DNA from: a virus
Lineage: Duplodnaviria > Heunggongvirae > Uroviricota > Caudoviricetes
Direction: 5' to 3' (one strand)
IMG/VR virus record: IMGVR_UViG_2737471992_000010
Location: 1 to 38,281 of that record
DNA length: 38,281 nucleotides
Below are positions 1 through 38,281 of the stretch, piece by piece. The notes beneath the pieces are model-generated. The model was not told where the DNA came from and searched no databases. It saw only the letters and a list, made by a program, of their open reading frames with translations. Each line of letters starts with the position of its first letter. Position 1 is the first letter of the stretch. The position numbers were made by a program, and so were the translations under genes.

Positions 1-516
1 ATGAAATTTAAAAAATGTCTTCTGCCTGTGGCAATGTTAGCGTCATTCACTCTGGCAGGATGCCAGTCAAATGCTGATGATCATGCCGCCGATGTTTATC
101 AAACCGATCAACTGAATACCAAACAAGAAACTAAAACCGTTAATATTATTTCCATTCTTCCCGCAAAAGTTGCCGTAGACAACGCCCAAAATAAACGGAA
201 CGCACAAGCCTTCGGCGCGCTTATTGGCGCTGTCGCTGGCGGTGTTATCGGCCACAACGTCGGGTCTGGCAGCAATTCCGGAACGACGGCAGGTGCAGTT
301 GGCGGCGGAGCTGTAGGCGCGGCAGCGGGTTCTATGGTGAATGATAAAACCTTAGTGGAAGGTGTTTCTTTAACATATAAGGAAGGCACCAAAGTGTATA
401 CCTCCACCCAAGTGGGTAAAGAGTGCCAGTTTACGACAGGTTTAGCCGTTGTTATTACCACGACGTATAACGAAACGCGTATTCAGCCAAATACCAAATG
501 TCCTGAAAAGAGCTAA
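1..516 (+). CDS. Lipoprotein with glycine-zipper region (SlyB/Pcp-like); probable host flank
   Basis: 171 aa ORF; N-terminal signal peptide ending in lipobox LAGC; Gly/Ala-rich stretch GALIGAVAGGVIGHNVG...GGGAVGAAAG typical of glycine-zipper outer membrane lipoproteins; TAA stop at 514-516. Confidence 0.6.
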   Translation: MKFKKCLLPVAMLASFTLAGCQSNADDHAADVYQTDQLNTKQETKTVNIISILPAKVAVDNAQNKRNAQAFGALIGAVAGGVIGHNVGSGSNSGTTAGAVGGGAVGAAAGSMVNDKTLVEGVSLTYKEGTKVYTSTQVGKECQFTTGLAVVITTTYNETRIQPNTKCPEKS

Positions 517-531
517 TAATCAGGAGGAGTC

Positions 532-1071
532 ATGAAGAAAGTTTTTCTTTGCGCCATCTTAGCCTCCTTAAGCTATCCGGCTATCGCCTCATCATTGCAG
601 GATCAACTCTCGGCTGTCGCAGAAGCGGAACAGCAAGGTAAAAATGAAGAGCAAAGGCAGCATGACGAATGGGTCGCGGAGCGCAACAGGGAAATCCAGC
701 AAGAGAAGCAACGTCGCGCAAACGCCCAGGCCGCGGCTAATAAAAGAGCGGCAACGGCAGCAGCGAATAAGAAAGCTCGTCAGGATAAACTGGACGCCGA
801 AGCCACTGCGGACAAAAAACGCGATCAAAGTTATGAAGATGAGCTACGTAGCTTAGAGATTCAGAAACAAAAACTGGCGCTGGCGAAAGAAGAAGCCCGC
901 GTTAAGCGCGAAAACGAATTTATCGATCAGGAACTGAAGCACAAAGCTGCGCAAACCGATGTGGTGCAATCTGAAGCTGACGCAAACAGAAATATGACTG
1001 AAGGCGGTCGCGATCTGATGAAAAGCGTGGGTAAAGCAGAAGAGAATAAATCAGATAGCTGGTTTAACTAA
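532..1071 (+). CDS. Secreted charged coiled-coil protein of unknown function
   Basis: 179 aa ORF; AGGAGG-like RBS (caggaggagtc) just upstream of ATG; signal peptide MKKVFLCAILASLSYPAIASS; remainder Lys/Glu/Ala/Gln-rich. Confidence 0.55.
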   Translation: MKKVFLCAILASLSYPAIASSLQDQLSAVAEAEQQGKNEEQRQHDEWVAERNREIQQEKQRRANAQAAANKRAATAAANKKARQDKLDAEATADKKRDQSYEDELRSLEIQKQKLALAKEEARVKRENEFIDQELKHKAAQTDVVQSEADANRNMTEGGRDLMKSVGKAEENKSDSWFN

Positions 1072-1115
1072 ACGATGTTAGTAACTTCAAACCTATAATT
1101 CTTTAGGATAAAAAA

Positions 1116-1139
1116 CCCTCTGTAGTAACAGAGGGTTTT
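1116..1139 (+). terminator. Rho-independent terminator after the two plus-strand flank genes
   Basis: Stem CCCTCTG / CAGAGGG around a short loop, followed by TTTT; preceded by AAAAA so it may act in both directions. Confidence 0.6.
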
Positions 1140-1288
1140 GTTCATTCATAGTGCAGGGTCAAATCATTCCCACTCAATTATTTACGGATACCATAACCAA
1201 TTGAGTGATAACACTTTTCCAAATCTCAATTTTCCTCGTACCGTTTTATATACCGTCACAGGAAATCAGTACCATGAAAAATGCTATG

Positions 1289-1771
1289 CTATCTGGTCAG
1301 GGTGTCATACTGTTTTTCGCAGACTCTTCCGGCTGCGGCTGCCCGGTCAGCATACTCTGCCAGTTGTCTGTTTCTCTCGAGAGATTTGCTGAGCACGTCG
1401 GCAAGCAAAACTCCGGTGTCTGCGGCTGACGTCCCAGCGCCGACAATGGCGTTATACTGCCTGAGCTGCTCACGGATGGCAAAGAGTTGTTGCTGCAACC
1501 TGCCAGCGCGAGCGGCAGCATCAAGAGCATCATTGCGCGCCTGGTCGATCCTCTGCTGAGCTTCACGTTCATTGGTCGCTTTCTCCTGTTCGTAGTGCTG
1601 ACGAACTCTCTCATCTTCAGCTTTGCGGTCTTCCTTCGCCTGCGCATACCCGGCATCGTACTGGCGACTGCCGTGTATATTCCAGGCAACCACTCCGACG
1701 ATGAACAGAGCAGCAAGCATCAACACAATAAGCATCTGTTTCCAATATGCTTTTACGAATGCCCAGATCAT
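1289..1771 (-). CDS. Rz-like i-spanin
   Basis: 160 aa; N-terminal transmembrane segment (LIVLMLAALFIVGVVAW) then charged coiled-coil periplasmic domain; start overlaps the endolysin stop; contains an embedded +1 frame lipoprotein ORF. Confidence 0.7.
   Translation of the reverse strand: MIWAFVKAYWKQMLIVLMLAALFIVGVVAWNIHGSRQYDAGYAQAKEDRKAEDERVRQHYEQEKATNEREAQQRIDQARNDALDAAARAGRLQQQLFAIREQLRQYNAIVGAGTSAADTGVLLADVLSKSLERNRQLAEYADRAAAAGRVCEKQYDTLTR
1297..1533 (-). CDS. Rz1-like o-spanin embedded in Rz in another frame
   Basis: Internal Met of ORF 1297..1716 gives about 78 aa beginning MMLLMLPLALAGC (lipobox LAGC) with a Pro-rich mature part; exact start uncertain (1533 or 1572). Confidence 0.55.
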   Translation of the reverse strand: MMLLMLPLALAGCSNNSLPSVSSSGSITPLSALGRQPQTPEFCLPTCSANLSRETDNWQSMLTGQPQPEESAKNSMTP

Positions 1772-2397
1772 ATAGCCAGCACCTTACTGGCAGTGACGTA
1801 CCGCGCGCGCCGGTCGTCGATGCCGTTCCGGCCACCATTGATAATCAGAGTTACACGTGCAATATCGCCGGTATACTTCATGCATCCTTTGCTGGCAAAG
1901 AACCACGCCGCGCTACGAGCCGCGTATTCGTCCTGCGCCAGCAGTTCAGGACTCTCCAGCAGGTCAACCTTAAGACCGTTTCCACAGTCACGATAGTTAT
2001 TCAAACCGGTAATCTGGATAAGTCCGCGACCACGGTAATTCCAGCCATCACCAGAGGCATTGTTACCCATGCGTTTGCTGTACACCAGATTTGCGATCGC
2101 GCGCTGGCGCTCGAGTGGCAATGGTGGCTCACCAGCACGGCGGCCCAGTGCGTTAGCCTGTCCCTGGGTGAGACGCCCAGCCCGAACGAAGTTAGCCAGT
2201 CCGGTGACGCTGTAGTTGAAATTTTCCTGCAACCGGTTGAAGCCACCAGACTCATGCCCGACCTGAGCAATAAACATTGCCTGATCTTCGGGTTTGCTGA
2301 TACCAAACTCTTTCATCGCAGAAGTTATATGCGAGAACCAGCGTGCGGCCAGCGCCTCGCTAATACCAGCAGCTCGCTGGAATTGTTTAATCTCCAT
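1768..2397 (-). CDS. Endolysin, glycoside hydrolase family 19 (chitinase-like) type
   Basis: 210 aa from the internal Met MEIKQFQRAAGIS; motifs QVGHESGGF, NYRGRGLIQITG, INGG.NG match GH19 phage endolysins; GAGG RBS upstream of ATG at 2397; the longer track ORF to 2628 looks like a spurious N-terminal extension. Confidence 0.85.
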   Translation of the reverse strand: MEIKQFQRAAGISEALAARWFSHITSAMKEFGISKPEDQAMFIAQVGHESGGFNRLQENFNYSVTGLANFVRAGRLTQGQANALGRRAGEPPLPLERQRAIANLVYSKRMGNNASGDGWNYRGRGLIQITGLNNYRDCGNGLKVDLLESPELLAQDEYAARSAAWFFASKGCMKYTGDIARVTLIINGGRNGIDDRRARYVTASKVLAI

Positions 2398-2695
2398 GTT
2401 TAGACCTCGATATTTTGAAAATATGAACAACGTTACCGCGTGTTTTAATAACCGCGGCAAGCATGACAGCGTTGATAATGACCTCAGATAAATCCACAGC
2501 CATTGGCGTGCGTAACCAGATTGCATAGACGACACGAACAGGAATACTTGCCGCAGCAACAATAAGGAAATAAGCAAGCCACCCTCCCCATCTTCGATGT
2601 TGAGAGCCGTTACGCCGGAATGTGACAACGCGAATTGCTATGCCAGTACAAATAACTGCATTGGTGATAAGCAAAAAAAACTCATGCGTTACCAT
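2387..2695 (-). CDS. Small membrane protein within the lysis cassette (holin or antiholin-like)
   Basis: 102 aa with 2-3 hydrophobic segments; GGAG RBS upstream; overlaps the holin stop and the endolysin start. Confidence 0.45.
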   Translation of the reverse strand: MVTHEFFLLITNAVICTGIAIRVVTFRRNGSQHRRWGGWLAYFLIVAAASIPVRVVYAIWLRTPMAVDLSEVIINAVMLAAVIKTRGNVVHIFKISRSKHGD

Positions 2696-3086
2696 CGTCT
2701 TTTCTCCCCGGAATTAACTCGCGTGGATTATCGGAACGGTGATAGAGCCAGATGCCAATACGCACGGCGACAATTGCTGACACGAATGCGCCTGCAGAGA
2801 AAACAATCCCTTTTTCAAAAGAGTCCTGCGTGATGGTAGGGATCAGGCTGGCTATGCCGATAAGAATTGATGCTGCTGGTTTGTAAAAGAGAAGGCCGCA
2901 AAGAAAGCTGAGCATCGACAGGAGCACCCGGCGACGGATGGGGTACTCTACTGCAGAGGTAACAAAAATTACCGCCCCAGCCAAAGCCCCTAAAGCAACC
3001 TCCGGAGGGACACCTGCAATAACCGCAGCAAGAGAACTAACACTAAGCCACTGATTTGAAGTTTCATTGGTTAGTTGGAATGACAT
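2682..3086 (-). CDS. Putative holin
   Basis: 134 aa, three predicted transmembrane segments, first gene of the lysis cassette directly downstream of the tail fiber gene. Confidence 0.55.
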   Translation of the reverse strand: MSFQLTNETSNQWLSVSSLAAVIAGVPPEVALGALAGAVIFVTSAVEYPIRRRVLLSMLSFLCGLLFYKPAASILIGIASLIPTITQDSFEKGIVFSAGAFVSAIVAVRIGIWLYHRSDNPRELIPGRKDDGNA

Positions 3087-3158
3087 AACGAAACCCGTTT
3101 ATTTGCAAACACCCTGCTTCAGGAAAAGTATACCGCGCAACAACACACCATTTACGGT

Positions 3159-5621
3159 TCAATTCCCTGTTAATTGCAAAACTTGCTCTTCCAGCTTTTT
3201 AACCCTGCGTCTCATCATCGCAGATTCCAGAATCAGAGCCTCTTCATAACGGATACCGTAACATTCACCAGCCTCGACGGCTTCGCGTACCAGAACCTTT
3301 GTCTGTATAAGTGGGTAAACTCCTGCAGAATGCTCTTCTTCCGTCACATCCCTGTATTCTGCCGGGGTCTCATTCCACTTGTCATAACAGATAAATGCCA
3401 GTCGTGACACATCTATGCCTTCATTCTGAAATACACTGATAACATGCTGCGCAACTGCACCAAAGTGCCATCTTGCTCCGTCTTTACCTTTCACTTCGAT
3501 CCTGTCAAGGTACTGGTATGAAACCCATTCCACTCTTTCCCATGCGTCCAGTATTTTCTCATCAATAACCTCTGGAGCAGTCTTGAAACGCGCATCGGAC
3601 AGCACCGTAAACGCTGACTGGGTAAATCCCCCCGACCATGCACGACCAGCCAACCCAAGAGAATAAGTATTCGTTGTCGATGGTGTCATGGCTGAATCAG
3701 AAAACTGTATATATTCTGAATTTCCAGTAGATATTCGAATATTTCCATTTATTAGCGACATAGTGCCTTTAGTATTATCACTATTGAATAATTTCAATTG
3801 CGAACTTATACCGCCTCCCACAGCCAGAGATACATCGCCTTCAGCAAGCATTCTGAATTTATCTGCAGAAACAAGCGTCTGGTTAGCAAGGTTAAAATAT
3901 TTAACCCACCATTCAAAACGCCCTGACATAGTCCCAACGTACTGACCAAGCGCAGGGACGTGAACAACATTGCTATTTGTAGTGCCGTCTATACTGGAAA
4001 TACCAGTCACCGCTGATGCAGAACTCAGAATATTATTTCTGTCACCCGGATGTTTAATTTCAACAAAGTTCCTGATACACCCTTCCTCGAAGGTAACCAC
4101 GCCGGAAGAACTATACATGGGGAATATTGACGCATAATTACTGCGTGCAGCATCTAAGAAACGAATGGTTGTAGATGTCTGCAGATCTCCTGATTCATTT
4201 TTCCCATCACACCCAGTCATTAGAATATTACTGGCAATATTATTATTTCCCTGAACGGTGACTCCGTGCGCCTGCTTTGCGTCCGATTCAGAGTAATCAA
4301 CCAGCACATTCGAAATCAGGTTACCAGTCCCCTTGCCAACAACTACTGCGGCGTATTTTGGGTTGTTAGCCATTACACTGCTAATGATATTATTCGTTGG
4401 GGCAGTTTCCGTCTCAGTTCCATTGTAAACAACGTGCTGACACTCTTCACCAATAACATTGCTGACAATGTTATATTTTGCTGCTGTTTTAAGTTCCACT
4501 GCACCAAACTGAGGATAATTTCTGGCTATCACACCATCAATTAGCGTATTTTGCGATGAATCAAAAAGCACACAACCTGCTTTTTTATTATTTGCGAACC
4601 CTAAATACTCTCCTCTTATATCTCTAACAATGTAACCTGACGGAATACCATTATTCGGATAAGCGATCAAGCTAAATCCTGTTCCTCGCGTATTTGTAAA
4701 TCTGATATTTTTAACCGATACATCATGGCCACCTGAAAATGACACCTGGTGTCCCTGCACACTATCATCTGATTTATTTCCCATAATTGTTAGCGTACTA
4801 AGCATGCCACCATCGGGCATGTTAAAAACCAGATGATTACCATCTCTGTCATACTGTTTTATCGTTCCCCCACCTGTTCCGTACAAGCCACAACGTGAAA
4901 GAGAAACTAAAGATGTATTGAATACCCCTTCCGGAACAAAAACACTGCTAAACGAATGTAATGATTTTGTAAAAGCATCCTTGTTATCATTTAAGATTCC
5001 ATTTTGAGCTCCAAAATCCTTAATGCTGACACCATCACGCATCTTATCCTGGAACGTTCTGTATACCGCTCCAGAACCATACTGAATAAACCAACCAAAA
5101 CCACCAATAACTCCGGCGATTGCAGCATCGACATAATTACGCATTGAGCGATTATTTACAGCGTCCTGCTCAAGTGATGGATCGGCAAGGTTAGATATTC
5201 TGTTTTGCTTTGCATCGTAATATTTTGCAAGCAAAGATGGTTTCATCAATGCACGTCTGAACCACCCAAAACATCGCTGGATCAGCATCGTCAGGTAGTC
5301 AAATGCATCCTCATGAACTTCGGGGAAAAATTTTCCCTGATTGCGAAGATCAGTCTCCTGCACCACATCAAGCACACGCTCTATCGTGATTCGCCAGCCA
5401 GCAGCAAGCGGCGACGGAAGAACCACTGCACCGCCACTATAAGTTCCCGCCCCTGTTACCGTATAACCAGCATCCAGCACTAGTTTTGTAACGTTACCGT
5501 TAAGGTCAGACACCTGAACAACCAGGTCGGATTTTTTGAAAATACGGAAGGTATACGGAAATGATGTCGTAACGCCGTTACCTGTGTATTCGTTGTGGTC
5601 AACTTCGGTTGAGACCGTCAT
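3159..5621 (-). CDS. Tail fiber/tailspike: T7 gp17-like N-terminal adaptor, beta-helix (depolymerase-like) body, C-terminal self-cleaving intramolecular chaperone (peptidase S74-like)
   Basis: 820 aa; N-terminus EYTGNGVTTSFPYTFRIF...LVVQV resembles the T7 tail fibre N-terminal domain; central Gly/Asn/Ser-rich repeats typical of right-handed beta-helix; C-terminal segment with SDARFK motif and coiled-coil tail characteristic of the endosialidase-type chaperone domain. Confidence 0.85.
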   Translation of the reverse strand: MTVSTEVDHNEYTGNGVTTSFPYTFRIFKKSDLVVQVSDLNGNVTKLVLDAGYTVTGAGTYSGGAVVLPSPLAAGWRITIERVLDVVQETDLRNQGKFFPEVHEDAFDYLTMLIQRCFGWFRRALMKPSLLAKYYDAKQNRISNLADPSLEQDAVNNRSMRNYVDAAIAGVIGGFGWFIQYGSGAVYRTFQDKMRDGVSIKDFGAQNGILNDNKDAFTKSLHSFSSVFVPEGVFNTSLVSLSRCGLYGTGGGTIKQYDRDGNHLVFNMPDGGMLSTLTIMGNKSDDSVQGHQVSFSGGHDVSVKNIRFTNTRGTGFSLIAYPNNGIPSGYIVRDIRGEYLGFANNKKAGCVLFDSSQNTLIDGVIARNYPQFGAVELKTAAKYNIVSNVIGEECQHVVYNGTETETAPTNNIISSVMANNPKYAAVVVGKGTGNLISNVLVDYSESDAKQAHGVTVQGNNNIASNILMTGCDGKNESGDLQTSTTIRFLDAARSNYASIFPMYSSSGVVTFEEGCIRNFVEIKHPGDRNNILSSASAVTGISSIDGTTNSNVVHVPALGQYVGTMSGRFEWWVKYFNLANQTLVSADKFRMLAEGDVSLAVGGGISSQLKLFNSDNTKGTMSLINGNIRISTGNSEYIQFSDSAMTPSTTNTYSLGLAGRAWSGGFTQSAFTVLSDARFKTAPEVIDEKILDAWERVEWVSYQYLDRIEVKGKDGARWHFGAVAQHVISVFQNEGIDVSRLAFICYDKWNETPAEYRDVTEEEHSAGVYPLIQTKVLVREAVEAGECYGIRYEEALILESAMMRRRVKKLEEQVLQLTGN

Positions 5622-5724
5622 GTTAAATCTCCAGATAGTCGCAGCACCCGTTGCGCCGCATATCTGGTTATTCTATTACCTGAAAAACCATATATGGATA
5701 AAAAGACTATAAATACCAATAGAT

Positions 5725-5741
5725 ATTACCTTTCGGGTAAT
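5725..5741. promoter_or_regulatory. 17-bp palindromic operator-like site ATTACC-TTTCG-GGTAAT
   Basis: Perfect inverted repeat in the divergent region between the tail fiber start (5621) and the small antirepressor-like gene (5817). Confidence 0.6.
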
Positions 5742-5779
5742 TTGCAAAACGTGCTGGATAGCAAACAAATTATTTGTTA

Positions 5780-5795
5780 CTGTATAAACATACAG
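5780..5795. promoter_or_regulatory. LexA (SOS) box CTGT-N8-ACAG
   Basis: Sequence tacTGTATAAACATACAGtt: perfect CTGT / ACAG half-sites with an AT-rich 8-nt spacer, 22 nt upstream of the ATG at 5817 and overlapping a TATAAA -10-like hexamer. Confidence 0.65.
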
Positions 5796-5816
5796 TTATT
5801 GCATGGAGAAGATAAG

Positions 5817-6074
5817 ATGCAGCAGTATCACTATCCACTGGAAGACGGATTTACCGAAAGGATTCACACGCCGGGAGGCGTCAGGTCACTGGTGGAGGGA
5901 TCGCACTTGATGAAATTACTCCGGGATCTCGATAAGGATGGATTTAATGTCGATGGCCCACTTGCCGAACTGACTGCACTGATTAACTACGTCACCAGCT
6001 CACAGATGTCTATGCGGGATCTGCAAACACATCTCGACTATTGTGCCGAACAATTACGAAAACAAACCAGATAA
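5817..6074 (+). CDS. Small protein paralogous to the C-terminal domain of the antirepressor (candidate LexA-controlled antirepressor)
   Basis: 85 aa from the internal ATG with GGAGAA RBS; aligns with residues about 140-218 of the 6392..7048 product (PLEDGF.ERIHTPGGV..L.EGSHLM.LL..L...G..V.G..AELT....Y). The track ORF from 5694 is an upstream extension without RBS. Confidence 0.6.
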   Translation: MQQYHYPLEDGFTERIHTPGGVRSLVEGSHLMKLLRDLDKDGFNVDGPLAELTALINYVTSSQMSMRDLQTHLDYCAEQLRKQTR

Positions 6075-6104
6075 GGTTTGCAATTACCAAATGGAGTGCT
6101 TATA

Positions 6105-6121
6105 TTTACCTTTGCGGTAAA
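6105..6121. promoter_or_regulatory. 17-bp palindromic operator-like site TTTACC-TTTGC-GGTAAA
   Basis: Perfect inverted repeat, itself nested inside a longer inverted repeat GGAGTGC (6093-6099) / GCACTCC (6130-6136). Confidence 0.55.
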
Positions 6122-6211
6122 TTTACATCGCACTCCTCTTGTGCCATAGTAATCGGGCACTGGCAAAATCCAGTGCCGGGATTGGTCTCCCGGATTACTA
6201 AGTGGCGCATA

Positions 6212-6233
6212 CCACGCCAGACGTGGTTTTTTT
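6212..6233 (+). terminator. Weak terminator-like hairpin plus U-tract
   Basis: CCACG-CCAGA-CGTGG followed by seven T; lies downstream of GC-rich hairpins at 6156-6193. Confidence 0.35.
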
Positions 6234-6391
6234 ATGCGTATAGCACAGTCATGCCAGAATTATGGTGGGCTGAATGGGGGTCCGAAAGGACGCCGGTACC
6301 ACTTAGGCCGGTAAGACCAACTCCGTTCAGTTCACCACCATCTGATTGGTCTCAGCGGTGGTGATGTAATTCGCTAAGTGGAGACGCCATC

Positions 6392-7048
6392 ATGAACGCT
6401 CAACTCATCCCCGTATTCAACGGCACTATATCTAACGAAACAGCCCTACTTTGTAATGCCCGCGATCTGCACGCTTTTTTAGGTGTTAAAAAGGTGTTTG
6501 CAGCATGGATTACAAATCGCATATCAGAATACGAATTCATTGAAAATCAAGACTATATTTTGCTTTCCAATTTGGGAAAGCAAACATCTGGTAGAGGCGG
6601 CCACAACCGCAAAGAGTACCACCTCACCCTTGATACAGCCAAAGAGCTGGCGATGGTCGAGCGTAACGAAAAAGGTCGTCAGGTGCGACGCTACTTCATT
6701 GAATGCGAGAAACGTTTAAGACAACAAGAAACAAAAGTGGAGAAGGTCTTGTCAGGCTTCATGCCCGCCATTATGGAGGCGATCAAGCTGGAAGACAAAA
6801 AAGAATACAGCGCCCCACTGAAGCCCGGCTACCGCAGCCTGATTCATTCTCCGTCTGGTGTTCTCGGCCTGACGGAGAACTCACTGCTGATGAATCTGCT
6901 GAACAAGTTACAGGAAGACGGGCACGATGTATCGGGCGCGGCAGCGGAGCTGACCACCATGTTCTGCTACATCGTCGGTGTGAGCAAATGCCTGCGTGAT
7001 ATCCAGACCCACGCGGAGTACATCAACGACAAGGCAGGGTTCTTCTGA
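6392..7048 (+). CDS. Antirepressor (AntA-type N-terminal domain plus C-terminal domain)
   Basis: 218 aa; N-terminal region (VFNGT...[29 protein letters not shown]) resembles AntA/AntB antirepressor domains; GGAG RBS 10 nt upstream. Confidence 0.75.
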
Positions 7049-7119
7049 CGGGCGGTGGCACAGGGATGTGCCTTTAAATAATTCTGTACAGATTGCAGAC
7101 TGTGGGTGAATAGCGTACT

Positions 7120-7136
7120 ATTACCTTAAAGGTAAA
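7120..7136. promoter_or_regulatory. 17-bp palindromic operator-like site ATTACC-TTAAA-GGTAAA abutting the RBS of the 7148 gene
   Basis: Inverted repeat whose right edge overlaps the AGGAGG RBS (7136-7141) of the ORF starting at 7148. Confidence 0.55.
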
Positions 7137-7147
7137 GGAGGCGCGAT

Positions 7148-7312
7148 ATGACAGCGTTGAAAAATCGTACTCAGCACAATGAACAAGCAAAGCAATGCTG
7201 GGATGTCATTGGAAAAGTTATGCTTGGCCGCGCAAGCAAAGAGCGCGACAAGGATATGGTTTACCAGACAGGAACATCTTTCAGCGACTTCAAGGCGGCA
7301 TTTCGCTCCAAA
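7148..7312 (+). CDS. Small basic protein (55 aa), unknown function; not in the supplied ORF track
   Basis: ATG at 7148 preceded by AGGAGG at 6-nt spacing; translation MTALKNRTQHNEQAKQCWDVIGKVMLGRASKERDKDMVYQTGTSFSDFKAAFRSK; stop TAG at 7310-7312. Confidence 0.45.
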
Positions 7313-7335
7313 TAGAAGCACATCAGGAGTTTTCC

Positions 7336-7776
7336 TTGAAGTTTAACATTAGAATATCTAATAGTTTTCTACATGGGGAAAGCAACACCCCTTTCGCTGT
7401 AGACGGACCTTTCCTTACTGATGATGAAATAAAAATCATACAAAGTTTTTTAGAGGATGTTGCCAATGGAAGGGCGCTTGTTGGAAAAAACAAGCCCTCG
7501 TGGGTTGATGATAACCATGATAAAATTCCCGGCTCAGACAATTATGAGCAAGAGAATTATTGGCATTATCATTGTGGGCCAACATGGTATCCAAACACAT
7601 TTAAGAATTATACCATTAACTTAAATTTCAACCCTGGCGGAAGGCATTCTAATGAATGCATTCATTATGCAAAAAATGATAATGAAATTGTCATTGTTGG
7701 ATTTTCAAGAGAACACATACCTTTCCTTTCATCAGATGGAAACAACAATCCGCTTTTTAATGATGAAGAAGAATAG
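7336..7776 (+). CDS. AT-rich accessory gene of unknown function, about 146 aa, probable TTG start
   Basis: Long ORF with visibly lower GC than its surroundings; no in-frame ATG after 7195; AGGAG RBS (7325-7329) 6 nt before TTG 7336; acidic C-terminus NDEEE; followed by a strong terminator. Confidence 0.5.
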   Translation: MKFNIRISNSFLHGESNTPFAVDGPFLTDDEIKIIQSFLEDVANGRALVGKNKPSWVDDNHDKIPGSDNYEQENYWHYHCGPTWYPNTFKNYTINLNFNPGGRHSNECIHYAKNDNEIVIVGFSREHIPFLSSDGNNNPLFNDEEE

Positions 7777-7796
7777 CCCGCGCTGCGGGCTTTTTT
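7776..7796 (+). terminator. Rho-independent terminator
   Basis: GCCCGC-GCT-GCGGGC stem-loop immediately followed by TTTTTT. Confidence 0.65.
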
Positions 7797-7868
7797 GTGG
7801 ACGAAACAAAAGTCAGTGCTACACTCATTGACGCCACATTGAGGTGGCTTATAGATGGAAATTTCACA

Positions 7869-8030
7869 ATGAAAAAAGCATTTGCTGCACTGTTCGTTTT
7901 GTTGTCTCTGGTAGCTTCAACTCAGGCCTTTGCCGGTCGTTGTCAGCACGACAGCGACACTGCCGCTGACGGCTCCCGCTGCGGTGGGCGTTCTGCGGAT
8001 TCCCGCCCGGGCGGCGGTGGCATTCGTTAA
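7869..8030 (+). CDS. Small secreted Gly/Arg-rich protein (53 aa)
   Basis: Internal ATG gives MKKAFAALFVLLSLVASTQAFA signal peptide then a short mature peptide; weak RBS, so the call is tentative. Confidence 0.35.
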   Translation: MKKAFAALFVLLSLVASTQAFAGRCQHDSDTAADGSRCGGRSADSRPGGGGIR

Positions 8031-8035
8031 AAACA

Positions 8036-8065
8036 AGGCCGCGAAAGCGGCCTGTGACATGTCAC
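8036..8065. terminator. Hairpin between convergent genes, possibly a bidirectional terminator
   Basis: AGGCCGC-GAAA-GCGGCCT stem-loop followed by palindrome GTGACATGTCAC and a T-rich run. Confidence 0.4.
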
Positions 8066-8358
8066 GTCCCTTTTCTGAATGATAGCCATTCGAAAAATGA
8101 TGACATTCCACCGCAGACAATAGCAAAGATGATCCCACCAAAGAAGAGAAGGCCAGCCTGCCACCACTCCCACCGCCATACATCCACAGCGCCAACCATA
8201 CCAACAATCGCTCCAACAAATGGAATATAGCTCACGATGAAAGCAATGGGGGCTGCAATTATCCAGTGCAATCCCCACCATGATTCAAGCCCAGCCATAA
8301 TTGCTGCCAACTGAAAAAGACCAACGACGATATAAACAATGAATCCTATAGCTTGCAT
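8062..8358 (-). CDS. Small integral membrane protein (98 aa), last gene of the virion operon
   Basis: AGGTGA RBS 6 nt upstream of ATG; three hydrophobic segments rich in Trp/Gly. Confidence 0.55.
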   Translation of the reverse strand: MQAIGFIVYIVVGLFQLAAIMAGLESWWGLHWIIAAPIAFIVSYIPFVGAIVGMVGAVDVWRWEWWQAGLLFFGGIIFAIVCGGMSSFFEWLSFRKGT

Positions 8359-8370
8359 GTAGTCACCTAT

Positions 8371-8544
8371 TTACCCAGTAAAAATCAGAGGCCTCCCCTC
8401 AATAAGGCTTGCAACAAGAACTACTCCCTGCACAACAAAGATGAACCAGCAAATAGCTTGAGTCTGAGGGTTAAGAAAATATTTGTAGCGGTCAATAAAT
8501 AACAGCCCACCAGAAATTATCACACTCAAAATAATTAAAAACAC
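8371..8544 (-). CDS. Possible small hydrophobic protein (about 57 aa, GTG start); not in the ORF track
   Basis: ORF in frame directly after the stop of the 824-aa gene; translation has two hydrophobic stretches (FLIILSVIISGGLLFI, ICWFIFVVQGVVLVASLI); no ATG start, so low confidence. Confidence 0.25.
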   Translation of the reverse strand: MFLIILSVIISGGLLFIDRYKYFLNPQTQAICWFIFVVQGVVLVASLIEGRPLIFTG

Positions 8545-8553
8545 AACACTTCC

Positions 8554-11028
8554 TTATTGCGGAGTGACATCCTGAGGTCGCCACCAGTATGTCTGGTTAA
8601 ACTCTTTCTTCGAACGTTGCTCCATTTTACGCAAATAGCCTGGTGAAAAATACTCCTGCATCTGGTTAAAGATCATGTGATCAAGAGCTGCCTTCAAGTA
8701 CCAGAGATTCGCACCTGGCATCAGCCCTTTCCCAAGTTTCACCAGATCACCACCAGTCTGCTCGTTCTTCCCTTCCACAGCATTTAATGGTATGCCCTGA
8801 GCTATCTTCACTACGTCATCAACCAGGCCAGCTACCGGGCCAAGCATCGACGCCAGCGCGCCGCTTCCGTACCTAGTGTGATCTGACAATAAAAAGTCAC
8901 CGTAAAGGCCAAGACCACCACCTTTCAGTAGAGCACCAAGCCAAAATTTAGCAGCATCTTCTCCTGTCATCTCGCGAGGATTACGACCAGACGCAAGGTC
9001 GTTAAGTTGCTGCGACAAAGCGCCAAGAATGGTCGTACTGGCAATAAACGTCGCAATATATGCCGCACGCCCACCAGCAGACGGCATACCCATAGCGCGT
9101 GACCAGTGACGCATAACCACCGAGATAGGGAACGATTTAAACAGGAAAACACTTCTCGTTAATTCACCTTTCCATGTTCCACGCTGAATACCAGAACCGG
9201 TTATCAGTTGCTCACGTGCTCCCGGTGTAATAACAGCCATATCAACTTCTTCAGTTACGGCACCGAGCAGTTTACGCATTGCCTCAAATTTCACGCGTTC
9301 AGGCTCACCAAGATGTTTAACTGCTGAATCAGGGATACGCATAATGCTTTCCGGTGTCAGCATCGTATTATTACCGTTCCCCCAGTCCTCCTGTTGCGCC
9401 AGCTTCCATACGCTCCAGTCTGTGTCAGTAATCCCTTTGCTTTTCAGGATACGAAAATCAGAGTCATCGAGGCTACGAAGGTCTGGTGTCCGTGACACTA
9501 CTTCTCCCAGGCTTCCCATCATGGTTACGCCATAGGCGCGCTTGTGCGCATCTGACCATGCTGTAAGCCCACTGGCACGCATTACCGCCGTTGCTGCCCA
9601 ACGAGACACTGACGGCCCCATATTATCCATCGCCCAGCGGTTAACGCTGCCAAGTAGAGATTCCATTGCCAGACCAGCGCGGCGCGCCCGCGCAAGTTCT
9701 GTACGGTTCGTTGGGTCCATAGCTTCAAGCTGGTTGCGGAATAACTGGTTCATTGGAAGGTTGGTCACCTTCGCAGACAGATACATGGTTCCAAGATCAG
9801 AGAACGATGATAGCAACGCGGATCCGAGTCTGCTGGCAACCAGCCAGTTGCGGATATTGTCAGACCATCGCGCGATGTGCGGATTCGCTACAGGCTGTGT
9901 CTTTCCGGAAATAAAGTTGTACAGATTCTCTGTGTTGTTCGCCAGCCGCTCGACTTTACCGGTTTTACTCGGGTTAGCTGTTGCCGTTTCTGCCTTCACC
10001 TGATCAAGAAGAGAGCGGAAAACATGATCGGGGTTTGGGCCATATGTTTCCACCAGTGCAATATCTTTACTGATACCTTCCAGGTGACCGACCATGATTT
10101 CCCATAGAGAGCGATCGCCATAAAGTTGCTGATATTGCAGATATGAATCTGCATCTTTGAAATGTATCTGTCGTGATGCATTACCACGGTTAGCACGTGC
10201 GCCGGAAATTCGCATGCCGGTATCAGTAAGCTTATTCAGCCCACCAGTGGCGATTGTGTTATAAGCTTCTCCAAGAAATGCAGACAACTCGGCATCGTTC
10301 ATCAGTTGTCCATCGGCTCGGATATAATATTTGCGATCCAGCTTACCTATAACATCGCTAACCCACTTATCCTTTGATACCGCCCCAACCTTTTCCATAG
10401 AATGATGTTGAGGGATCCCCCAGTTTTCGAGATAGCCAATGTCCCCACCAGCATCATTAAACCGGCGGCGCAGTAGCTCTGTCACTTCTCTCCACGCCTT
10501 AGCACCTTTTCTTGCTTTAGCATTGCCAGTATTTTGCCCCCGCATTTCATATACCAGGTCACGTACGCCCGCTTCATCTTCAAACAGACCAAAAAAGCGA
10601 GGATCAACTGCTTCGAATGCCTCCTGCAATTGACTCAATGCATAATCACGGGTGGCTTTTGTTCTGGATTCAACAGAGAGGAAATTCGATTTACCGTCTG
10701 CATTAAAAGCAATAGTACGGTTAAGAGCGCCAAGTTTCCCATCAGCCCCTTGATAGCTATTGATAAATTTATCCAATCTCTGACGTGCGGCTATAGTGAG
10801 GGCCACACGACGTTTCTTTAATGCCGCTTCTCGCTGTAATTCTTCAGATGCCAATTGTGCTGCACGATATAGCCGCTCTGATTCGGAAAGTTGTCTCCAC
10901 GACATCGGGTCATCACGAGCAATAGAGCGCATATTTCGATAAATGCGGTCTTCAATGTTCTGTATTTCTCGCGCCGTTAACGTGCGCTGCGCCGCCTGCT
11001 GGACCGCTTGTATACATTCCTGTCTCAT
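8554..11028 (-). CDS. Large internal virion/ejection protein (T7 gp16-position)
   Basis: 824 aa ORF in an overlapping chain of virion genes downstream of the tail tubular genes. Confidence 0.65.
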   Translation of the reverse strand: MRQECIQAVQQAAQRTLTAREIQNIEDRIYRNMRSIARDDPMSWRQLSESERLYRAAQLASEELQREAALKKRRVALTIAARQRLDKFINSYQGADGKLGALNRTIAFNADGKSNFLSVESRTKATRDYALSQLQEAFEAVDPRFFGLFEDEAGVRDLVYEMRGQNTGNAKARKGAKAWREVTELLRRRFNDAGGDIGYLENWGIPQHHSMEKVGAVSKDKWVSDVIGKLDRKYYIRADGQLMNDAELSAFLGEAYNTIATGGLNKLTDTGMRISGARANRGNASRQIHFKDADSYLQYQQLYGDRSLWEIMVGHLEGISKDIALVETYGPNPDHVFRSLLDQVKAETATANPSKTGKVERLANNTENLYNFISGKTQPVANPHIARWSDNIRNWLVASRLGSALLSSFSDLGTMYLSAKVTNLPMNQLFRNQLEAMDPTNRTELARARRAGLAMESLLGSVNRWAMDNMGPSVSRWAATAVMRASGLTAWSDAHKRAYGVTMMGSLGEVVSRTPDLRSLDDSDFRILKSKGITDTDWSVWKLAQQEDWGNGNNTMLTPESIMRIPDSAVKHLGEPERVKFEAMRKLLGAVTEEVDMAVITPGAREQLITGSGIQRGTWKGELTRSVFLFKSFPISVVMRHWSRAMGMPSAGGRAAYIATFIASTTILGALSQQLNDLASGRNPREMTGEDAAKFWLGALLKGGGLGLYGDFLLSDHTRYGSGALASMLGPVAGLVDDVVKIAQGIPLNAVEGKNEQTGGDLVKLGKGLMPGANLWYLKAALDHMIFNQMQEYFSPGYLRKMEQRSKKEFNQTYWWRPQDVTPQ

Positions 11029-11033
11029 TTAAT

Positions 11034-12836
11034 TTAACCTCTCAAGAAACACGCCACAGCGACATCAAACAGGCTGGAATCCTGTATTGCCTGCTCACTT
11101 TCCCTGTTCGCTTCATCCAGTACTTCACGCGCGCTGCGCGATTGTGGATTACCATCATCATCCAGCACGGTGATTATCATGTCAGGTGATTCAAGCAGCG
11201 AGTCTTCAGCTATGCGCAGATCAATATCTCCTGCCTGATCCGCCATCATTTTTTGTTCTGCCTGTTGCAATATTTTATCAGGCTCAAAAGGAGCTACTTC
11301 GTCTGGCGTCCTGACCTCTGCTGTTTTATAGAATGAAACAGCCTGAGCATTAAGTTCACTTTCTGCCTGCTGTCTCCGAGCCAGTTCTGCTCGAGCTTCA
11401 AAAAACTGACCGCCAGGCTCATGCGGTGCCAACGCGTTACGAGAAAATTCCAGGCGTTCTTGTGCCTGCCGGATTCGTTGGTCAATATCGCGAAGTCTGG
11501 CCTGTTTATCTGATCGAGCACGAGACAAAGCTTTACCGCTACCGGTTGGCTCTTCTGCAAGAATTTGTGCACGCTGTTCAGTGAGATTTTCAATAATTCG
11601 TTGGCTATTAGCGATTTCAGACTGGTAAACCTGTCTATCTCCACGCGGCAAAAGCTGCGCGGCCTGTTCTTCAAGCAACCGATTTTCTATAGCGCGCGCC
11701 GTTACTCCATCATCTACAGATGACAGAGCCTCATTAACTGCCTGAGACAGCAGACTCTTGCGCCCAGGAATTTCACTGAAAGATGCAGACTCAACAATGC
11801 TGGCAACGTCTACAGGTCTCCCCTGGCTAACATCAGACATAGCTTTTCGCAGAGCCTGAATGTGAGAATTGCGCGAAAGCACGTTGATCGGCACGCCGGG
11901 AGAAATATCAATTTCAGCATGATGAGCGGCATTCGCCGCCAGTGCAGCATCGACATCAACTGGTGAAAAATTGGGGGTGCTTGTAGCCTCACCGCGAGAG
12001 TTAATAAATCTGCCGACACCACCAAACGCCACCCCAAGAACAGCATCAATAGCAATTGCCTGTCGATCCAACACATCATACTGGTTAGCCATTTCGCTAT
12101 AGCCACCATCACGAAGCGTTTTTGCAGTAAGCCCACGCTGTGCCATACCGAACGCAATATTTGTACCTGCGGCATAGGCAATATCTGGCGTTGCACGTAC
12201 TGCTGTTGCTGCGGCGCGTCGCACTGAACTTTCACCCGTCCGCGCAAGCTGAGCCGCCACACCTTCCGCCAGCGCACCACCAGCACGTAACCCGAGACTC
12301 ATAGGGATCAGTGTTCCGGCACCAGCAGTAATACCCTGCACTAATCCCGCTTCCTGCGCCGTCCTGAAATCAACACCCTGTGCTGTCAGCCGTTCAAACT
12401 CAGAAAAACCCTGTAGCGAAGTTACCGCCGCAGCACCTCCGACCGGACCACCGAGCGTTGTACCGATAACAGCCTGCCCGCCCATATCGAACAACCCATA
12501 AAGAACCTGCCCGGCGGTTCCGGTTGTCGCGGCATCAGGCGTCAGCCGCTTAACCTGCTGCTCTGCTAGTTTTCTCTGCTCGGCAATGTATGAAACTGAA
12601 GTGTCATTGAGCGAGGTGTTTTCGTTAACAAACTGAGCAATCGGGGATACGATTTTATCCATCCCTGCCCAGAGCAACTGATCTGGCTTTGCCACCAGCC
12701 CGGAGTACAAACCAGACAATGCCGCTCCTACAGCATTGTCGAAAAAACCAACATCGCTGTTAAAGCCAACTGGATTTGATGCTGCTTCGTCAAGCTGCTG
12801 ATTCTGGTTTACTGGATTAAGGCCAAAGTAACTCAT
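11034..12836 (-). CDS. Internal virion/ejection protein
   Basis: 600 aa, Ala/Gly-rich; ATGA start/stop overlap with the upstream gene. Confidence 0.6.
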   Translation of the reverse strand: MSYFGLNPVNQNQQLDEAASNPVGFNSDVGFFDNAVGAALSGLYSGLVAKPDQLLWAGMDKIVSPIAQFVNENTSLNDTSVSYIAEQRKLAEQQVKRLTPDAATTGTAGQVLYGLFDMGGQAVIGTTLGGPVGGAAAVTSLQGFSEFERLTAQGVDFRTAQEAGLVQGITAGAGTLIPMSLGLRAGGALAEGVAAQLARTGESSVRRAAATAVRATPDIAYAAGTNIAFGMAQRGLTAKTLRDGGYSEMANQYDVLDRQAIAIDAVLGVAFGGVGRFINSRGEATSTPNFSPVDVDAALAANAAHHAEIDISPGVPINVLSRNSHIQALRKAMSDVSQGRPVDVASIVESASFSEIPGRKSLLSQAVNEALSSVDDGVTARAIENRLLEEQAAQLLPRGDRQVYQSEIANSQRIIENLTEQRAQILAEEPTGSGKALSRARSDKQARLRDIDQRIRQAQERLEFSRNALAPHEPGGQFFEARAELARRQQAESELNAQAVSFYKTAEVRTPDEVAPFEPDKILQQAEQKMMADQAGDIDLRIAEDSLLESPDMIITVLDDDGNPQSRSAREVLDEANRESEQAIQDSSLFDVAVACFLRG

Positions 12837-15346
12837 TGCGGAATATCTCCGGAGAATCTCTGACGCTTCTGTGTCAGATCAAGAACAACGGGAGAACCAT
12901 CATCTTTTAGCAGATAACCAGTACCAAGTTTCACCAGGTACTGACTATCGCCGTAACTTTGCAAACCATACTGACCAGGCGGTGTTTTTATCCCTGTGCC
13001 AACAACTTGTTCATTCCAAGCCTGATTAACCTGCTTATCGAATTGCTCTGCAGACATTCCCCACGGCAAAAGAACATTCCCCATTCCGTTATAGTCATGC
13101 ACGCCACCTGTAGCTACGTTAACAGCCTGTTTCCAGATATCATTGTCAATTTCGCCTGATACCACGCCTTTTTTCGCCATCACACCAGCGTAATAGTCCT
13201 TTGCGATCTCGAATGCCATTGATGCCCCCTGAGCATCACCAGCAAATGCATCCTTCACCATGTCAGAAAACTCAAGGCGAAGATCAGCATCTTTAGGCAT
13301 CGGAATACCTTTCGCGTCATCAGTACCTTTACGAGCCGCCGCGCCAGCAAGAATTGTCTGCGCAGCGGTTTCTGGAGACACGGAAACATCCGGATTAAAC
13401 CAGTTTTTTTCTGCCAAAATACCACCTGGCTTATCCATCAGTATCCCGGCAACGGCAGCAGATGGAGCGTTGGCACTGATCTGCTGTAGTGCTGACATAT
13501 ACACCTGCCCACCACCAGTGCTCTGCCTGATGGTATCGAGATATGCTGCCTGTTGGGAAACGGGCGCATCACGAAAGAAAACACCGATCTGATTGGCCTC
13601 GTCTTTGGAAAAGAACGTCAGTGGAGTGCCATATGACTTAGCAAGGTCACTGACCTGAGCAGCACGCAAGGCAACGCTCTGTCCAAAGTTATCCTTATTG
13701 CTCATGTCGATAGGCTTTGCCTGTCCGGCGGCAAGAGAGAACTGCACAGGATCCGACTGCCGCTGCTTTATCACCTGATTTGCAGCCGAAACAACGTTGT
13801 CATAAAGAGCTGCGCGTGCCGCATACCCCTCCCCTGTCTCACCAGTATCCGGGCGTAATTGCTCAACATATGCTGTAATGCTGCTTGTCGGCATGTTGCG
13901 GAAAGAGCCTATATACTGTCCGGCGATCTGCGTATTTCTGAACTCGGTATATCGCAGGTTTCCTTCTCTGACGCCATAAGCTGCAATAAAATCAGCCTCA
14001 CCAGGTGGATTAGGAAATTCAACGCCACGCATATACGCAGCCGTCGCATCGCGAACCTGGCTGTCAATCATCGTTTTATATTCAGCCTGCTGCTGCCGAC
14101 GCAGTTGATCCGCCTGTCGCATATAACTTGCCTGCGCCTCAGGAGATGCCGCATCGAATGCTGCATTACCAGTATAGCGTTTGGTGTTGGTTGGAATTGT
14201 TGATAAACCAAGTGCTGCACTGACACCAGCAGTTAACTGCTGATCACTGTATGGCTGGCTACCGTTCTCATGATGGATAATGGCTGCACAAAGCGCCTTC
14301 AGGGTATCAGGATTTGATGCATCGAGAGGATCATCAGCAGAAACGCCAAGTTGTTCGCACACCGCTTTGATATACGACATAGTGTCATTTTTATCAGCAG
14401 GCGGTGCCCAGCGATTAATTATCTCGCTGACGGTATCAATACCCTGCCTCTGATACGACATCAGGTTCCGCCCTAATGCACGAATCCCGTGTTCAGGTGT
14501 TTCGAATTTAGCAAATCGACCATCATCACCGGTCTGGCCTACCCACGGATTAGTTTTGCTGTATTCGAGATTTCCTGGGTTATTGTTGCGTATGCCACGG
14601 GCACGCTCGGAAGAGTCACTATCTGCTACAGCACGGCGAGCTCCAGCAGCAGTATCACTTAACTCGCCATTACTTTGGATGAATGCGGTCGCATTGTTTG
14701 CCGACCACTGGGACAATGCAGCATCAGCAACCTTCTCTTTAAACTCGATTTTCTTGGCCTGGATTTGCTCGTTGCTCCAGCCATGTGCAACACCGTACTC
14801 CTCAATTTGCTGGAAAGTTTGCTTGTTAGCCAATACGTATGCGGCGTTGTCGCCATACAATGCTGCGGCATTTTTACCATTGTTCAGCAGTGTCGCCTGA
14901 AACTGGCCTTCTTCGTAGGCATTAATTTGCCCTATCTCGTGTCGCCCGGCCTGCGTAGTGAACTGAATGCGCTGCTGCTGCGCCTGCTGCATGAAAGCAT
15001 TACGAGCCTGTTCATCCGGCAGAGACATAGCCAGTTGTTCGACCTGAGCATCAAACTGCTGCGTATACTCATGGCCTTTTCCAATAGCATTTTTCCCTTT
15101 CAGGTTAAGCAATCCTGTTTCAGGATTATTCAGCAGATCGCTGCTTATCTGACTGAGGTTAAGAGATGCCTCCTGAGCCAGAGCGATATTGGCACGCTGT
15201 TTTGCCTGCCCCAAAACATCAATTGCCTCTGTCCCTGCCCGAACAAAAGCATCACCAATACCTTGCTGAGAAAACGTCTGCAAGCCTGCTGACTGAACTC
15301 CACGACTCTCAACCTGACGTCCGGATACTGTTGGTACGACTGGCAT
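12833..15346 (-). CDS. Internal virion protein with putative peptidoglycan-hydrolase motif (T7 gp15/gp16-like role)
   Basis: Start reassigned to the ATG at 15346 (GGAGG RBS, TAATG overlap with the upstream stop); contains RGIRNNNPGNLEY...NPWVG, a motif I associate with phage virion-borne lysozyme domains. Confidence 0.6.
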   Translation of the reverse strand: MPVVPTVSGRQVESRGVQSAGLQTFSQQGIGDAFVRAGTEAIDVLGQAKQRANIALAQEASLNLSQISSDLLNNPETGLLNLKGKNAIGKGHEYTQQFDAQVEQLAMSLPDEQARNAFMQQAQQQRIQFTTQAGRHEIGQINAYEEGQFQATLLNNGKNAAALYGDNAAYVLANKQTFQQIEEYGVAHGWSNEQIQAKKIEFKEKVADAALSQWSANNATAFIQSNGELSDTAAGARRAVADSDSSERARGIRNNNPGNLEYSKTNPWVGQTGDDGRFAKFETPEHGIRALGRNLMSYQRQGIDTVSEIINRWAPPADKNDTMSYIKAVCEQLGVSADDPLDASNPDTLKALCAAIIHHENGSQPYSDQQLTAGVSAALGLSTIPTNTKRYTGNAAFDAASPEAQASYMRQADQLRRQQQAEYKTMIDSQVRDATAAYMRGVEFPNPPGEADFIAAYGVREGNLRYTEFRNTQIAGQYIGSFRNMPTSSITAYVEQLRPDTGETGEGYAARAALYDNVVSAANQVIKQRQSDPVQFSLAAGQAKPIDMSNKDNFGQSVALRAAQVSDLAKSYGTPLTFFSKDEANQIGVFFRDAPVSQQAAYLDTIRQSTGGGQVYMSALQQISANAPSAAVAGILMDKPGGILAEKNWFNPDVSVSPETAAQTILAGAAARKGTDDAKGIPMPKDADLRLEFSDMVKDAFAGDAQGASMAFEIAKDYYAGVMAKKGVVSGEIDNDIWKQAVNVATGGVHDYNGMGNVLLPWGMSAEQFDKQVNQAWNEQVVGTGIKTPPGQYGLQSYGDSQYLVKLGTGYLLKDDGSPVVLDLTQKRQRFSGDIPQ

Positions 15347-15891
15347 TATAATCCTCCGGGTAATCTGGTTCCTGCTGCTGCCCCGATTGGCGCAGGAGTG
15401 CTTTGAGTAAACGGACTCCACGTCCCACCAAACATCTGGTACGCACCGTATGCCTTCAGAGGCGCAGTGAGCAATGTTGTTGCTGCTCCCACATTCCCCT
15501 GTTTACGGGCTGAACTGGCTTCTGCTTTATAGTTGGCAGCCTGAACCTGATAACCGTAAGCCTCGCGTTGCGCGTTATTCACCGTCGTCAGCGAATCAAG
15601 AGCGCCAAACTGGGCAGTGTCGCCAAATATATCCAGCGCGTTACCGGTAGATAAATCGGCGCCGGTCGCCCCCATTGTCGCCGCTTGAGTACCAAGCCGC
15701 TGTCGGGTCTCTCTGCGCCGTTGCTCAGCTTCAGCGTTACCTCTGTTTATTGCATCATTTGCCTGAGCAGTGGCTATATCTGCGTTCGCTTCTGCAACCT
15801 TCGAGGCATACTTTCCCTGTTGGTACTGGGTGTATGCCTGAATGCCACTCATGGCGAGCATTGCGCCACCAGCAATAACCGGATCGCACAT
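15346..15891 (-). CDS. Internal virion protein (gp14-position)
   Basis: 181 aa Ala/Gly/Gln-rich protein; start overlaps the upstream stop. Confidence 0.55.
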   Translation of the reverse strand: MCDPVIAGGAMLAMSGIQAYTQYQQGKYASKVAEANADIATAQANDAINRGNAEAEQRRRETRQRLGTQAATMGATGADLSTGNALDIFGDTAQFGALDSLTTVNNAQREAYGYQVQAANYKAEASSARKQGNVGAATTLLTAPLKAYGAYQMFGGTWSPFTQSTPAPIGAAAGTRLPGGL

Positions 15892-16355
15892 TATTTTCTC
15901 TCCATGTGAAATCTGTGGAAATTAAGACCAAGAGCACCATAAGGCGCGGCTTCTTCAAGCCTGAATCCAAGCCAGTGCAGCCATGCTTTGGCAACATGGT
16001 TTCGCTCGTCGACGTAGTTTTCCAGGCGCGGATAAACTGCCAGCATCTGCTGCAATACAGGTCGGCAGTGGCGAAGAAATGTCTTCTGATATTTTTCAAT
16101 ACGGCTGGTTCCGACCAGCCAGGGTGTACCATTGCCACCGATCATTGACGCCGGAGATACACCAAACATGGTTACCAGTTCTCCGTTCGCGAACCCTGAC
16201 CAGGCCATAGTCGCAGTGCGAAGACCAACACGCAGCGCATCTTCGGTAGTCATCAGCGATACCGCATACAGTTCGTCAATATCAGCCTGACGAACATCCG
16301 GCAAAATCATCTGAAGATGCTCTTCGGTGGCGGGAATAATTCGAACATCGATCAT
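15891..16355 (-). CDS. Virion-associated protein (gp13-position)
   Basis: 154 aa ORF translationally coupled to the tail tubular B gene. Confidence 0.5.
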   Translation of the reverse strand: MIDVRIIPATEEHLQMILPDVRQADIDELYAVSLMTTEDALRVGLRTATMAWSGFANGELVTMFGVSPASMIGGNGTPWLVGTSRIEKYQKTFLRHCRPVLQQMLAVYPRLENYVDERNHVAKAWLHWLGFRLEEAAPYGALGLNFHRFHMERK

Positions 16356-18826
16356 CAGAATCCCCCAACAGTAAGACGAGGAATAACGGCAAGAACAGAC
16401 AGCGGCAACGGGTCAAGCTGACGGATTCTTACACGTCCGTTTTTGCCCCAGTTACTGTCCAGTTTCACTTCTACTTTTCCGGTAGCGTCATCAACAGGAT
16501 CATCGTAGAACTCGAATTCACGCTGTGGATATTCGTACCATTTACCGCCGGGCGTAGTCGCCCAGATGCCGCGACTGGCATTCACAACCAGAGTAACGGA
16601 GGGGATCACCTGTTTTTTGTCCAGCAGCGTTTCCTGTCCGTTAATGTTGATATCCAGTGTTTCGAATTCAGCAGTTATTGGCAGACCGATGTGCACTACA
16701 GCCCCCGGAGATTCCAGCGTGACGGCACCTCCGGAAACCACTTTCTGTGGCTCCACGTTCGCATCAGAGAGAATGTTTACGGTCTGGCCTTCAAGATGAG
16801 ACAGGCCTCCAAATGTCCGGCGCGCCATCTGCCAGTTCGTGGTGGCCACATTCCTGAGGGATGGCGGGACGTTCCTGTTAGCACGAACCACTACAGCGGT
16901 ATTGCTGGTTACAGAAATAATGTCGCAACGTAATTCTTTTGACACCTCATCACCAGTATCAGGATCAGTTCCGGTATAAGGGAACTGTAGTTGCGCGCCG
17001 ACATCACTACTGGTGAAGTACGCACCACCAGAAACACTGATTGTATATTCCGCGCGGTAATCCCATTCACCAGAACCACCAGTGATGGTCATCGTTCTGT
17101 CAGACGTATTTCTTCCATCATAGCTAAGGCCAGAATCAACAAAGAAAGCATCTTCATCGCTGGTAAATAAACGGCTGGACAGTCGCTCGATGTATCTCAC
17201 TGTTTGCCCGTTAACGGTTCGGTTAACGACGAAATACACCGCATCTTCATTTCCTTCGCTGATACTGCATGTGCTTTCATATTTTCCGGTACTGGATTGT
17301 GGTGCCCATGCAAAAACCTGCTGATCACGCAAATAGGTCATCACCAGTAATTTACCGTCATCACGAATGCAGAAGGCGCTGGAGTAAGGGACAATAGAGA
17401 AGCACCAGTCAACAATACTGTGCTTCTGAAAAAGATGATTGGCAAGGATGGTCAGGTCGTTCCCCTGATAGCCGTCAACATCGAATGAGTAGGCCAGATC
17501 ACGGACAACGCTGCCTTTCTCCTGGACGAACAGAGCAATATTCGCCACGGCAATTGGCGGGACGTTGCTTGAGCCATTTGATCCCTGAGAGCTGAATGCA
17601 AATGATGATGGGGTTAACACTTTGTTCTGGTCGCCGGTGATGACGTACTCACCTCCGGAAGTCAGCGCCACCAGAGAACCAACATCAATCAGGTGGCGGA
17701 TCTCATTAACCTGACGCCCGGCATAGGTGTAGATAATTCTGTCGTCATCCTGCGTAGGATTGCTTTTGCCAAAATCCTTATAATCCCCGGTACGGCTGGC
17801 CCAGATAGTCTGAGGGAACGCAGTCGATGCGGCGAAGTAAAGACGTTGTTGATAATAAACAACAGTGCCAGGATAACCATTAACACTGTTCCAGGCATAT
17901 TTAGCCCATTTATAGCTGGCATTATCCTCGCCAACTACCTGCGAAGGGATATAGGAAATCACCTCGGCAGTTGCAGTAGTTCCATTTGCAGCAGAGATAC
18001 GGGCAATGCCAAAACCACTGTGCAGATACTCCCACTCAATGCCGGTATCATCATCACCGGATCCGCCCCAGCCATCCCATGATGTGCCTTCTGTATGCGA
18101 AGGGCGCAAAGTGCCTGTTTTGCCTACTGTAACGGCGCGATAGTAGTTACTGTCTGCACGGCGAATATCGCCAATTGACGTACTCTTACTGGTTTCCCAT
18201 ACCGGCACAGAATCCACTGCAGGCTGTTCCAGATAGAACAATTTGCCTACCTGCTCCGCGCCAAAAATAGAGGCGCTTGCCGTTAACGTAATTGTCCCGG
18301 TGCTGGCGCTGGCATAAACCGTCACTGACTCGTCAATATTGATATCTTCAAATGGTCCGTTCTTCGTTACCACATCAACCAGTTGCCAGTTGTCATGCGC
18401 ATAGCGACGCAACTCTTTCGGCGGGTATGCCGGATGAACAAGCGTAAGCACGTCGGCGCTTTGCGTGAATTTAATTCGGAACAGATCGGCTTCAGTATAT
18501 GGCGTGGAAATTTCATAAATAACATTGCTGCTGTTCAGCACCAACGCACCATCTTTGATAACGCGCATGTACTGGTGTCCGAACTCCAGAGCATAAGTCT
18601 GAACCGTCGAGAACTGGAACGGGATCAGGCGGCATTTCCGATTTGGGTATTTGGCGGCACCGACAAAACGCGTACCAGGTCGATTCTCAACTCCGCCATA
18701 CTGCCGCACGATAAAGTTATCGCACTTGCGCAATGCCACCTGGTACTTCGCCATGTCAATACGACCGTACAACGACGGTCCAATCTCACCACCGGCAAAG
18801 CTGGGCTGGATCCAACTGATAGCCAT
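16355..18826 (-). CDS. Tail tubular protein B-like
   Basis: 823 aa directly after a roughly 200 aa tail tubular A-like gene, matching T7 gp11-gp12 order and size. Confidence 0.65.
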   Translation of the reverse strand: MAISWIQPSFAGGEIGPSLYGRIDMAKYQVALRKCDNFIVRQYGGVENRPGTRFVGAAKYPNRKCRLIPFQFSTVQTYALEFGHQYMRVIKDGALVLNSSNVIYEISTPYTEADLFRIKFTQSADVLTLVHPAYPPKELRRYAHDNWQLVDVVTKNGPFEDINIDESVTVYASASTGTITLTASASIFGAEQVGKLFYLEQPAVDSVPVWETSKSTSIGDIRRADSNYYRAVTVGKTGTLRPSHTEGTSWDGWGGSGDDDTGIEWEYLHSGFGIARISAANGTTATAEVISYIPSQVVGEDNASYKWAKYAWNSVNGYPGTVVYYQQRLYFAASTAFPQTIWASRTGDYKDFGKSNPTQDDDRIIYTYAGRQVNEIRHLIDVGSLVALTSGGEYVITGDQNKVLTPSSFAFSSQGSNGSSNVPPIAVANIALFVQEKGSVVRDLAYSFDVDGYQGNDLTILANHLFQKHSIVDWCFSIVPYSSAFCIRDDGKLLVMTYLRDQQVFAWAPQSSTGKYESTCSISEGNEDAVYFVVNRTVNGQTVRYIERLSSRLFTSDEDAFFVDSGLSYDGRNTSDRTMTITGGSGEWDYRAEYTISVSGGAYFTSSDVGAQLQFPYTGTDPDTGDEVSKELRCDIISVTSNTAVVVRANRNVPPSLRNVATTNWQMARRTFGGLSHLEGQTVNILSDANVEPQKVVSGGAVTLESPGAVVHIGLPITAEFETLDININGQETLLDKKQVIPSVTLVVNASRGIWATTPGGKWYEYPQREFEFYDDPVDDATGKVEVKLDSNWGKNGRVRIRQLDPLPLSVLAVIPRLTVGGF

Positions 18827-19431
18827 CAGGACAACCTCGCAATGGTAAACTCGTCAACCGGTGGCAGTGGTTCCTGTGATTCATTCTGGCTATGCGAGCC
18901 AGCACTAAGAATCACGCGATTGTACATATTGAGGGCAAACGTACCGAGGTCTGCATTCCCAGTCAGCGCCATGTTAATAGCTGCCGCAAGACGCCAGGCC
19001 AACGCCTCCATAAAAATGGCATCAAACATGTTCACATCTGTAACGCGAGATACATACTTGAGCCATGCCTGCGGCTGGTCTGTGTAGATCAACTTTCCTG
19101 TTCCGTTGGTGTCTGCACCAACTTCGTACTGAACGCGCATTGCTGCTGTTGGATTGCGTACACCAGGAAGCATAATTTCAGTAATGCGCAGACAATCGGA
19201 CGGGTACTGGTACGCATATTCCCAGTCAGGCGGTGGATTGCTCGTATCTGCAAGCGCCACGCGTTTGGTAGCAAAGTTCCAGTCAAAATCAGAAAGCACA
19301 GCATCACGGCAGGCCTCAAAGTGCAGCGAACATTCCCCCGCTTCCTTGCTGGCTTCCGTCAGGCTGTTAATACTGCGGCTGTTGCCAATATTGGACAGCG
19401 CACGATTGCAGATCTCTACTACAGAGGCCAT
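18826..19431 (-). CDS. Tail tubular protein A-like
   Basis: 201 aa; position and size match T7 gp11. Confidence 0.6.
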   Translation of the reverse strand: MASVVEICNRALSNIGNSRSINSLTEASKEAGECSLHFEACRDAVLSDFDWNFATKRVALADTSNPPPDWEYAYQYPSDCLRITEIMLPGVRNPTAAMRVQYEVGADTNGTGKLIYTDQPQAWLKYVSRVTDVNMFDAIFMEALAWRLAAAINMALTGNADLGTFALNMYNRVILSAGSHSQNESQEPLPPVDEFTIARLS

Positions 19432-19450
19432 AAGTTTCTATACTCCTGCA

Positions 19451-19470
19451 ATAAAGGGGCCGAAGCCCCT
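19451..19470 (-). terminator. Intra-operon hairpin terminator/attenuator between capsid and tail genes
   Basis: On the minus strand: AGGGGC-TTCG-GCCCCT stem-loop followed by TTTAT. Confidence 0.4.
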
Positions 19471-19487
19471 TGTCTGATTCGCGAGGC

Positions 19488-19832
19488 TTACACGCCCAGT
19501 TCTTTACGCTTATCTGCGATCTTCTCGCGTAGCGTTTCGGCTTTGGCGTTATGGTGCGGCTTCTCGTTAAAGAGCAGTTCATACTCTTCGCGGATCTTAT
19601 CCAGTTCACCATCATCTGACACATCGTTGATGATTTTGGTGCTGGTTGCTGCCATTGACACCTTTCCTGCAACTTTTGCTTTTGCCTGTCTGGCTGCATC
19701 GTTAACAGGTTCCAGTGCGCTACCAGGCTCACCTTCGTATTCGATTTCTGCCCCCTCCGGCCACAGAGTGTTATGGATATGAGAGAGGCGCAGAACGCGG
19801 TATCTTGGTTTCTCACCTGACATCAATATCAC
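19488..19832 (-). CDS. Hypothetical virion-module protein
   Basis: 114 aa ORF between capsid and tail tubular genes. Confidence 0.45.
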   Translation of the reverse strand: MILMSGEKPRYRVLRLSHIHNTLWPEGAEIEYEGEPGSALEPVNDAARQAKAKVAGKVSMAATSTKIINDVSDDGELDKIREEYELLFNEKPHHNAKAETLREKIADKRKELGV

Positions 19833-19833
19833 C

Positions 19834-20271
19834 TTAACCAGTTACTTTTGAGCGGATCGGATACGGCGTATTGGCATCAACATCAAGATTGATACCCGCA
19901 GTGAATTTGCCAGCCGTTAGTGGGCCAGTTGCGACGGAGTAGTTAACACGCAGATATCGCTGAACACCGGCTGGCACCTTTGCAGAAACAACTCGCTTAC
20001 CTGCTGTCAGGGCGGTATTTACCAGTGCGCCACTATCATAAATAGTGGTCCATGAGCTGTTATTCTCACTCGTCTGCAACTGGATGTTTACAGTTGCATC
20101 ACCGCTTGCCGCGGCGGCTGTGTTAACCAGCGCCCAAAACTCAAGCGGGTAACCAACGCCGATATCACGACGTTTTCCGTCAATTGGACCGAGATCGATT
20201 ACGTCAGTAGAAGCCGCGGTATCAGTTACCGCCTGTGCTTCGGAGAACATCAACAGTTTGTCGGTGATCAT
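19834..20271 (-). CDS. Putative capsid-associated (decoration-like) protein
   Basis: 145 aa, Thr/Ala/Gly/Val-rich beta-type composition, immediately downstream of the major capsid gene. Confidence 0.4.
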   Translation of the reverse strand: MITDKLLMFSEAQAVTDTAASTDVIDLGPIDGKRRDIGVGYPLEFWALVNTAAAASGDATVNIQLQTSENNSSWTTIYDSGALVNTALTAGKRVVSAKVPAGVQRYLRVNYSVATGPLTAGKFTAGINLDVDANTPYPIRSKVTG

Positions 20272-20322
20272 CTTCTTTCTCCATTAGTGGGTCTGTTACG
20301 ACCCACAGGTTAATAACAGGCG

Positions 20323-21315
20323 TTACACCACGCGGGCTTCTGTTTCCAGAAGCGCGTCAGTTTCACGGATTGGTACACCACGGAATGAAGTCCACCACTC
20401 GCCTTCTGTCTCTTTTACGCTGATCGCCAGAGATGTTTTCTCCAGAGACTGCAAATCAAGAGTCTGGCCTACAGTGCGGTTCATGTAGAACACCGGGCGC
20501 CCCATGCCACGGTTCGGAATGCGATGCAGTGCTTTAACCATCAACTTCGCAATATTTGCGGCAGAGGAAGGTTCTGAAAGATTGCTGACATCGATGTTTG
20601 CAATGCGAACAACATAACGCCAGTCACGCAGAGCAAGTCCGTTGTCCCATTTGTAATGGGTACGGTAGCCTTCGTACTTGCCGCCATTCGCATCTTCCAG
20701 TGTCACCTGGCCTTTATCTTCCATCTGGATGCCAGCCTTCTGCCCTTTCGGGAAGATGCCATGCACGGTGTTTTCGCCCCACACTACTAACCAGATTGAG
20801 GTGTTATCTGTACCCGTGCCACCAGCATCAATGATGTTCTGAGCATTACCCGCAGACAGGCTGGAATAGCGGGAGGACAGTCCCATAAACTGCTGAGGGT
20901 TAACGCTGGAATCACCATAAAACAGCGTCTGCGCCATCTGCTGATTCATCGCTTCAATAAATGCGCGGTCTTCAGACAGGCGGAATTCGGCGGTATTGCC
21001 GTTCAGATCAGCCAGTGACTTATCGACTTCAGCATAGGTTTCCAGCATGCCCACGGAATCGGTTACCTGCACTGTGGTTGATTTGCTTGGCTGTACGCCA
21101 TAGTTCAGCAAACGCCAGGTAGCTGAAGGTAAACCAGAACGAATGGTGGTTTGGTGTCCGGTAGGAAGGTTCCCTTCGACAAAAGGCATATCCTGAAGGA
21201 TCGGGTTAGTTTGACCGAGAAGCTCGATAATCTTATCGACTTTCCCGTTTGGATCGACGCGCTTACCCCAGTCAGCCAGCGTCAGCGCAGTTAAGCCTTT
21301 AACAGCCATTGTCAT
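20323..21315 (-). CDS. Major capsid protein
   Basis: 330 aa directly after the scaffolding gene; size and position typical of an HK97-fold podovirus capsid protein. Confidence 0.75.
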   Translation of the reverse strand: MTMAVKGLTALTLADWGKRVDPNGKVDKIIELLGQTNPILQDMPFVEGNLPTGHQTTIRSGLPSATWRLLNYGVQPSKSTTVQVTDSVGMLETYAEVDKSLADLNGNTAEFRLSEDRAFIEAMNQQMAQTLFYGDSSVNPQQFMGLSSRYSSLSAGNAQNIIDAGGTGTDNTSIWLVVWGENTVHGIFPKGQKAGIQMEDKGQVTLEDANGGKYEGYRTHYKWDNGLALRDWRYVVRIANIDVSNLSEPSSAANIAKLMVKALHRIPNRGMGRPVFYMNRTVGQTLDLQSLEKTSLAISVKETEGEWWTSFRGVPIRETDALLETEARVV

Positions 21316-21323
21316 TTCCTCTC

Positions 21324-22025
21324 TTATTTGCCATAGAGCACTTCGGCCGCACTACGCTGGCCTTCATTACCACCGGTGACCATGCCATCTTCAGACATCG
21401 CCTTTCCGATTTTCACGAACGTTTTGACCAGATCAGGGTGATTACCCAGTCCGGTGGTGTTCAGATATTCTTTGAGCTCGGGTGTCCCGAACTGGTCAAG
21501 CGCACGCTGTGCGGCGCTAAGGTTAGAAATCAACTTGTCGCCACCAATTTCTTTGTCAGCTTTTACATCAGCAGCCCACTGCTCGGTTGTTTTCTGCCAG
21601 GCTTCTGCCTGGCGCTGCTGCACACCTGCCAGAATCTTCGGATAAGCATCAACCAGCTTTTGCGCTTGCTCGTTGGTCAGGTTTAGTTCTCGCGCCACCG
21701 GCTCGAATTCCTTCAACGCTTCTGTATCCAGCTCTACGCCTTCGGCAGCCTGAAACTCGTACTTTTCAGGCGCACCCTCTGGTTTATCGCCGTCCTTTTT
21801 TTCATCCTGCTTATCGTTTTCAGGCTTTTTGTCATCAGCAGGTTTATCGCCATCAGCAACAGGTTGTGGCTTATCACCTTCCTGTTGTGATGGATCACCA
21901 ACTGGAGCAGGGTTATCACCTGCAGGCGCTGACGGTTCTGACGCAGCCGGAGCTGCTCCACCATCGACTGGTTGCTCATTGCAAAGACGGCGATACAGCA
22001 AACGCTCAAATAAATTCATGATCAC
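21324..22025 (-). CDS. Scaffolding protein
   Basis: 233 aa, highly acidic with repeated P/D/K/E segments, between portal and capsid genes. Confidence 0.65.
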   Translation of the reverse strand: MIMNLFERLLYRRLCNEQPVDGGAAPAASEPSAPAGDNPAPVGDPSQQEGDKPQPVADGDKPADDKKPENDKQDEKKDGDKPEGAPEKYEFQAAEGVELDTEALKEFEPVARELNLTNEQAQKLVDAYPKILAGVQQRQAEAWQKTTEQWAADVKADKEIGGDKLISNLSAAQRALDQFGTPELKEYLNTTGLGNHPDLVKTFVKIGKAMSEDGMVTGGNEGQRSAAEVLYGK

Positions 22026-22318
22026 TCCTGTTCACTGGCCTCTTTGGCCATCTTCAAATACTGTTCAGGGCAATGCGCCATAACGCGCTGAAACAGTTCC
22101 AGCGCCAGATTGCGTTGCCCCTCATTAAATGCCATTGCCATAGCGTCCATCGGTGAGATAGCGGAAAACACACGGCCTTTCTCCAGCACCGACCAGACAA
22201 CGCGACGCCCCTGTTCACTGCTCATGACAAAGCGAATGTCATCAATTTCACGCTGTGCCATGTCACGTTGCTTACGGGCGTTTTCTTCTTTCAGTTGATC
22301 GTCTTCGTAATCTGTCAT
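22022..22318 (-). CDS. Small hypothetical head-module protein
   Basis: 98 aa; overlapping start/stop with the portal and scaffold genes. Confidence 0.45.
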   Translation of the reverse strand: MTDYEDDQLKEENARKQRDMAQREIDDIRFVMSSEQGRRVVWSVLEKGRVFSAISPMDAMAMAFNEGQRNLALELFQRVMAHCPEQYLKMAKEASEQE

Positions 22319-23994
22319 TGTGATTGCCCACCCTGACCACTAACTGCATTCGCCATAGCTGACAACACACTCGGATCCGAAGTTTTAGCTTCGCTTAGCG
22401 TCTTGGCCCCCTGTGCCGCCGCCATCCCCATCGCCATCATTTGTTGCTGCTGTTGTTGCTGTGCCCGTTGCTGGCGAGCCTGCTCAACCTGTTCCTGCGG
22501 AACAATGACGGTTGGAGACACTCCGGACATATCAGCGAATGCATCGATCGCCTGATCAACGTTGAGTTTGTCGAGAGCTTCTGGTTTCGCTTGCGCAAGT
22601 TGACCAATGAAGTTGACCGTAGACGCCAGACTGGACAGGCCGATAGACTTCTGCGCCTGAGCCATGACGGAAATGTATTCGACCTTCAGGGGCATACCTT
22701 CCATCGCGTCAGGCGGTGGCGGCAGCATGTTTTTACGCACCATCATCGAGAAAGCGCGGTCAATGAGAGGATTAAGACATTCGTCGTTCAGACGCTCCAG
22801 AACCGGCCCCAACATCAGAAGTTTTTCTTCTTTCATTTCGATCACTGCTTCAACAGGCATCGAGCGGGTATTGATGTTCTGCAACATCATGAACAGATCG
22901 ACAAAGTAGGCGCTGTTAATGATTTGACGGGTGTCCTGAATGTCTGCCACCAAATCTGCTGTACTGGGGTTAACCAGATAAGCAGGCCTGAAACCATCCT
23001 GACCAGTAATCAGATCGATATACGTGATGTCGCCAGGAAGAAGGGAGGCACGCTGATTCTTGAGGGAAGTCGGAGCAACCATCGGCGGATTGGTGGCTTT
23101 ATCAATCAACTGCGACTTGCGCTTCTGGAGAAGCTGCAATGCCTTAACAGGTCCAAGCGCCAGCATACCCGGGCATGATGATCCATAAACATCTTCGCCG
23201 TTAACTTCCCAGCGCGGAGCCATAATTGGAAACTCATCGAATCCGGACTCACGCAACAACTTGTCGTTATCGCCACCAACCTCGTAATAAACCGATTTGA
23301 ATGGCTTGTTCTTGCTATCCAGCTTCGATGTATCGCGGTCAATGTTCGGGTAAACCGAATGCATCACTTCAATCCACTTCTCGTAGGTGCCGCTTTCCCA
23401 CATGCTTTTTACGGATTCGCTGACGTTATTTAGCCCGAACTCCTGAACAAGCTGACGAACAGTCATAGAGAACTTGCGGAAACAGGTGTCCACACTGCCA
23501 CGAGGTGAGTTAGCCAGGTAGTAACTGCCTATAGGGAATGGCATTGTGCGAATGATGTCCTCGTCATCCTCCAGCACCGCCATTGCACCAGTGCTGTATG
23601 TGCCGAGGCTTCCGTATAACTGCGGAAGAGACTGGTAGAGATTCGACTTATTGAACATATCGTTCATGCGGTTCTGCACCGCCTCAAGCCACAACTTAAC
23701 AGGGCCATAATCCATCATTTCAGGATCTGGCGTAGCCAGGCGAAACCACGGACGGGCGGGGCTTGTGATGCCTGACATCATGCCGCTGGCGAGAGTGCGC
23801 GCCGCCATAGTCCCGGTCGAATCAATAATGCGTGTATTGCGTCGATCGTTACGGTTGACCTCAGAAGTCAGAAAGCGGGAACCACGCGGGTTGATGTAAT
23901 CACTCAACTCGCGCCAGTGCGGCTCGAACGACTGACGCTCGCTTTCAAGTTGTGCGAACTGTTTGTTCAATCGCTCTTTAGTTGTTTCCGCCAT
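22315..23994 (-). CDS. Portal (head-to-tail connector) protein, T7 gp8-like
   Basis: 559 aa; the Gln/Ala/Met-rich C-terminal tail (QQRAQQQQQQQMMAMGMAAAQGA) and N-terminal region resemble the T7 connector. Confidence 0.75.
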   Translation of the reverse strand: MAETTKERLNKQFAQLESERQSFEPHWRELSDYINPRGSRFLTSEVNRNDRRNTRIIDSTGTMAARTLASGMMSGITSPARPWFRLATPDPEMMDYGPVKLWLEAVQNRMNDMFNKSNLYQSLPQLYGSLGTYSTGAMAVLEDDEDIIRTMPFPIGSYYLANSPRGSVDTCFRKFSMTVRQLVQEFGLNNVSESVKSMWESGTYEKWIEVMHSVYPNIDRDTSKLDSKNKPFKSVYYEVGGDNDKLLRESGFDEFPIMAPRWEVNGEDVYGSSCPGMLALGPVKALQLLQKRKSQLIDKATNPPMVAPTSLKNQRASLLPGDITYIDLITGQDGFRPAYLVNPSTADLVADIQDTRQIINSAYFVDLFMMLQNINTRSMPVEAVIEMKEEKLLMLGPVLERLNDECLNPLIDRAFSMMVRKNMLPPPPDAMEGMPLKVEYISVMAQAQKSIGLSSLASTVNFIGQLAQAKPEALDKLNVDQAIDAFADMSGVSPTVIVPQEQVEQARQQRAQQQQQQQMMAMGMAAAQGAKTLSEAKTSDPSVLSAMANAVSGQGGQSQ

Positions 23995-24008
23995 TTCAAT
24001 GACTCCGG

Positions 24009-24215
24009 TTACTGACCAAGCAGCGTTTTACCGCTGGTATTAGCGGTTGATGTGTCGCCCTGAGAACCGGTAAGCAGCGTAGAACTACGACCAGCAGCAG
24101 CGCGACGGCGACGTGTTTCTTCGTCGCGGGCATCAACAACGGCGGCATCCTGCTCCTGTGGTGCTGCCTGAACTTCTGGTGTTGCAGGCACTGATGGTGA
24201 GCTACCCATGCACAT
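24009..24215 (-). CDS. Small acidic protein, first gene of the virion operon
   Basis: 68 aa with GGAG RBS 8 nt upstream; the overlapping 79-aa track ORF 23996..24235 is less plausible. Confidence 0.4.
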   Translation of the reverse strand: MCMGSSPSVPATPEVQAAPQEQDAAVVDARDEETRRRRAAAGRSSTLLTGSQGDTSTANTSGKTLLGQ

Positions 24216-24304
24216 ATCAATGACTCCGTACGCAATTAAATTATTACCAATTTAACCACATATGATTTATTTATCGTAGACAGTTGACATTTAACGCGCG
24301 AATT

Positions 24305-24321
24305 ATTACCTTTCAGGTAAC
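24305..24321. promoter_or_regulatory. 17-bp palindromic operator-like site ATTACC-TTTCA-GGTAAC next to a consensus -35
   Basis: Inverted repeat with TTGACA at 24284-24289 just upstream; lies between the divergent virion operon (minus) and the tRNA/accessory unit (plus). Confidence 0.55.
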
Positions 24322-24642
24322 CAAAGAGTTCATTCCGGTTACTAACCTGACTGGCTTGTCGTTAAATTGAACAGGTGGAGTGAGCTTTTATTTTGAGCAG
24401 TACGGCGTATGGCACATGCGCCGATAGCGGTCTGGATGCGTTTAAGGGGCACCCTCCCTTGCTCGGGCAAACGAACCAGGTAGCCGGAATGTGCAAGTCG
24501 AGCGGTTTTATTCCGCGCACGGGGATTCACCATCCCGGCGATTCGGTGTGACGCCTCGGAAGAGACGAGGGTACAACGATGAGAGCATTTATGGAGCCGC
24601 GACAAAGTGTGGCGCCTTAACAGGCTAAGTGCTCTCAGCGTT

Positions 24643-24719
24643 GTGGCATTAGCTCAGTTGGACAGAGCAACCGCCTTCTAAGCGGTTGGTCGCAGGTTCG
24701 AATCCTGCATGCCACGCCA
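24643..24719 (+). tRNA. tRNA-Arg, anticodon UCU (reads AGA)
   Basis: Hand-folded cloverleaf: 7-bp acceptor stem GTGGCAT/ATGCCAC, D arm GCTC...GAGC, anticodon stem ACCGC/GCGGT with loop CTTCTAA, T arm GCAGG-TTCGAAT-CCTGC, discriminator G and encoded CCA. Confidence 0.9.
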
Positions 24720-24917
24720 GAATCACGCCTAAGGACCGTGATGCCAGAAGTTCCAGGGGCTTGGCGGTGATGGTTTCCCTTGAAGGACTATCACCGCCCT
24801 TTTTACAGCAGGACGCCATTGCGATGACTTCATGCTGTAAACCAGTACAGCCACGGAAGGCATAACTCATTGCTTCCAGTTCGCCCGGTTCGCCGGGCAT
24901 TTTTTTAAGGTGAGATT

Positions 24918-25274
24918 ATGAACGACCAGCAAATCGAAAAAGAAATCGTTGAGAAAGGCAAAACCGCTCCGCGAGTTACGCCTCAATATATCGAAAGCAT
25001 CATTCTTGAAGAGCATTTCTTTACTGCTTATGACGGCATTCGTGCTGCCAATATGGGCGTTGGCGATTCATGGACAGCGCATAAATCTACAGACCTCCTG
25101 ACTTTCTGCGTATTGGTACTGAAGAATGGCTTCACCGTCACCGGAGAGAGTGCCTGTGCAAGTCCGGAAAATTTTGATGCAGAAATTGGTCGGAAGATTG
25201 CCCGACAGAATGCTGTAAACAAAATCTGGATGCTTGAAGGTTACTTGCTGAAGCAGAAGTTAAGCGAGCAATAA
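24918..25274 (+). CDS. Accessory phage protein, possibly N4 gp49 / Sf6 gp66 family
   Basis: 118 aa with AAGGTGAG RBS; family assignment is from memory of similar sequences and is tentative. Confidence 0.4.
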   Translation: MNDQQIEKEIVEKGKTAPRVTPQYIESIILEEHFFTAYDGIRAANMGVGDSWTAHKSTDLLTFCVLVLKNGFTVTGESACASPENFDAEIGRKIARQNAVNKIWMLEGYLLKQKLSEQ

Positions 25275-25294
25275 CACCGTGACATATCACAAAC

Positions 25295-25321
25295 AGCCAG
25301 CCTATGAGCTGGCTTTGTTTT
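25295..25321 (+). terminator. Rho-independent terminator between convergent genes
   Basis: AGCCAGC-CTATGA-GCTGGCT stem-loop followed by TTTGTTTT. Confidence 0.6.
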
Positions 25322-25364
25322 ATCCTCATCAGAGGATATCAACAACATTATCCCCTCAAGCGGA

Positions 25365-26840
25365 TTAAGCATAGGGATCGTAATCTGTGATGGCCTTGCC
25401 TTGCTGGTTCTGCTGCCCGGGAATTCGCAGACGCTTAGACACAGGGAACGCAAACGTCAGCAGTAGCGCATCGCCTTTACCAGGAGAACGCCCAAGTCGC
25501 TCTTTGATATCTTCCTTCGGTTCGATAACGATTTTACCGTCCACGCGAACTTTGTACTCTGCCGTCGACAGGTCGTCCGCTGTTTCCTGGTCATCCAGCA
25601 TGCCGCCGAGCCTCAGCCATGTCTTGCATGAGTTGAACATCTCCCCACGCTTGTTGAGCATCTGCGGGTCAGTAGACGCGCCACCGAACGGAACAAGTTG
25701 CCATGTACGACCCCAGCCATCACCGATTGACTTCAAACCGGTTCCGTAACCGAAGTCGATGAACACCGCGTCAGCCTGATACTGGTCTTCAAAGTCAGCG
25801 ATACGCTTCGCCATAATCAGATCGTCAGTGGTCTTGTTGCCAGTCCACAGCACCTTACTGTGCAGCCCCTGCCGCAGGTATATCACAGCGTCATCAACAC
25901 CGGAGTATGCCGGGTCAACGCCGATTATCACCGGAGCATGTGCCACCTGCGCAGCGGTTACCACCCGTTTCATTGCCTCGTCAGTAAGACCGGTAGGGAT
26001 AAACTGCAATTCAGATGCATCCGGGAATATGCCGCGCACACGGATTTTAACGAAGTCGCTGTCTTCCCCGTAGTCATCAACCCATTTCTGCAACTGCTGT
26101 TTGTTGGTGCCTTCCACCGTCCGGCTGTCAATCTGCGCAGTTTTCCAGCGGTGTTTATACTTGCGGAAACATTCACGGAATCGCCCGGTATTACGCGTCG
26201 GGTTTCCGAACGCCACCCAGATAATCTCAGTGTCTTCGTCCGTAAGCGCACCCTCAGCAACTTCCCACACCAGATCCGCAATGTTCGACGCTTCATCGAA
26301 TACCACGATGATGCGTTTGCGCTCGTTGTGTAATCCGGCGAATGCCTCAGTGTTGTGCTCAGACCAGGGGATTGCGTCAGCTCGCCACCGCTTGTCGTGC
26401 CCAGGATCATTGCTGTACATCGCGGTAGCGGTACAGGTAAACCAGTCTTTCGTGATAGCAAGGTTCGACCACTTGATAATTTCCGGCCAGGTCTTCGTTC
26501 GTAGCTGGTTGTCGGTGTTGGCGGTCACCACGACCTTACAATCCTCGCAAGTGGACATGCCCCAGTTGATCAGCATTGAGATGAATGCGGATTTACCAAT
26601 ACCGTGACCAGAAGCGCGTGCCAGCATAAGCGGCTGATAGCGCGTCTCTGGATTCTGCAGGTGATCACGTATCTCTCGGAACGCATCAGCCTGCCACTGA
26701 CGTGGACCGGTGGCATGTGCCAGTTCAGTCCCCTCTTCCCCCCACGGGAACGCATAGAGGGCATAGCCAAGCGGATCGTGAGTGAACCCTGCAATATCCT
26801 CGATCAACTGTTCTTCAGGAGATAACGCTGCATCTGTCAC
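25365..26840 (-). CDS. Terminase large subunit
   Basis: 491 aa; Walker A-like ASGHGIGKS, downstream acidic nuclease-type motifs; follows the small subunit gene with a 4-nt overlap. Confidence 0.85.
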   Translation of the reverse strand: MTDAALSPEEQLIEDIAGFTHDPLGYALYAFPWGEEGTELAHATGPRQWQADAFREIRDHLQNPETRYQPLMLARASGHGIGKSAFISMLINWGMSTCEDCKVVVTANTDNQLRTKTWPEIIKWSNLAITKDWFTCTATAMYSNDPGHDKRWRADAIPWSEHNTEAFAGLHNERKRIIVVFDEASNIADLVWEVAEGALTDEDTEIIWVAFGNPTRNTGRFRECFRKYKHRWKTAQIDSRTVEGTNKQQLQKWVDDYGEDSDFVKIRVRGIFPDASELQFIPTGLTDEAMKRVVTAAQVAHAPVIIGVDPAYSGVDDAVIYLRQGLHSKVLWTGNKTTDDLIMAKRIADFEDQYQADAVFIDFGYGTGLKSIGDGWGRTWQLVPFGGASTDPQMLNKRGEMFNSCKTWLRLGGMLDDQETADDLSTAEYKVRVDGKIVIEPKEDIKERLGRSPGKGDALLLTFAFPVSKRLRIPGQQNQQGKAITDYDPYA

Positions 26841-27433
26841 TGATTGCCATCCTGACGTTCTTTCAGTCTCTTCCTGGCTGCCGCTATGCGATCAGCAATT
26901 GTCACATTCACATTAACATCCAGGCGTTCTTTGAATGCATTGACATCGACGTGCTTACCAATCAGCTCAAGGTTCTTCACCTTGTCAGGCCATTTAATTT
27001 TTTTGAGGATTGTCTCTATCGAATCCTCGTTCATGTTCATGATGGTCGATGACAGATCAAAGCCGCTAAGCGTAGTGCGCCAGATTTTCGGCCACTCGCG
27101 GATTGGCTTAAGGCTCCCATCGTCGTTGAGGATATCAATCACGTCCATCTGGTCGATCTCCACCAGGCGCATGAGAACGTAATCAGCACTGACGCGCATT
27201 CGTTTGTTGCGCTCCTCCATCAACTCGGCAATCCGTTTTTGAATGCGTTCATCGCGCATCATGACACTGGCTTTAACTGCCGCTGTATTTGGGGAGAATC
27301 CTGCGTTAATCGCTGCCTGAGTCTGGTTTTCAGGCGTTTTGATGTATGACTGGCAATAAGCCTCCTGCATTGCTGTTAGTGGCTTAAATTGCGTTGATTT
27401 GCGTTTATAGGCTTTAGGTTCAGCAGGCATCAT
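26837..27433 (-). CDS. Terminase small subunit
   Basis: About 198 aa from MMPAEPKAYKRK; conserved TAMQEAYCQSYIKTP...AAINAGFSPNTA region; the track N-terminal extension (27434-27511) looks spurious. Confidence 0.7.
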   Translation of the reverse strand: MMPAEPKAYKRKSTQFKPLTAMQEAYCQSYIKTPENQTQAAINAGFSPNTAAVKASVMMRDERIQKRIAELMEERNKRMRVSADYVLMRLVEIDQMDVIDILNDDGSLKPIREWPKIWRTTLSGFDLSSTIMNMNEDSIETILKKIKWPDKVKNLELIGKHVDVNAFKERLDVNVNVTIADRIAAARKRLKERQDGNQ

Positions 27434-27551
27434 AACCACCGTGGTAATAGTTACCGTTGTGGTAATAGTACCATGCAAAATAAAGCCGCCATAGTTGGCG
27501 GCAGTATTCAAAACCCGTCAAATTCATCATGCATAATCTACTCGTGACATG

Positions 27552-27890
27552 TCACACTATTAATTTCGTTTCATGCCAGCCTTTAGTCACCCAGCATTGT
27601 GAGTCACCATTACACGGACATGAATTAACTGGAACTCTCTCGCCGCACTTACCGCAACGTGTTCTGCTGATCGATTTTATACGCCCGTGCACGCGTGCAT
27701 CATCCTGGCGGATCAGTAACGCTATATACTCACCAAATTCGTAAGGCGCACGCCCGGGGCGACGCGTGGCACAGTTACGCTCCAGCATTTCAATTTCCTG
27801 AGCATCAAGCACAATCTCCAGCTTACGCACACCAGATGCAGCTTGTCTGGCTCTCTGAGCGGCTTTGCGCTCTGCTGCTGATTTAGCCAT
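27552..27890 (-). CDS. Basic protein with C-terminal Cys-rich zinc-ribbon-like motif, at the Q/late-regulator position
   Basis: 112 aa; Arg/Lys-rich N-terminus, CGKCGERVPVNSCPCNGDSQC near the C-terminus; immediately upstream of terminase. Confidence 0.4.
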   Translation of the reverse strand: MAKSAAERKAAQRARQAASGVRKLEIVLDAQEIEMLERNCATRRPGRAPYEFGEYIALLIRQDDARVHGRIKSISRTRCGKCGERVPVNSCPCNGDSQCWVTKGWHETKLIV

Positions 27891-28236
27891 TCTGATTTTC
27901 CTGCATCATGAGAAATACAATCATGGCGGCTCGGAGTGGATTATTCGCATGAAAGCAAATGTTCTCGGCATTAAAAACAGCTGACCACTCACCGCGAGAG
28001 TGGTGGCAGGTTAGACTGATTTTATTATCAACAATAATAGGCCATGCATCCGATGGATTATTGCAGTAGTCAGGTAAAGGGTTTAATGGCTCAAAAGTTG
28101 TATCAGTATTTCCGTAATACCATTTGTTGGTGTTATTCCCTGATGTTTCCGGTTTACACGCCCAAAGGCCTTTAAAAATTATGTCTCCTACCATTCTGTT
28201 AATTTCAAAATCACTTAACTGTGAATAGTCCATCAT
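27883..28236 (-). CDS. NinX/DUF2591-like phage protein
   Basis: 117 aa; composition and length resemble the DUF2591 family of lambdoid nin regions (from memory). Confidence 0.4.
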   Translation of the reverse strand: MMDYSQLSDFEINRMVGDIIFKGLWACKPETSGNNTNKWYYGNTDTTFEPLNPLPDYCNNPSDAWPIIVDNKISLTCHHSRGEWSAVFNAENICFHANNPLRAAMIVFLMMQENQNG

Positions 28237-29147
28237 TTCACCTCCTGCGGTGGTTCCGGTAGCGGCATCCAGTGGGTTGCTTGCTCAATACCATTACCCG
28301 GCTTAATCGTTGCATCTCCGCGCCGAAAGGTGCTTCCGGTATAGCGTGCGGAGCATATTAGCGGTTCAACCAGAGAGCTATCGAAATTCACCGAAATAAG
28401 CACGTTCTGGCCCTTTTCAGGCATTCGCTCACTACAGCTTATCCAACCATCCGGAGTTACCGGAGAGTTGCCTGCCAGTCTACGCAAAACAGCCTTAACA
28501 GCCTCAATACGGTCATCATCGTAACTTTCCGCCGTATCTATGCGGTCGAGCATGATGATTGCGTTATCAATATCAGGATTGCCGGTCCACTCATTACCGC
28601 GATTGGATTCGGCAGCCTGGTTGCCGCGTACTGGTTGATTGTCGGCTTTACCCAGTCTGTCGTCGCTGCATGAATGCCCTTCCAGCCAGGCCAATGCTTG
28701 TCGCATGAAATACGCAATATGTTTGCCGTGGTAATCGTCTTCATCGATGTGAAAAGCGATACTGCGGATGTATTCAATTGCGTTTTCAATGGCCTCCGGC
28801 GTTATCGGAGTTGGTCCATCGAATTCGGGCATGTCAGGACCTTTTCTGATAGCTTTAGCCAGCTCCAGCGGGTCATCGTAAAGCCAGTCGCCAGTTTGTG
28901 GGTGATTTGCTTCTGCAAGCTGCGCAGCCCATTCAAGACCATCTTTTTGACCTTGGAGATAATCAAGCGGCAACTCTTCATGATTACTTGCAGGTTCGGC
29001 ACTATCAGCTTCGCGCCGCTTCTGTAGCTCTGCTGCCATTGCTCTCACGACTTCAACTGGTGCCCTTGCAGCAAACTCTATGTTGGTGATTAGCTCATTA
29101 AGATATTGCTCGCCTGGATACTGTTTCTTATCGGTTATAGTGGTCAT
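28233..29147 (-). CDS. Hypothetical protein with DUF551-like C-terminal domain
   Basis: Start reassigned to the ATG at 29147 (AGGGAGAG RBS); C-terminal DGWISCSERMPEKGQNVLI...WMPLPEPP pattern typical of DUF551. Confidence 0.5.
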   Translation of the reverse strand: MTTITDKKQYPGEQYLNELITNIEFAARAPVEVVRAMAAELQKRREADSAEPASNHEELPLDYLQGQKDGLEWAAQLAEANHPQTGDWLYDDPLELAKAIRKGPDMPEFDGPTPITPEAIENAIEYIRSIAFHIDEDDYHGKHIAYFMRQALAWLEGHSCSDDRLGKADNQPVRGNQAAESNRGNEWTGNPDIDNAIIMLDRIDTAESYDDDRIEAVKAVLRRLAGNSPVTPDGWISCSERMPEKGQNVLISVNFDSSLVEPLICSARYTGSTFRRGDATIKPGNGIEQATHWMPLPEPPQEVK

Positions 29148-29148
29148 A

Positions 29149-29784
29149 TCACTCTCCCTTGATGCCAATGTTTACAGCTTGGCAAGCCTCTTTGAGCACC
29201 CAGTCAACAGCGTCTTTCCATGCTCCGGTTTCGACTGGCGGGTTCTCACGTTTTACCTGCTCATAAAAACGCACCGCTTTAATCAGTCCTTCAGGTACTA
29301 CTGGCGATGGCTGTTTAGCTTCTAAATCAGCAATTCTGTCAACTACGGCATCTACTGCATCTGAAAAACCGAACCAGTTACTCCACTCAGGCCTATCCCC
29401 GGTTGCTGCAAAATACATATCAGCTAAAGCAGACTCAGCATGGTCACGCTCGTTAATGAGTTGCTCTTCGCTTTTCTCCAGTTCAGCAATACGCTTACTT
29501 CCATCCGAGATAACACCTTCGTAATATTCACGCTGCTCGTTGAGTTTTGATTTTGCCAACTCCAGTTGTTTTGTTAGTTCCGCAATACGGCAAACATCGT
29601 TGATACGCGTTTCCTCTAATGCGTTGATCTCATCCAACAATGCCAGCGCGATATCTGGCGAAAAGTGCTTCATAAAATCGTTAAGCGCATTAATTCGCTG
29701 ATCGAAAGGCATTACAGGTGCTTCACCAGCAATTTTTGTTTTTTCAGCGATTTCACGAAGCTTTTGATAATCAATCTTGCTCAC
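29149..29784 (-). CDS. Ead/Ea22-like coiled-coil protein
   Basis: 211 aa, charged coiled-coil, in the early-right accessory region. Confidence 0.45.
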   Translation of the reverse strand: MSKIDYQKLREIAEKTKIAGEAPVMPFDQRINALNDFMKHFSPDIALALLDEINALEETRINDVCRIAELTKQLELAKSKLNEQREYYEGVISDGSKRIAELEKSEEQLINERDHAESALADMYFAATGDRPEWSNWFGFSDAVDAVVDRIADLEAKQPSPVVPEGLIKAVRFYEQVKRENPPVETGAWKDAVDWVLKEACQAVNIGIKGE

Positions 29785-30266
29785 TGGTTGCCCTCCTTCA
29801 TAAAAATAATCCAGTGGGTCTTGTCACCCTTTCCTGTTCGTTGACCGATAACAGGCTTTCTGTCTGTCAGTGCCAATATTTGGCGAACAGGTATTTGCGT
29901 TTCATTCCATTTAAAAATCAGAACACCATATGGCCACAACACACGAAAGGCTTCTTTAAATCCCTGCCGCAAATCATCACGCCAGGTATCTTTATTCAGC
30001 CGTCCATATTTCTTTCCCATCCAGGCGTTATCACCAACACGCTCAAGATGCGGAGGGTCGAATACAACAACCGGAAACGATGCGTCTGCAAATGGTAATG
30101 CACGAAAATCTGCTATCAGGTCAGGGCTAATTATCAGCCGTCGGCCATCACACAATATGTGATCTTCCTTTCTGATATCGCTAAATATCGCCCGGTCGTC
30201 CTTCTTATCGAACCAGAACATGCGACTGCCACAGCACATGTCGAGGATTGCTGCATGTCCAGTCAC
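29781..30266 (-). CDS. Small orphan DNA methyltransferase (amino-methyltransferase type, DPPH motif)
   Basis: 161 aa; SAM-binding-like LDMCCGSR near the N-terminus and catalytic-type tetrapeptide DPPH (VVVFDPPHL); no adjacent restriction gene. Confidence 0.55.
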   Translation of the reverse strand: MTGHAAILDMCCGSRMFWFDKKDDRAIFSDIRKEDHILCDGRRLIISPDLIADFRALPFADASFPVVVFDPPHLERVGDNAWMGKKYGRLNKDTWRDDLRQGFKEAFRVLWPYGVLIFKWNETQIPVRQILALTDRKPVIGQRTGKGDKTHWIIFMKEGNQ

Positions 30267-30919
30267 TGGTTGCCTCCTTTGCGAAGCTGGGCGGCAAAGT
30301 CAGTCGCATGCTCACCGAGTAGTTTCCAGTTATCGCGTATATCAGATGCAAGCGACTGTTCGGATTTTGAGTTACATTTCTGTGCAAACATCTCCAATCC
30401 CTGCGCCCGCACTTCAGCCAGGCATTTGCGAAACTCGGAAACGTACTGTTCGACGCTCATTCCCCAGCTAAGTGGACATTCATTGAATGTTTCGCCTTCG
30501 TGCTCTTCATCAGGTAGCTCTTTGGTAAAGAACTCACGTTCAATGGCGTGGAGTGTGTCAGCAAAACGACGTAAGTTACTCAAACCTGTCGTAATGGAGA
30601 ATTCAGGAGCATCACATCCGACGCCCATCTGCTGATAAACGGCGGTTTTGAAGGCCTTAAGCCCCGCATTCTCCGCTGCCAGCGCCGAAAACTTCTCATG
30701 TGCCAACTTAACAGCCGAATCAGCCTGCTTAATTGACTCAATCGCTCTCTGGTGGTCTTCGGCCAGCGCATTAGCACGCACCAGTTGCACTTCCAGTTGC
30801 GTTGCCAAATCGCTGATCAGCTTTGTCACACTGCGCATATCAACGGCACCACATTCTGCTTTCAGTTCCGAAGCCATCTCATGCCCGGCGGCAACTAACC
30901 CTTTGATATTACTTTCCAT
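30263..30919 (-). CDS. Ead/Ea22-like hypothetical protein
   Basis: 218 aa, coiled-coil rich N-terminal half; overlaps the downstream methylase start. Confidence 0.4.
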   Translation of the reverse strand: MESNIKGLVAAGHEMASELKAECGAVDMRSVTKLISDLATQLEVQLVRANALAEDHQRAIESIKQADSAVKLAHEKFSALAAENAGLKAFKTAVYQQMGVGCDAPEFSITTGLSNLRRFADTLHAIEREFFTKELPDEEHEGETFNECPLSWGMSVEQYVSEFRKCLAEVRAQGLEMFAQKCNSKSEQSLASDIRDNWKLLGEHATDFAAQLRKGGNQ

Positions 30920-30980
30920 CTTTACCCTCGCTTATCCACATAACTTATTGATTACACTGATAACTAAAAAGATCGTCGAT

Positions 30981-31325
30981 TCAGAACTCTTCGATGTTCC
31001 AGCCACCACCTGCTTTCTTTGGCTTAACCGTTACCCCGATGATTCGGAACGGATACTGATCTGCGGCGACTTTGGTTTTCACCCTGGCGTCGTCGGTCCA
31101 GAAACCTTTCACTTCGTGCAGTTCCATCTCGCCGGTGGCGAGCATCACAGCAAAATCGGGCGTATAGAACGTGTTGTCAGCTAACCGCAACTTGATACCC
31201 TCGAATCGATACCAGGCGATTTCCCCTGCACGTTTACGCTGCTCAAGGTGCTGGCAATACGCAGATTCTGTTTTGTTCATCTGGCCTGTTTTGAGTCGAC
31301 CAAGAGCCTGCATCTGTTTTCTCAT
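30981..31325 (-). CDS. DUF1064-family phage protein
   Basis: 114 aa; pattern NKTE..Y...LE..K.AGEI..Y.FE.IKL.LA...YTPDF.V...GE.E.HEVKG typical of DUF1064 proteins found next to phage replication genes. Confidence 0.6.
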   Translation of the reverse strand: MRKQMQALGRLKTGQMNKTESAYCQHLEQRKRAGEIAWYRFEGIKLRLADNTFYTPDFAVMLATGEMELHEVKGFWTDDARVKTKVAADQYPFRIIGVTVKPKKAGGGWNIEEF

Positions 31326-31327
31326 GA

Positions 31328-31406
31328 TTTACCCATGAGGTAATTAAAAACCACATAAGACACGAAATCAATAGATCTTAGAACATTTTATTACCTAGCA
31401 GGTAAT
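31328..31406. promoter_or_regulatory. Two 17-bp palindromic operator-like sites (31328-31344 TTTACC-CATGA-GGTAAT; 31390-31406 ATTACC-TAGCA-GGTAAT)
   Basis: Both inverted repeats lie in the 117-bp gap between the P stop and the DUF1064 start; the first abuts the DUF1064 start codon. Confidence 0.55.
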
Positions 31407-31442
31407 TATCAAGACGTAAAAAAATGCGCTATCGCGCTGGTA

Positions 31443-32243
31443 TTACTTGATAAATCCTGCCGCCTTTCCCCGCCTGTATTCCTCCATCAGCCACTGCGCC
31501 GGTGTTATTCCCCCCAGGGTAGCGGCGTTAGGCATACACCCGAAACTTCGCCCTGGTGGATGGTAAACGTCTCTCCCTGTGTCCGGAGGCGTACTCATGG
31601 GTTCTGGCTTTGCCTGTATGCTGATCACCGGATCGGGTATCTGCTGTCCGGAAGCCACCTTTTTCGCCCAATCATCAAGCAGCCTGCGCGCGTGTTTCTC
31701 AACCTCAATCTCGCTAAGCTGGCGCTGATACATTGCACGGCGGGTATCACATACGACCCAGTACATAACCGGATGCCGCCACGGGAATCTTTCGGGACCA
31801 CCAGGATATAAACTTTTTTCCTTGCTGTACCGGTGAAACTCCGCCATCACATCGTCAATGGTGACGCCAAGAACCATCTTGCTGTCTTTACACCACTTGA
31901 TAAATTGCCCTGGCGACGGCCAGAACGGAGATTCACTGGCGCGGGCGTGGCGCATACCAGCAGAAACCTGTTCACGGGTTCGGATCCCCCCTTCGGCAAA
32001 CGCAGCAATCCACTGCTGTTTTGCAGCAACTTCCTGCTCTGGCGTCTTCAGGTTGGTTACCACTGCCGCCGGAAACAGTTGTTTCAACTGTTTGAAAAGG
32101 GCATCAACAAGCCTCTCTGCTGACATGTTCACTACGTTGTCATTGTTGGTGTACTGATGCTCATAACCTGACATGCGAGAAAGGGCTTCTCCGTCACGGT
32201 TTTGTATCGCGGTAAAAACGTTGTTCACAAGAAATCCTCCCAT
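31443..32243 (-). CDS. Replication protein P-like (helicase loader)
   Basis: Segment GMRHARASESPFWPSPGQFIKWC matches lambda P GMRVARRQNRPFLPSPGQFVAWC; start may be the internal ATG at 32174. Confidence 0.75.
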   Translation of the reverse strand: MGGFLVNNVFTAIQNRDGEALSRMSGYEHQYTNNDNVVNMSAERLVDALFKQLKQLFPAAVVTNLKTPEQEVAAKQQWIAAFAEGGIRTREQVSAGMRHARASESPFWPSPGQFIKWCKDSKMVLGVTIDDVMAEFHRYSKEKSLYPGGPERFPWRHPVMYWVVCDTRRAMYQRQLSEIEVEKHARRLLDDWAKKVASGQQIPDPVISIQAKPEPMSTPPDTGRDVYHPPGRSFGCMPNAATLGGITPAQWLMEEYRRGKAAGFIK

Positions 32244-33040
32244 GCTTCAGGGCTGTTCCAGTGCGGAACGTTGTTATCAGGTAATGTTGATTGCTTCTGT
32301 CTGCTAATCTGCAGCCGCCTTGCCAGCTTCTGCTCCCACTGTGCCTGATGGTATGCCCTACCCTCAGCCATCCAGTAAATTCTGAACTCTGCAAGTTCCT
32401 GTGCCGTTGGCAGACTGTCCAGGTAGATCCCCTGCAATGAGCTTTTCCGAAGAAAGTCATCTGATGGCTGCCATTGTTCATGCATGACAAATTTGCCTAA
32501 TTGCCCTGGCCCACCAGGAGGAACAAAGTTATTCATCACGGCGTTGTTTGCGCCGGGGTCATGATGCACAGAATCCCCGTTTTTTGTCCTGCTCTCCCTC
32601 TCTTGGTTAAATGACTGGTTATATGACTGGTTCTGGATCCCGTTTTTGGGATCATTCAACATCCCGTTTTTGGGATCATTCAACATCCCGTTTTTGGGTA
32701 TATTCCCGTTTTCGGGAACATTACCGTTTTCGGGTTCATTACCCCCTTCCCGGTTGCCTTTAATGTTCCCGTTTTTGGTTATATTAAGAGAGAAAACCCG
32801 CACTCTTTTCGTCGCTCCCTTTCTCTCTCCGGTATCTGAAATAAGCCCCATTTTCATGAGCGATATAAGCCCGGCCTGCACGGTTTTTTTATTCAGGCAA
32901 GTGTCTTTAACGAGGCGTTCTATGCTGGGGTAGCAGAGGTTATATTCATCGGCTCTGTCAGCCATCGAGAGCAGTATGAGCTTTAATGACGAGCTACCTG
33001 GATCTGTCTCCCAGGCCCAATCTGTTGCATGTCTGCTCAT
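32225..33040 (-). CDS. Replication initiator O-like protein with ori iterons inside the gene
   Basis: 271 aa; N-terminal HTH-like region, central NG/PENG/PKNG peptide repeats encoded by DNA iterons; immediately upstream of the P-like gene as in lambda O-P. Confidence 0.7.
   Translation of the reverse strand: MSRHATDWAWETDPGSSSLKLILLSMADRADEYNLCYPSIERLVKDTCLNKKTVQAGLISLMKMGLISDTGERKGATKRVRVFSLNITKNGNIKGNREGGNEPENGNVPENGNIPKNGMLNDPKNGMLNDPKNGIQNQSYNQSFNQERESRTKNGDSVHHDPGANNAVMNNFVPPGGPGQLGKFVMHEQWQPSDDFLRKSSLQGIYLDSLPTAQELAEFRIYWMAEGRAYHQAQWEQKLARRLQISRQKQSTLPDNNVPHWNSPEAWEDFL
32637..32781. repeat. Origin iterons: 5-6 copies of ATCCCGTTTTTGGGAT-like inverted repeat at about 24-bp spacing, followed by an AT-rich stretch
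   Basis: Perfect copies at 32637-32652 and 32661-32676; degenerate copies at 32685-32700, 32703-32718, 32721-32736 and about 32766-32781; AT-rich atattaagagagaaaa follows. Confidence 0.75.
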
Positions 33041-33055
33041 GATTAATCTCCGCTA

Positions 33056-33256
33056 TCAGCTTGAATGTTGTGGGGAGGAATTAATCATGATCTGCTTAAT
33101 CTCTGCCCTGATACGACGGTTTGATTCCATGGTGCACTCAACACAGTGTCCGTTGTAAACCCAGCGTTCACTGTCATGTCCGTGCTTACATGGTTTTCCG
33201 GTGTAGTAGCGTTTAAGTCCGCGCTTTGCGGCATCAATACGTGTAATGATTTCCAT
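33056..33256 (-). CDS. Small zinc-finger protein at the cII position
   Basis: About 66 aa from MEIITRIDAAKRGLKRYYTGKPCKHGH...YNGHCVEC; C-x-H...C-x2-C pattern; the start is uncertain (track ORF extends to 33325). Confidence 0.4.
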   Translation of the reverse strand: MEIITRIDAAKRGLKRYYTGKPCKHGHDSERWVYNGHCVECTMESNRRIRAEIKQIMINSSPQHSS

Positions 33257-33335
33257 GGTAAGCCCTGTTATTAGTATTGGGATTACGGTCATTTTGTGCT
33301 GACACAAAAAAAAGATCAACCACATTTGGTTATTT

Positions 33336-33352
33336 ATTACCTTTGAGGTACG
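33336..33352. promoter_or_regulatory. Imperfect 17-bp palindromic site ATTACC-TTTGA-GGTACG
   Basis: Left half-site perfect, right half-site with two mismatches; between the Cro-like stop and the zinc-finger gene. Confidence 0.35.
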
Positions 33353-33406
33353 AATAGATATGAAAAGACCGCCGGGTGGCGGTCTACAGAGGGTTGTAGC
33401 TGGATA

Positions 33407-33637
33407 TCATGAGTAGAAGAAGTATGCCAGTTCTGCTTTTGAGCGCAGCCATTGTCTTGATTTACAGGCTTTAAAAAGCCCATTCATCAATACCTTACCT
33501 GGCATTTTGCGCTTACCTGTTAAGTGAGTCTGGATATAGTGACTCGTCGTTCCGGCTTCCTGTGCGAAGGCTTCACGCTCATCCGGAGTAAGTGCAAGCC
33601 AGTGCTTTTTGAAATCGAAATGTCCGTTATCGCTCAT
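33407..33637 (-). CDS. Cro/CII-like HTH regulator
   Basis: 76 aa; HTH-like segment FAQEAGTTSHYIQTHLTGKR; transcribed divergently from the repressor gene across the operator cluster. Confidence 0.5.
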   Translation of the reverse strand: MSDNGHFDFKKHWLALTPDEREAFAQEAGTTSHYIQTHLTGKRKMPGKVLMNGLFKACKSRQWLRSKAELAYFFYS

Positions 33638-33672
33638 AGCTATTGCCTGATATTTATTTCAGATAATAAATA

Positions 33673-33737
33673 TTCACCTATAAGGTAACAAAAATCAAGG
33701 ATAGTTACCCATGAGGTGCATTTACCTGTTGGGTAAT
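33673..33737. promoter_or_regulatory. OR-like operator cluster: three 17-bp sites (33673-33689 TTCACC-TATAA-GGTAAC; 33704-33720 GTTACC-CATGA-GGTGCA; 33721-33737 TTTACC-TGTTG-GGTAAT)
   Basis: Three tandem copies of the palindrome in the 154-bp divergent region between the Cro-like gene (start 33637) and the repressor gene (start 33792). Confidence 0.6.
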
Positions 33738-33791
33738 ATTGCTTTAAATTGAATCATCTTCTGATTCAGATATGAGGCGATTTTCCAGAAA

Positions 33792-34376
33792 ATGAAAAGT
33801 ATCCAGGACGTCCGCAGGCAAAATCTCAACGACTTGATCGACCGTGAATTCAATGGTGTTCAGACGCGGATGGCTGAAAAACTTGGAACTCAGGCAAATC
33901 TGGTAAACCGCTGGGCTCTTGGCAAGAAGGTTATCGGCGACCAGGTTGCGCGAAAAATTGAAGCTGCCGCCAATAAACCCCGTAACTGGCTTGATATCGA
34001 TCGCTCGCTTTCTCAGGAAGGTTTTCAGCCTGTCGGACCAAGCGACATTGGTCAACTGGCGGCTCACAACCTGGAACGCTGGATGAGCGAAAGCCGCGAC
34101 CTTTCAACGCAGGGAAAACTTCACCGCGCATCCGGCGTCGCCCAGGTAACAATCAGCCGCCTGTTAAACAATGAGGTCAGCGTTTCCATTTCCACCCTGG
34201 AGAATGTTGCATCCGCATTTGGGCGTCACGGATATGAATTACTGATTCACCCGCACGACCCCGCGACTATCAACTATGACCGCTCGCGCTACGCATTGTT
34301 ACCTGAAACAGAGAAGGCAAAGATCGAAAGTTACATTGAATTTGTCATCAACCAGAACGAAAAAAACAAACAATAA
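33792..34376 (+). CDS. Prophage repressor with two HTH (XRE-type) domains and no peptidase S24 domain
   Basis: 194 aa; two HTH-like segments (QTRMAEKLGTQANLVNRWALGKK and HRASGVAQVTISRLLNNEVS); no Ala-Gly/Ser-Lys autocleavage module; sits between OR-like and OL-like operator clusters. Confidence 0.65.
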   Translation: MKSIQDVRRQNLNDLIDREFNGVQTRMAEKLGTQANLVNRWALGKKVIGDQVARKIEAAANKPRNWLDIDRSLSQEGFQPVGPSDIGQLAAHNLERWMSESRDLSTQGKLHRASGVAQVTISRLLNNEVSVSISTLENVASAFGRHGYELLIHPHDPATINYDRSRYALLPETEKAKIESYIEFVINQNEKNKQ

Positions 34377-34397
34377 AATCATATTTTTCAGTAAGTA

Positions 34398-34421
34398 AGC
34401 CGCCTTCTGGCGGCTTTTTTA
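34398..34421 (+). terminator. Rho-independent terminator after the repressor gene
   Basis: AGCCGCC-TTCT-GGCGGCT stem-loop followed by TTTTTT. Confidence 0.65.
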
Positions 34422-34432
34422 TTGCCTATTTG

Positions 34433-34511
34433 ATTACCTAACGGGTAATTTTTTTAACTCATATCTATTGACATCAAACCAGATACGCATAATTATTACC
34501 TCAACGGTAAC
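34433..34511 (+). promoter_or_regulatory. PL-like promoter with two flanking operator sites (34433-34449 ATTACC-TAACG-GGTAAT; 34495-34511 ATTACC-TCAAC-GGTAAC)
   Basis: Consensus -35 TTGACA at 34468-34473, -10-like AATTAT about 17 nt later overlapping the second palindrome; GAGG RBS and ATG at 34530 follow. Confidence 0.55.
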
Positions 34512-34529
34512 AGACCGAGGTAACAAGTT

Positions 34530-34682
34530 ATGCAGTGGAAAATCATCAACGGTTGGTACTGCGTTACTGCATGCGGATTCATGAGCTGGAAGTTCCGCAC
34601 CTTACAGGAAGGCATTAAGTGGGCTTTCGTCAGCAAAGAAGCTCGCGATGTGGCCAACGATAACGAGATATGGGAGGGCTGA
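34530..34682 (+). CDS. Small Trp/Cys-containing protein (51 aa), first gene of the rightward early operon; not in the ORF track
   Basis: ATG with GAGG RBS at 9-nt spacing; MQWKIINGWYCVTACGFMSWKFRTLQEGIKWAFVSKEARDVANDNEIWEG; stop TGA 34680-34682. Confidence 0.45.
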   Translation: MQWKIINGWYCVTACGFMSWKFRTLQEGIKWAFVSKEARDVANDNEIWEG

Positions 34683-34684
34683 TA

Positions 34685-34984
34685 ATGAACGTTAATCAGC
34701 AGAAAAATCTTCAAAAAATCATGCTGGCATTCGACAAGGACTACCGCCTGTCAGAACAGCTATATGACCGACAAGTTGAACTGATTGAGAGTATCCGGCT
34801 TCATCAACTGGCATCAACTTTCGACGTTGTAACAGTTAAAGGCGTTCGCCAGGAAGTACTGGAGGCCGCTAAAGACAGTCCAGAGTTCGAAGAACTGATG
34901 GATTCCTACCGGCGCGAGGCAATGGCAATTATCGCCCGCTGGGATCTGGCTGATCAGCTTGATGGGCAGAGGGACGCGGCATGA
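34685..34984 (+). CDS. Hypothetical early protein
   Basis: 99 aa from ATG 34685 with GGGAGGG RBS; the track start at 34670 lies inside the RBS. Confidence 0.5.
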   Translation: MNVNQQKNLQKIMLAFDKDYRLSEQLYDRQVELIESIRLHQLASTFDVVTVKGVRQEVLEAAKDSPEFEELMDSYRREAMAIIARWDLADQLDGQRDAA

Positions 34985-35802
34985 AACCGGGAATTTATTT
35001 CGATATCAGCAACGAGGACTACCACGCCGGTGACGGCGTGAGTAAGTCGCAGCTAGATATGGTGGCTAAGAACCCTGCCCTTCTGAAATGGGTGAAGGCT
35101 GCTCCGGAAGACGAAGAGAAGAAGTCTGCACTGGACATGGGTACTGCTCTGCACTGTCTGCTTCTGGAACCTGGAGAGTTTGACAAACGCTTCATCGTTT
35201 CACCGAAATTCGATCGTCGGACAAAACAAGGTAAAGCTGACGAAGAGGCATTTATTCGTGATGTAGCGGATATGGGGATTTCGGTACTTGATGCAGAGCA
35301 GTGGCGAAAACTGGAGCTGATGCGTGATAGCGCAATGGCTCACCCGGCGGCACGCTGGATGTTGGAAGCACCTGGTTACTGCGAAGCATCAATGTACTGG
35401 AACGATGAAGAGACGGGTGAGTTGTGCCGAATTCGTCCAGACAAATGGCTGAACGAGCACAACGTGATCGTCGACGTGAAAAAGGTTGCAGATATGGACC
35501 GTTTTGCACGCCACATCGAGGAATTCCGCTACCACGTGCAGGACGCAATGTACCGCGAAGGCGCAATGAGGGTTACTGGTCAGCCGCATGGTTTTTTCTT
35601 TCTTGCCGTGAGCGAAAGCATTGATTGTGGTCGGTATCCGGTACGCGTGTTCGAGCTGGATGCGCAGGATGTCGATGCCGGGCACGCTCTGTTCCGCCGG
35701 GATCTGAATACCTATCACGAATGCCGCATCAATGATGAATGGGGCGGTGTGGAAATCATTAAACGCCCTGAGTGGGCACGCAAACAGGATATGTACATAT
35801 GA
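34981..35802 (+). CDS. Recombination exonuclease, PD-(D/E)XK (YqaJ/RecE-like) family
   Basis: 273 aa; candidate catalytic D...(V/I)VDVKK motif; directly coupled to the annealase gene. Confidence 0.6.
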   Translation: MKPGIYFDISNEDYHAGDGVSKSQLDMVAKNPALLKWVKAAPEDEEKKSALDMGTALHCLLLEPGEFDKRFIVSPKFDRRTKQGKADEEAFIRDVADMGISVLDAEQWRKLELMRDSAMAHPAARWMLEAPGYCEASMYWNDEETGELCRIRPDKWLNEHNVIVDVKKVADMDRFARHIEEFRYHVQDAMYREGAMRVTGQPHGFFFLAVSESIDCGRYPVRVFELDAQDVDAGHALFRRDLNTYHECRINDEWGGVEIIKRPEWARKQDMYI

Positions 35803-36740
35803 GCAACGACATCGCAAACATCAACGCACCAGTAGACACAGCAATCGCTGGAACTGCTGCAACTATTTTCAGCCCAGACGGCTTGAACCAACTGATGAAA
35901 TTCGCCGAGGTAATGGCGCAAAGCCGCGTAACGGTACCGGCGCACCTCGCCGGGAAACCAGCTGATTGCATGGCCGTGGCAATGCAGGCTGCGCAGTGGG
36001 GAATGAACCCGTTTGCCGTGGCTCAGAAAACCCATGTTGTGAACGGCACGCTAGGTTATGAAGCCCAATTAGTAAACGCAGTTATCTCAACGATGTCGCC
36101 AACAAAAGATCGCATCAACTACGAGTGGTTCGGGCCGTGGGAACGCGTGATCGGTAAGTTTGTTGAGAAAACATCCAAAAACGGCAATCCATATATCGCA
36201 CCAGGCTGGACTCTAAAAGACGAAGAAGGCTGCGGTGTTCGCGTATGGGCAACCATGAAGGGCGAGGATCAACCTCGAGTGCTTGAGTTAATGCTGTCTC
36301 AAGCACAGGTAAGAAACTCCACACTTTGGGCCAGTGATCCGAAACAACAACTCGCATACCTTGCGACAAAACGCTGGTCTCGCCTGCACTGTCCTGACGT
36401 AATCATGGGCGTCTACACCCCAGACGAATTACAGGAAACGGCACCGCGCGTTGAGCGAGACATTACTCCGCAAACGACCACTGCTGCGGGAATGAACAGT
36501 CTGATCAACGCTAAACCAGCGAAAAAGCCTGATGAGCAAACGCGTAAATCGGACAGCCGTGATCCAGAAGAAATGCTGATGGCCTTTACCAGCGCAGCGA
36601 TGAATTACAGCACTGTCTCCGAACTGGATAAGGCTTACAAATACATTGCACAAAAACTTTCAGATGATGACGAACTGCTGGCAAAAGCCACCGACGTTTA
36701 CAGCGTTCGTCGGGAAGAATTAAACGAAACATCTATGTAA
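35799..36740 (+). CDS. Single-strand annealing protein, Bet/RecT-like
   Basis: 313 aa from ATG 35799 (overlaps exonuclease stop as ATATGA); QWGMNPF and ERDITP segments echo lambda Bet QYGLNPW and ERDITP. Confidence 0.6.
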   Translation: MSNDIANINAPVDTAIAGTAATIFSPDGLNQLMKFAEVMAQSRVTVPAHLAGKPADCMAVAMQAAQWGMNPFAVAQKTHVVNGTLGYEAQLVNAVISTMSPTKDRINYEWFGPWERVIGKFVEKTSKNGNPYIAPGWTLKDEEGCGVRVWATMKGEDQPRVLELMLSQAQVRNSTLWASDPKQQLAYLATKRWSRLHCPDVIMGVYTPDELQETAPRVERDITPQTTTAAGMNSLINAKPAKKPDEQTRKSDSRDPEEMLMAFTSAAMNYSTVSELDKAYKYIAQKLSDDDELLAKATDVYSVRREELNETSM

Positions 36741-36789
36741 CCACCACCGCGGCGCCACGCGCGCCGCACTGCAACCAAGAGAGGTATTT

Positions 36790-37038
36790 ATGAAAGGTGC
36801 ATTAGGTAAGAAGGAACTCCTGGCGGTGGTTCCACTGTCATGGAGCACTATCGACCGTATGGAGCGCGCAGGGGAATTTCCTAAACGCTGGTATATCACC
36901 GATAAACGCTGCGCATGGAACCGTGATGAAGTTGAGCGTTGGCTTGATGAACGTCAGGCAGCAAGCCCGGCAGAGTTCCAGGGTAAAAAACCTCCTGTTC
37001 AGCAACGTGTATATCGTCCCGTGAGCAACGCGGCATGA
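36790..37038 (+). CDS. AlpA-family HTH protein (excisionase/regulator-like)
   Basis: 82 aa; GAGAGG RBS; segment LLAVVPLSWSTIDRMERAGEFPKRWYITDKRCAWNRDEVERWL fits the AlpA/Xis-type winged-HTH pattern. Confidence 0.6.
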   Translation: MKGALGKKELLAVVPLSWSTIDRMERAGEFPKRWYITDKRCAWNRDEVERWLDERQAASPAEFQGKKPPVQQRVYRPVSNAA

Positions 37039-37147
37039 GTGTGCTGCTAAGGCACTGGAGCAAATGGTCAGGATGGTACTTATTCCTGGCCTCTGTTTCA
37101 GCATGGCTTTATCTGCTGGCATTAATTTTCAGAGAGGGTTGGATTAA

Positions 37148-37447
37148 GTGAGAAAGTTAAGCCGACTTGAAAAATATCACATGAACAAGGTTTCAATGCG
37201 CAGTCCGTCAAAGATTGTCGCCGTTACTCCTGCGGCGATAGAGATCGAAAAACGCGCGATTGAAAGAGAGAAAAAAGGGCAGTTCCGCATTGCCGCTCAC
37301 CTTTGGCTTCAGTGTATGGATGTTGCTTCTGGTGATGTTGAGCGTGCAAGGATCGCGGTTCGCAGGGACCAATGTATCACAAAAGGTAACGGCCTTCGCC
37401 GTGGCGACTATAGCGGCATAGGATGTTGTGGGGTGGTTTATGACTAA
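37148..37447 (+). CDS. PerC-family transcriptional regulator-like protein
   Basis: Segment EKKGQFRIAAHLWLQCMDV...ERARIAVRRDQC fits the PerC/Pch pattern (KG..RRAA..W......ER..I..RR..C); GTG start at 37148 assumed, true start may be internal. Confidence 0.45.
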   Translation: MRKLSRLEKYHMNKVSMRSPSKIVAVTPAAIEIEKRAIEREKKGQFRIAAHLWLQCMDVASGDVERARIAVRRDQCITKGNGLRRGDYSGIGCCGVVYD

Positions 37448-38090
37448 GAAATACACACTAATCTATGCAGATCCACCCTGGGTATACCGGGACAAAGCCG
37501 CAGATGGTAATCGCGGTGCCGGTTTTAAATATCCGGTTATGAGTGTGCTGGATATCTGCCGCCTTCCTGTGTGGGATTTGGCCGATGAAAACTGTCTGTT
37601 GGCCATGTGGTGGGTGCCAACACAACCACTCGAAGCACTAAAAGTTGTTGAGGCCTGGGGATTCCGTCTGATGACCATGAAGGGATTCACGTGGATAAAA
37701 TGTGGTAGTCGACAACCAGATAAACTGGTTATGGGTATGGGGCACATGACTCGCGCCAATAGTGAAGATTGCCTGTTTGCAGTTAAGGGAAAACTACCTA
37801 CGCGCATTAATGCAGGGATCGTTCAGTCATTTACCGCACCGCGGCTTGAGCATTCAAGAAAACCAGATGTCGTTCGTGAAAAACTTGTGCAATTGTTAGG
37901 CGATGTTTCTCGCATTGAACTGTTCGCCCGCCAGTCGTCTCATGGCTTCGATGTTTGGGGTAATCAGTGCGAAGACCCGGCCGTGCAACTACACCCAGGA
38001 TACGCGTTGGATATTGGCGGATTAACAAATGCATTCAGCAATGCTCCGCTGTCACCAACAGACAACCAGGGACGGGAGCGTGCAGCATGA
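37440..38090 (+). CDS. DNA N6-adenine methyltransferase, MT-A70 family (orphan)
   Basis: 216 aa from MTKKYTLIYADPPW; catalytic DPPW motif near the N-terminus as in MT-A70 phage methylases; no restriction partner nearby. Confidence 0.7.
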   Translation: MTKKYTLIYADPPWVYRDKAADGNRGAGFKYPVMSVLDICRLPVWDLADENCLLAMWWVPTQPLEALKVVEAWGFRLMTMKGFTWIKCGSRQPDKLVMGMGHMTRANSEDCLFAVKGKLPTRINAGIVQSFTAPRLEHSRKPDVVREKLVQLLGDVSRIELFARQSSHGFDVWGNQCEDPAVQLHPGYALDIGGLTNAFSNAPLSPTDNQGRERAA

Positions 38091-38281
38091 ACAGGGCATC
38101 ACCTGCAGATTTAAGGAAATGCCTTGAAACTGCAAACATGCTTGCACATAGTGGGATCAGGTTTGTTCCAATTCCCGCTGTCACTGATGATGAATTTGCA
38201 ACGCTGTCAGCAATATTCGCAGACAAAATTGAATCACTGGCAGCAGAAGCAGAGATGGAAGAAAATCAGCAGAATAATTAA
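38087..38281 (+). CDS. Small hypothetical protein (64 aa)
   Basis: ATG overlaps the methylase stop (ATGA); ends with TAA exactly at the window edge. Confidence 0.4.
   Translation: MNRASPADLRKCLETANMLAHSGIRFVPIPAVTDDEFATLSAIFADKIESLAAEAEMEENQQNN

Follow-up and report, generated by a model that had tools for sequence, protein, structure and literature searches.

The stretch of viral DNA analyzed here (the window, 38,281 nucleotides) very probably derives from an apparently intact Uetakevirus prophage, one of the temperate podoviruses resembling phiV10 and epsilon15, lying in an E. coli chromosome from the yfgI side to the presumed guaA 3' end. Nearly the whole prophage appears to be included, with the right edge falling just short of the position that the integrase occupies in related prophages. 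The 19-kb virion module shows 97.6-98.2% DNA identity over 97-100% to phiV10, ZX5 (vB_EcoP_ZX5), the O157 typing phages 9 and 10, phiv142-3, PAS61, and HEMP4, and ~76% DNA identity to epsilon15. The early region matches phiV10 at 97.7% DNA identity across 73% of its length. By tblastn, 46 of the 55 phiV10 coding sequences queried match the window, in conserved gene order; the 18 terminase-to-p20 virion genes that match are all full-length, 17 at 94-100% identity and p03 at 71%. The taxonomy lines of both the phiV10 and epsilon15 records read Uetakevirus, and the same architecture recurs in these two phages and in 80 diverse viral contigs.

The element is a standard example of Uetakevirus architecture rather than a noteworthy chimera or a new kind of mosaic. 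The initial annotation had described a T7-like virion module joined to lambdoid control and replication modules. The element is indeed temperate in its gene content and the named parts are present, in the order given, with the virion module on the minus strand, the terminase before the portal and the lysis cassette beyond the tailspike; but at 98% identity to phiV10 the combination is that of an ordinary Uetakevirus. The protein search that the annotation proposed returned a well-known temperate podovirus group as the home of the virion genes, which goes halfway toward the outcome it had named as counting against its own reading. Its tail and DNA-ejection genes do bear a distant likeness to those of T7, a relation already published for epsilon15 (PMC4819975). 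The exact combination of accessory block and tailspike was found in no record of the phage and complete-genome collections; the best complete-genome match to 3100-8600 covers 92% at 98% identity.

Integration site and host flank

The first 1161 nucleotides are host DNA: yfgH (1-516) and yfgI (532-1071) with a terminator, on the plus strand, as annotated in E. coli genomes. Of 5426 complete E. coli genomes, 5422 contain this flank, annotated yfgH/yfgI. Phage similarity begins at 1162, and the start at 1141 proposed earlier gives way to the att core at 1162-1178 (minus strand; AATCATTCCCACTCAAT, the reverse complement of ATTGAGTGGGAATGATT), which forms the junction at the lysis-gene end of the prophage. 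The same 17-mer stands at both ends of a related prophage, L002, overlapping the guaA stop codon. Our own repeat search agrees with the core published for attP/attB in phiV10, epsilon15, and ZX5 (PMC9782041). The same yfgI junction occurs in 523 of the 5426 complete genomes; roughly one complete E. coli genome in ten has such a prophage at this site. Since in L002 the integrase adjoins guaA, at the far end from yfgI, both should sit just past 38281; the integrase and second att junction are outside the window.

Head, tail, and ejection genes

Packaging begins with terS (26837-27511, Pfam Terminase_2) and terL (25365-26840, PHROG terminase large subunit), both on the minus strand and 99.6% identical to phiV10 p01/p02. 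Between the terminase and portal genes lies a plus-strand tRNA-Arg with anticodon TCT (24643-24719; ARAGORN, Rfam tRNA 73.3 bits), also annotated in the typing phages and L002. The minus-strand portal gene (22315-23994, 559 aa) matches Pfam PF12236 at 623 bits and the PDB 8CK0 portal at E 5e-179. The head-shell cassette (19488-22318, minus strand) comprises a Bbp19-like protein (22022-22318, Pfam Phage_Bbp19), a scaffold/protease (21324-22025, PHROG protease), the major capsid protein (20323-21315; Pfam GP7, E 7e-149; PDB 3J4U and 3J40), a Bbp16-family cement protein (19834-20271; Pfam Bbp16, E 1e-45), and a 114-aa protein without assigned function (19488-19832).

Next to this cassette, at 19432-19490 on the minus strand, alignment with phiV10 reveals a junction without the capsid staple gene gp10 (phiV10 p13, 324 nt), which phiV10 and most of the other relatives examined do carry. 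Among the phiV10 virion genes from terminase to p20, it alone has no tblastn match in the window. Its loss could be one sign of a decaying prophage remnant that no longer forms particles, as could an integrase not visible within the window; some 86 of the 519 E. coli genomes with this region (by subtraction of two counts) also lack gp10, which could mark a non-functional lineage. We consider such decay very unlikely. The gap in the phiV10 alignment is clean, running from p13 start to p14 start, and the ribosome-binding region ahead of the adaptor start codon is left intact. Not only are the remaining structural, lysis, replication, and immunity genes all full-length (80-100% identical to their phiV10 counterparts, except p03 at 71%), but the sewage-isolated phage EC.W1-9, the only other phage record without gp10, shares the junction at 99.1% identity and has the gene nowhere in its genome. 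The integrase, for its part, is absent simply because the neighboring gene's boundary is where the window stops. Among relatives, ZX5 lysogens release 1e7 PFU/mL (PMC9782041). An apparently intact Uetakevirus prophage remains the preferred reading.

The genes that follow are on the minus strand. The tail of a close relative has been solved structurally, with portal, connector, nozzle, and tailspike in 8CK0/8CK1. The 201-aa head-to-tail adaptor (18826-19431; "tubular A", at the T7 gp11 position) matches the 8CK1_E "Connector Protein" at E 2e-26 and the PHROG tail / tail tubular protein; its hhalign comparison with T7 gp11 gives E 0.035, which is not significant, while for the epsilon15 adaptor the record mentions an HHpred match to gp11. 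The 823-aa nozzle (16355-18826; "tubular B", at the gp12 position) matches the 8CK1_A "Tail Nozzle" at E 4.7e-217. Five internal virion proteins succeed it. The first two, of 154 aa (15891-16355, the p16 counterpart) and 181 aa (15346-15891, p17), are gp13-like and gp14-like, respectively, and in L002 PGAP names the latter "virion core protein, T7 gp14 family". The third, of 837 aa (12833-15346), is 99% identical to phiV10 p18, homologous to epsilon15 gp15, and probably carries a lytic transglycosylase region: residues 246-393 match the PHROG "tail injection transglycosylase" at E 2.9e-22 and the record note for epsilon15 gp15 refers to lytic transglycosylase B, with no Pfam SLT match to the protein. 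The fourth, of 600 aa (11034-12836; phiV10 p19 at 98% identity, epsilon15 gp16), has no T7 match detectable by profile search or hhalign; we infer its role from its position and from PMC4819975. The last, of 824 aa (8554-11028), is 99.5% identical to phiV10 p20, homologous to epsilon15 gp17, and falls in a PHROG virion structural family. It is a candidate T7 gp16 counterpart, with a weak hhalign match (E 0.0085) and its family assigned as IVP-D (PMC4819975), although by hhalign the homology of the large ejection proteins to gp15/gp16 is not significant.

The 820-aa tailspike (3159-5621, minus strand), located beyond a plus-strand accessory block, consists of an N-terminal tail anchor (residues ~1-180), a K5-lyase-type beta-helix (~199-675), and a C-terminal intramolecular chaperone (675-735 and beyond; Pfam Peptidase_S74). 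It matches the K5 lyase of PDB 2X3H at E 5.8e-185, the 9VVR tail spike at E 1e-225 and, at its N-terminus, the 8CK1 tailspike chain at E 6.5e-30, and is 100% identical to WP_000218900.1 in L002. Such a protein should cut K5 (heparosan)-type capsule. The initial annotation's "gp17-type tail fiber" is sound for the anchor, but the protein itself is a tailspike.

How much of this is T7? The resemblance lies at the profile level only, in portal (gp8), nozzle (gp12), the gp13-like and gp14-like proteins, and the tailspike anchor (gp17). T7 gp8 also belongs to PF12236 (379 bits) and aligns with the portal over 442 columns (hhalign probability 97%, E 7e-11), so that the likeness first noticed at the C-terminus spans nearly the whole length. 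The nozzle family HMM finds gp12 as its sole match in the T7 six-frame translation (E 1e-5), and nozzle residues 291-570 align with gp12 306-601 (hhalign E 2.8e-4). With the HMM of the 154-aa protein family, gp13 is the top T7 ORF (E 2e-10; hhalign probability 96%, E 2.4e-9). The 181-aa protein reaches 31.2 bits in Pfam PF24072 T7_gp14, to which T7 gp14 belongs, against a curated cut-off of 27, and the tailspike N-terminal family aligns with the gp17 N-terminus (hhalign probability 89%, E 2e-6). Pairwise, similarity to T7 proteins is absent: tblastn gives no E below 0.06, and between window proteins and their T7 counterparts phmmer never exceeds 10 bits and blastp never falls below E 0.7, the sole stray match being portal versus gp16 (blastp E 3e-4). 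Nor was a relation to T7 detected at the profile level for the capsid, Bbp16 cement protein, scaffold/protease, or terminases, the last showing no similarity to gp18/gp19. The "T7 plan" of the initial annotation holds for the order of portal, tail, and ejection genes, several of them distant homologues of their T7 counterparts.

It is extremely improbable that a T7-family (Autographiviridae) structural module, its RNA polymerase recently lost, was newly grafted onto a lambdoid prophage backbone: portal-to-tail-fiber order does equal that of T7, several proteins belong to T7-named families, and long near-identical early-region segments are common with Stx/lambdoid phages, but these pairwise and profile results, the identical architecture of epsilon15, phiV10, and the 80 contigs, and its description in 2016 (PMC4819975) all speak against it. 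For epsilon15, Hardies et al. set out in that study how the tail and internal virion proteins relate to T7. The T7-like order of portal, tail, and ejection genes reflects an ancient common descent that most short-tailed phages share, and not a recent fusion.

Control, replication, and lysis

Immunity rests with a divergently transcribed pair, the counterparts of phiV10 p40/p41 (Pfam HTH_3): a repressor (33792-34376, plus strand; PHROG transcriptional repressor), 100% identical to phiV10, and a Cro-like gene (33407-33637, minus strand), 98.7% identical. On the minus strand follow an O-like initiator (32225-33040; Pfam HTH_36 and DnaT, PHROG "replication initiation O-like"), inside which six 18-24-nt iterons of repeat family D1/D2 (core TCCCGTTTTTGGGA) occupy 32634-32786, and a lambda-P-family protein (31443-32243; Pfam Phage_lambda_P, E 1.5e-56). 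The plus-strand left arm (34530-38281), 97-100% identical to phiV10 p32-p39, opens with two small ORFs and continues with a RecE-like exonuclease (34981-35802; Pfam DUF3799, PDDEXK), RecT (35772-36740, Pfam RecT), an AlpA-family regulator/excisionase (36790-37038, Pfam Phage_AlpA), a PerC-family activator (37148-37447), an MT-A70 methyltransferase (37428-38090, Pfam MT-A70), and DUF1382 (38087-38281), after which the integrase comes next in related phages. The repressor, Cro-like gene, initiator with iterons, P-family protein, and AlpA recognized earlier are all present; the exonuclease/annealase pair called Red-like is present too, but is RecE-like plus RecT rather than lambda Red.

The minus-strand right arm (27552-31325) is the region least conserved relative to phiV10. 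It holds Ea22/ead-like ORFs and others without assigned function, DUF1064 (30981-31325, Pfam DUF1064), a methyltransferase-like ORF (29781-30266, PHROG DNA methyltransferase matches) and, just upstream of terS, a small regulator (27552-27890; PHROG transcriptional regulator, E 2.5e-54). Lambdoid and Stx phages have long stretches of near-identical DNA in common with the early region.

Opposite the virion genes, the variable accessory block (5694-8358) carries on the plus strand a p24-like ORF (5694-6074), an AntA antirepressor gene (6392-7048; Pfam AntA, PHROG anti-repressor Ant), and two ORFs without assigned function (7195-7776 and 7797-8030), with a third on the minus strand (8062-8358). 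Matches to isrK (6157-6233, Rfam 67.7 bits) and C4 antisense RNA (6258-6342, 61.2 bits), both above the gathering score, stand before the antirepressor gene. The minus-strand lysis cassette (1289-3086), 80-97% identical to phiV10 p27-p30a and in agreement with L002 PGAP names, encodes a membrane protein/putative holin (2682-3086), a holin (2387-2695), a GH19 endolysin (1768-2397), and an Rz spanin (1289-1771) with Rz1 embedded at ~1297-1572.

Gene content is what is observed here; from it and from work on relatives, a life cycle can be proposed. A tyrosine integrase of P4 type, which should lie just beyond the window, would recombine the 17-bp core, and the cI-like repressor opposite the Cro-like gene would maintain lysogeny, with the antirepressor gene behind its isrK-like and C4-type antisense RNAs as a possible second control point. 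After induction, the O-like initiator would bind the iterons in its own gene, the lambda-P-family protein would load the host helicase, and RecE/RecT would supply recombination. The absence of a phage RNA polymerase, already noted in the initial annotation, holds up (T7 gp1 gives a best tblastn E of 0.79 in the window, and each comparably long ORF has another assignment), so the host polymerase would have to transcribe the late operon, probably with help from the small regulator encoded immediately ahead of terS. Terminase would package DNA into an epsilon15/BPP-1-type capsid with the Bbp16-type cement protein and without the gp10 staple, and the tail would be built of portal, adaptor, nozzle, and tailspikes. 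The host would be recognized by tailspike cleavage of K5 (heparosan)-type capsule, and five internal proteins—gp13-like, gp14-like, the transglycosylase-bearing protein, and two large proteins—may be ejected to form a DNA channel, as in T7 and P22.

Relation to known phages

The close relatives within Uetakevirus are phiV10, vB_EcoP_ZX5, O157 typing phages 9/10, phiv142-3, PAS61, HEMP4, TL-2011b, and EC.W1-9. With the phiV10 group the window shares gene order, att core, the repressor of phiV10, a virion module of ~98% identical DNA, and the lysis cassette. It differs in a tailspike whose receptor-binding part is of K5-lyase type, not O157-specific, in having no O-acetyltransferase gene beside it, in an AntA block with isrK/C4 RNAs where phiV10 has Bro-N, in the missing gp10 (shared with EC.W1-9), in separate RecE and RecT ORFs, and in several Ea22-region genes. 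Salmonella phage epsilon15, the type member and a cryo-EM model system, shares module order and att core; protein identity is 81% for the portal, 85% for the adaptor, 88% for the nozzle, and 94% for the large terminase. Its head-shell cassette, in contrast, has diverged (capsid 43%, cement protein 37%), as have the large ejection proteins (28-59%); the window is without its O-antigen conversion genes, and the replication modules are unlike, with no lambda-P-family gene in the epsilon15 record.

T7 (Autographiviridae) shares the order portal, scaffold, capsid, adaptor, nozzle, gp13-like, gp14-like, large ejection proteins, and fiber, the last with a gp17-type N-terminal anchor. However, the window has no RNA polymerase, T7-type DNA polymerase, or primase-helicase, its capsid belongs to another Pfam family, its terminase precedes the portal rather than standing at the genome end, and it adds a cement protein and a temperate lifestyle. 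With the lambdoid phages (lambda, Stx phages, P22) it has in common the divergent repressor/Cro pair, an initiator with iterons inside its gene and a lambda-P-family protein after it, Ea22/ead genes, an antirepressor, and holin-endolysin-Rz/Rz1, as well as stretches of DNA that match many Stx and Salmonella phages at 90-99% identity. Here the initiator is an HTH_36 plus DnaT-domain protein rather than a member of the Pfam lambda O family, one small regulator precedes terS instead of N/Q-family genes (no N- or Q-family match among the early-region ORFs scanned), RecE/RecT replace Exo/Bet, and the P4-type integrase, expected outside the window, has its site in guaA.

Bordetella phage BPP-1 and Burkholderia phage BcepC6B have other hosts and other early regions, and the window has no diversity-generating retroelement. 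Nevertheless, Bbp16 cement and Bbp19-like proteins are present here, and the capsid scores the BPP-1 structure (3J4U, E 1e-128) above epsilon15 gp7 (3J40, E 2e-85); both phages belong to the epsilon15 structural group of Hardies et al. (PMC4819975).

Placement within Uetakevirus and the site of integration

When the three parts of the window were compared by megablast with 50,697 phage records, the virion module (8500-27600) matched seven phages—vB_EcoP_ZX5, E. coli O157 typing phages 9 and 10, phiV10, phiv142-3, PAS61 and HEMP4—at 97.6-98.2% identity over 97-100% of its length. Identity was 82% to Enterobacter phage Tyrion and about 76% to Salmonella phage epsilon15. The right arm (27600-38281) contains segments 90-99% identical to several hundred Stx and lambdoid phages, and the left arm (1-8500) is the most variable part, its top match being phiv142-3 with 63% covered at 96.6%. 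For phiV10, coverage runs from 98% of the virion module (at 98.1% identity) through 73% of the right arm (97.7%) to 37% of the left arm (89.8%). The records of phiV10 and epsilon15 are both classified in the genus Uetakevirus, and near-full-length DNA matches were confined to Uetakevirus records, ruling out a P22-like or Stx-phage-like identity.

The same placement is seen at the level of proteins and gene order. Tblastn matched 46 of the 55 phiV10 proteins to the window, with their order conserved; the 18 matched genes from terminase to p20 are all full-length, 17 of them at 94-100% identity and p03 at 71%, and the capsid staple gene p13 is the sole phiV10 gene in that interval to find no tblastn match in the window. 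The Uetakevirus scheme of terS, terL, portal, head, tail, ejection proteins, (antirepressor), tailspike, lysis, int and early genes is followed here, as it is in epsilon15. The ICTV genus line lies at about 70% similarity, taken as genome length times identity, and the species line at 95%. A rough estimate of overall similarity to the nearest isolates, 78-83%, falls above the first and below the second, and on this rough count the genome would be another species-level variant inside Uetakevirus. Members of the genus are short-tailed, bear six tailspikes and contain an internal core. Such a virion is predicted for the window phage, with indirect support from close homologues of the chains solved for a close relative in 8CK0/8CK1: portal (E 5e-179), connector (2e-26), nozzle (5e-217) and tailspike (6.5e-30).

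Among the weak megablast matches to the virion module were 64 Synechococcus phage records, probably owing to the tRNA gene. That gene encodes tRNA-Arg (TCT) and occupies 24643-24719 (+), on the strand opposite to the terminase and portal genes that flank it; it overlaps the 3' end of an ORF (24649-24900, -) called hypothetical protein p04 in phiV10.

Bases 1-1161 are host sequence, comprising yfgH and yfgI, and 5422 of 5426 complete E. coli genomes contain them. The match spans at least 80% of window 1-3200, and so continues into the phage lysis genes, in 523 of these genomes. The initial annotation set the start of the element at 1141, a position we correct to 1162: the host/phage switch point, and the exact start of phage similarity, is the 17-bp sequence ATTGAGTGGGAATGATT at 1162-1178. 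The same 17 bp form a direct repeat at both ends of a related prophage in E. coli WP4-S17-ESBL-03, which extends from an integrase beside guaA at one end to lysis genes beside yfgI at the other, and they overlap the guaA stop codon. For phiV10, epsilon15 and ZX5, this sequence has been published as the attP/attB core (PMC9782041). Integration at the guaA 3' end via this core, a Uetakevirus trait, is present, and one of the two junctions lies within the window. At the other extremity, position 38281 is the stop codon of a DUF1382 gene, which directly precedes the integrase in phiV10. Since the WP4-S17-ESBL-03 prophage also has its integrase there, both integrase and second junction are expected just beyond the window, and their absence is no defect. 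In Uetakevirus a P4-type tyrosine integrase is found beside attP; the enzyme expected outside the window would be of this kind and would insert the phage at the guaA 3' end.

Extent and precedent of the kinship with T7

The window had been described as carrying a virion module in the order of T7 without the phage RNA polymerase, and both observations were borne out. The small and large terminase, portal, scaffold/protease, capsid, adaptor, nozzle, five virion proteins, tailspike and lysis genes occur in the order listed, the tailspike coming after an opposite-strand accessory block and being followed by holin, endolysin and Rz/Rz1. The best tblastn match to T7 gp1 RNA polymerase had an E value of 0.79, and all ORFs longer than 800 aa could be assigned to other functions.

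Pairwise comparison reveals no likeness to T7. No T7 protein reached an E value below 0.06 by tblastn against the window, and no window protein exceeded 10 bits (phmmer) or fell below E 0.7 (blastp) against its T7 counterpart; one stray match paired the portal with T7 gp16 (blastp E 3e-4). This lack of pairwise similarity rules out a recent T7 chimera. Family profiles were more revealing. They were built from 80 diverse viral contigs with nozzle relatives (31-99% identity), run by hmmsearch over the T7 genome translated in six frames (207 segments) and compared with T7 by hhalign, where negative-control pairs gave E values of 0.18-0.6. The portal and gp8 both belong to Pfam PF12236 (623 bits here, 379 bits for T7 gp8) and align by hhalign at 97% (E 7e-11, 442 columns). 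The 154-aa protein (p16 in phiV10) finds gp13 (hmmsearch E 2e-10, hhalign probability 96%), while for gp14 the counterpart is the 181-aa protein (p17), which matches Pfam T7_gp14 at 31.2 bits against a cut-off of 27. The N-terminal family of the tailspike has gp17 as its top hmmsearch match (E 3.5e-6) and aligns with the gp17 N-terminus by hhalign (89%, E 2e-6, 140 columns); the Pfam Phage_T7_tail match of the tailspike is by itself sub-threshold, at 18.8 bits against a cut-off of 25.2. For the nozzle, gp12 is the sole significant hmmsearch match (E 1e-5, the next being 0.044), and hhalign pairs residues 291-570 with 306-601 at E 2.8e-4 and a probability of 41%, an alignment that corresponds to the central domain already reported (PMC4819975).

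Beyond these proteins the signal fades. By hhalign the adaptor aligns weakly with gp11 (E 0.035) and the last large protein weakly with gp16 (E 0.0085), the large proteins otherwise being matched by position alone. Neither hmmsearch nor hhalign gave a signal between the capsid, scaffold or other two large proteins and gp10, gp9 or gp15/gp16 (hhalign E 0.21 for the capsid and likewise 0.21 for the scaffold), and the terminases, which were compared pairwise only, showed no similarity to gp18 and gp19. The adaptor and nozzle had no match to the T7 'Tube' or 'Phage_nozzle' families of Pfam at E up to 10; their relation to T7 rests on profile comparisons and the literature. An AlphaFold2 model of the nozzle, based on 19 homologues with identities of 82% or more, was unusable (mean pLDDT 40, pTM 0.26). 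The nozzle family is very large: a library of 1.84 billion proteins yields 18,306 cluster representatives for it at E up to 0.001, of which 9,153 remain at E up to 1e-30, and many members carry insertions of 100-300 residues relative to the window nozzle.

The T7 plan consequently stands at profile level for the portal, tail and ejection genes, less securely for the adaptor and nozzle than for the rest, and is not supported for the head shell and packaging enzymes. The T7 major capsid protein is of the Pfam Gp10A-like type, whereas that of the window belongs to Pfam GP7 (the type known from epsilon15 and BPP-1) and occurs together with a Bbp16-type cement protein and a Bbp19-like protein. Replication differs as well: T7 relies on gp4 and gp5, yet the T7 gp4 primase-helicase and gp5 DNA polymerase gave best tblastn E values of 3.9 and 0.084 in the window, and the window phage instead has an O-like initiator and a lambda-P-family protein. 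From these comparisons, the traits of Autographiviridae—RNA polymerase, T7 replication genes, T7 capsid and terminase—are not found in the window phage.

The interpretation in the initial annotation is partly supported: its description was right, but the novelty it implied was wrong. The architecture belongs to a named genus that already has its type phages, its cryo-EM structures and sequenced prophages by the hundred. The distant T7 kinship of the tail and ejection genes has been known since 2016, when Hardies et al. (PMC4819975) reported a strong HMM-HMM match between epsilon15 gp12 and T7 gp12, recognized epsilon15 gp17 as the IVP-D (T7 gp16) homologue with gp15/gp16 as IVP-C candidates, placed the terminase and capsid of epsilon15 with those of siphoviruses, and described the T7-type tail and ejection set as a 'transient tail homology group'. 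A 2022 review counts epsilon15 as one of the phages whose ejection proteins are of the gp14/gp15/gp16 type (PMC8954989), the epsilon15 RefSeq record notes that HHpred links gp11 to T7 tubular protein A, and the NCBI pipeline uses the names 'virion core protein, T7 gp14 family', 'Bbp16 family capsid cement protein' and 'capsid staple protein'. The discovery value is accordingly small, the flagged architecture being the textbook layout of Uetakevirus; a 'T7-like order' in a prophage usually signals the epsilon15, P22 or F116 groups, not novelty.

Early region and proposed mode of life

The assignment of control and replication to lambdoid modules survives in part. A repressor, a divergent Cro-like gene, iterons, a P-family protein and AlpA are all present; the recombination genes resemble RecE/RecT and not lambda Red, and the initiator is 'O-like' by PHROG only (E 4e-19), its Pfam domains being HTH_36 and DnaT. 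Six iterons of 18-24 nt, with the core TCCCGTTTTTGGGA, lie within the initiator coding sequence, and the P protein belongs to Pfam Phage_lambda_P (E 1.5e-56). The early region also holds a PDDEXK exonuclease with RecT, a PerC-family activator and an MT-A70 methyltransferase. Among the early-region ORFs scanned with Pfam and PHROG, none matched N- or Q-family antitermination genes. The RecE-like exonuclease and RecT (34981-36740, +) are two overlapping ORFs in different frames, as in most relatives, unlike the phiV10 record, in which they form a single 586-aa fusion; either the fusion is genuine or the phiV10 record contains a frameshift.

In the left arm, the gene for an AntA antirepressor (6392-7048, +) is preceded by Rfam matches to isrK (6157-6233, +; 67.7 bits) and C4 antisense RNA (6258-6342, +; 61.2 bits), both above the gathering score. 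Their position directly upstream suggests that the antirepressor is under RNA control, an arrangement that resembles the antisense-controlled antirepressor modules known from P1/P7. A 107-aa ORF overlapping the two RNA matches (6041-6364) has no family match and is probably no gene.

What the window itself shows is its gene content, its att core and iterons, and the families to which its proteins belong; the steps of the mechanism are supplied by relatives. Lysogeny would be held by the cI-like repressor, a protein that phiV10 shares at 100% identity, with the AntA antirepressor and its isrK/C4 RNAs as a second input. After induction, the O-like initiator and P protein would begin replication at the iterons, and host RNA polymerase would read the late operon, probably aided by a 112-aa protein encoded just upstream of terS and classed by PHROG as a transcriptional regulator. 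The five internal proteins may be ejected to form a DNA conduit; of these, the 837-aa protein has a transglycosylase-like region (PHROG match and a note in the epsilon15 record).

Capsid staple, tailspike and comparison with relatives

Every gene but one looks intact. The gene for the gp10 staple, which clamps the epsilon15 shell, is 324 nt long in phiV10 (p13) and is cleanly missing from the window at 19432-19490, between the 114-aa and adaptor genes. It is present in 433 of 519 complete E. coli genomes with the region, leaving some 86 without it by subtraction of two search counts, and at least 30 of these gp10-less genomes match the window junction as a single piece at 99.1%. Among phage records, the gp10-less junction occurs only in EC.W1-9, a sewage isolate without gp10 anywhere in its genome; two IMG/VR contigs (L030 and L031) are also without the gene. 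The roughly 86 of 519 genomes, together with a sewage isolate sharing the junction, suggest that the gp10-less form is probably a viable lineage rather than a sign of decay. Its members would be the window prophage, about one-sixth of such prophages in complete E. coli genomes, and EC.W1-9. Whether this is a natural phiV10-like sub-lineage that makes stable infectious capsids without gp10, on the Bbp16-type cement protein alone, strikes us as an evenly balanced proposition. If true, the staple would be dispensable or conditionally useful. The gp10-less phage represents a natural test of whether the staple protein is needed.

The tailspike (3159-5621, -) combines an epsilon15/gp17-type N-terminal anchor with a K5-lyase-type domain and a C-terminal Peptidase_S74 chaperone, and is 100% identical to WP_000218900.1 of E. 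coli WP4-S17-ESBL-03. Its catalytic domain resembles the K5 lyase of PDB 2X3H (E 5.8e-185), most aligned residues being identical or similar, and the protein matches the solved tail spike 9VVR (E 1e-225); on the strength of these resemblances, a K5 (heparosan)-type capsule is the predicted receptor. Whereas phiV10 carries the oac acetyltransferase after its tailspike, and epsilon15 three conversion genes, the window phage has no O-antigen modification gene at 3087-3158, just 72 nt separating the spike from the lysis cassette. The picture is one of a phage chassis retargeted by module swap, with a K5-capsule lyase spike and no O-antigen modification gene.

Mosaicism is evident elsewhere in the genome. 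The exact combination of left-arm modules occurs in no record, the best genome match covering 92% of 3100-8600 at 98%. Prophages that are otherwise nearly identical carry distinctly different alleles of the large ejection-protein genes, with products that differ in size: 837/600/824 aa in the window (8554-15346, -), 873/565/849/186 aa in the WP4-S17-ESBL-03 prophage (25326-32758) and 191/915/1129/283 aa in EC.W1-9 (18159-25723). Such differences are ordinary module shuffling within the genus. Measured against epsilon15, the large terminase, portal (81%), adaptor (85%) and nozzle (88%) fall within 81-94% identity, but the head shell (window 19488-21315, -, against 5951-8040 of the epsilon15 record) is far more diverged, at 43% for the capsid and 37% for the cement protein, and the BPP-1 structure (3J4U) gives the window capsid a better score than epsilon15 gp7 (3J40) does.

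Follow-up and report, generated by a model that had tools for sequence, protein, structure and literature searches.

The question raised by this locus is what kind of receptor-binding protein a long minus-strand gene encodes, which polysaccharide that protein is directed against, and whether it still serves a phage. In the window (the whole 38,281-nucleotide stretch of viral DNA that was analyzed), the ORF list gives an uninterrupted reading frame with an ATG start at exactly 3159..5621, minus strand, 820 aa in length. Its product is identical to WP_000218900.1, a protein present in E. coli chromosomes whose current annotation reads only "tail fiber domain-containing protein," and a search for an NCBIfam model of the 820-aa protein returned none. 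PHROG comparison places it in tail-spike families (E 1e-223), and the ORF and a three-part architecture, comprising an anchor of ~195 aa, a body of 479 aa, and a chaperone of 146 aa, were confirmed. The features are as follows.

3159..5621, minus: complete tailspike CDS from the ORF list, 820 aa, 89.7-kDa precursor, stop codon at 3159-3161
5629..5632, minus: Shine-Dalgarno sequence GGAG, read from the sequence, 7 nt 5' of the ATG at 5621
5037..5621, minus: N-terminal particle-binding anchor, aa 1-195
5376-5597, minus: beta-sandwich of the anchor, aa 9-82
C-terminal to the beta-sandwich, minus: helical trimer neck of the anchor, aa 103-195
4047..5036, minus: right-handed parallel beta-helix lyase domain, aa 196 to ~525 (AF2, Foldseek, phmmer)
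4425..4496, minus: proposed lyase catalytic residues E376 (4494-4496), K378 (4488-4490), and Y399 (4425-4427), from the KflA alignment
3600..4046, minus: C-terminal trimerization stalk (intertwined, triple-beta-helix region), aa ~526-674, from KflA homology
3162..3599, minus: C-terminal intramolecular chaperone domain (Peptidase_S74), aa 675-820, 16.9 kDa (Pfam, PDB, AF2, Foldseek)
3582..3599, minus: predicted autocleavage motif S675-D-A-R-F-K680 (Ser-Lys dyad), from the homologue alignment
3165-3248, minus: terminal helix, aa 792-819 (AF2)

The first three residues, M1-T2-V3, do not vary across 34 homologues. A sigma-70 scan around the gene performed no better than on shuffled sequence, and no convincing promoter was found in 5622-5693. 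The original prediction described a center of Gly/Asn/Ser/Thr repeats. The enrichment is real, as these four residues make up 38.8% of aa 196-674, compared with 26.7% of aa 1-195 and 15.1% of aa 675-820, while TRF detected no sequence repeats in the body, its sole match in the gene being a trivial 20-nt array (5088-5107) in the anchor-coding part. The "repeats" of the body are structural beta-helix coils only.

Judged by homology, the body is a predicted K5 heparosan lyase acting by beta-elimination and related to KflA, rather than a generic depolymerase or hydrolase. The AF2 model shows consecutive short strands at a pLDDT of 80 to 97 in the beta-helix domain, and its best Foldseek match is 2x3h_A (E 3.4e-43, 60% identity, TMt 0.73). 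The structure prediction that had been proposed as a check thus bore out the beta-helix, with Foldseek matches to 2x3h and, for the C-terminal domain, to 3gud. Using phmmer, an ungapped alignment to the KflA structure 2x3h was obtained over aa 199-675 (E 5.8e-185), and the E1004 tailspike 9vvr was matched over aa 192-814 (E 1.3e-225); the Pfam Beta_helix match is weak (E 7e-4). In the alignment with native KflA (Y10025.2), 58.3% of 600 residues are identical; in aa 196-300 the value falls to 40%, so that the fine specificity could differ from that of KflA. E376, K378, and Y399 align exactly with KflA E206, K208, and Y229 (native numbering), which Thompson et al. in 2010 reportedly described as catalytic in beta-elimination. 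Among lyase-module homologues, E376 and K378 are each conserved in 15/15 and Y399 in 14/15, and 107 further positions are invariant across the lyase modules of K5-specific phages. Both the homology over the full length of beta-helix and stalk and the conservation of the catalytic residues place the protein among the K5 lyase tailspikes (KflA/ElmA).

A beta-helix had been predicted for the whole central 500 aa. This proved right for aa 196 to ~525 and wrong for aa ~526-674: the ~150 residues that lead up to the cleavage site form a chaperone-folded, trimer-intertwined stalk, 61 to 63% identical to the matching part of KflA, which the crystallized KflA chain includes. In the AF2 monomer, pLDDT stays below 50 from aa 564 to 676, as expected, since this region folds only as a trimer and a monomer model cannot represent it.

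How the enzyme is attached to a particle is indicated by the anchor. Residues 1-166 are 63 to 70% identical to the spikes of VB_ST_E15, SPN1S, TL-2011b, and O157 typing phage 10, and this homology over the N-terminal ~165 aa, together with a matching virion chassis, identifies an Epsilon15/phiV10-type (Uetakevirus) anchor. A homologous D1 domain is the virion-attached part of the Carin-1 spike (PMC13317679). The N terminus had originally been likened to a T7 gp17-type attachment domain of ~120 aa. Its 3D fold is indeed that of the gp17 N terminus, but at the sequence level the anchor is of the epsilon15 type, and it measures ~195 aa rather than 120. PF03906 (Phage_T7_tail) scores 12.8 bits with the whole protein and 18.2 bits with aa 1-196, below the gathering cut-off of 25.2, the match being confined to aa 135-161 (profile positions 123-149), and similarly partial, weak matches occur in 33/34 homologues. 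In hhalign, the anchor profile had no N-terminal match in a Kayfunavirus spike (T7-type, PF03906-positive; probability, 0.2%). The T7 gp17 N-terminal domain (PF03906; PDB 7boz, 7ey9) is 15% identical to the anchor, and, unlike T7, the phage studied here is not an Autographivirus. The link between the anchor and T7 thus holds at the fold level only.

The surroundings of the gene agree with the anchor. The window appears to contain a complete phiV10-like genome with intact ORFs, including terminase, portal, capsid, core proteins, lysis cassette, repressor, replication, and recombination genes, and its 19-kb structural module is, at the nucleotide level, ~98% identical to those of phiV10, O157 typing phages 9 and 10, and vB_EcoP_ZX5. 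The lysis cassette lies directly downstream of the tailspike gene, and a divergently oriented cluster (5694-7776) sits between the tailspike gene and the other tail genes. We conclude with high confidence that this is the tailspike gene of a temperate podovirus of the phiV10/epsilon15 type (genus Uetakevirus), whose prophage lies beside yfgI in E. coli. The original prediction had not recognized that this is a prophage gene for a known type of protein.

Behind the anchor, the lyase-chaperone cassette is of foreign origin in the prophage. The GC content of the tailspike gene is 41 to 44%, versus 50 to 52% elsewhere in the prophage, and the same lyase module is found behind at least five other N termini, in proteins of a Kagunavirus (778 aa), a Kayfunavirus (843 aa), a Vectrevirus (632 aa), and ~73-kb phages (784 aa), and in a 1012-aa protein. 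The spike is a mosaic: an anchor specific to the prophage family gives way, around aa 195-205, to a cassette of K5 lyase plus chaperone that is also in circulation among lytic K5 phages.

A chromosomal K5 eliminase, ElmA, is said to have been found by Legoux et al. in 1996 as the lyase activity of K5 cultures. It is reportedly chromosomal in K5 strains and 820 aa long, the same length as our tailspike. The tailspike is very probably ElmA or an allele of it; this identification is circumstantial, drawing on that length and location and on the annotation "eliminase" that related anchors carry in phage records. A published list has the entry "ElmA, prophage, E. coli K5" (PMC3594737). Neither ElmA nor eliminase occurs among the names of the tailspike cluster members.

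A rival view is that the gene is a domesticated remnant with which the bacterium trims or sheds its own K5 capsule, releasing low-molecular-weight heparosan into cultures, rather than one that still serves a phage. ElmA, reportedly discovered as a culture activity and borne by a prophage, would fit, as would the near invariance of the tailspike (at least 99.7% identity in 68 genomes) and the divergent cluster that parts the gene from the other tail genes. That cluster and the gene order recur, however, in a sibling prophage of a K1 strain, the window contains what appears to be a whole phage genome, a host enzyme would have no use for an intact tail-anchor domain, and spontaneous induction explains the culture activity equally well. 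We therefore consider domestication unlikely, although it and the role of a phage tailspike are not mutually exclusive.

The protein is associated with K5-encapsulated hosts. Among complete E. coli genomes, kfiC is present in 36/68 carriers of the lyase module and in 233/5358 noncarriers (4.3%), giving an odds ratio of 24.7 (Fisher p 7e-30) in a statistic that ignores the clonal relatedness of the genomes. Lysogen 4/0 has the complete locus kpsFEDUCS-kfiDCBA-kpsTM. In keeping with a match between spike and host, the sibling prophage, which occupies this site in an O2:K1:H7 strain, has the same 205 N-terminal residues followed by an endosialidase. The other 32 of the 68 lysogens lack kfiC, and they are one ground for asking whether the polysaccharide that this architecture degrades or binds is not K5 heparosan but, for example, the capsule of a non-K5 lysogen or another polymer containing GlcA. 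The identity to KflA of 58%, dropping to 40% over the body's first 100 residues, leaves room for this, and a distant relative of this fold, from phage ES17, reportedly binds heparan sulfate instead of serving as a capsule lyase (PMC7885116). Yet the proposed catalytic E, K, and Y, with the 107 other positions, are those kept across the lyase modules of K5-specific phages, and the enrichment in kfiC-positive genomes is 25-fold. The non-K5 lysogen that was examined, AR_0055, lacks kfiC because kps region 2 has been replaced; only this region and its neighbors differ, the genomic island being otherwise identical, which points to a later capsule-locus switch and not to a different target. A target other than K5 heparosan is accordingly very unlikely.

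The absence of the K5 locus from nearly half of the lysogens, together with the replacement in AR_0055, raises the idea that capsule switching is favored by the very carriage of a K5-lyase prophage, a notion to which we give little credence. Leaky lyase expression might strip the lysogen's own capsule, or virions released by kin might kill nonimmune K5 siblings. If this were true, the spike gene would record the ancestral capsule type and drive K-antigen turnover, for example, in ST131 lineages.

The C-terminal domain is a Peptidase_S74 intramolecular chaperone with predicted self-cleavage, much as had been anticipated from its SDARFK motif, its coiled-coil tail, and a length put at ~150 aa (146 aa by our delimitation). 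It matches Pfam PF13884 over aa 675-735 (E 1.4e-13, 51.3 bits versus a cut-off of 22) as well as PDB entries 3gud (E 7e-21), 3gw6 (E 1.4e-18), and 4uw8 (E 1.4e-5), and its AF2 model (pLDDT 72 to 84, including helix 792-819) superposes on 3gud with a TMt of 0.74 in Foldseek. Helix 792-819 aligns with the terminal helices of 3gw6 (endoNF), 3gud (GA-1), and 9vvr. Four phage families are described as having the S74 chaperone domain, one of them being "K5 lyases (e.g., ElmA)" (PMC8326128). At the start of the domain lies an S-x4-K dyad: S675 and K680 align with A911 (of the S911A mutant) and K916 of endoNF 3gw6, S675 aligns with the first residue of the GA-1 gp12 chaperone 3gud, and both residues are unchanged in 24/24 homologues. 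The Ser-Lys dyad mechanism has been described for endoNF, T5 pb1, and MyRF (PMC8326128, PMC4690869). A folding-sensor arginine precedes the scissile serine by 14 residues in endoNF (R897) and T5 pb1 (R1250); no conserved arginine at such a fixed offset upstream of Ser675 was found among the homologues, R660 being 15 residues upstream and variable. That the domain might instead stay in the mature spike, as a noncleaving S74-like domain or receptor-binding tip, is extremely improbable, for although motifs are degenerate in some S74-containing fibers, position 676 is G instead of D in 2/24 homologues, and the sensor arginine has no conserved fixed position, the dyad is intact and invariant, the chain of the closest crystallized homologue, 2x3h, ends at KflA S505, the equivalent of S675, and cleavage is documented for endoNF, T5 pb1, GA-1 gp12, and Dpo31 D4 (PMC13317679, PMC8326128, PMC4690869).

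From the homology, conserved residues, fold, genomic context, and K5-host association described above, we infer enzymatic activity, autocleavage, a trimeric state, and identity with ElmA. The protein would be a homotrimeric tailspike whose N-terminal beta-sandwich and helical neck (aa 1-195) attach it to the tail hub and whose capsule lysis lets the virion tunnel through the K5 (heparosan) capsule to the outer membrane. In the 146 C-terminal residues, the terminal coiled coil would nucleate trimerization and the chaperone would fold the intertwined stalk (aa ~526-674), after which autoproteolysis by Ser675/Lys680 would free it, leaving a mature spike of ~73 kDa and a fragment of ~17 kDa. A polysaccharide-degrading receptor-binding protein that determines host range had been foreseen, and KflA homology, conserved residues, and the kfiC association all argue for one; with the refinements given here, the original prediction is supported.

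The KflA/ElmA-type K5 lyase is already a well-known kind of protein, and its current understanding is unchanged. Annotating the gene as a K5 heparosan lyase would make capsule tropism readable from genomes and name the gene that determines host range in a common E. coli prophage. The locus is an example of cassette swapping, one anchor being combined, at the same chromosomal site, with a K5 lyase where the strain is K5 and with an endosialidase where it is K1. K5 lyases are used in heparan sulfate domain analysis and in heparosan sizing for bioengineered heparin, and they are candidate anti-capsule therapeutics against K5 uropathogens.

Among known systems, KflA (coliphage K5A/K1-5; 2x3h; Y10025.2) shares the beta-helix body, intertwined stalk, and S74 chaperone, is collinear without gaps to the cleavage serine, and has the E-x-K plus Y catalytic positions and the S-D-A-R-x-K motif. 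It differs in being 632 aa long and in docking through a short N-terminal peptide on gp37, the SP6-type adaptor of a lytic Zindervirus/Vectrevirus, whereas our tailspike has a 195-aa epsilon15-type anchor, belongs to a temperate prophage, and carries a 17-residue insertion in the chaperone. From ElmA, the E. coli K5 N-acetyl-heparosan lyase (eliminase), it probably does not differ. The chaperones of endoNF (phage K1F, 3gw6) and GA-1 gp12 (3gud) share the Ser-Lys dyad and terminal coiled coil (E 1e-18 to 7e-21) and the logic of triple-beta-helix folding followed by self-cleavage, which is predicted for the tailspike; endoNF, however, has a sialidase beta-propeller acting on polysialic acid, and GA-1 gp12 is an unrelated appendage. 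Dpo31 of the Cobetia podovirus Carin-1 (8ck1, 28lx) is built to the same four-part layout (a beta-sandwich D1, a helical coiled coil D2, an enzymatic D3, and a cleaved C-terminal D4), but its enzymatic domain and host polysaccharide are unrelated. The spikes of epsilon15 (gp20), phiV10, SPN1S, and O157 typing phage 10 have the anchor family and virion chassis in common with our tailspike, their receptor modules being aimed at O-antigens (Salmonella O3,10; E. coli O157) rather than at a group 2 capsule.

The tailspike gene and the SDARFK motif ascribed to it in the original prediction were both recovered:

3159..5621, minus strand: tailspike ORF, uninterrupted, 820 codons, ATG start
aa 675-680 of the spike, minus strand: SDARFK motif, read in the spike ORF

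A GGAG precedes the ATG by 7 nt, and residues 1 to 3 are invariant across 34 homologues. The central segment (aa 196 to 674), described earlier as rich in Gly/Asn/Ser/Thr repeats, is rich in these residues (38.8%, versus 26.7% in the N-terminal and 15.1% in the C-terminal segment), while no sequence repeats were found in it. The precursor has a predicted mass of 89.7 kDa, and cleavage would yield a mature chain of 72.8 kDa and a chaperone of 16.9 kDa. The GC content of the spike region is 41 to 44%, versus ~50 to 52% in the remainder of the window, and the spike gene lies ~8 to 10 points below the rest of the prophage.

Homology to KflA, the K5 lyase tailspike of coliphage K5A, together with aligned E/K/Y residues and a beta-helix model, indicates that the spike body is a K5 (heparosan) lyase module, a predicted eliminase rather than a glycoside hydrolase. 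In phmmer searches of PDB sequences, the E1004 tailspike (9vvr) matched aa 192 to 814 (E 1.3e-225), and KflA (2x3h) matched aa 199 to 675 ungapped (E 5.8e-185); in PHROGs the spike falls in tail-spike families (E 1e-223). Aligned over 600 residues with the translated kflA gene as deposited (Y10025.2), the spike is 58.3% identical, with a maximum of 69% at aa 301 to 450 and a minimum of 40% at aa 196 to 300. Glu206, Lys208, and Tyr229 reportedly form the syn-elimination site proposed for KflA by Thompson et al. in 2010. Native KflA positions 206, 208, and 229 are E, K, and Y and align to E376, K378, and Y399 of the spike; across 15 homologues of the lyase module, the most distant at 40% identity, E376 and K378 occur in all 15 and Y399 in 14. 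The AF2 model, built on 24 homologues, contains a confident beta-helix (pLDDT 80 to 97 at aa 200 to 520). A Foldseek search with this model ranks 2x3h first (E 3.4e-43, TMt 0.73), ahead of further tailspike beta-helices and the chaperone structures. The anticipated depolymerase-type beta-helix was borne out, and its generic polysaccharide-degrading role was refined to lyase chemistry, with an intertwined stalk between beta-helix and chaperone.

As anticipated, the C-terminal domain is a Peptidase_S74 chaperone carrying SDARFK (Pfam, aa 675 to 735, 51.3 bits; cut-off 22), which in phmmer searches of PDB sequences was also matched by the K1F endosialidase endoNF (3gw6), GA-1 gp12 (3gud), and T5 pb1 (4uw8). 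In a residue-level alignment, S675 and K680 correspond to the mutated Ser911 and to Lys916 of endoNF; S675 also aligns with residue 1 of the crystallized GA-1 gp12 chaperone, and the deposited KflA chain terminates at Ser505, its exact counterpart. Both residues are invariant in 24/24 homologues, some of which have unrelated central domains. The spike homologues were also searched for a conserved equivalent of the sensor arginine of endoNF, and none was identified. In the mechanism published for such domains, a Ser-Lys dyad fires only after correct folding of the trimeric stalk, and a terminal trimeric coiled coil drives assembly (PMC8326128, PMC4690869); where the coiled-coil tail was expected, the AF2 model of the spike has a 28-residue terminal helix (aa 792 to 819). 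Four phage families bear the chaperone domain, “K5 lyases (e.g., ElmA)” among them (PMC8326128).

The T7 gp17-type attachment domain proposed for the N terminus stands at the level of fold but not of family. Pfam Phage_T7_tail scored below threshold (12.8 to 18.2 bits; cut-off 25.2), at aa 135 to 161 only, a weak partial match repeated in 33 of 34 homologues, and an anchor profile gave zero match to the sequence of a genuine PF03906-bearing spike. The AF2 model of aa 1 to 196 displays a confident beta-sandwich (aa 9 to 82, pLDDT 85 to 92) followed by helices; its top 20 Foldseek matches are all podovirus fiber or spike N termini, and T7 entries appear at E 1e-4 to 7e-3. These T7 matches and the missing profile match argue for a predicted T7 gp17 fold outside the Pfam family, and the anchor presumably does the same job as the T7 gp17 N terminus. 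Its nearest solved relative by sequence is Dpo31, the tailspike of Carin-1 (E 6.5e-30; 1.5e-40 with a profile), in which the virion-bound part is a D1 beta-sandwich followed by a coiled-coil D2 (PMC13317679). Spike N termini of the epsilon15-like phages VB_ST_E15, SPN1S, TL-2011b, and O157 typing phage 10 share 63 to 70% identity with the anchor (tblastn), with weaker matches in Pseudomonas AF, BPP-1-like phages, and pelagiphages. Sequence comparison assigns the anchor to the epsilon15/phiV10 lineage, not to the Phage_T7_tail family. The anchor is ~68% aa-identical to that of typing phage 10, although the structural module (8500-27500) is ~98% nt-identical, so divergence is far greater in the anchor than in the tail to which it binds.

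The spike is carried on an epsilon15-type prophage chassis. An identical gene, WP_000218900.1, annotated merely as “tail fiber domain-containing protein,” occurs in E. coli chromosomes in a prophage adjoining yfgI that encodes portal, capsid, a Bbp16-type cement protein, a gp10 staple, a T7 gp14-family core protein, and an SLT transglycosylase. The window's 19-kb structural module is ~98% identical to phiV10, O157 typing phages 9 and 10, vB_EcoP_ZX5, and phiv142-3. Two holins, a GH19 endolysin, and a DUF2514 spanin lie immediately downstream of the spike, a divergent cluster including an AntA-type antirepressor lies upstream, and the remainder of the window holds repressor, replication, and recombination genes. 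With these genes alongside the structural and lysis genes, the prophage looks complete up to the window edge.

5694-7776, plus strand: divergent three-gene cluster, separating spike and lysis genes from other tail genes
5694-6074, plus strand: 126-aa ORF of the cluster
6392-7048, plus strand: AntA/AntB antirepressor of the cluster
7195-7776, plus strand: 193-aa ORF of the cluster
7775-7791, both strands: bidirectional terminator-like hairpin at the cluster end
24643-24719, plus strand: phage-borne tRNA-Arg (anticodon TCT), between portal and terminase regions

The gap between the spike start codon and the ORF at 5694 is 72 nt (5622-5693), where a consensus scan for sigma-70 promoters gave no convincing candidate serving the spike. 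Transcripts of the spike-plus-lysis operon would come either from read-through running antisense across the divergent cluster or from a late promoter that escaped recognition. In their C-terminal halves, the 126-aa product and the antirepressor share 45% identity (E 9e-21). The tRNA-Arg and the structural genes lie on opposite strands, and phiV10-like phage records annotate tRNA-Arg too. At 8554-15421 (minus strand), three large proteins beyond the T7 gp14-family core protein, with Pfam matches in 0/3, have 862, 600, and 824 aa; their counterparts in the otherwise similar prophage of K5 lysogen 4/0 have 873, 565, and 849 aa, which indicates mosaicism also in the putative ejection and internal proteins, among carriers whose spike genes are identical.

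The spike gene is itself mosaic. Its 5' part alone is common to 493 of 5426 complete E. coli genomes, the best such cases retaining nt 1 to 615 at 91 to 95% identity, with an endosialidase, GH28-like, or SGNH module fused behind it. Of these 5426 genomes, 68 carry the lyase module, each with a single copy at ≥99.7% identity; in lytic phages the module recurs at 44 to 57% identity behind at least five other N termini (Kagunavirus, Kayfunavirus, Vectrevirus, and phages of ~73 kb with a K5 lyase). An O2:K1:H7 strain harbors a sibling prophage with the same yfgI site and gene order (NZ_CP126940.1, 1472816-1501430), whose spike (locus positions 14001-17120) is a 1039-aa endosialidase sharing its first ~205 aa with the K5-lyase spike at 93.5% nt identity. 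This temperate K1/K5 prophage pair resembles the lytic K1E/K1-5/K5 trio.

The K5 locus of lysogen 4/0 is complete (kpsFEDUCS-kfiDCBA-kpsTM). The K5 capsule gene kfiC is present in 269 of the 5426 complete genomes, and a chimeric lyase-plus-kfiC query, matching 301 genomes, places it in 36 of the 68 carriers of the lyase module (53%) versus 233 of 5358 non-carriers (4.3%), an association (odds ratio 24.7, Fisher p 7e-30) whose statistic is inflated by clonality. The 32 of 68 carriers without kfiC include AR_0055, which shares with 4/0 an identical pheV island and several identical kps proteins but has a different kps region 2, the replacement comprising DUF6270, a glycosyltransferase, wecB, a wecC pseudogene, and CgeB (NZ_CP021935.1, 1385125-1403771, compared with NZ_CP023849.1, 3435298-3452863, both outside the window). 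The shared flank and different region 2 indicate a capsule switch in a lineage keeping a K5-specific prophage. The sole mildly unexpected observation is this loss or replacement of the K5 locus in about half of the carriers.

The gene product is in all likelihood a trimeric tailspike with a docking anchor, a heparosan-cleaving beta-helix lyase, and a self-removing chaperone; its enzymatic activity, cleavage, and trimer state we infer from homologues. The anchor would dock the trimer on the tail, the beta-helix would bind heparosan and cut it by beta-elimination, and the chaperone would fold the intertwined stalk and then remove itself via Ser675/Lys680. The original prediction is supported overall, with refinements on T7 likeness, lyase chemistry, stalk, and epsilon15-type chassis. 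Such an architecture, the chaperone, and K1/K5 spike module exchange are textbook for capsule-specific coliphages, and this spike type, the KflA/ElmA type of K5 lyase, is already known. ElmA is a chromosomally encoded eliminase of E. coli K5, 820 aa long. According to the literature, ElmA is prophage-borne (PMC3594737), and the present spike is very probably ElmA itself.

What the first reader, a model, noticed from the sequence alone, without database searches (positions are those of the whole stretch)
5725..34511. A 17-bp palindrome (A/T)TTACC-N5-GGTAA(A/T) recurs at 12 intergenic sites across the prophage
Twelve copies of one inverted repeat sit upstream of gene starts in eight separate intergenic regions: 5725, 6105, 7120, 24305, 31328, 31390, 33336, three at 33673-33737 and two at 34433-34511. 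The clusters of three and two flank the repressor gene exactly where lambdoid OR and OL would be, so the simplest reading is that this is the operator of the two-HTH repressor (and probably the Cro-like protein). Unlike lambda, the same operator also sits in front of the antirepressor genes, the AT-rich accessory cassette, the tRNA/virion divergent region and the DUF1064 operon, implying a distributed repressor regulon. I do not recognise the half-site as a described operator.
Basis: partly seen in the sequence, partly recalled or inferred. Interest (0 to 1): 0.8.

Follow-up and report, generated by a model that had tools for sequence, protein, structure and literature searches.

The report
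Known repressor operator of ε15-like prophage
The repeated 17-bp palindrome is real and is almost certainly the DNA site where this phiV10/ε15-type E. coli prophage's repressor binds to keep nearly all its operons silent, but the same motif is already marked as the repressor-binding site in the public record of the reference phage ε15, so it is a sound but ordinary finding.

Summary
TTACC-N5-GGTAA occurs 14 times with at most one mismatch (0.48 expected). Thirteen of those lie in the 7% of the window that is intergenic (P≈2e-14).

The window is a phiV10-like Uetakevirus prophage next to yfgI in E. coli. The same palindrome is the top palindrome in every relative tested (ε15, SPC32H, Tyrion, BUCT711 and three distant prophages), at syntenic regulatory positions. 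Phage lambda has only a chance-level hit.

The authors' ε15 GenBank record already annotates seven such sites as "repressor / lysogeny" binding sites, including distal ones at terS, the virion operon and the tail-fibre region.

The window's repressor is a full-length homologue of SPC32H Rep (PDB 5D50). That protein is not self-cleaving; it is a tetramer inactivated by a small LexA-controlled antirepressor. This antirepressor and a perfect LexA box are present here.

The sites overlap predicted −10/−35 elements or promoter spacers, and pairs 62 bp apart bracket two early promoters.

The operator reading and the "distributed regulon" are therefore supported, but only by inference, because no binding data could be read. 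The novelty claim is not supported. Interest is low to moderate.

The parts
5725..5741 (.). Operator ATTACCTTTCGGGTAAT in the divergent region between the tail-fibre gene (start 5621, -) and the small antirepressor gene (start 5817, +). Its centre is 54.5 bp from the LexA box centre.
   Evidence: Syntenic site in phiV10, ε15 (annotated 'repressor'), SPC32H, Tyrion and BUCT711. No convincing promoter overlap.
5780..5795 (.). LexA box CTGTATAAACATACAG upstream of ant.
   Evidence: Conserved upstream of ant in phiV10, ε15, SPC32H and Tyrion.
5817..6074 (+). Small antirepressor Ant (85 aa).
   Evidence: 86% identical to the gene annotated 'ant' in SPC32H. Matches phrog_450 and, more weakly, the anti-repressor family phrog_1760.
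6105..6121 (+). Operator TTTACCTTTGCGGTAAA fused to the -10 of predicted promoter TTGCAA-17-TATATT (6078-6106). This promoter drives isrK-like sRNA, then C4 antisense RNA, then the AntA-family gene.
   Evidence: Syntenic in phiV10, Tyrion, BUCT711 and L090.
6157..6342 (+). isrK-like sRNA (6157-6233) and C4 antisense RNA (6258-6342).
   Evidence: Rfam matches above gathering score: 67.7 and 61.2 bits.
6392..7048 (+). AntA/AntB-family antirepressor-like protein.
   Evidence: Pfam PF08346, E = 4e-26.
7120..7136 (+). Operator ATTACCTTAAAGGTAAA, 11 bp before the orf55 start at 7148, with a candidate -10 TACTAT fused to its left arm. It heads an accessory cassette of unknown function.
   Evidence: orf55 matches phrog_8607 and the next ORF phrog_5954. 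A variant prophage has different cassettes, each again preceded by an operator.
24305..24321 (.). Operator ATTACCTTTCAGGTAAC between the virion operon (gp3 homologue, start 24215, -) and a rightward predicted promoter TAGACA-18-AATTAT (24277-24306). That promoter leads into a conserved non-coding stretch and tRNA-Arg.
   Evidence: ε15 equivalent annotated 'repressor'. Aligned in six genomes.
27432..27466 (-). Tandem operators (27450-27466 perfect, 27432-27448 one mismatch; centres 18 bp apart). They lie between a terminator (27485-27502) and the probable terS start at 27431.
   Evidence: The same tandem pair is found in phiV10, ε15 (first site annotated 'repressor'), Tyrion, L086, L088 and L090.
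31328..31406 (-). Operator pair with centres 62 bp apart, upstream of the DUF1064 operon. Site 31390-31406 fills the spacer of promoter TTGATA-16-TAAAAT (31412-31385). Site 31328-31344 ends 2 bp before the ATG.
   Evidence: 62-bp pair conserved in 8 of 10 genomes.
33336..33352 (-). One-mismatch operator just after the terminator of the cro-like gene and 79 bp before the replication-operon gene (p42 homologue).
   Evidence: Syntenic in phiV10, Tyrion and BUCT711.
33407..33637 (-). Cro-like 76-aa regulator, first gene of the PR-like operon.
   Evidence: phrog_35 'transcriptional repressor', E = 9e-13. 59-86% identical across the genus with an invariant AGTTSHYIQ.HLT stretch.
33673..33737 (.). 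OR-like cluster.
- 33673-33689 (one mismatch) lies in the spacer of PR-like promoter TTGTTA-17-TATTAT (33691-33663, -).
- 33704-33720 has two mismatches.
- 33721-33737 (perfect) overlaps the predicted -35 of the rep promoter.
   Evidence: The same three-site layout occurs in L086-L088.
33792..34376 (+). Rep, the immunity repressor (194 aa).
   Evidence: Full-length match to PDB 5D50 SPC32H Rep, E = 4e-42. 100% identical to phiV10p40 and ZX5 ORF21. No peptidase domain. Invariant N-terminal N36/R40/W41 and tetramer-interface F184.
34433..34511 (+). OL-like operator pair with centres 62 bp apart, bracketing promoter TTGACA-17-AATTAT (34468-34496). The -10 is fused to operator 34495-34511.
   Evidence: ε15 equivalents annotated 'repressor'. 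The spacing is 62 bp in 8 of 10 genomes (63 in BUCT711, 75 in L087).

Best explanation
The 17-bp palindrome (A/T)TTACC-N5-GGTAA(A/T) is the operator of the prophage's immunity repressor Rep (33792..34376), an orthologue of ε15 gp38 and SPC32H Rep.

**In the lysogen.** Rep's N-terminal HTH domains occupy the two half-sites, whose centres are 10 bp apart, at about 14 sites in 9 control regions. Most sites are fused to a -10 hexamer, fill a promoter spacer, or overlap a -35. Binding would therefore exclude RNA polymerase from:
- the PR-like and PL-like early promoters;
- the DUF1064 (nin-like) operon and the replication operon;
- terS-terL;
- the tRNA / virion control region;
- the tail-fibre / ant region;
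- the isrK-C4-AntA module;
- an accessory cassette.

Rep also sits on its own promoter.

**Operator pairs.** Rep homologues are tetramers with two pairs of DNA-binding domains. The strictly conserved 62-bp (about 6 helical turns) operator pairs that bracket PL and the DUF1064 promoter are probably bridged by one tetramer.

**Induction.** Rep has no self-cleavage domain. DNA damage removes LexA from the box at 5780-5795, the small Ant is made, it binds Rep's C-terminal part and strips Rep from DNA. All units, including the second antirepressor AntA, are then derepressed together.

**What is shown and what is inferred.**
- Shown here: sequence, statistics, promoter overlap, synteny, homology.
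- Taken from other sources: the repressor role of the identical ZX5 protein; the tetramer and Ant mechanism of SPC32H Rep, read only at second hand; the ε15 site annotation.
- Inferred: physical binding at each site, looping, and the direction controlled at 5725 and 24305.
For: **Enrichment.**
- 14 hits against 0.48 expected, and the motif is the top palindrome in the window.
- 13 of 14 hits are intergenic, P = 2e-14.
- Lambda control at chance level.

**Prior annotation.** The authors' ε15 record (AY150271.2) and RefSeq annotate seven ATTACC-N5-GGTAAT sites as protein_bind 'repressor / lysogeny'. They lie at terS, upstream of gp3, in the gp19/tail-fibre region, left of the repressor gene, and upstream of RuvC.

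**Conservation.** The same palindrome is top-ranked, at syntenic positions, in phiV10, ε15, SPC32H, Tyrion, BUCT711, L086-L088 and L090. The N5 and flanking bases vary while the arms do not, which is the signature of base-specific protein recognition.

**Promoter overlap**.

**The protein.**
- Rep is homologous to PDB 5D50/5D4Z over its full length.
- Its N-terminal helix motif is conserved.
- It has no peptidase domain.
- SPC32H Rep binds palindromic sites as a tetramer and is disassembled by Ant (PMC9638917). Its domain order is DBD, dimerisation domain, tetramerisation domain, with the domain pairs about 100 Å apart (PMC9986798).
- The 100%-identical ZX5 Rep abolishes free phage and cuts lysis-gene transcripts by 99.97-99.99% when overexpressed (PMC9782041).

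**The induction arm.** Ant is 86% identical to SPC32H Ant, with a conserved LexA box.

**Pair spacing.** The spacing is 62 bp in 16 of the 20 OL and DUF1064/RuvC control regions compared (8 of 10 each; 63 in one more).
Against: - **No direct binding data.** No footprint, EMSA or ChIP data for this motif could be read. The primary papers (Kropinski 2007; Kim & Ryu 2013; Kim et al. 2016) are not held, and the ε15 features may themselves be predictions.
- **No covariation.** The operator is invariant although Rep diverges to 42% identity and its recognition helix varies (NLVNRW / NLVSRW / NLISRW). This leaves no covariation to tie the motif to Rep rather than to the better-conserved Cro-like protein.
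- **Unclear targets.** Site 5725 overlaps no convincing promoter. At 24305 the only promoter found points toward the tRNA, not the virion operon.
- **Affinity order.** The perfect OR site lies on the rep promoter, while the PR site carries a mismatch. This does not match lambda-style affinity logic.
- **Weak promoter evidence.** The number of promoter-like matches in these regions is no higher than in shuffled sequence, so promoter assignments rest on position and conservation.
Confidence: 0.85

Rival explanations
1. The palindrome is recognised mainly, or only, by the Cro-like 76-aa protein (33407..33637) or another phage regulator such as the 112-aa protein at 27552..27890, and not by Rep. 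Rep would act elsewhere or through other contacts.
For: - The Cro-like protein is much more conserved than Rep (59-86% against 42-78% identity) and has an invariant putative HTH, which matches an invariant operator.
- It belongs to phrog_35 'transcriptional repressor'.
- The perfect OR site lies on the rep promoter, where a Cro would act.
- The protein at 27552..27890 belongs to phrog_536 'transcriptional regulator'.
Against: - The ε15 authors assigned the sites to the repressor.
- SPC32H Rep is reported to bind palindromic sites (PMC9638917).
- The core of Rep's N-terminal helix (N36, R40, W41) is invariant.
- Prophage silencing of late and accessory units needs a factor that is present in the lysogen, and that is Rep.
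- Shared recognition by Rep and Cro, as in lambda, is more likely than exclusive Cro binding. I put shared use at about 0.5.
Confidence: 0.08
2. The repeats act in RNA. Each forms a 5-6 bp hairpin in the 5' leader that sequesters ribosome-binding sites or marks a processing site, rather than acting as a DNA operator.
For: - Several copies end 0-18 nt before a start codon (27432, 31328, 7120, 34495), so their 3' arm overlaps the Shine-Dalgarno region.
- The ε15 record also annotates RNase III sites near some of these regions.
Against: - The arm sequence is invariant across genomes and there are no compensatory changes, while the loop is free to vary. This is the opposite of what a structure-only element shows.
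- Many copies lie upstream of, or within, the -35/-10 elements and would not be transcribed.
- The half-site spacing of 10 bp fits an HTH dimer.
- A 5-6 bp A/U-rich stem is weak.
Confidence: 0.03
3. The sites are bound by a host factor, or they are conserved module-junction sequences that promote recombination between mosaic phages, and have no role in immunity.
For: The sites sit at boundaries of exchangeable modules. Variant prophages at the same att site carry different accessory cassettes, each flanked by a copy.
Against: - The motif is absent above chance from lambda.
- It is tied to genomes that encode a Rep homologue.
- The sites have fixed geometry relative to promoters and to each other (62 bp and 18 bp), which recombination linkers would not need.
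- From memory, no E. coli factor with this half-site and spacing is known to me. I did not test this.
Confidence: 0.03

Closest known systems
Repressor-binding sites annotated in Salmonella phage ε15 (AY150271.2 / NC_004775.2; Kropinski et al. 2007, Virology 369:234; paper not readable here)
   Same: - Identical consensus, ATTACC-N5-GGTAAT.
- Same genus (Uetakevirus).
- Same positions: terS, upstream of gp3, the ant/tail-fibre region, an OL pair 62 bp apart, and upstream of the RuvC/DUF1064 operon.
- Already dispersed outside the immunity region.
   Different: - The window's Rep is only 42% identical to ε15 gp38.
- The ε15 record marks 7 sites. It omits the OR cluster, the second members of the terS and RuvC-operon pairs, and the lysis-cassette site.
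- The window adds sites at the isrK-C4-AntA module and at an accessory cassette that ε15 lacks.
Rep-Ant switch of Salmonella phage SPC32H (Kim & Ryu 2013 J Virol; Kim et al. 2016 PNAS; PDB 5D50, 5D4Z)
   Same: - Full-length Rep homologue (E = 4e-42).
- Ant 86% identical, with a LexA box upstream of ant.
- No autocleavage domain.
- The same palindrome at 10 perfect sites in the SPC32H genome.
   Different: - 42% Rep identity.
- The window has an additional AntA-family antirepressor with isrK and C4 RNAs.
- What those papers show about operator sequences could not be read here.
Lambda CI/Cro with OR and OL
   Same: - Divergent repressor and cro-like genes with a three-site cluster between them.
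- A second cluster on the other side of the repressor gene.
- 17-bp two-fold symmetric sites that overlap PR-, PL- and PRM-like promoters.
   Different: - No S24 peptidase domain and no RecA-mediated cleavage.
- Two OL sites 62 bp apart instead of three adjacent ones.
- Operators also lie at late, accessory and antirepressor units.
- Lambda itself lacks the motif.
Phage P1 C1 repressor with its many dispersed operators, and the immI (c4-icd-ant) operon (from general knowledge, not tested here)
   Same: - One immunity repressor with operators scattered over the genome.
- A repressor-controlled promoter that drives a C4 antisense RNA followed by an antirepressor gene (Rfam C4 match).
   Different: - P1 operators are asymmetric, and C1 is unrelated to Rep.
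- Here the sites are palindromic and the repressor is an HTH_3-type tetramer homologue.
Rco of Bacillus plasmid pLS20 (PMC9986798)
   Same: An N-terminal HTH and a C-terminal p53-like tetramerisation domain, said to be shared with SPC32H Rep. Repression through two operators 75 bp apart with looping. An antirepressor partner.
   Different: - Direct-repeat recognition elements rather than palindromes.
- Looping by Rep at the 62-bp pairs is my inference and has not been shown.
Gifsy-1 isrK-anrP module of Salmonella (from general knowledge)
   Same: An isrK-family sRNA upstream of an antirepressor-type gene.
   Different: Here the module sits behind a Rep operator and also contains a C4 RNA. Its function was not examined.

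Membership tests
Uetakevirus (ε15/SPC32H-type) Rep operator system | Genome encodes a Rep homologue (N-terminal HTH DNA-binding domain, middle dimerisation domain, C-terminal tetramerisation / Ant-binding domain). | tested here: met
   phmmer match to PDB 5D50 over residues 1-190, E = 4e-42. Invariant N36/R40/W41 and F184.
Uetakevirus (ε15/SPC32H-type) Rep operator system | 17-bp palindrome ATTACC-N5-GGTAAT, as annotated 'repressor' in ε15. | tested here: met
   Sequences of the seven ε15 features have the same consensus as the window's sites.
Uetakevirus (ε15/SPC32H-type) Rep operator system | Sites at syntenic control regions (terS, gp3, ant/tail fibre, OL, OR, nin-like operon). | tested here: met
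   Position-by-position comparison in ten genomes.
Uetakevirus (ε15/SPC32H-type) Rep operator system | Small LexA-controlled antirepressor Ant. | tested here: met
   86% identity to SPC32H Ant. Perfect LexA box 22 bp upstream of its start codon.
Uetakevirus (ε15/SPC32H-type) Rep operator system | Rep physically binds the palindrome and Ant releases it. | not testable with these tools
   Only second-hand statements are available (PMC9638917; PMC9986798). The primary papers are not held.
Lambdoid CI/Cro switch | Repressor with a C-terminal S24 (LexA-like) autocleavage domain. | tested here: not met
   Pfam finds only HTH families. The C-terminal half aligns to the SPC32H Rep dimerisation/tetramerisation region.
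Lambdoid CI/Cro switch | Operators confined to tripartite OR and OL. | tested here: not met
   Nine regions carry sites. OL has two sites 62 bp apart.
Lambdoid CI/Cro switch | Divergent repressor and cro genes with operators overlapping PR and PRM. | tested here: met
P1 C1-type dispersed regulon | Many operators dispersed over the genome under one immunity repressor. | tested here: met
   Met as a resemblance of logic only.
P1 C1-type dispersed regulon | C1-family repressor and an asymmetric 17-bp operator. | tested here: not met
   The operator is a palindrome. Rep is an HTH_3-type protein homologous to 5D50.

The most novel reading that the evidence does not exclude
The most novel reading that the evidence leaves open has three linked parts.
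1. In this phage family a single tetrameric repressor directly gates every transcription unit: early, late, tRNA, antirepressor and swappable accessory cassettes. There is no lambda-style cascade.
2. One tetramer bridges the operator pairs held at exactly 62 bp, trapping the promoter in a very small loop.
3. The operator has stayed invariant while Rep diverged to 42% identity. Immunity specificity across the genus would then lie not in DNA recognition but in the Rep C-terminal domain / Ant pairing.

None of this could be confirmed as published or unpublished, because the primary papers were not readable.
Probability: 0.3. Interest if true: 0.45.

Novelty: already known. Interest (0 to 1): 0.22.

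Why it matters
**Practical value.**
- phiV10-type prophages are very common in E. coli. More than 80 IMG/VR contigs encode a 100%-identical Rep.
- phiV10 itself infects E. coli O157:H7.
- Knowing the operator and its roughly 14 positions gives a ready map of the Rep regulon.
- It corrects the terS start.
- It shows that the accessory cassettes and a second antirepressor module are silent in the lysogen and switched on at induction.

**Scientific value.** This is modest. The motif and its dispersed distribution were already recorded for ε15, and the Rep-Ant mechanism has been solved structurally for SPC32H. The parts that might repay work are the conserved 62-bp operator pairs (a testable looping geometry for a p53-like tetramer) and the invariance of the operator across highly diverged repressors.

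Tried and rejected
**Primary papers.** I tried to read Kropinski 2007 (DOI and PMC2698709), Kim & Ryu 2013 (PMC3807360) and Kim et al. 2016 (PMC4983836). None is held. My recollection that the ε15 paper gives a consensus like ATTACCWDWWNGGTAAT is therefore memory only. I rely on the GenBank features instead.

**Literature searches.** Searches on the motif string and on 'phiV10 / operator' found no paper that describes the operator.

**Covariation test.** I looked for relatives whose Rep recognition helix differs, expecting the palindrome to change with it.
- The IMG/VR scan returned only 100%-identical Reps.
- More distant Reps at 52-59% identity, with helix variants, still use the identical palindrome.
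- The test therefore gave no information on which protein binds.

**Structure prediction.** I did not pursue it.

**Other LexA-like boxes.** The second and third CTGT-N8-ACAG matches (20293, 24835) are not conserved outside the phiV10-type genomes and are treated as chance.

**Site 5493.** This one-mismatch hit inside the tail-fibre gene is treated as chance (about 0.5 expected).

**RNA-hairpin model.** Rejected, because the arms are invariant in sequence and show no compensatory change.

Full report
**1. Observation**

The motif is real.
- The strict 17-mer WTTACC-N5-GGTAAW occurs 7 times, against 0.01 expected.
- The 15-bp core TTACC-N5-GGTAA with at most one mismatch occurs 14 times, against 0.48 expected. 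None of 100 shuffles reached that number.
- An unbiased count of every 5+5 palindrome with gaps of 0-12 ranks TTACC/N5 first: 10 copies, with the runner-up at 4.

- Nine have a perfect core.
- Sites 33336 and 33673 each carry one mismatch.
- The middle 'OR' site (33704-33720) carries two.

On the minus strand this pair follows a terminator and ends one base before an ATG at 27431. In ε15 the equivalent pair precedes the annotated terS start. The true terS start is therefore probably 27431, and the sites are intergenic.

With a curated gene map, 13 of the 14 hits fall in the 7.2% of the window that is non-coding (binomial P = 2e-14). The single coding hit (5493, one mismatch) is at the chance level. 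Phage lambda, used as an unrelated control, has one one-mismatch hit against 0.81 expected.

**2. What the window is**

The immunity region is 98% identical to phage phiV10, and most of the window is collinear with it at 96-98%. The left end carries yfgH and yfgI of E. coli. This is therefore a phiV10/ε15-type (genus Uetakevirus) prophage, with its integrase end just beyond the right edge of the window.

**3. The motif is already annotated**

The authors' ε15 GenBank record and its RefSeq copy carry seven protein_bind features labelled 'repressor / lysogeny'. Their sequences are all ATTACC-N5-GGTAAT. They lie:
- at the terS start;
- upstream of gp3;
- between gp19 and the tail-fibre gene;
- at three places to the left of the repressor gene;
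- upstream of the RuvC operon.

Both the half-site and the idea of a dispersed set of repressor sites therefore predate this scan. I could not read the ε15 paper or the two SPC32H papers. Whether binding was shown experimentally or only predicted remains unknown to me.

**4. Conservation**

TTACC-N5-GGTAA is the top palindrome in phiV10 (8 copies), ε15 (11), SPC32H (10), Enterobacter phage Tyrion (9) and Klebsiella phage BUCT711 (9). The same holds in three more distant prophages whose Rep is only 52-59% identical, including one from Serratia.

The positions are syntenic:
- a tandem pair 18 bp apart at terS;
- one site in the gp3/tRNA region;
- one site between ant and the tail-fibre gene;
- one site after ant, where a second antirepressor module follows;
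- a pair bracketing the PL-like promoter;
- a three-site OR cluster;
- one site after the cro terminator;
- a pair at the DUF1064/RuvC operon;
- outside this window, sites before the lysis cassette and before int.

The arms never change, while the central five bases and the flanks do. This pattern indicates base-specific protein recognition rather than an RNA hairpin.

The pair spacing is 62 bp in 16 of the 20 OL and DUF1064/RuvC control regions compared (8 of 10 each, and 63 bp in one more).

A variant prophage at the same chromosomal site carries different accessory cassettes. Each of these is again preceded by a copy of the motif.

**5. Geometry relative to promoters**

The consensus scan and my own scan place the sites as follows.
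- The -10 hexamer is fused to the left arm of the operator (xxxxAT|TACC) at 6105, 7120, 24305, 27450(-) and 34495.
- The operator lies inside the 16-17 bp spacer at 31390(-) (TTGATA-16-TAAAAT) and at 33673(-) (TTGTTA-17-TATTAT, the PR-like promoter).
- The perfect site 33721 overlaps the predicted -35 of the rep promoter.

Promoter-like matches are not more numerous than in shuffled sequence. These assignments therefore rest on position and conservation, not on the scan statistics. Site 5725 overlaps no convincing promoter. At 24305 the only detectable promoter points toward the tRNA rather than toward the virion operon.

**6. The proteins**

Rep (194 aa):
- It matches PDB 5D50 (SPC32H Rep) over its whole length, E = 4e-42.
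- It has no peptidase domain.
- The core of its N-terminal helix (N36, R40, W41) is invariant in 17 homologues, as is the aromatic residue at the reported tetramer interface (F184).
- Secondary sources say SPC32H Rep binds palindromic sites as a tetramer and is taken apart by a tetrameric Ant (PMC9638917).
- They also say its middle HTH-like domain is a dimerisation module, and that the mechanism of repression 'has not been extensively characterized' (PMC9986798).
- A 100%-identical Rep in phage ZX5 abolished free phage and reduced holin and endolysin transcripts by 99.97-99.99% when overexpressed. That paper defined no operator (PMC9782041).

Ant and the second antirepressor module:
- The small ORF at 5817..6074 is 86% identical to SPC32H Ant.
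- It lies 22 bp downstream of a perfect LexA box, which is conserved in five of the phages.
- Operator 6105 heads a second module: an isrK-like sRNA, a C4 antisense RNA (both above Rfam gathering scores) and an AntA-family protein.

Cro-like protein:
- The 76-aa protein belongs to phrog_35 'transcriptional repressor'.
- It is more conserved than Rep.
- It may well share the sites, as Cro does in lambda. This is untested.

**7. Mechanism proposed**

In the lysogen, Rep tetramers occupy the operators and block the promoters of essentially every transcription unit, their own included. The 62-bp pairs (about six helical turns) are probably bridged by one tetramer.

DNA damage removes LexA. Ant is then made and strips Rep from DNA, and all units fire, including AntA, which would reinforce the switch.

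I give 0.85 to the core claim that this is the Rep operator, possibly shared with the Cro-like protein. Looping and the single-tier control of late genes are inference.

**8. Rivals**

- Exclusive binding by the Cro-like protein or another phage regulator: about 0.08.
- RNA-level hairpins: about 0.03.
- A host factor or recombination linkers: about 0.03.

The reasons are given in the rival entries.

**9. Comparison and novelty**

The system is a member of the ε15/SPC32H Rep-Ant system. All testable defining features are met.
- It works like lambda at OR and OL, but it fails two defining lambda features: it has no autocleavage domain, and its operators are not confined to OR and OL.
- It resembles P1's dispersed C1 regulon and the immI module in logic only.

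I rate it 'already known'. The increments are:
- the phiV10-type site list;
- the terS correction;
- the OR cluster and second pair members that ε15 leaves unannotated;
- the 62-bp rule;
- the operator-headed accessory cassettes.

Interest is low to moderate (0.22).

Noticed in passing
window 5780-5795 and 5817-6074: A perfect LexA box (CTGTATAAACATACAG) lies 22 bp upstream of an 85-aa ORF that is 86% identical to the SPC32H antirepressor Ant. The prophage is therefore probably SOS-induced through an antirepressor rather than by repressor cleavage. phiV10 and PGAP call this ORF hypothetical.
   Followed up: yes
window 6078-7048: Behind operator 6105 lie a predicted promoter, an isrK-family sRNA with its terminator (6157-6233), a C4 antisense RNA (6258-6342) and an AntA-family gene (6392-7048). 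This is a P1 immI-like / Gifsy-1 isrK-anrP-like second antirepressor module. I did not look for C4 target sites in the antA leader.
   Followed up: partly
window 24364-24600 (+), between operator 24305 and tRNA-Arg(TCT) 24643-24719: - A conserved non-coding stretch of about 240 nt with predicted hairpins and some compensatory changes (51 predicted pairs, 5 with double changes among 5 sequences).
- No Rfam family matches it.
- It is present in phiV10, SPC32H, Tyrion, BUCT711 and L088, truncated in ε15, and absent in L086 and L087.
- It may be a structured RNA co-transcribed with the tRNA from a Rep-controlled promoter.
   Followed up: partly
window 27431-27511; phiV10 41-118: The terS start is probably the ATG at 27431(-), directly after the tandem operators. 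The phiV10 annotation and the PGAP annotation of a related prophage extend the CDS across the operators and an upstream terminator hairpin.
   Followed up: partly
window 24649-24900 (-): The equivalent of the annotated phiV10p04 ORF overlaps tRNA-Arg on the opposite strand and is probably not a gene.
   Followed up: no
window 19431-19439: The homologue of phiV10p13 / ε15 gp10 (the capsid 'staple' protein) is cleanly absent. About 325 bp are replaced by 8 bp, and tblastn finds no copy elsewhere in the window. The related prophage in strain TUM9975 has it. Whether this affects virion stability or prophage viability is unknown.
   Followed up: partly
window 5667-5700: An invariant block, ATTCTATTACC..AAAAACC.TATATG, is conserved in six genomes between the tail-fibre start and operator 5725. 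It contains a lone ATTACC half-site. On the minus strand it reads GGTAATAGAAT, a possible -10 (TAGAAT) for the tail-fibre/lysis transcript.
   Followed up: partly
window 31328/31390 and 34433/34495; also loci L001-L005, L086, L088, L090: Operator pairs bracketing promoters are spaced exactly 62 bp centre to centre at 16 of the 20 OL and DUF1064/RuvC control regions compared across relatives. The tandem pairs at terS are 18 bp apart. This suggests one Rep tetramer per 62-bp pair.
   Followed up: partly
window 7148-8358: An accessory cassette headed by operator 7120.
- It comprises orf55 (phrog_8607), a roughly 145-aa AT-rich ORF (phrog_5954), a small secreted or membrane protein (phrog_3117 / 14503), and a 98-aa membrane protein on the other strand (phrog_3075).
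- All are of unknown function.
- A variant prophage at the same site instead carries a YafO-type toxin pair and an ORF6N protein, each behind its own operator copy.
   Followed up: partly
outside the window: phiV10 26870, ε15 26882, SPC32H 26959, Tyrion 28567, BUCT711 12619, L086 15723, L088 16782: A conserved one-mismatch copy (ATTACCTTAAAGGTATA-like) lies just upstream of int in every relative. In ε15 it abuts a feature annotated as an integrase arm site. The window ends before this position.
   Followed up: no
window 3087-3158: This prophage has no O-antigen-modification gene (oac or equivalent) and no operator before the lysis cassette, unlike phiV10, ε15, SPC32H and Tyrion. The lysis genes follow the tail-fibre gene after a 72-bp gap and are probably co-transcribed with it.
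   Followed up: no

Follow-up and report, generated by a model that had tools for sequence, protein, structure and literature searches.

An epsilon15-like (Uetakevirus) prophage of E. coli most likely carries two antirepressor modules at one locus that have a repressor-targeting domain in common, the first an SOS switch of the type known from Salmonella phage SPC32H and the second a cassette of the type found in the immI region of P1 and P7. The prophage, of podovirus type and integrated at guaA, was analysed over a window of 38,281 nucleotides (positions 1 to 38,281 of IMG/VR record IMGVR_UViG_2737471992_000010) and belongs to a family that about 1.5% of complete E. coli genomes carry. A small antirepressor gene, ant, is separated by a 317-bp gap from a large antirepressor gene, and this gap holds an isrK-like leader RNA and a C4-type antisense RNA (Table 1). 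An earlier note on this DNA overlooked both RNAs; its sequence observations all stand, and its interpretation largely does, apart from the view that a LexA-controlled gene made of the C-terminal domain only is an oddity. The SOS mechanism of the first module is already known, from SPC32H. No description of the tandem was found in the papers searched, nor was one found there of differing C4 specificities among phages with identical repressors.

Homologies, motifs, RNA family matches and covariation were established in this analysis, and experimental proof comes from relatives only (SPC32H, P1, Gifsy-1 and ZX5), from which the workings of the present locus would follow by analogy. A scan of genome contigs for relatives of the locus gave 8 loci, so that the comparative set is modest. 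The repressor, Rep, and the small antirepressor, Ant, occur in essentially one and the same set of phage records (37 and 35, respectively).

Table 1 Features of the antirepressor locus and of the repressor region in the window.
Feature	Position	Strand	Basis or context
Putative Rep operator ATTACCTTTCGGGTAAT, ATTACC-N5-GGTAAT	5725..5741		Between divergent tailspike and ant genes
LexA (SOS) box TACTGTATAAACATACAGTT	5778..5797		Core CTGT-N8-ACAG at 5780-5795
Small antirepressor gene ant, 85 aa, SPC32H Ant ortholog	5817..6074	+	PDB match, identity
Second putative Rep operator TTACCTTTGCGGTAA	6106..6120		Adjoins -35 of isrK promoter
Promoter-like element TTTACA-17-(TG)CATAGT for isrK-C4-ant218 transcript	6122..6150	+	Conserved in alignments A3 and A4
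isrK-like leader RNA	6157..6233	+	Rfam RF01394, 67.7 bits (gathering score 50)
C4-type antisense RNA	6258..6342	+	Rfam RF01695, 61.2 bits (gathering score 45)
Downstream C4 targets a2 GATTGGTCTC (6344-6353) and b2 CTAAGTGG (6374-6381)	6344..6383	+	Exact repeats
Large antirepressor gene, 218 aa, AntA N-domain and SPC32H-Ant-like C-domain	6392..7048	+	Pfam, alignment
Third putative Rep operator TTACCTTAAAGGTAA	7121..7135		Just upstream of Shine-Dalgarno and ATG of 55-aa ORF
Putative Rep operator cluster	33674..33736		Between rep and divergent cro-like gene; 33674 one mismatch, 33722 perfect
Prophage repressor Rep, 194 aa, two helix-turn-helix-type domains, no S24 peptidase domain	33792..34376	+	PDB, Pfam
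Pair of putative Rep operators	34434..34510		Flank TTGACA...CATAAT promoter just after rep terminator

The small antirepressor and Rep resemble the SPC32H switch

The 85-aa product matches the PDB entry 5d50_E, 'Anti-repressor protein' (E 1.4e-46, residues 2-84), and is 86.7% identical to the SPC32H Ant of crystal structure 5D50. It is placed in PHROG 450, labelled 'unknown function', carries the RefSeq label 'hypothetical protein', and has no family in Pfam or NCBIfam and no PADLOC match; nor did the Pfam, NCBIfam and PDB searches return a Tum-like match. Rep is a full-length homolog of SPC32H Rep (5d50_A, 'Repressor'; E 4e-42, residues 1-190), with the two helix-turn-helix domains and the missing S24 module that the earlier note had described: Pfam places HTH_3 at residues 106-147 and a weak Cro/YdaS-like domain at 21-61, and gives no Peptidase_S24 match in the 194 residues. 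The C-terminal half is an HTH_3-type domain, homologous to 5d4z_A, and not the cleavable architecture of lambda CI or LexA.

Rep is 100% identical to its counterparts in phiV10, ZX5, phiv142-3 and TL-2011b. Compared with SPC32H Rep, identity is 41.8% overall, 52% in the N-terminal domain and 38% in the C-terminal domain, and the recognition-helix motif NLVNRW is conserved. Since the domain of Rep that binds Ant is only 38% identical despite 87% identity of Ant, the same interaction is not guaranteed, and from these sequences an Ant-Rep contact like that of SPC32H is plausible.

According to reviews, self-cleavage of LexA is followed in SPC32H by synthesis of Ant, which inactivates the repressor; the tetrameric Ant binds two Rep dimers and breaks the Rep tetramer. 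ZX5 is mitomycin C inducible. Because the small Ant and Rep are homologous to the SPC32H pair, the proposal that this prophage is induced by SOS through a LexA-controlled antirepressor, instead of RecA-stimulated cleavage of its repressor, is supported by analogy. In a lysogen, host LexA on the box at 5778-5797 would keep the 85-aa Ant off; DNA damage would bring about LexA self-cleavage and Ant synthesis. By homology with SPC32H, the Ant tetramer would then bind the C-terminal domains of Rep and break the Rep tetramer, and Rep, itself uncleaved, would be released from its TTACC-N5-GGTAA operators to allow lytic growth.

A LexA box and Rep-type operators upstream of ant

The perfect CTGT-N8-ACAG box reported earlier upstream of the 85-aa gene is present, with the core CTGTATAAACATACAG. 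Extended to the 20-mer TACTGTATAAACATACAGTT, it is identical to the consensus TACTGTATATATATACAGTA at 17/20 positions and occurs once in the window. The box lies 21 nt upstream of the ATG (5817), with a Shine-Dalgarno sequence, GGAG, at 5805-5808. It is kept upstream of small ant genes across seven genera: arms are constant and the spacer variable in phages or prophages of Escherichia, Salmonella, Enterobacter, Citrobacter, Erwinia and Scandinavium, and the Klebsiella and Superficieibacter counterparts read ATGT..ACAG. A consensus scan in front of the gene gave no promoter of sigma-70 type. Several -35/-10 pairs fitted by hand were all weak, and no promoter is named here.

Palindromes of the form TTACC-N5-GGTAA are heavily enriched in the window (10 perfect sites and 14 with at most one mismatch, versus 0.48 expected); they flank rep and occur where operons begin. 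In SPC32H, 18 sites with at most one mismatch were counted. Judging from this arrangement, they are probably Rep operators. The copy at 5725-5741 lies 91 bp upstream of the ant start and 105 bp from the tailspike start. All relatives have it at -89/-91, the 5 nt of the spacer varying; its equivalent is annotated in the epsilon15 RefSeq record as protein_bind 'repressor; lysogeny'. Because this is the type of site annotated there for a repressor, LexA and the phage Rep probably both act upstream of ant, in keeping with the earlier suggestion that two repressors converge near this palindrome and the LexA box. We infer that each protein binds at these particular sites. If the operator represses ant and not the divergent tailspike gene, it would oppose control by LexA only. 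An operator of a foreign or second repressor was considered for 5725-5741 and rejected, as the motif recurs at rep and genome-wide. In the operator at 6106..6120, TTACC and GGTAAAT are invariant and the spacer is variable in an alignment of 11 enterobacterial loci. The 55-aa ORF at 7148..7315, next to the third operator, matches phrog_8607, of unknown function; ORFs at 7148-7776 have no match in Pfam, NCBIfam or PADLOC.

Two other readings of these sites were weighed. Three matches to CTGT-N8-ACAG occur in the window versus 0.55 expected, and the two further ones apparently lie within coding sequence, as might be expected of a chance palindrome with no LexA function. There is next to no likelihood of this for the box in front of ant, given its match to the 20-nt consensus (0 occurrences in 100 shuffles), its conserved position in more than 15 loci, SPC32H included, with varying spacer bases, and the orthology of the downstream gene to the LexA-regulated ant of SPC32H. 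The TTACC-N5-GGTAA palindromes might instead be bound by another regulator, such as the 76-aa Cro-like protein (33407..33637), or serve only the tailspike promoter, so that Rep and LexA do not converge on ant. Cro-type and CI-type proteins often have operators in common. The position of 5725-5741 between divergent genes fits this alternative too, as does an IHF site beside the equivalent palindrome in the epsilon15 record. We nevertheless regard it as improbable, since the sites occur on both sides of rep and at many operon starts, as those of a maintenance repressor would, since the epsilon15 annotation is of repressor sites, and since the motif adjoins the isrK promoter, where there is no divergent gene.

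An isrK-like leader and a C4 RNA precede the large antirepressor gene

In the gap, the promoter-like element has its -10 ending 7 nt upstream of the position (6157) at which the Rfam match to isrK starts. The leader carries two repeats, a1 GATTGGTCTC (6180-6189) and b1 CTAAGTGG (6198-6205), followed by an intrinsic terminator (stem 6211-6227 plus a T-run); a match to c4-a1b1 (RF03163) that overlaps it scores 39.9 bits, under the threshold of that family. The C4 RNA, with a predicted fold of -41.2 kcal/mol, presents the loops b' CCACUUAG (6299-6306) and a' AGACCAA (6314-6320), which are complementary both to a1/b1 upstream and to a2/b2 downstream, where b2 overlaps the GGAG Shine-Dalgarno sequence (6380-6383) of the large gene. 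Across 12 loci, a'/b' covary with a1/b1 and with a2/b2: the three-way covariation score is 0.377 versus 0.129 in shuffles (reached by 0/500), and falls to at most 0.09 with slid partners. Pairing reaches 90.5% in the a'-a2 helix and 96.4% in the a1-a' helix, and in each of them 4/7 pairs have changed on both sides. Indels in alignment A4 put the outer three b-helix pairs out of register, and these were counted as unpaired; the covariation case rests on the a helices and a 5-bp b core. Loop complementarity and the covariation of the three elements together match the P1/P7 immI design, and the isrK-like and C4 RNAs are, on this comparative evidence, the actual control of the 218-aa gene.

Matches to isrK and C4 were also obtained in ten other loci that have a second antirepressor downstream of the small ant, and upstream of an Ant-domain match in a Nitrosomonas locus; neither RNA was matched in epsilon15 or C. 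braakii. There is no icd-like ORF between C4 and the large gene: 6234-6391 contains no conserved ORF, and the ATG of the large gene follows directly after a2/b2. No terminator-like site was found from the ant stop (6074) to the isrK terminator (6211-6233). In SPC32H and epsilon15, ant runs straight into a terminator, which in SPC32H is followed by the next gene. Both RNAs are unannotated in the phage records examined. The ZX5 record annotates a 37-aa CDS, 'ash family protein', over the C4 RNA; in the window, that ATG (6263) has only two further codons behind it before a stop.

In P1, the immI operon is under both the C1 repressor and the C4 RNA, and C4 blocks ant translation at the ribosome-binding site, which is the basis of P1/P7 heteroimmunity. 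By the same logic, an immI-type cassette would have been inserted after ant, its promoter adjoining a Rep-type operator at the -35. Transcription would yield the isrK-like leader with a1, b1 and terminator, and read-through the C4 RNA and the mRNA of the 218-aa antirepressor. As the C4 loops would pair with a2 and b2 and so cover the ribosome-binding site, a matching C4 would block translation of the large Ant. Where C4 is missing, is outnumbered by leader RNA or differs in specificity, the protein would be produced, for example on superinfection of a cell in which a resident relative shares the Rep of the phage and carries another C4 type.

The large antirepressor is a derived form with the same C-terminal domain

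As claimed earlier, the 218-aa protein is of AntA type, the Pfam domain (PF08346) covering residues 22-92 and thus the N-terminal part only (91.8 bits vs a cut-off of 27). Its C-terminal domain, at residues ~137-213, is Ant-like: the 85-aa product aligns without gaps to residues 137-210 with 43% identity over 74 aa (E 6e-21), which bears out the domain kinship proposed for the two products. The N-half is 81% identical to the Ant of a Stx2a phage. The C-half (residues 97-218) is 73.6% identical to Bro-N antirepressors of ZX5 and TL-2011b, to whose Ant domains that of the 218-aa protein is near-identical as read from the sequences. In the wider family, any of five N-domains (AntA, Bro-N, Rha, ORF6N and P22_AR_N) can precede the Ant domain, which then forms the C-terminus. 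Together with 5D50, in which the 86-aa Ant alone is the Rep-binding protein, this agrees with the view that the C-terminal domain is the repressor-binding module, and we infer that the large Ant also binds Rep. When ORF4 of ZX5, which carries the C-domain of the 218-aa protein, was overexpressed, lysogeny was reduced and the prophage titre fell from 1e9 to 1e6; ZX5 has the same Rep. An AlphaFold2 model of the 218-aa protein (21-sequence alignment) had a mean pLDDT of 39.5 and was discarded.

The large gene is frameshifted in phiV10 and absent from SPC32H and epsilon15, and is therefore dispensable. From these comparisons, the small ant is the canonical stand-alone Ant and the 218-aa fusion the derived form. 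The opposite reading, in which the 85-aa gene is an unusual 'mini' copy of a neighbouring full-length and principal antirepressor, draws on the domain that both proteins have and on most records labelling only the large protein as an antirepressor. It is contradicted by the distribution of the forms and is very improbable. The stand-alone form of 85-86 aa is that of the crystallised, functional SPC32H Ant, is the commonest in the family and is the only one in SPC32H, epsilon15 and C. braakii, so that a LexA-controlled gene of this kind is not the rarity the earlier note took it for; the large forms are mosaics with exchanged N-domains, and that of phiV10 is broken.

We take the large Ant to be an accessory factor for anti-immunity or reinforcement. 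In epsilon15-like phages, the Ant fold may be under LexA (stand-alone form), exchangeable C4 RNAs, an sRNA-Xcc1-type leader or an Arc-like repressor. Phages with identical Rep (this prophage versus ZX5, phiV10 and TL-2011b) differ in C4/target specificities and in N-domains; against ZX5 or phiV10, the C4 type of this prophage differs in a (GGTCT versus GGCGT) and in b (AAGTGG versus AAAAGG). We tentatively propose that the SPC32H-Ant fold is a portable Rep-targeting domain under several independent controls and that, because identical-Rep phages differ in these respects, the RNA-controlled copy could be a P1/P7-style immI weapon with which a superinfecting phage overcomes the Rep immunity of a resident relative; this reading has, in our view, a reasonable but less than even chance of being correct. 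A rather unlikely alternative makes the large antirepressor chiefly a feed-forward amplifier of self-induction instead of a factor for anti-immunity: SOS read-through from the small-ant promoter would enter the isrK-like leader, loss of Rep would also open the isrK promoter, and surplus a1/b1 leader would titrate C4, so that Ant218 is translated and the switch is locked. The uninterrupted stretch from the ant stop to the isrK terminator, where SPC32H and epsilon15 have a terminator after ant, speaks for an amplifier, as do the Rep-type operator adjoining the isrK promoter and the activation of antirepressor translation in trans by Gifsy-1 IsrK (up 139-fold; PMC4825925). A cis-only amplifier, however, gives no cause for C4 and its targets to diversify in phages whose Rep is identical; relatives can do without the gene, and C4 is co-transcribed with its target. 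With the large Ant as an accessory factor, SOS-driven read-through from the small ant could still couple both modules.

With the small Ant labelled unknown or hypothetical and the RNAs unannotated, the real SOS switch of this prophage family, which includes phiV10 and O157 typing phages, is missing from the records. Should the tandem work as proposed, it would amount to bipartite immunity like that of P1 and P22, built of Rep and a C4-controlled antirepressor, plus a LexA sensor. Superinfection would then offer a direct test of it, as C4 specificity varies naturally among phages whose Rep is identical.

Comparison with known systems

The closest system is the Rep/Ant pair of SPC32H (Kim & Ryu 2013 J Virol; Kim et al. 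2016 PNAS; PDB 5D50, 5D4Z), a phage of the same genus, Uetakevirus. The two have in common an 87% identical Ant, a homologous full-length Rep, an ant divergent from the tailspike gene, and the LexA box and upstream TTACC-N5-GGTAA palindrome at the same positions. They differ in that Rep is only 42% identical (N-terminal 52%, C-terminal 38%) and in that SPC32H, with its terminator directly after ant, lacks the isrK/C4/large-ant cassette.

For that cassette, the nearest likeness is the immI operon of P1 and P7 (c4 - icd - ant1/2), which has the same C4 RNA family, a1/b1 and a2/b2 repeats with b2 over the ribosome-binding site, and specificity variants among phages with interchangeable main repressors. 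The immI promoter lies beside an operator of the main repressor; in the window, a conserved palindrome that is a putative Rep operator adjoins the -35. Unlike immI, the window has no icd-like upstream ORF, and the ribosome-binding site that C4 targets is that of the antirepressor itself. This protein combines AntA with an SPC32H-Ant-like domain, the leader has an isrK-type terminator, and the phage is a podovirus at guaA and not a plasmid myovirus. The Gifsy-1 isrK-orf45-anrP cassette (Hershko-Shalev et al. 2016, PMC4825925) likewise has an isrK RNA with its own terminator upstream of an antirepressor-like gene and read-through into a downstream RNA, the processed STnc1160 there and C4 here. 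The antirepressor mRNA of Gifsy-1 is made yet translationally silent (PMC4825925), a design to which that of the window can be likened. The Gifsy-1 cassette, in contrast, needs the coupling ORF orf45, a type not conserved in the window, acts downstream on AntQ and Gifsy-1 induction, and has no LexA-controlled small Ant upstream.

A non-cleavable repressor with an antirepressor controlled by an SOS box is also known from the Gifsy and Fels-2 antirepressors and from 186 Tum (Lemire et al. 2011, PMC3121763; Shearwin et al. 1998), which belong to a different phage type and from which the small Ant differs in having no Tum-like match in the Pfam, NCBIfam and PDB searches. The secondary immunity region with an antirepressor beside the tailspike gene recalls P22 immI (mnt/arc/ant); the window has neither arc nor mnt, and LexA and C4 RNA control instead. 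TL-2011b combines an Arc-like repressor with a P22_AR_N antirepressor that ends in the same Ant-like domain.

A probable SOS-controlled antirepressor module

SOS induction of this E. coli prophage through a LexA-controlled antirepressor had been proposed in the earlier note, and the core of that reading appears correct, since homologs of Ant and Rep and the LexA box are arranged as in Salmonella phage SPC32H. The claimed perfect CTGT-N8-ACAG box is present (CTGTATAAACATACAG); the 20-mer TACTGTATAAACATACAGTT agrees with the LexA consensus at 17 of 20 positions and occurs once in the window and in none of 100 shuffles. The 85-aa product of small ant matched PDB 5D50 chain E, 'Anti-repressor protein' of SPC32H (E 1.4e-46, 87% identity), and the 194-aa repressor Rep matched chain A, 'Repressor', over its whole length (E 4e-42). 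Rep was described as having two HTH domains but no S24 module, in agreement with Pfam, which placed an HTH match in each half and returned nothing for S24. The SPC32N variant of Kim and Ryu, whose LexA site carries a point mutation and overlaps the ant promoter, is reportedly constitutively lytic.

Upstream of ant, SPC32H carries the same palindrome as the window (5725-5741) and then a LexA box, and ant and the tailspike gene diverge as in the window. Both sites are kept 5' of small ant in elements from E. coli, Salmonella, Enterobacter, Citrobacter, Erwinia and Scandinavium, with fixed arms and variable spacers; ATGT..ACAG replaces CTGT..ACAG in Klebsiella and Superficieibacter. Phage records with Rep and those with Ant are essentially the same set. 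According to a review citing Kim and Ryu 2013, LexA self-cleavage allows synthesis of the antirepressor, which shuts off the repressor through direct protein-protein contact; the mechanism is already established for SPC32H, a phage of the same genus. We conclude that the LexA box and small ant (module 1) would form the SOS trigger.

Comparison of window 33792-34376 with SPC32H 33739-34335 showed Rep to be 42% identical overall and 38% in the C-terminal domain, the reported Ant-binding part, vs. 87% for small Ant. Either Ant targets a small number of conserved residues, or ant and rep evolve as parts of separate mosaic modules. A second CTGT-N8-ACAG match, CTGTAAACCAGTACAG (24835-24850, near the tRNA-Arg(UCU) gene), also occurs in TL-2011b, as the reverse complement at 14289. 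Its position within an ORF and the lower AT content of its spacer make a LexA site improbable here.

Features of the two-antirepressor locus and associated sites in the window
Feature	Position	Strand	Rfam score
Tailspike gene	3159..5621	minus	
Palindrome ATTACCTTTCGGGTAAT	5725-5741		
LexA box	5780-5795		
small ant (85 aa)	5817..6074	plus	
c4-a1b1 match	6144-6196		sub-threshold
isrK	6157-6233		67.7 bits (gathering score 50)
C4 antisense RNA	6258-6342		61.2 bits (gathering score 45)
large ant (218 aa)	6392..7048	plus	
tRNA-Arg(UCU) gene	24643-24719		
rep (194 aa)	33792..34376	plus	
TTACC-N5-GGTAA, perfect	5726, 6106, 7121, 24306, 27451, 31329, 31391, 33722, 34434, 34496		
TTACC-N5-GGTAA, one mismatch	5494, 27433, 33337, 33674		

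Candidate Rep operators

The palindrome noted in the same region (ATTACCTTTCGGGTAAT) belongs to a set of ten perfect TTACC-N5-GGTAA copies in the window, vs. 0.48 expected. These sites flank rep and are found at operon starts, often paired with 18-62 bp between; three fall in the antirepressor locus, two of which flank small ant 380 bp apart, and the 6106 site borders the isrK promoter directly at its -35 in 11 of 11 aligned enterobacterial loci. SPC32H has 18 such sites allowing one mismatch, the epsilon15 RefSeq record annotates them as repressor-binding, and the Rep N-terminal domain retains the NLVNRW helix. The genome-wide set therefore probably represents Rep operators, and the palindrome before small ant most likely serves Rep of the phage itself as an operator, which may act on ant, on the divergent tailspike gene or on both.

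RNA cassette between the antirepressor genes

The 317-bp gap between small and large ant holds RNA elements, identified with Rfam, that the earlier note had overlooked. A promoter-like TTTACA-17-(TG)CATAGT ends 7 nt 5' of the isrK 5' end, and the isrK 3' end is an intrinsic terminator. GATTGGTCTC is repeated at 6180 and 6344, and CTAAGTGG at 6198 and 6374, the latter copy overlapping the GGAG Shine-Dalgarno of large ant; single-stranded AGACCAA and CCACUUAG of C4 are complementary to these repeats. Matches to isrK and C4 recur at ten other loci with a second antirepressor 3' of small ant, namely in phiV10, ZX5, TL-2011b, Tyrion, three Klebsiella elements, C. werkmanii, Erwinia dacicola, Superficieibacter and Scandinavium. 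A Nitrosomonas locus has both just 5' of an Ant-domain match. Rfam gave no isrK or C4 match in epsilon15 or C. braakii, and in SPC32H a terminator and then the next gene directly follow ant.

Across 12 loci, the C4 loops, the repeats 5' of C4 and the repeats 3' of it vary together, with four 'a' types (GGTCT, GGCGT, GAGAC, GGAAG) and four 'b' types (AAGTGG, AAAAGG, ACAAAGG, AAACGG). The covariation score was 0.377, vs. 0.129 in shuffles (0 of 500 shuffles reached the observed value) and at most 0.09 with partners slid. Pairing in the a helices amounts to 90-96%, and each helix has 4 of 7 pairs altered on both sides. In ZX5 (2955-3068), a 37-aa 'ash family protein' CDS annotated over the C4 RNA is probably a mis-call.

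Origin of the large antirepressor

As proposed, the small and large products are similar (43% identity over 74 residues, E 6e-21), and the large one is of AntA type (Pfam AntA domain, residues 22-92). A profile search for their shared Ant-like domain, run against 1.8 billion representative proteins, gave only 70 clusters. In most of them the domain stands alone, in proteins of 80-100 aa, which contradicts the notion that a C-domain-only form is an oddity; in longer proteins the domain is C-terminal, after AntA, Bro-N, Phage_pRha or ORF6N domains. This recurrence after different N-domains supports the suggestion that it is the repressor-directed module. By domain distribution, the canonical form is the small one, and the large one is derived. 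Large Ant is a mosaic: residues 1-129 are 81% identical to a Stx2a-phage Ant, with the nucleotide match starting at about 6388-6400, around the start codon, and residues 97-218 are 73.6% identical to the Bro-N antirepressors of ZX5 and TL-2011b, with near-identity, when the sequences were read by eye, across the Ant-like domain (about 137-218).

Further arrangements were observed among relatives. In phiV10 (3395-4074) large ant is in two pieces, p23 and p22, with a frameshift or deletion within the Ant-like domain. TL-2011b encodes a third Ant-domain protein, a 314-aa P22_AR_N antirepressor with the same C-domain (31060-32244), behind an Arc-like repressor gene; its three domain copies thus follow a LexA box, a C4 RNA and the Arc-like repressor gene, respectively. 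In two other E. coli prophages with identical Rep (L020, 5677-6651; L010, 1365-2125), an AntA::Ant-domain gene adjoins integrase and guaA and is preceded by an sRNA-Xcc1 (RF02221) match, not C4. ACTTCAAAG occurs there twice, once within the leader and once at the ribosome-binding site, and a Stx2a phage has the same RNA before its AntA antirepressor; this leader may exert antisense control analogous to C4. Two 84-aa stand-alone Ant proteins (P0115, P0119) combine an N-half of small-Ant type with a C-half of large-Ant C-domain type and look like products of paralog recombination with deletion of the RNA cassette.

Prophage context

Over positions 5400-7400, the window shares 98.3% identity with Escherichia phage phiv142-3 and about 90% with phiV10 and O157 typing phages, all epsilon15-like podoviruses (genus Uetakevirus). 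Genes for a glycine-zipper lipoprotein and a DUF5384 protein, a pair also found after Rz in the TL-2011b record, lie in the first 1.1 kb (1-1071), which is probably host flank. Next come lysis genes, tailspike, the two-antirepressor locus, structural genes, rep and then the early-left operon, and the right end (38090-38281) stops in that operon, at an MT-A70 methylase, before integrase. Gene content and both ends therefore suggest an integrated prophage lacking its integrase end. The 1.4-kb locus was found at coverage of at least 80% in 79 of 5,426 complete E. coli genomes.

After the third operator (7121), positions 7148-7776 hold a 55-aa ORF (phrog_8607) and an ORF matching phrog_5954, both of unknown function and without a match in Pfam, NCBIfam or PADLOC. 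A YafO-family toxin pair occupies the equivalent slot in TL-2011b, so the region looks like a cargo slot, which Rep may control.

Role of the second module and comparison with known systems

We conclude that the isrK-like RNA, C4 RNA and large ant (module 2) would constitute an accessory antirepressor under RNA control. A feed-forward role is possible, as no terminator lies between small ant and the isrK leader. We favour an anti-immunity role because Rep is 98.5-100% identical among the window phage, ZX5, phiV10 and TL-2011b, because these phages differ in both C4 specificities and N-domain, and because large ant is dispensable in relatives. ZX5 is inducible by mitomycin C, and overexpression of its ORF4 (same C-domain, identical Rep) took the prophage titre from 1e9 to 1e6; the ZX5 paper does not mention LexA, SPC32H or C4, and small ant is not among its three lysogeny-related proteins.

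The arrangement first noticed is real and probably functional, and the locus is best described as two known kinds of module in tandem. The literature searched held no description of the tandem modules or the C4 specificity variants, which we consider of moderate interest. As read from its elements, the isrK/C4/large-ant cassette has the design of the P1/P7 immI operon, in which C4 RNA acts at the ribosome-binding site to prevent translation of the antirepressor, C1 also represses, and C4 differences cause heteroimmunity. Its RNA part also matches that of the isrK locus of Gifsy-1, in which the antirepressor message is made but stays silent unless IsrK is provided in trans (PMC4825925). However, icd in P1 and an orf45-type ORF in Gifsy-1 intervene, whereas the cassette described here has neither.

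Follow-up and report, generated by a model that had tools for sequence, protein, structure and literature searches.

Between the antirepressor gene ant and the virion operon of a tailed phage lies a pair of small genes in visibly AT-rich DNA. The question that the locus raises is what kind of system the two products form, and whether the signals around the genes belong to that system. We have examined it in a 38,281-nt stretch of Caudoviricetes DNA (IMG/VR record IMGVR_UViG_2737471992_000010, positions 1 to 38,281), which we call the window and from whose first base all coordinates are counted. A first-pass annotation had described the locus as a self-contained accessory unit under its own operator, and as a candidate for an undescribed system of the toxin-antitoxin, abortive infection or anti-defence type.

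Gene content and the slot that holds the cassette

The features of the locus are collected in Table 1. Both ORFs are real genes, since their products match PHROG families (the 146-aa protein family 5954 at E 7e-74, the 55-aa protein family 8607 at E 4e-39, both of unknown function), their homologues span 37 to 99% identity, and synonymous changes are in excess: against a 75%-identical copy the large gene shows 49 synonymous and 37 non-synonymous codon differences, and the small gene 13 and 9. A gap of 20 nt, containing the ribosome-binding site of the second gene, separates the two. Much of the first-pass description of this pair stands, including the basic 55-aa protein (whose gene ends at 7315 rather than 7312), the ribosome-binding site abutting the palindrome, the strong terminator that closes the cassette, and the TTG-initiated protein with an acidic C-terminus, which ends ...NDEEE. 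The suspected shift in composition is borne out by a windowed calculation, in which the 146-aa gene, at 35.6% G+C against 49.1% for the whole window, has the lowest value of any 441-bp window in the 38 kb (mean 49.2, s.d. 3.8). The perfect palindrome is also present, with its extent reduced from the earlier 7120-7136 to 15 bp.

Table 1. Coordinates of features in and around the cassette, as window positions.
Feature	Position	Strand	Remarks
Likely weak terminator of the ant transcript	7057..7083	+	Hairpin GGCACAgggaTGTGCC then T/A-rich run; read from the sequence
Putative sigma-70 promoter	7093..7121	+	-35 TTGCAG 7093-7098, 17-nt spacer, -10 TACTAT 7116-7121
Perfect 15-bp palindrome TTACCTTAAAGGTAA	7121..7135	.	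7-bp arms, one central base
Shine-Dalgarno AGGAGG	7136..7141	+	6 nt 5' of the small-gene ATG
55-aa basic ORF, putative antitoxin gene	7148..7315	+	ATG start, pI 9.8
Shine-Dalgarno AGGAG	7325..7329	+	6 nt 5' of the large-gene TTG
146-aa acidic ORF, putative toxin gene	7336..7776	+	TTG start, pI 4.9, predicted RelE/ParE-type fold
Stretch missing from the published 'delta-orf10' mutant of phage phiv142-3	7466..7624	+	Out-of-frame 52-aa miscall
Intrinsic terminator AGCCCGCgctGCGGGCT then TTTTT	7775..7796	+	Stem-loop 7775-7791, 7 pairs, 6 of them G-C

The surroundings of the two genes are those of a cargo slot, which 477 of the 5,426 complete E. coli genomes searched possess and in which at least five different cargoes alternate, YafO-like pairs being two of these; at the identical site in sister E. 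coli prophages, a small gene is followed by a YafO-family toxin gene. About 1.4% of complete E. coli genomes have the cassette itself. On the left flank, the hairpin just 3' of the ant stop codon (7046-7048) is identical in all five slot variants. The putative promoter is conserved in four of the five, the DUF4760 variant having lost 7 bp of the spacer; with 8 of 12 consensus positions it fell below the cut-off of 9 of our promoter scan, and it was assigned by reading the sequence. The palindrome is kept with four other cargoes, its centre varying, and the right-flank terminator is conserved across the variants, degenerating in the second YafO-like one. Cargo-specific sequence starts at position 7137. 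Promoter, palindrome and terminator are thus parts of the slot rather than of the cassette, and the idea of a self-contained unit has to be given up.

The palindrome, which overlaps the -10 hexamer and the expected transcription start, is likewise not a private operator. The motif TTACC-N5-GGTAA, with one mismatch allowed, occurs at 14 sites in the window against 0.48 expected, and these sites cluster on both sides of the gene for a 194-aa HTH repressor (33792-34376), presumably the protein that binds them. They are also found at the ant promoter and at apparent early promoters, and the layout of a -10 hexamer followed by the operator is common to other sites of this type. The palindrome of the cassette is one copy of this phage-wide operator. 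We therefore rejected its assignment to the small protein, as the site recurs 14 times in the phage and flanks four unrelated cargoes. With the operator being that of the phage, classical autoregulation is not evident. The locus resembles phage morons and accessory hotspots in having a promoter and a terminator, a deviant G+C content and different cargo at the same site. These moron-type traits are present, though promoter, operator and terminator are owned by the slot rather than by the cargo. The promoter also bears the phage's own operator; the usual definition of morons is that they are expressed independently of the lysogeny regulator (PMC9928086).

The two protein families and their relatives

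The 146-aa protein is predicted to have a RelE/ParE-type fold. A Foldseek search of the PDB gave no significant match, its top ranks still being taken by the same families as the predicted fold; the BFVD viral fold library gave no meaningful match, and a profile search of PDB sequences yielded nothing relevant. The protein has no match in Pfam up to an E-value of 1 or in NCBIfam up to 10, and the remote relatives that we scanned (20 against Pfam, 10 against NCBIfam) supplied no family name. For the 55-aa protein, Pfam and NCBIfam gave no match and no recognized domain, whether DNA-binding or Panacea (PF13274), and the PADLOC v2 defence models matched neither protein. As the first-pass annotation had stated, neither can be assigned to a named family.

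Four signature motifs mark the large protein: GKNKPSW (residues 50-56), WHYHCG (76-81), IHY (109-111) and SxxHxPF (124-130). Among 36 sequences at 22-54% identity the only invariant residues are H77, H79 and H127, and G50, N52, K53, Y78, H110, Y111 and F130 are conserved in more than 90%. The conserved histidine, tyrosine, asparagine and lysine residues fall on or next to predicted strands at 75-79, 108-113 and 117-124. The protein is acidic, with a net charge of about -11 (family median pI 5.3), and so does not present the basic surface expected of the ribosome-dependent RNase subgroup. The TTG start is kept in enterobacterial copies and is replaced by GTG in Erwinia and by ATG in other clades.

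The partner has a conserved tryptophan, W18, and an invariant arginine, R28; its C-terminal element, ...DMVYQTGTSFSDFKAAF, is conserved even where the N-terminal part diverges. Partner tails are basic, with a median pI of 9.1. Taken together, the acidic toxin-like protein and the basic tail of its partner reverse the usual charges and make RelE-style binding in the ribosomal A site less likely. The partner found in Pasteurellaceae is a longer protein of 160-194 aa with an N-terminal hydrophobic segment.

The pairing of the two genes is conserved. We examined 95 loci from Enterobacterales, Pasteurellaceae, Aeromonas and Neisseriaceae, and in nearly all of them the large gene is directly preceded by a partner gene in the same orientation, the two overlapping by up to 29 nt or lying up to 31 nt apart. 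In one lineage a nonsense mutation interrupts the large gene while the partner is intact. The family extends to Haemophilus, Actinobacillus, Klebsiella, Serratia, Pectobacterium, Erwinia, Aeromonas and Kingella/Neisseria. The pair lies next to ant in Uetakevirus and, with neighbours read from their translations, in two types of prophage tail operon 3' of a tape-measure-like gene, near a NinG-like gene, between nuoK-like and nuoL-like genes in Kingella and, in one distant relative, adjoining a relaxase-like gene. The presence of the pair in several types of element bears out the earlier view of a horizontally mobile, two-gene accessory module.

In overall design the cassette resembles the toxin-antitoxin systems of the RelE/ParE superfamily (RelBE, DinJ-YafQ, YefM-YoeB, HigBA and ParDE), in which a small neutralizer gene precedes the toxin gene across a short gap and which are carried on mobile elements. 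As in the histidine-dependent YafQ and YoeB, conserved histidines and lysines lie on predicted strands, and they may correspond to the active sites of those toxins. The differences are substantial. None of the sequence models for RelE, ParE, HigB, YoeB, YafQ and YafO matches the 146-aa protein, which is about 55 residues longer than the toxins of this superfamily because of insertions. The charges are opposite to those of classical RelBE, the partner has no DNA-binding domain of the RHH, HTH or Phd type, and transcription is apparently governed by a phage operator rather than by the antitoxin.

With YafN-YafO the cassette shares its location, YafO-like pairs occupying exactly the same slot in sister prophages, and its large protein shares with YafO (PF13957) the motif order HxH, then xHxxY or IHY, then a hydrophobic strand and H. 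We ran hhalign against YafO with two different profiles of the family, and the HxH, xxY and H motifs came out in register. We rejected membership of the YafO family, given an hhalign probability of 0.5-0.6% (E about 0.1) and no match to PF13957 at its gathering score of 25 bits. The slot-mate in TL-2011b is YafO-like, at 26.3 bits against PF13957, and its BLASTP comparison with the 146-aa protein was not significant; the AlphaFold2 model of YafO (pLDDT 49) was too poor for comparison. The partner is unrelated to YafN.

A further link leads to the PanA-PanT systems (Panacea/DUF4065; Kurata et al. 2022, Ernits et al. 2023), whose Panacea antitoxins neutralize many unrelated toxins, often through attached elements (PMC8832971, PMC10440598). 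SocA_Panacea (PF13274) proteins lie directly upstream of three distant metagenome relatives of the 146-aa protein (E 1e-20 to 1e-22), one of which matches the protein of the window by BLASTP at E 2e-5 over 130 aa; the locus search for short-type relatives used a single-sequence query. Another relative has a standalone 85-aa partner that shares homology with the C-terminal tails of these Panacea proteins (E 3e-10), so that within the Panacea-paired clade an element of about 40 aa occurs either as a Panacea C-terminal tail or as a standalone partner, in agreement with the model of an attached neutralizing element. The 55-aa partner of the window differs in having no Panacea domain. Its own homology to the Panacea tails was considered and set aside, the shared pattern being statistically unsupported (hhalign E 0.23).

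The published 'orf10' of phage phiv142-3

The large gene has been disrupted before, under another name. Li et al. (2020, PMC7724020) reported a serum-resistance phenotype for a knockout of 'orf10' of phage phiv142-3, in which kps transcripts were about two-fold lower, serum fitness was reduced and growth in LB was normal, and they reported complementation from a plasmid into which orf10 had been placed with what they call its 'putative promoter region'. The 'orf10' transcript was detectable in LB and 17-fold (2^4.12) higher in serum (PMC7724020); the genes induced along with it include the first ones downstream of the operator site at 33337, and do not include orf9, which is the 55-aa gene. 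The recombineering arms given in the paper correspond to 7406-7465 and 7625-7684, and the GenBank Orf10 is placed at a matching position. The deletion spans codons about 44-97 of the 146-aa gene and takes two of the signature motifs with it. In several of the homologues checked, 75-80%-identical copies among them, extra internal stop codons break the orf10 frame. The 146-aa frame that overlaps it is open in homologues of 37 to 99% identity and has accumulated many synonymous changes. Judged by this pattern, 'orf10' is an out-of-frame miscall inside the 146-aa gene. The earlier description of the cassette as an undescribed system thus holds in that no family has been named, and fails in that the large gene was knocked out in 2020. 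The transcriptome of the LF82 'Gally' prophage was discarded as a source of expression data, Gally being a different, P22-like phage.

A probable toxin-antitoxin-like module and rival explanations

From this analysis, we consider it fairly probable that the cassette is a type II toxin-antitoxin-like module of an unnamed family, carried as exchangeable cargo in the repressor-controlled slot of a Uetakevirus-type E. coli prophage. This reading rests on the predicted fold, the obligatory pairing, the Panacea-paired relatives, the YafO-like alternative cargo, the enzyme-like conservation and the mobility of the pair, together with the weak start codon of the putative toxin and the tolerated loss of its gene, both in the nonsense-interrupted lineage and in the viable published deletion. 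Of the options that the first-pass annotation listed, toxin-antitoxin is the one that fits best. RNase activity, toxicity and neutralization by binding are properties that we infer.

In the model that we propose, the promoter, overlapped by the TTACC-N5-GGTAA operator, would give a two-gene transcript that ends at the slot terminator. The first gene, with a strong ribosome-binding site and an ATG start, would yield the 55-aa protein, and the second, from its weak and conserved TTG, a smaller amount of the 146-aa protein, an arrangement that fits an excess of antitoxin. The 146-aa protein would most likely be an endoribonuclease with an active site formed by H77, H79 and H127, aided by H110, Y111, N52 and K53. 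Its partner would bind it through the C-terminal strand-plus-helix element and hold it inactive; degradation of the partner, or a halt in expression, would free the enzyme and lead to growth arrest or to a reshaping of the transcriptome. Because the promoter carries the phage operator, expression would be expected to be low in a quiet lysogen and to rise on infection, induction or partial derepression.

Several observations were counted against a toxin-antitoxin reading: the lack of a sequence-model match, the reversed charges, the partner without a DNA-binding domain and the phage-owned operator, as well as the long hydrophobic partner of Pasteurellaceae, the unsupported Panacea-tail homology and the absence of orf9 from the serum-induced genes.

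The wiring of the promoter also suits a different role, in which the 146-aa protein is a non-toxic phage RNase or regulator that is active in lytic growth or derepression and adjusts transcripts of the phage or the host, and the 55-aa protein is its cofactor or specificity subunit. T4 RegB, a phage RNase reported to have a RelE-like fold, provides the model. Such a role would agree with a promoter that carries the operator common to ant and the apparent early promoters, with a rise of the transcript in serum that the first genes 3' of the 33337 operator share, with the regulatory type of phenotype seen in the kps transcripts and serum fitness of the deletion mutant, and with an acidic charge that is atypical for ribosome-dependent toxins. 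We nevertheless regard it as unlikely, as a function in phage development makes little sense for pairs found outside phages, in a nuo operon or beside a relaxase-like gene, and as relatives are paired with Panacea antitoxins and the slot's alternative cargoes include YafO-like toxin pairs.

A RelE-like fold could also have been repurposed for defence or counter-defence, as an abortive-infection effector set off by a superinfecting phage or a binder of a host immune protein, the histidines then serving to hold a metal or ligand instead of cleaving RNA. ParE-type toxins belong to the same superfamily, and their target is a protein, DNA gyrase, and not RNA. The slot, with its polymorphic cargoes, resembles defence and anti-defence hotspots, and toxin-antitoxin modules overlap widely with defence systems (PMC10440598). 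PADLOC, however, matched neither the cassette nor any other cargo of the slot, and an abortive-infection toxin-antitoxin module would suit this explanation and the preferred one alike; as a separate explanation we find it quite improbable. That the 52-aa product itself up-regulates the K1 capsule genes is highly improbable despite the deletion phenotype and its complementation (Li et al. 2020, PMC7724020), as the orf10 frame is broken by stops in several homologues where the 146-aa frame stays open, the deletion also removes part of the 146-aa gene with two of its motifs, and the complementation insert cannot be reconstructed because the primers are not given in the paper.

Within the toxin-antitoxin-like reading, a bolder form may be put forward as a speculation that we think has only a small chance of being right. 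The 146-aa protein would represent a new catalytic class of the RelE/ParE fold, acidic, ribosome-independent and built on a histidine triad; its neutralizer would be an element of about 40 residues that occurs alone, fused to a long N-terminal region or attached to Panacea; and the module, wired to the phage repressor, would serve host shutoff or superinfection exclusion. If this were true, the module would fire on infection or derepression and would not be an addiction module of the classical kind; the serum-fitness phenotype reported for 'orf10' would also be accounted for.

The cassette is most likely a new toxin-antitoxin family with a predicted RelE-type fold, and this would give a name and a testable mechanism to a family that PHROG, Pfam and NCBIfam leave functionless. 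If true, it would add to the RelE/ParE toxins a histidine-based, acidic branch, and would tie that branch to the partner-swapping network of Panacea antitoxins. The analysis also corrects the record of a virulence-associated phage gene, the serum phenotype of phiv142-3 'orf10' belonging to a predicted RelE-fold protein in another frame. The polymorphic, repressor-controlled slot of Uetakevirus-type prophages is a place in which to seek further accessory and defence genes.

A gene pair as exchangeable cargo in a prophage slot

The cassette lies in an E. coli prophage of the Uetakevirus type (epsilon15 / phiV10 / TL-2011b-like), and positions 7050 to 7850 of the window share 99.9% identity with phage phiv142-3 (MN187550, genus Uetakevirus). 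The reading that fits the cassette best is a new family of toxin-antitoxin-like systems, RelE-fold and histidine-triad, with a minimal putative antitoxin; on this reading the prophage carries it as exchangeable cargo in a slot under repressor control. The elements picked out in the first-pass annotation are all present: a palindrome abutting an AGGAGG ribosome-binding site, a basic 55-aa product (pI 9.8), a second frame of 146 aa with a TTG start and an acidic C-terminus (pI 4.9, terminal NDEEE), and a strong terminator. The claimed AT-richness was borne out by a windowed G+C check, the large gene having 35.6% G+C vs 49.1% for the window, the lowest among all 441-bp windows of the 38 kb. Judged from comparison with their homologues, both reading frames are genuine genes. 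The proteins match PHROG 8607 (55 aa) and PHROG 5954 (146 aa) end to end, and homologues range from 37 to 99% identity; against a 75%-identical copy, synonymous codon differences outnumber non-synonymous ones by 49 to 37 in the large gene and by 13 to 9 in the small one. Enterobacterial copies keep the TTG start; in Erwinia the codon is GTG and in other clades ATG.

Features of the cassette and its surroundings in the window
Feature	Position	Strand	Remarks
Operator copies, 15 bp each	5494, 5726, 6106, 7121, 24306, 27433, 27451, 31329, 31391, 33337, 33674, 33722, 34434, 34496
126-aa ORF	5694-6074	+
isrK sRNA	6157-6233	+	Rfam, 67.7 bits
Terminator-like hairpin	6211-6227
C4 antisense RNA	6258-6342	+	Rfam, 61.2 bits
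AntA-type antirepressor gene (ant)	6392-7048		left of cassette; Pfam AntA, E 4e-26
Palindrome	7121-7135		TTACCTTAAAGGTAA, arms 7 bp
AGGAGG	7136-7141
Small gene, putative antitoxin (55 aa)	7148-7315	+	ATG at 7148
AGGAG	7325-7329		ahead of TTG 7336
Large gene, putative toxin (146 aa)	7336-7776	+	TTG at 7336
Recombineering arms (Li et al. 2020)	7406-7465, 7625-7684
Published orf10 (52 aa)	7466-7624		other frame within the large gene
Terminator stem-loop	7775-7791		7 pairs (6 G-C), then T run
Small secreted or membrane protein gene	7863-8030		right of cassette
98-aa membrane protein gene		-	right of cassette, beyond 7863-8030
tRNA-Arg (anticodon TCT)	24643-24719	+	phage-borne, intergenic
HTH_3 repressor-like gene (194 aa)	33792-34376

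Alignment of the window with TL-2011b and three E. coli prophages shows that only the segment from ~7137 to 7770 is exchanged, while the hairpin after ant, a putative TTGCAG-17-TACTAT promoter, the palindrome and the right-hand terminator are constant. The earlier interpretation of a self-contained, horizontally acquired unit stands in part: a toxin-antitoxin-like and mobile character is supported by varied contexts, Panacea-linked relatives and YafO-like alternative cargo, but the flanking promoter, palindrome and terminator are constant parts of the slot. The long minus-strand genes further right are taken to be virion genes.

Among 5,426 complete E. coli genomes, 477 have this slot between ant and the small secreted-protein gene, and 77 of these carry the cargo of the window, in every case on the chromosome and with both products annotated as hypothetical proteins. 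At least five cargo types occupy it (L001, L099, L100 and L101 among the loci), including two different YafO-like pairs, in which genes of 59 and 108 aa accompany YafO-like genes of 181 and 170 aa respectively, a single unknown protein of 210 aa and a single DUF4760 protein; PADLOC models gave no match among them. At exactly the site of the cassette, TL-2011b and many E. coli prophages have a YafO-family toxin gene preceded by a small one. In the DUF4760 variant (L100, E. coli PKF11) the left flank lacks 7 bp of the promoter spacer through a deletion and contains an additional long leader with its own hairpin, so that expression of this cargo may be driven differently.

The large protein, its partner and their relatives

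Neither protein could be assigned to a known family by the first reading, and model searches of Pfam, NCBIfam and PADLOC likewise gave no match for either. An exhaustive profile search with the large-protein family recovered 118 cluster representatives at E ≤ 0.001, and the AlphaFold2 model of the large protein (29 homologues) is confident (pLDDT 91.9, pTM 0.87), with a predicted RelE/ParE-type fold. In an alignment of 36 representatives (22-54% identity) H77, H79 and H127 are the sole invariant positions, and G50, N52, K53, Y78, H110, Y111 and F130 are more than 90% conserved; in the model the conserved residues lie on or beside predicted strands. This pattern of conservation points to an enzyme and, by analogy with YafQ, YoeB and RelE, we infer that the protein would be an endoribonuclease. 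The family resembles YafO in having HxH, xxY and H motifs in the same register (hhalign). Membership of YafO itself is unsupported, with no PF13957 match and an hhalign probability of 0.5-0.6%. In contrast to RelBE, the charges are reversed, with an acidic large-protein family (median pI 5.3) and a basic tail on the partner (median 9.1), which argues against ribosomal A site binding in the manner of RelE.

Comparative data show the 55-aa protein to be an obligatory companion of the large one: nearly all of 95 related loci (genomes and viral contigs) have a co-oriented gene abutting that of the large protein, and so does the Aeromonas locus. Enteric partners measure 55-65 aa, and those of two other clades 99-121 aa and 69 aa; in Neisseriaceae they have ~200 aa, and in Pasteurellaceae 160-194 aa including an N-terminal hydrophobic segment. 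Despite this spread all share a C-terminal element that combines a conserved aromatic with an arginine that does not vary, a short stretch of hydrophobic residues and a motif resembling G-x-[ST]-x-[DE]-[DE]-[FIL]-x-x-A, and the C-terminal part of a 121-aa partner matches PHROG 8607. No DNA-binding domain was found in the 55-aa partner with Pfam, NCBIfam and PADLOC models. The Pasteurellaceae partners belong to PHROG 18778 and have a long helical region between the hydrophobic segment and the C-terminal element (L011 3438-3995 and other Haemophilus loci).

Reading of neighbouring translations places the pair beside ant in Uetakevirus, following a tape-measure-like gene within a tail operon of lambda-like type, ahead of a gpV-like baseplate gene in Haemophilus prophages and near a NinG-like gene, and a distant relative adjoins a relaxase-like gene. 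In Neisseriaceae (L018, Kingella MAG, 3366-4519; L019, Neisseria MAG) the pair, with its ~200-aa partner, seems to have inserted between nuoK-like and nuoL-like genes, a non-phage context in the NADH dehydrogenase operon, again from neighbouring translations.

SocA_Panacea (PF13274) proteins (E 1e-20 to 1e-22) lie directly upstream of short-type relatives at three metagenome loci, one of these relatives matching the window's large protein with a BLASTP E of 2e-5 over 130 residues. A standalone 85-aa partner in this clade shows homology (E 3e-10) to the tail that these Panacea proteins have at the C-terminus; the similarity of the 55-aa protein to these tails is without statistical support. Dozens of unrelated toxins are neutralised by Panacea antitoxins, in many cases via attached elements of this kind (PMC8832971, PMC10440598). 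In Canicola haemoglobinophilus (L008 / L062 / L065, ~3986-4426) one in-frame stop interrupts the toxin-like gene just before GKNKPSW and the 211-aa partner is intact, a tolerated loss that we count in favour of the toxin-antitoxin reading.

A phage-wide operator and the probable control of the cassette

The palindrome of the cassette is one copy of a phage-wide operator, TTACC-N5-GGTAA, of which the window has 14 copies (10 exact) vs 0.48 expected. Copies cluster either side of the repressor-like gene and abut or overlap the -10 hexamer or the start of promoter-like sequences, including one upstream of ant; two of the operator-linked promoter-like sequences have a perfect TTGACA. These sites look like the phage's main repressor regulon, including ant and the cargo slot, and we infer that the cassette would share the repression of ant and the early operons, and that infection or derepression would turn it on. 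In published phiv142-3 data the strongest inductions in chicken serum include orf41 (2^4.56), orf40 (2^3.68) and 'orf10' (2^4.12), with a modest rise in ant (2^1.31); orf41 and orf40 are the first genes downstream of the operator at 33337. These inductions fit the repression/derepression reading.

The isrK and C4 matches lie between the operator at 6106 and the start of ant, which thus seems to be under P1/P7 c4-type RNA-based control besides the operator. Residues 42-126 of the 126-aa ORF duplicate the C-terminal domain of Ant alone (PHROG 450), and this may be a truncated second antirepressor-like gene; as one operator copy (5726) falls within the ORF as called, translation probably begins at a Met near 5817. 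The tRNA-Arg gene has an operator copy nearby, at 24306.

The published orf10

GenBank Orf10 of phiv142-3 (MN187550, QGF19616.1) is an out-of-frame call inside the large gene, probably due to the TTG start of the true gene, and several of the homologues checked have internal stops in its frame. From the positions of the recombineering arms, the delta-orf10 mutant of Li et al. 2020 lacks codons ~44-97 of the large protein, including GKNKPSW and WHYHCG. This mutant grows normally in LB and more slowly in serum, with serum survival of ~60%, kps transcripts ~two-fold lower and blood and heart loads 7-8% of wild type (Li et al. 2020, PMC7724020). Its viability is as expected for loss of a toxin gene. 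As the deletion falls within the large gene and the orf10 frame is broken in several homologues, these phenotypes most likely belong to the 146-aa protein, and the phenotype that Li et al. 2020 described for serum resistance and kps has to be reassigned.

Follow-up and report, generated by a model that had tools for sequence, protein, structure and literature searches.

The end of the virion operon in a temperate podovirus genome holds two small genes, designated here ORF A and ORF B, whose products are predicted inner-membrane proteins and whose place in the operon is taken by other genes in close relatives. The explanation that best accommodates the evidence as a whole, which we offer tentatively and short of even confidence, is that ORF A and ORF B are independently inherited inner-membrane cargo genes that sit in a hypervariable slot and exclude other phages at DNA entry. 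The components of this explanation differ in strength. Both open reading frames are almost certainly real genes, and the comparison of related loci makes it very probable that they are accessory cargo directed at the envelope, as opposed to a core part of the virion. A role in superinfection exclusion at the DNA-entry step, proposed by analogy with characterized systems, is a possibility that we regard as somewhat doubtful.

The window, by which we mean the whole stretch of 38,281 nucleotides that was analyzed, is the genome of a Uetakevirus, an epsilon15/phiV10-like temperate podovirus. Over the 5 kb compared it is 98.8% identical to Escherichia phage phiv142-3, and phiV10 and other Uetakeviruses reach 98% identity to the same 5-kb stretch in the shared parts only. 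The virion genes lie on the minus strand, where an 824-aa homologue of IVP-D (protein D among the internal virion proteins) is followed by ORF A, ORF B and a terminator, beyond which come a convergent antirepressor operon and then the tailspike gene (3159-5621). The gene for the 824-aa protein, which ends in a TAA stop at 8556-8554, encodes a match to phrog_684 ("virion structural protein", E=0) with 28% identity (E 2e-103) to epsilon15 gp17, a protein described as a homologue of T7 IVP-D/gp16 (Hardies et al., PMC4819975); by this homology the 824-aa product is an internal virion protein. The antirepressor module located in the interval from ejection gene to tailspike comprises the isrK and C4 RNAs and AntA. 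The plus-strand convergent operon stops at the same strong hairpin as the virion operon (8036-8053), and this terminator is kept both in phiV10, where it is annotated as such, and in Klebsiella phage BUCT711. About 5 kb from ORF A and ORF B, a lysis cassette (1289-3086) encodes Phage_holin_8 and Phage_holin_3_7 proteins, a Glyco_hydro_19 endolysin and a DUF2514 protein, the last of which is annotated as an Rz-like spanin in epsilon15.

A sequence-only reading of this DNA had placed two small hydrophobic proteins at the end of the virion operon, the first from a 57-codon, GTG-initiated ORF with two hydrophobic stretches and the second from a 98-aa ORF with three hydrophobic segments and a good ribosome-binding site 12 nt further on. 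The minus-strand anatomy, the hydropathy windows and the homology to phrog_684 and gp17 bear out this description in full, and the features concerned are collected in the table.

Table. Features at the end of the virion operon in the window
Feature	Position	Strand	Remarks
824-aa internal virion (ejection) protein gene	8554..11028	-	phrog_684, epsilon15 gp17 homology; last large virion-operon gene
Shine-Dalgarno of ORF A, AAGGAAG	8549..8555	-	overlaps TAA stop of the 824-aa gene
ORF A, 57 aa, predicted inner-membrane hairpin	8371..8544	-	GTG start at 8544, TAA end at 8371, 57 codons
Shine-Dalgarno of ORF B, AGGTGA	8363..8368	-	within the 12-nt spacer
ORF B, 98 aa, three hydrophobic segments	8062..8358	-	ATG at 8358 to TGA at 8062; phrog_3075
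Intrinsic terminator of the virion operon	8026..8053	-	7-bp GC-rich hairpin AGGCCGC-TTTC-GCGGCCT plus T tract

ORF A begins after a gap of 9 nt from the 824-aa gene, and in all three genomes in which its position was looked up it lies 9-10 nt past the 824-aa homologue. Kyte-Doolittle windows delimit two hydrophobic segments (approximately residues 1-19 and 28-50), and the two hydrophobic helices are linked by a DRYKYFL loop. By itself a 57-codon ORF is within chance, dozens of that size being listed in the window, and the short length of ORF A, its non-ATG start and its omission from the nearest annotations are the features that would be expected if one or both ORFs were unexpressed chance frames. 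The comparative evidence leaves this explanation with hardly any credibility. Each of the 69 related loci with a homologue has ORF A intact, the start of ORF A switches among valid codons (GTG in 44 loci, TTG in 24 and ATG in one), and a purine-rich Shine-Dalgarno sequence lies over the upstream stop in every upstream-sequence variant seen among these loci. Frame and length hold down to 66% amino-acid identity, and when the most diverged copies were compared by the Nei-Gojobori method ORF A returned a dN/dS of 0.18-0.25, the lowest of the six frames, with an excess of synonymous changes in the annotated frame only. The Klebsiella phage BUCT711, which shares 76% DNA identity with the window in this region, likewise carries a 57-codon ORF A, there with a TTG start and a different purine-rich Shine-Dalgarno sequence.

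Homologues of ORF A make up a small family of 13 clusters, all from Enterobacterales, and searches of Pfam, PHROG, NCBIfam and PADLOC with ORF A gave no match. The earlier description of ORF A as unannotated holds for phiv142-3 and for the RefSeq sequence NZ_CP023844, both of which omit it, but not for other NCBI genomes from several Enterobacterales, where it is entered as "hypothetical protein".

ORF B is separated from ORF A by a 12-nt spacer, ATAGGTGACTAC, that includes its Shine-Dalgarno sequence, and the block ATAGGTGAC(T/C)ACATG accompanies ORF B even where the upstream gene is a different one. Its three hydrophobic segments span residues 1-25, 28-61 and 66-90 in Kyte-Doolittle windows, the loops are rich in Trp and the C-terminal tail is basic. 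Selective constraint is pronounced, with a Nei-Gojobori dN/dS of 0.02-0.05 at saturated dS, compared with values of approximately 1 or more in shifted frames. It is because ORF A homologues are intact, because their starts vary with the Shine-Dalgarno sequence kept and because dN/dS is low for ORF A and ORF B alike that we take both ORFs to be genes. The annotation of phiv142-3 stretches ORF B to 118 aa. The match to phrog_3075, a family of unknown function, is full-length, with residues 1-98 aligned to positions 1-98 of the 98-position profile (E 1.6e-54).

The family to which ORF B belongs is large. When its profile was run against 1.84 billion representative proteins, at least 742 clusters (counted at 50% identity) were recovered at E<=1e-3, with 317 reaching E<=1e-10, and the members are mostly about 100 aa long and extend to Alphaproteobacteria as well as Gammaproteobacteria. 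In a few longer relatives the domain is joined to a DUF805, RDD or MORN module, an association that is uninformative on function. Conserved positions (Q16, A19, P46, G49, G53, G56, A57, W61, W63 and F72) include those of the signature Q...P-x2-G-x3-G-x2-GA...W-x-W...F, and a basic C-terminus is usual across the family. The AF2 model of ORF B is all-helical with a pLDDT of 92; no significant structural neighbor of this model was found in the PDB or BFVD, the family profile found no relative among PDB sequences, and ORF B produced nothing above threshold in Pfam, NCBIfam or PADLOC. No paper mentioning the ORF A or ORF B genes was found in the literature, and the study of phiv142-3 contains no mention of orf12.

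From their hydrophobic segments we infer an inner-membrane location for both proteins, with the positive-inside rule predicting an N-out/C-out topology for ORF A and an N-out/C-in topology for ORF B. The two genes probably share the late-operon transcript, and their expression may be confined to the late stage of lytic growth; a consensus scan of approximately 750 nt upstream of ORF A and ORF B on the minus strand detected no sigma-70-like promoter, with the proviso that a weak promoter could escape such a scan. A weak terminator-like hairpin within ORF A (8387-8408) was dismissed, as it is absent from BUCT711. The GC content of ORF A (38.5%) and ORF B (46.5%) is below that of the flanking virion genes (49-51%), a drop that is partly expected for hydrophobic proteins.

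The region between the ejection-protein gene and the terminator has a strikingly variable content. Between the same flanks phiV10 lacks both window ORFs and carries a 46-aa gene with two transmembrane (TM) segments (p21), and epsilon15 has a 64-aa 2-TM gene (gp18) in the slot. These resemble ORF A in belonging to the same genus, in encoding two hydrophobic helices and in lying between the IVP-D homologue and the terminator, but both are unrelated to it in sequence, homology having been rejected at an hhalign probability below 1%, and neither phage carries ORF B. Among 80 IMG/VR loci with ORF B (79-100% identity to that of the window), ORF A is present in 64, and the remaining 16 have other content between the large upstream gene and ORF B. 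At eight of the 10 loci examined from these 16 the gene ahead of ORF B is unrelated to ORF A; the replacements encode either 2-TM proteins of 103 or 112 aa or proteins of 102, 123 or 175 aa with a cleavable signal peptide. At one locus (L084) a 54-aa distant relative of ORF A (hhalign probability 91%) precedes ORF B. What follows ORF A is equally changeable: it is ORF B in the window, in BUCT711 and in K. pneumoniae ATCC 13883, whereas Salmonella Muenchen and Citrobacter have a lipoprotein of 126-128 aa there and K. oxytoca has nothing. All slot occupants seen are membrane-targeted or exported. Pfam and PHROG scans assigned the other occupants to unknown-function families only, including phrog_29212 for epsilon15 gp18 and phrog_7892 for phiV10 p21, and this slot seems to form a hot spot of uncharacterized envelope proteins.

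This pattern bears directly on whether ORF A and ORF B are parts of the virion or of the ejection machinery, or perhaps membrane chaperones for ejection-protein assembly, a reading under which it would be natural for the pair always to stand directly behind the IVP-D homologue, whose stop codon is overlapped by a ribosome-binding site, and for a small 2-TM gene to occur at the same place in epsilon15, phiV10 and the window phage. The sequence-only reading had likewise named injection-channel components as one candidate role. Yet the occupants of the slot are mutually non-homologous and vary among phages that share 85-100% identity with the window in the 824-aa protein. Core parts are not swapped for unrelated genes at such identity, which argues against a structural or injection-channel role, as does the presence of occupants with a signal peptide or lipobox, which would leave the cytoplasm by export and could thus not be packaged into capsids. 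ORF B, moreover, shows 93-100% identity at loci where identity of the upstream ejection protein is only 23-28% (L059, L071-75, L086 and L103), and its relatives are also found outside phages. Together these results disfavor the injection-channel proposal and make a virion or chaperone role very unlikely.

The mobility of ORF B is further evident from its more distant relatives. Right behind distant upstream homologues in Cronobacter and Salmonella prophages ORF B is 54-61% identical to that of the window. At locus L106 a relative adjoins a prophage integrase and is oriented divergently with respect to the gene upstream of it, so that a promoter of its own must exist there. Another relative lies on a contig with a replicase (PF03090) and a ProQ/FinO-family gene, which we read as plasmid-like, and others occur in small integrative elements that are bordered by a serine recombinase and in which the ORF B relative is paired with a DUF6804 protein. 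In a Buttiauxella genome the relative is found beside umuDC.

Present in some phages and missing from others between flanking genes that adjoin in close relatives, ORF A and ORF B are moron-like in this respect, and they belong to an already known kind of gene, that of phage accessory membrane proteins. Classical morons bring their own promoter and terminator, whereas for ORF A and ORF B only a terminator is evident, and it is common to the operon. A parallel in arrangement is offered by HK97 gp15 and other morons of late operons, reported as accessory genes amid structural genes that are absent from close relatives (Cumby et al. 2012, as cited in PMC11436027).

The distribution of relatives and of slot occupants is also pertinent to lysis, in which ORF A and ORF B could take part as an extra holin, an antiholin or a modulator of lysis timing. 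Both are late-operon genes for which no promoter of their own was found, the three TM segments and basic C-terminus of ORF B form a class-I-holin-like layout, and ORF B weakly matches Phage_holin_5_2. That match (E 0.027) reaches 15.2 bits, far under the 29.2-bit cut-off, and a holin hit is seen in only one of 91 diverse ORF B relatives subjected to a Pfam scan; we regard it as noise and reject the assignment. The window already has a full lysis cassette, with ORF A and ORF B not adjacent to its endolysin or spanin genes, no endolysin is present among the called genes of the plasmid-like contig or the small integrative elements that carry ORF B relatives, and the alternate slot occupants include periplasmic proteins and lipoproteins. 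A function in lysis is accordingly unlikely, though less so than one in the virion.

If ORF A and ORF B instead act in exclusion, they would become inserted in the inner membrane of the cell, whether lysogenic or infected, and there hinder the trans-envelope conduit that the ejection proteins of incoming short-tailed phages make. Blocking this conduit would exclude superinfecting phages at the step of DNA entry, in the manner of P22 SieA or T4 Imm. To our knowledge, exclusion at this step is described in molecular detail for very few phages, these two among them.

[quoted passage not shown] The protein blocks DNA injection, with escape mutations mapping to gp16 and gp20 (Leavitt et al. 2024, PMC10883804), and sieA occurs in some relatives only, as very divergent types (PMC10883804). 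The similarities to the genes described here are of position and setting. Like sieA, ORF A and ORF B lie between the last ejection gene and the tailspike gene, beside an antirepressor module, and they come from a temperate podovirus, as SieA comes from a temperate, O-antigen-specific one. The three predicted helices of SieA may have a counterpart in the three hydrophobic segments of ORF B; ORF A has only two. The differences are also considerable, as SieA is 162-164 aa long compared with 57 and 98 aa for ORF A and ORF B, and sieA is encoded on the opposite strand, with a promoter of its own and expression in the prophage state, whereas ORF A and ORF B run in the same direction as the late operon. 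Homology of the ORF B family to SieA was rejected (hhalign probability 0.2% against P22 SieA), and the conserved SieA cytoplasmic motif FxRYPxEAxxFNK has no counterpart there.

Imm of T4 is a small inner-membrane protein of lytic growth that is not expressed from a prophage; T4 itself is a myovirus with a virulent life style, and its imm gene is early and does not stand at the end of a structural operon. According to a 2026 preprint, Imm binds the pore-forming tape measure protein and thereby blocks entry. It provides a precedent for phage-encoded exclusion that acts on the entry conduit, and any likeness to ORF A and ORF B would be one of function. Prophage exclusion systems have also been reported, in the "anti-Kronos" work, to protect the phage's own progeny.

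The earlier suggestion that ORF A and ORF B are candidates for superinfection exclusion is thus sustained in part. The hypervariable slot of envelope proteins, the mobility of ORF B and the sieA-like position speak for it, and a further point was counted in its favor: with no O-antigen conversion gene annotated in phiv142-3, the closest phage, the exclusion determinants are still to be assigned. What speaks against it is that neither protein showed sequence or fold similarity to exclusion proteins (by hhalign against SieA for ORF B, and in PADLOC, PDB and BFVD) and that no promoter of their own was found.

The lack of an annotated conversion module in phiv142-3 is also consistent with the main rival of exclusion, which is that ORF A and ORF B alter the envelope of the host through an effect on one of its inner-membrane proteins, such as an O-antigen polymerase, another envelope enzyme, a transporter or a bacteriocin target, and not on the injection conduit. 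The benefit to the lysogen would then be a changed receptor, resistance to serum or stress, or bacteriocin immunity of an orphan type. The tailspike-to-lysis interval of the window has no room for an O-antigen conversion gene, and it is in this interval that phiV10 carries oac. Within the same genus, epsilon15 gp22, a 66-aa 2-TM inhibitor of the host O-antigen alpha-polymerase, demonstrates that small TM inhibitors of host membrane enzymes exist, and survival in serum is reportedly influenced by the prophage phiv142-3.

The evolution of ORF B, with its very low dN/dS and its relatives in distant bacteria and non-phage elements, fits such a target if it is a conserved one. Constraint of this degree suggests a poor fit with an arms race against fast-evolving ejection proteins, and in combination with relatives in Alphaproteobacteria it points toward a conserved host-side target; constraint and wide taxonomic spread suggest that a conserved host target fits at least as well as a phage target. 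Against this, ORF A is without homology to gp22 (a gp22-type assignment for the ORF A family was rejected at an hhalign probability of 0.2%), and the gp22 gene is found downstream of the tailspike gene, adjoining that for the O-antigen polymerase of the phage, whereas ORF A is located elsewhere with no polymerase or glycosyltransferase partner gene nearby. No immunity or conversion family of Pfam or NCBIfam was matched, and a host target leaves unexplained the steady position behind the last ejection gene across several phage lineages. On balance we consider an action on a host membrane protein improbable, though likelier than the other rivals.

Exclusion at DNA entry by independently inherited cargo remains our preferred reading of the pair. 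A broader version of it, which we put forward as speculation, is that the stretch following the IVP-D gene is a general hot spot of interchangeable, envelope-targeted exclusion genes in temperate podoviruses and that ORF B represents a large undescribed family that blocks the entry of foreign DNA at the inner membrane.

Should ORF A and ORF B have no role in exclusion, they would amount to two ordinary hypothetical membrane proteins and a correction to the annotation. Irrespective of function, the ORF B family merits a family description, being large, strongly constrained and linked to mobile elements, with no entry in Pfam, NCBIfam or PADLOC. The ORF A-ORF B pair is present in about 205 of 5,426 complete E. 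coli genomes (~4%) and could therefore affect host range in phage therapy. If exclusion is their function, two unrelated and very small families would be added to those that act at DNA entry, and the genomic address that they occupy, from the last ejection gene to the operon terminator, could be mined for further determinants.

The terminator hairpin that closes the operon of ORF A and ORF B, which encode two- and three-hydrophobic-segment proteins, is approached from the opposite side by a convergent 53-aa ORF. Its product has a typical cleavable signal peptide (MKKAFAALFVLLSLVASTQAFA, cleaved before G) and a mature part that contains two Cys and is rich in Gly, Arg, Asp and Ser. The matching family, phrog_14503, is annotated as "membrane associated protein" in the moron category, and by tblastn roughly two in three of the related loci carry the ORF at 72-100% identity. 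The orientation of this ORF is that of the P22 superinfection exclusion gene sieA relative to gene 16.

Features of the window and of related loci
Feature	Location	Strand	Match or setting
isrK Hfq-binding sRNA	6157-6233	+	Rfam, gathering level
C4 antisense RNA	6258-6342	+	Rfam, gathering level
AntA-domain antirepressor ORF	6392-7048	+	
193-aa ORF	7195-7776	+	phrog_5954 (unknown function), E 2e-73
53-aa ORF with signal peptide	7869-8030	+	phrog_14503
tRNA-Arg (anticodon TCT)	24643-24719	+	
126-128-aa lipoprotein gene	L012 5418-5804; L016 5279-5659		phrog_3716, unknown function; Salmonella Muenchen (L012) and Citrobacter freundii (L016) prophages
ORF B relative + DUF6804 gene	L019 8001-8646; L021 8001-8594; L110 3475-4120		alphaproteobacterial elements

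Between the virion operon and the tailspike gene, Rfam matches to isrK and C4 RNA lie directly 5' of the AntA-domain antirepressor ORF; this stretch is a P1/P7-type c4-ant (immI-like) module and parallels the immI region of P22. The gap between the lysis cassette and the tailspike gene is only about 70 nt (3086-3159), whereas phiV10 carries an O-acetyltransferase gene (oac) at this place, and the annotation of the closest phage genome, that of phiv142-3, lists no gene for O-antigen conversion at any position. In that phage, two short ORFs, orf9 and orf10, are annotated instead of the 193-aa ORF, and an effect of orf10 on serum resistance has been reported (PMC7724020). By coordinates, the published orf10 corresponds to about 7466-7624 and overlaps the longer 193-aa ORF in a different frame, and therefore the annotation may need revisiting. 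The phiv142-3 record also places tRNA-Arg on the minus strand, in contrast to the plus strand found here, which is opposite to the neighbouring virion genes.

In each of three alphaproteobacterial elements, a DUF6804 membrane protein gene begins no more than about 20 nt downstream of the ORF B relative, and the two may form a conserved two-gene unit. Genes for a serine recombinase and a ParB-like protein border two of these elements. The L110 element has Mg-chelatase-domain ORFs on both flanks, as though a comM-like gene had been split by it. In the two enterobacterial prophages, a lipoprotein gene (lipobox LVGC in L016) replaces ORF B directly 3' of the ORF A homologue, and is another uncharacterised envelope cargo gene of the ORF A/ORF B slot.
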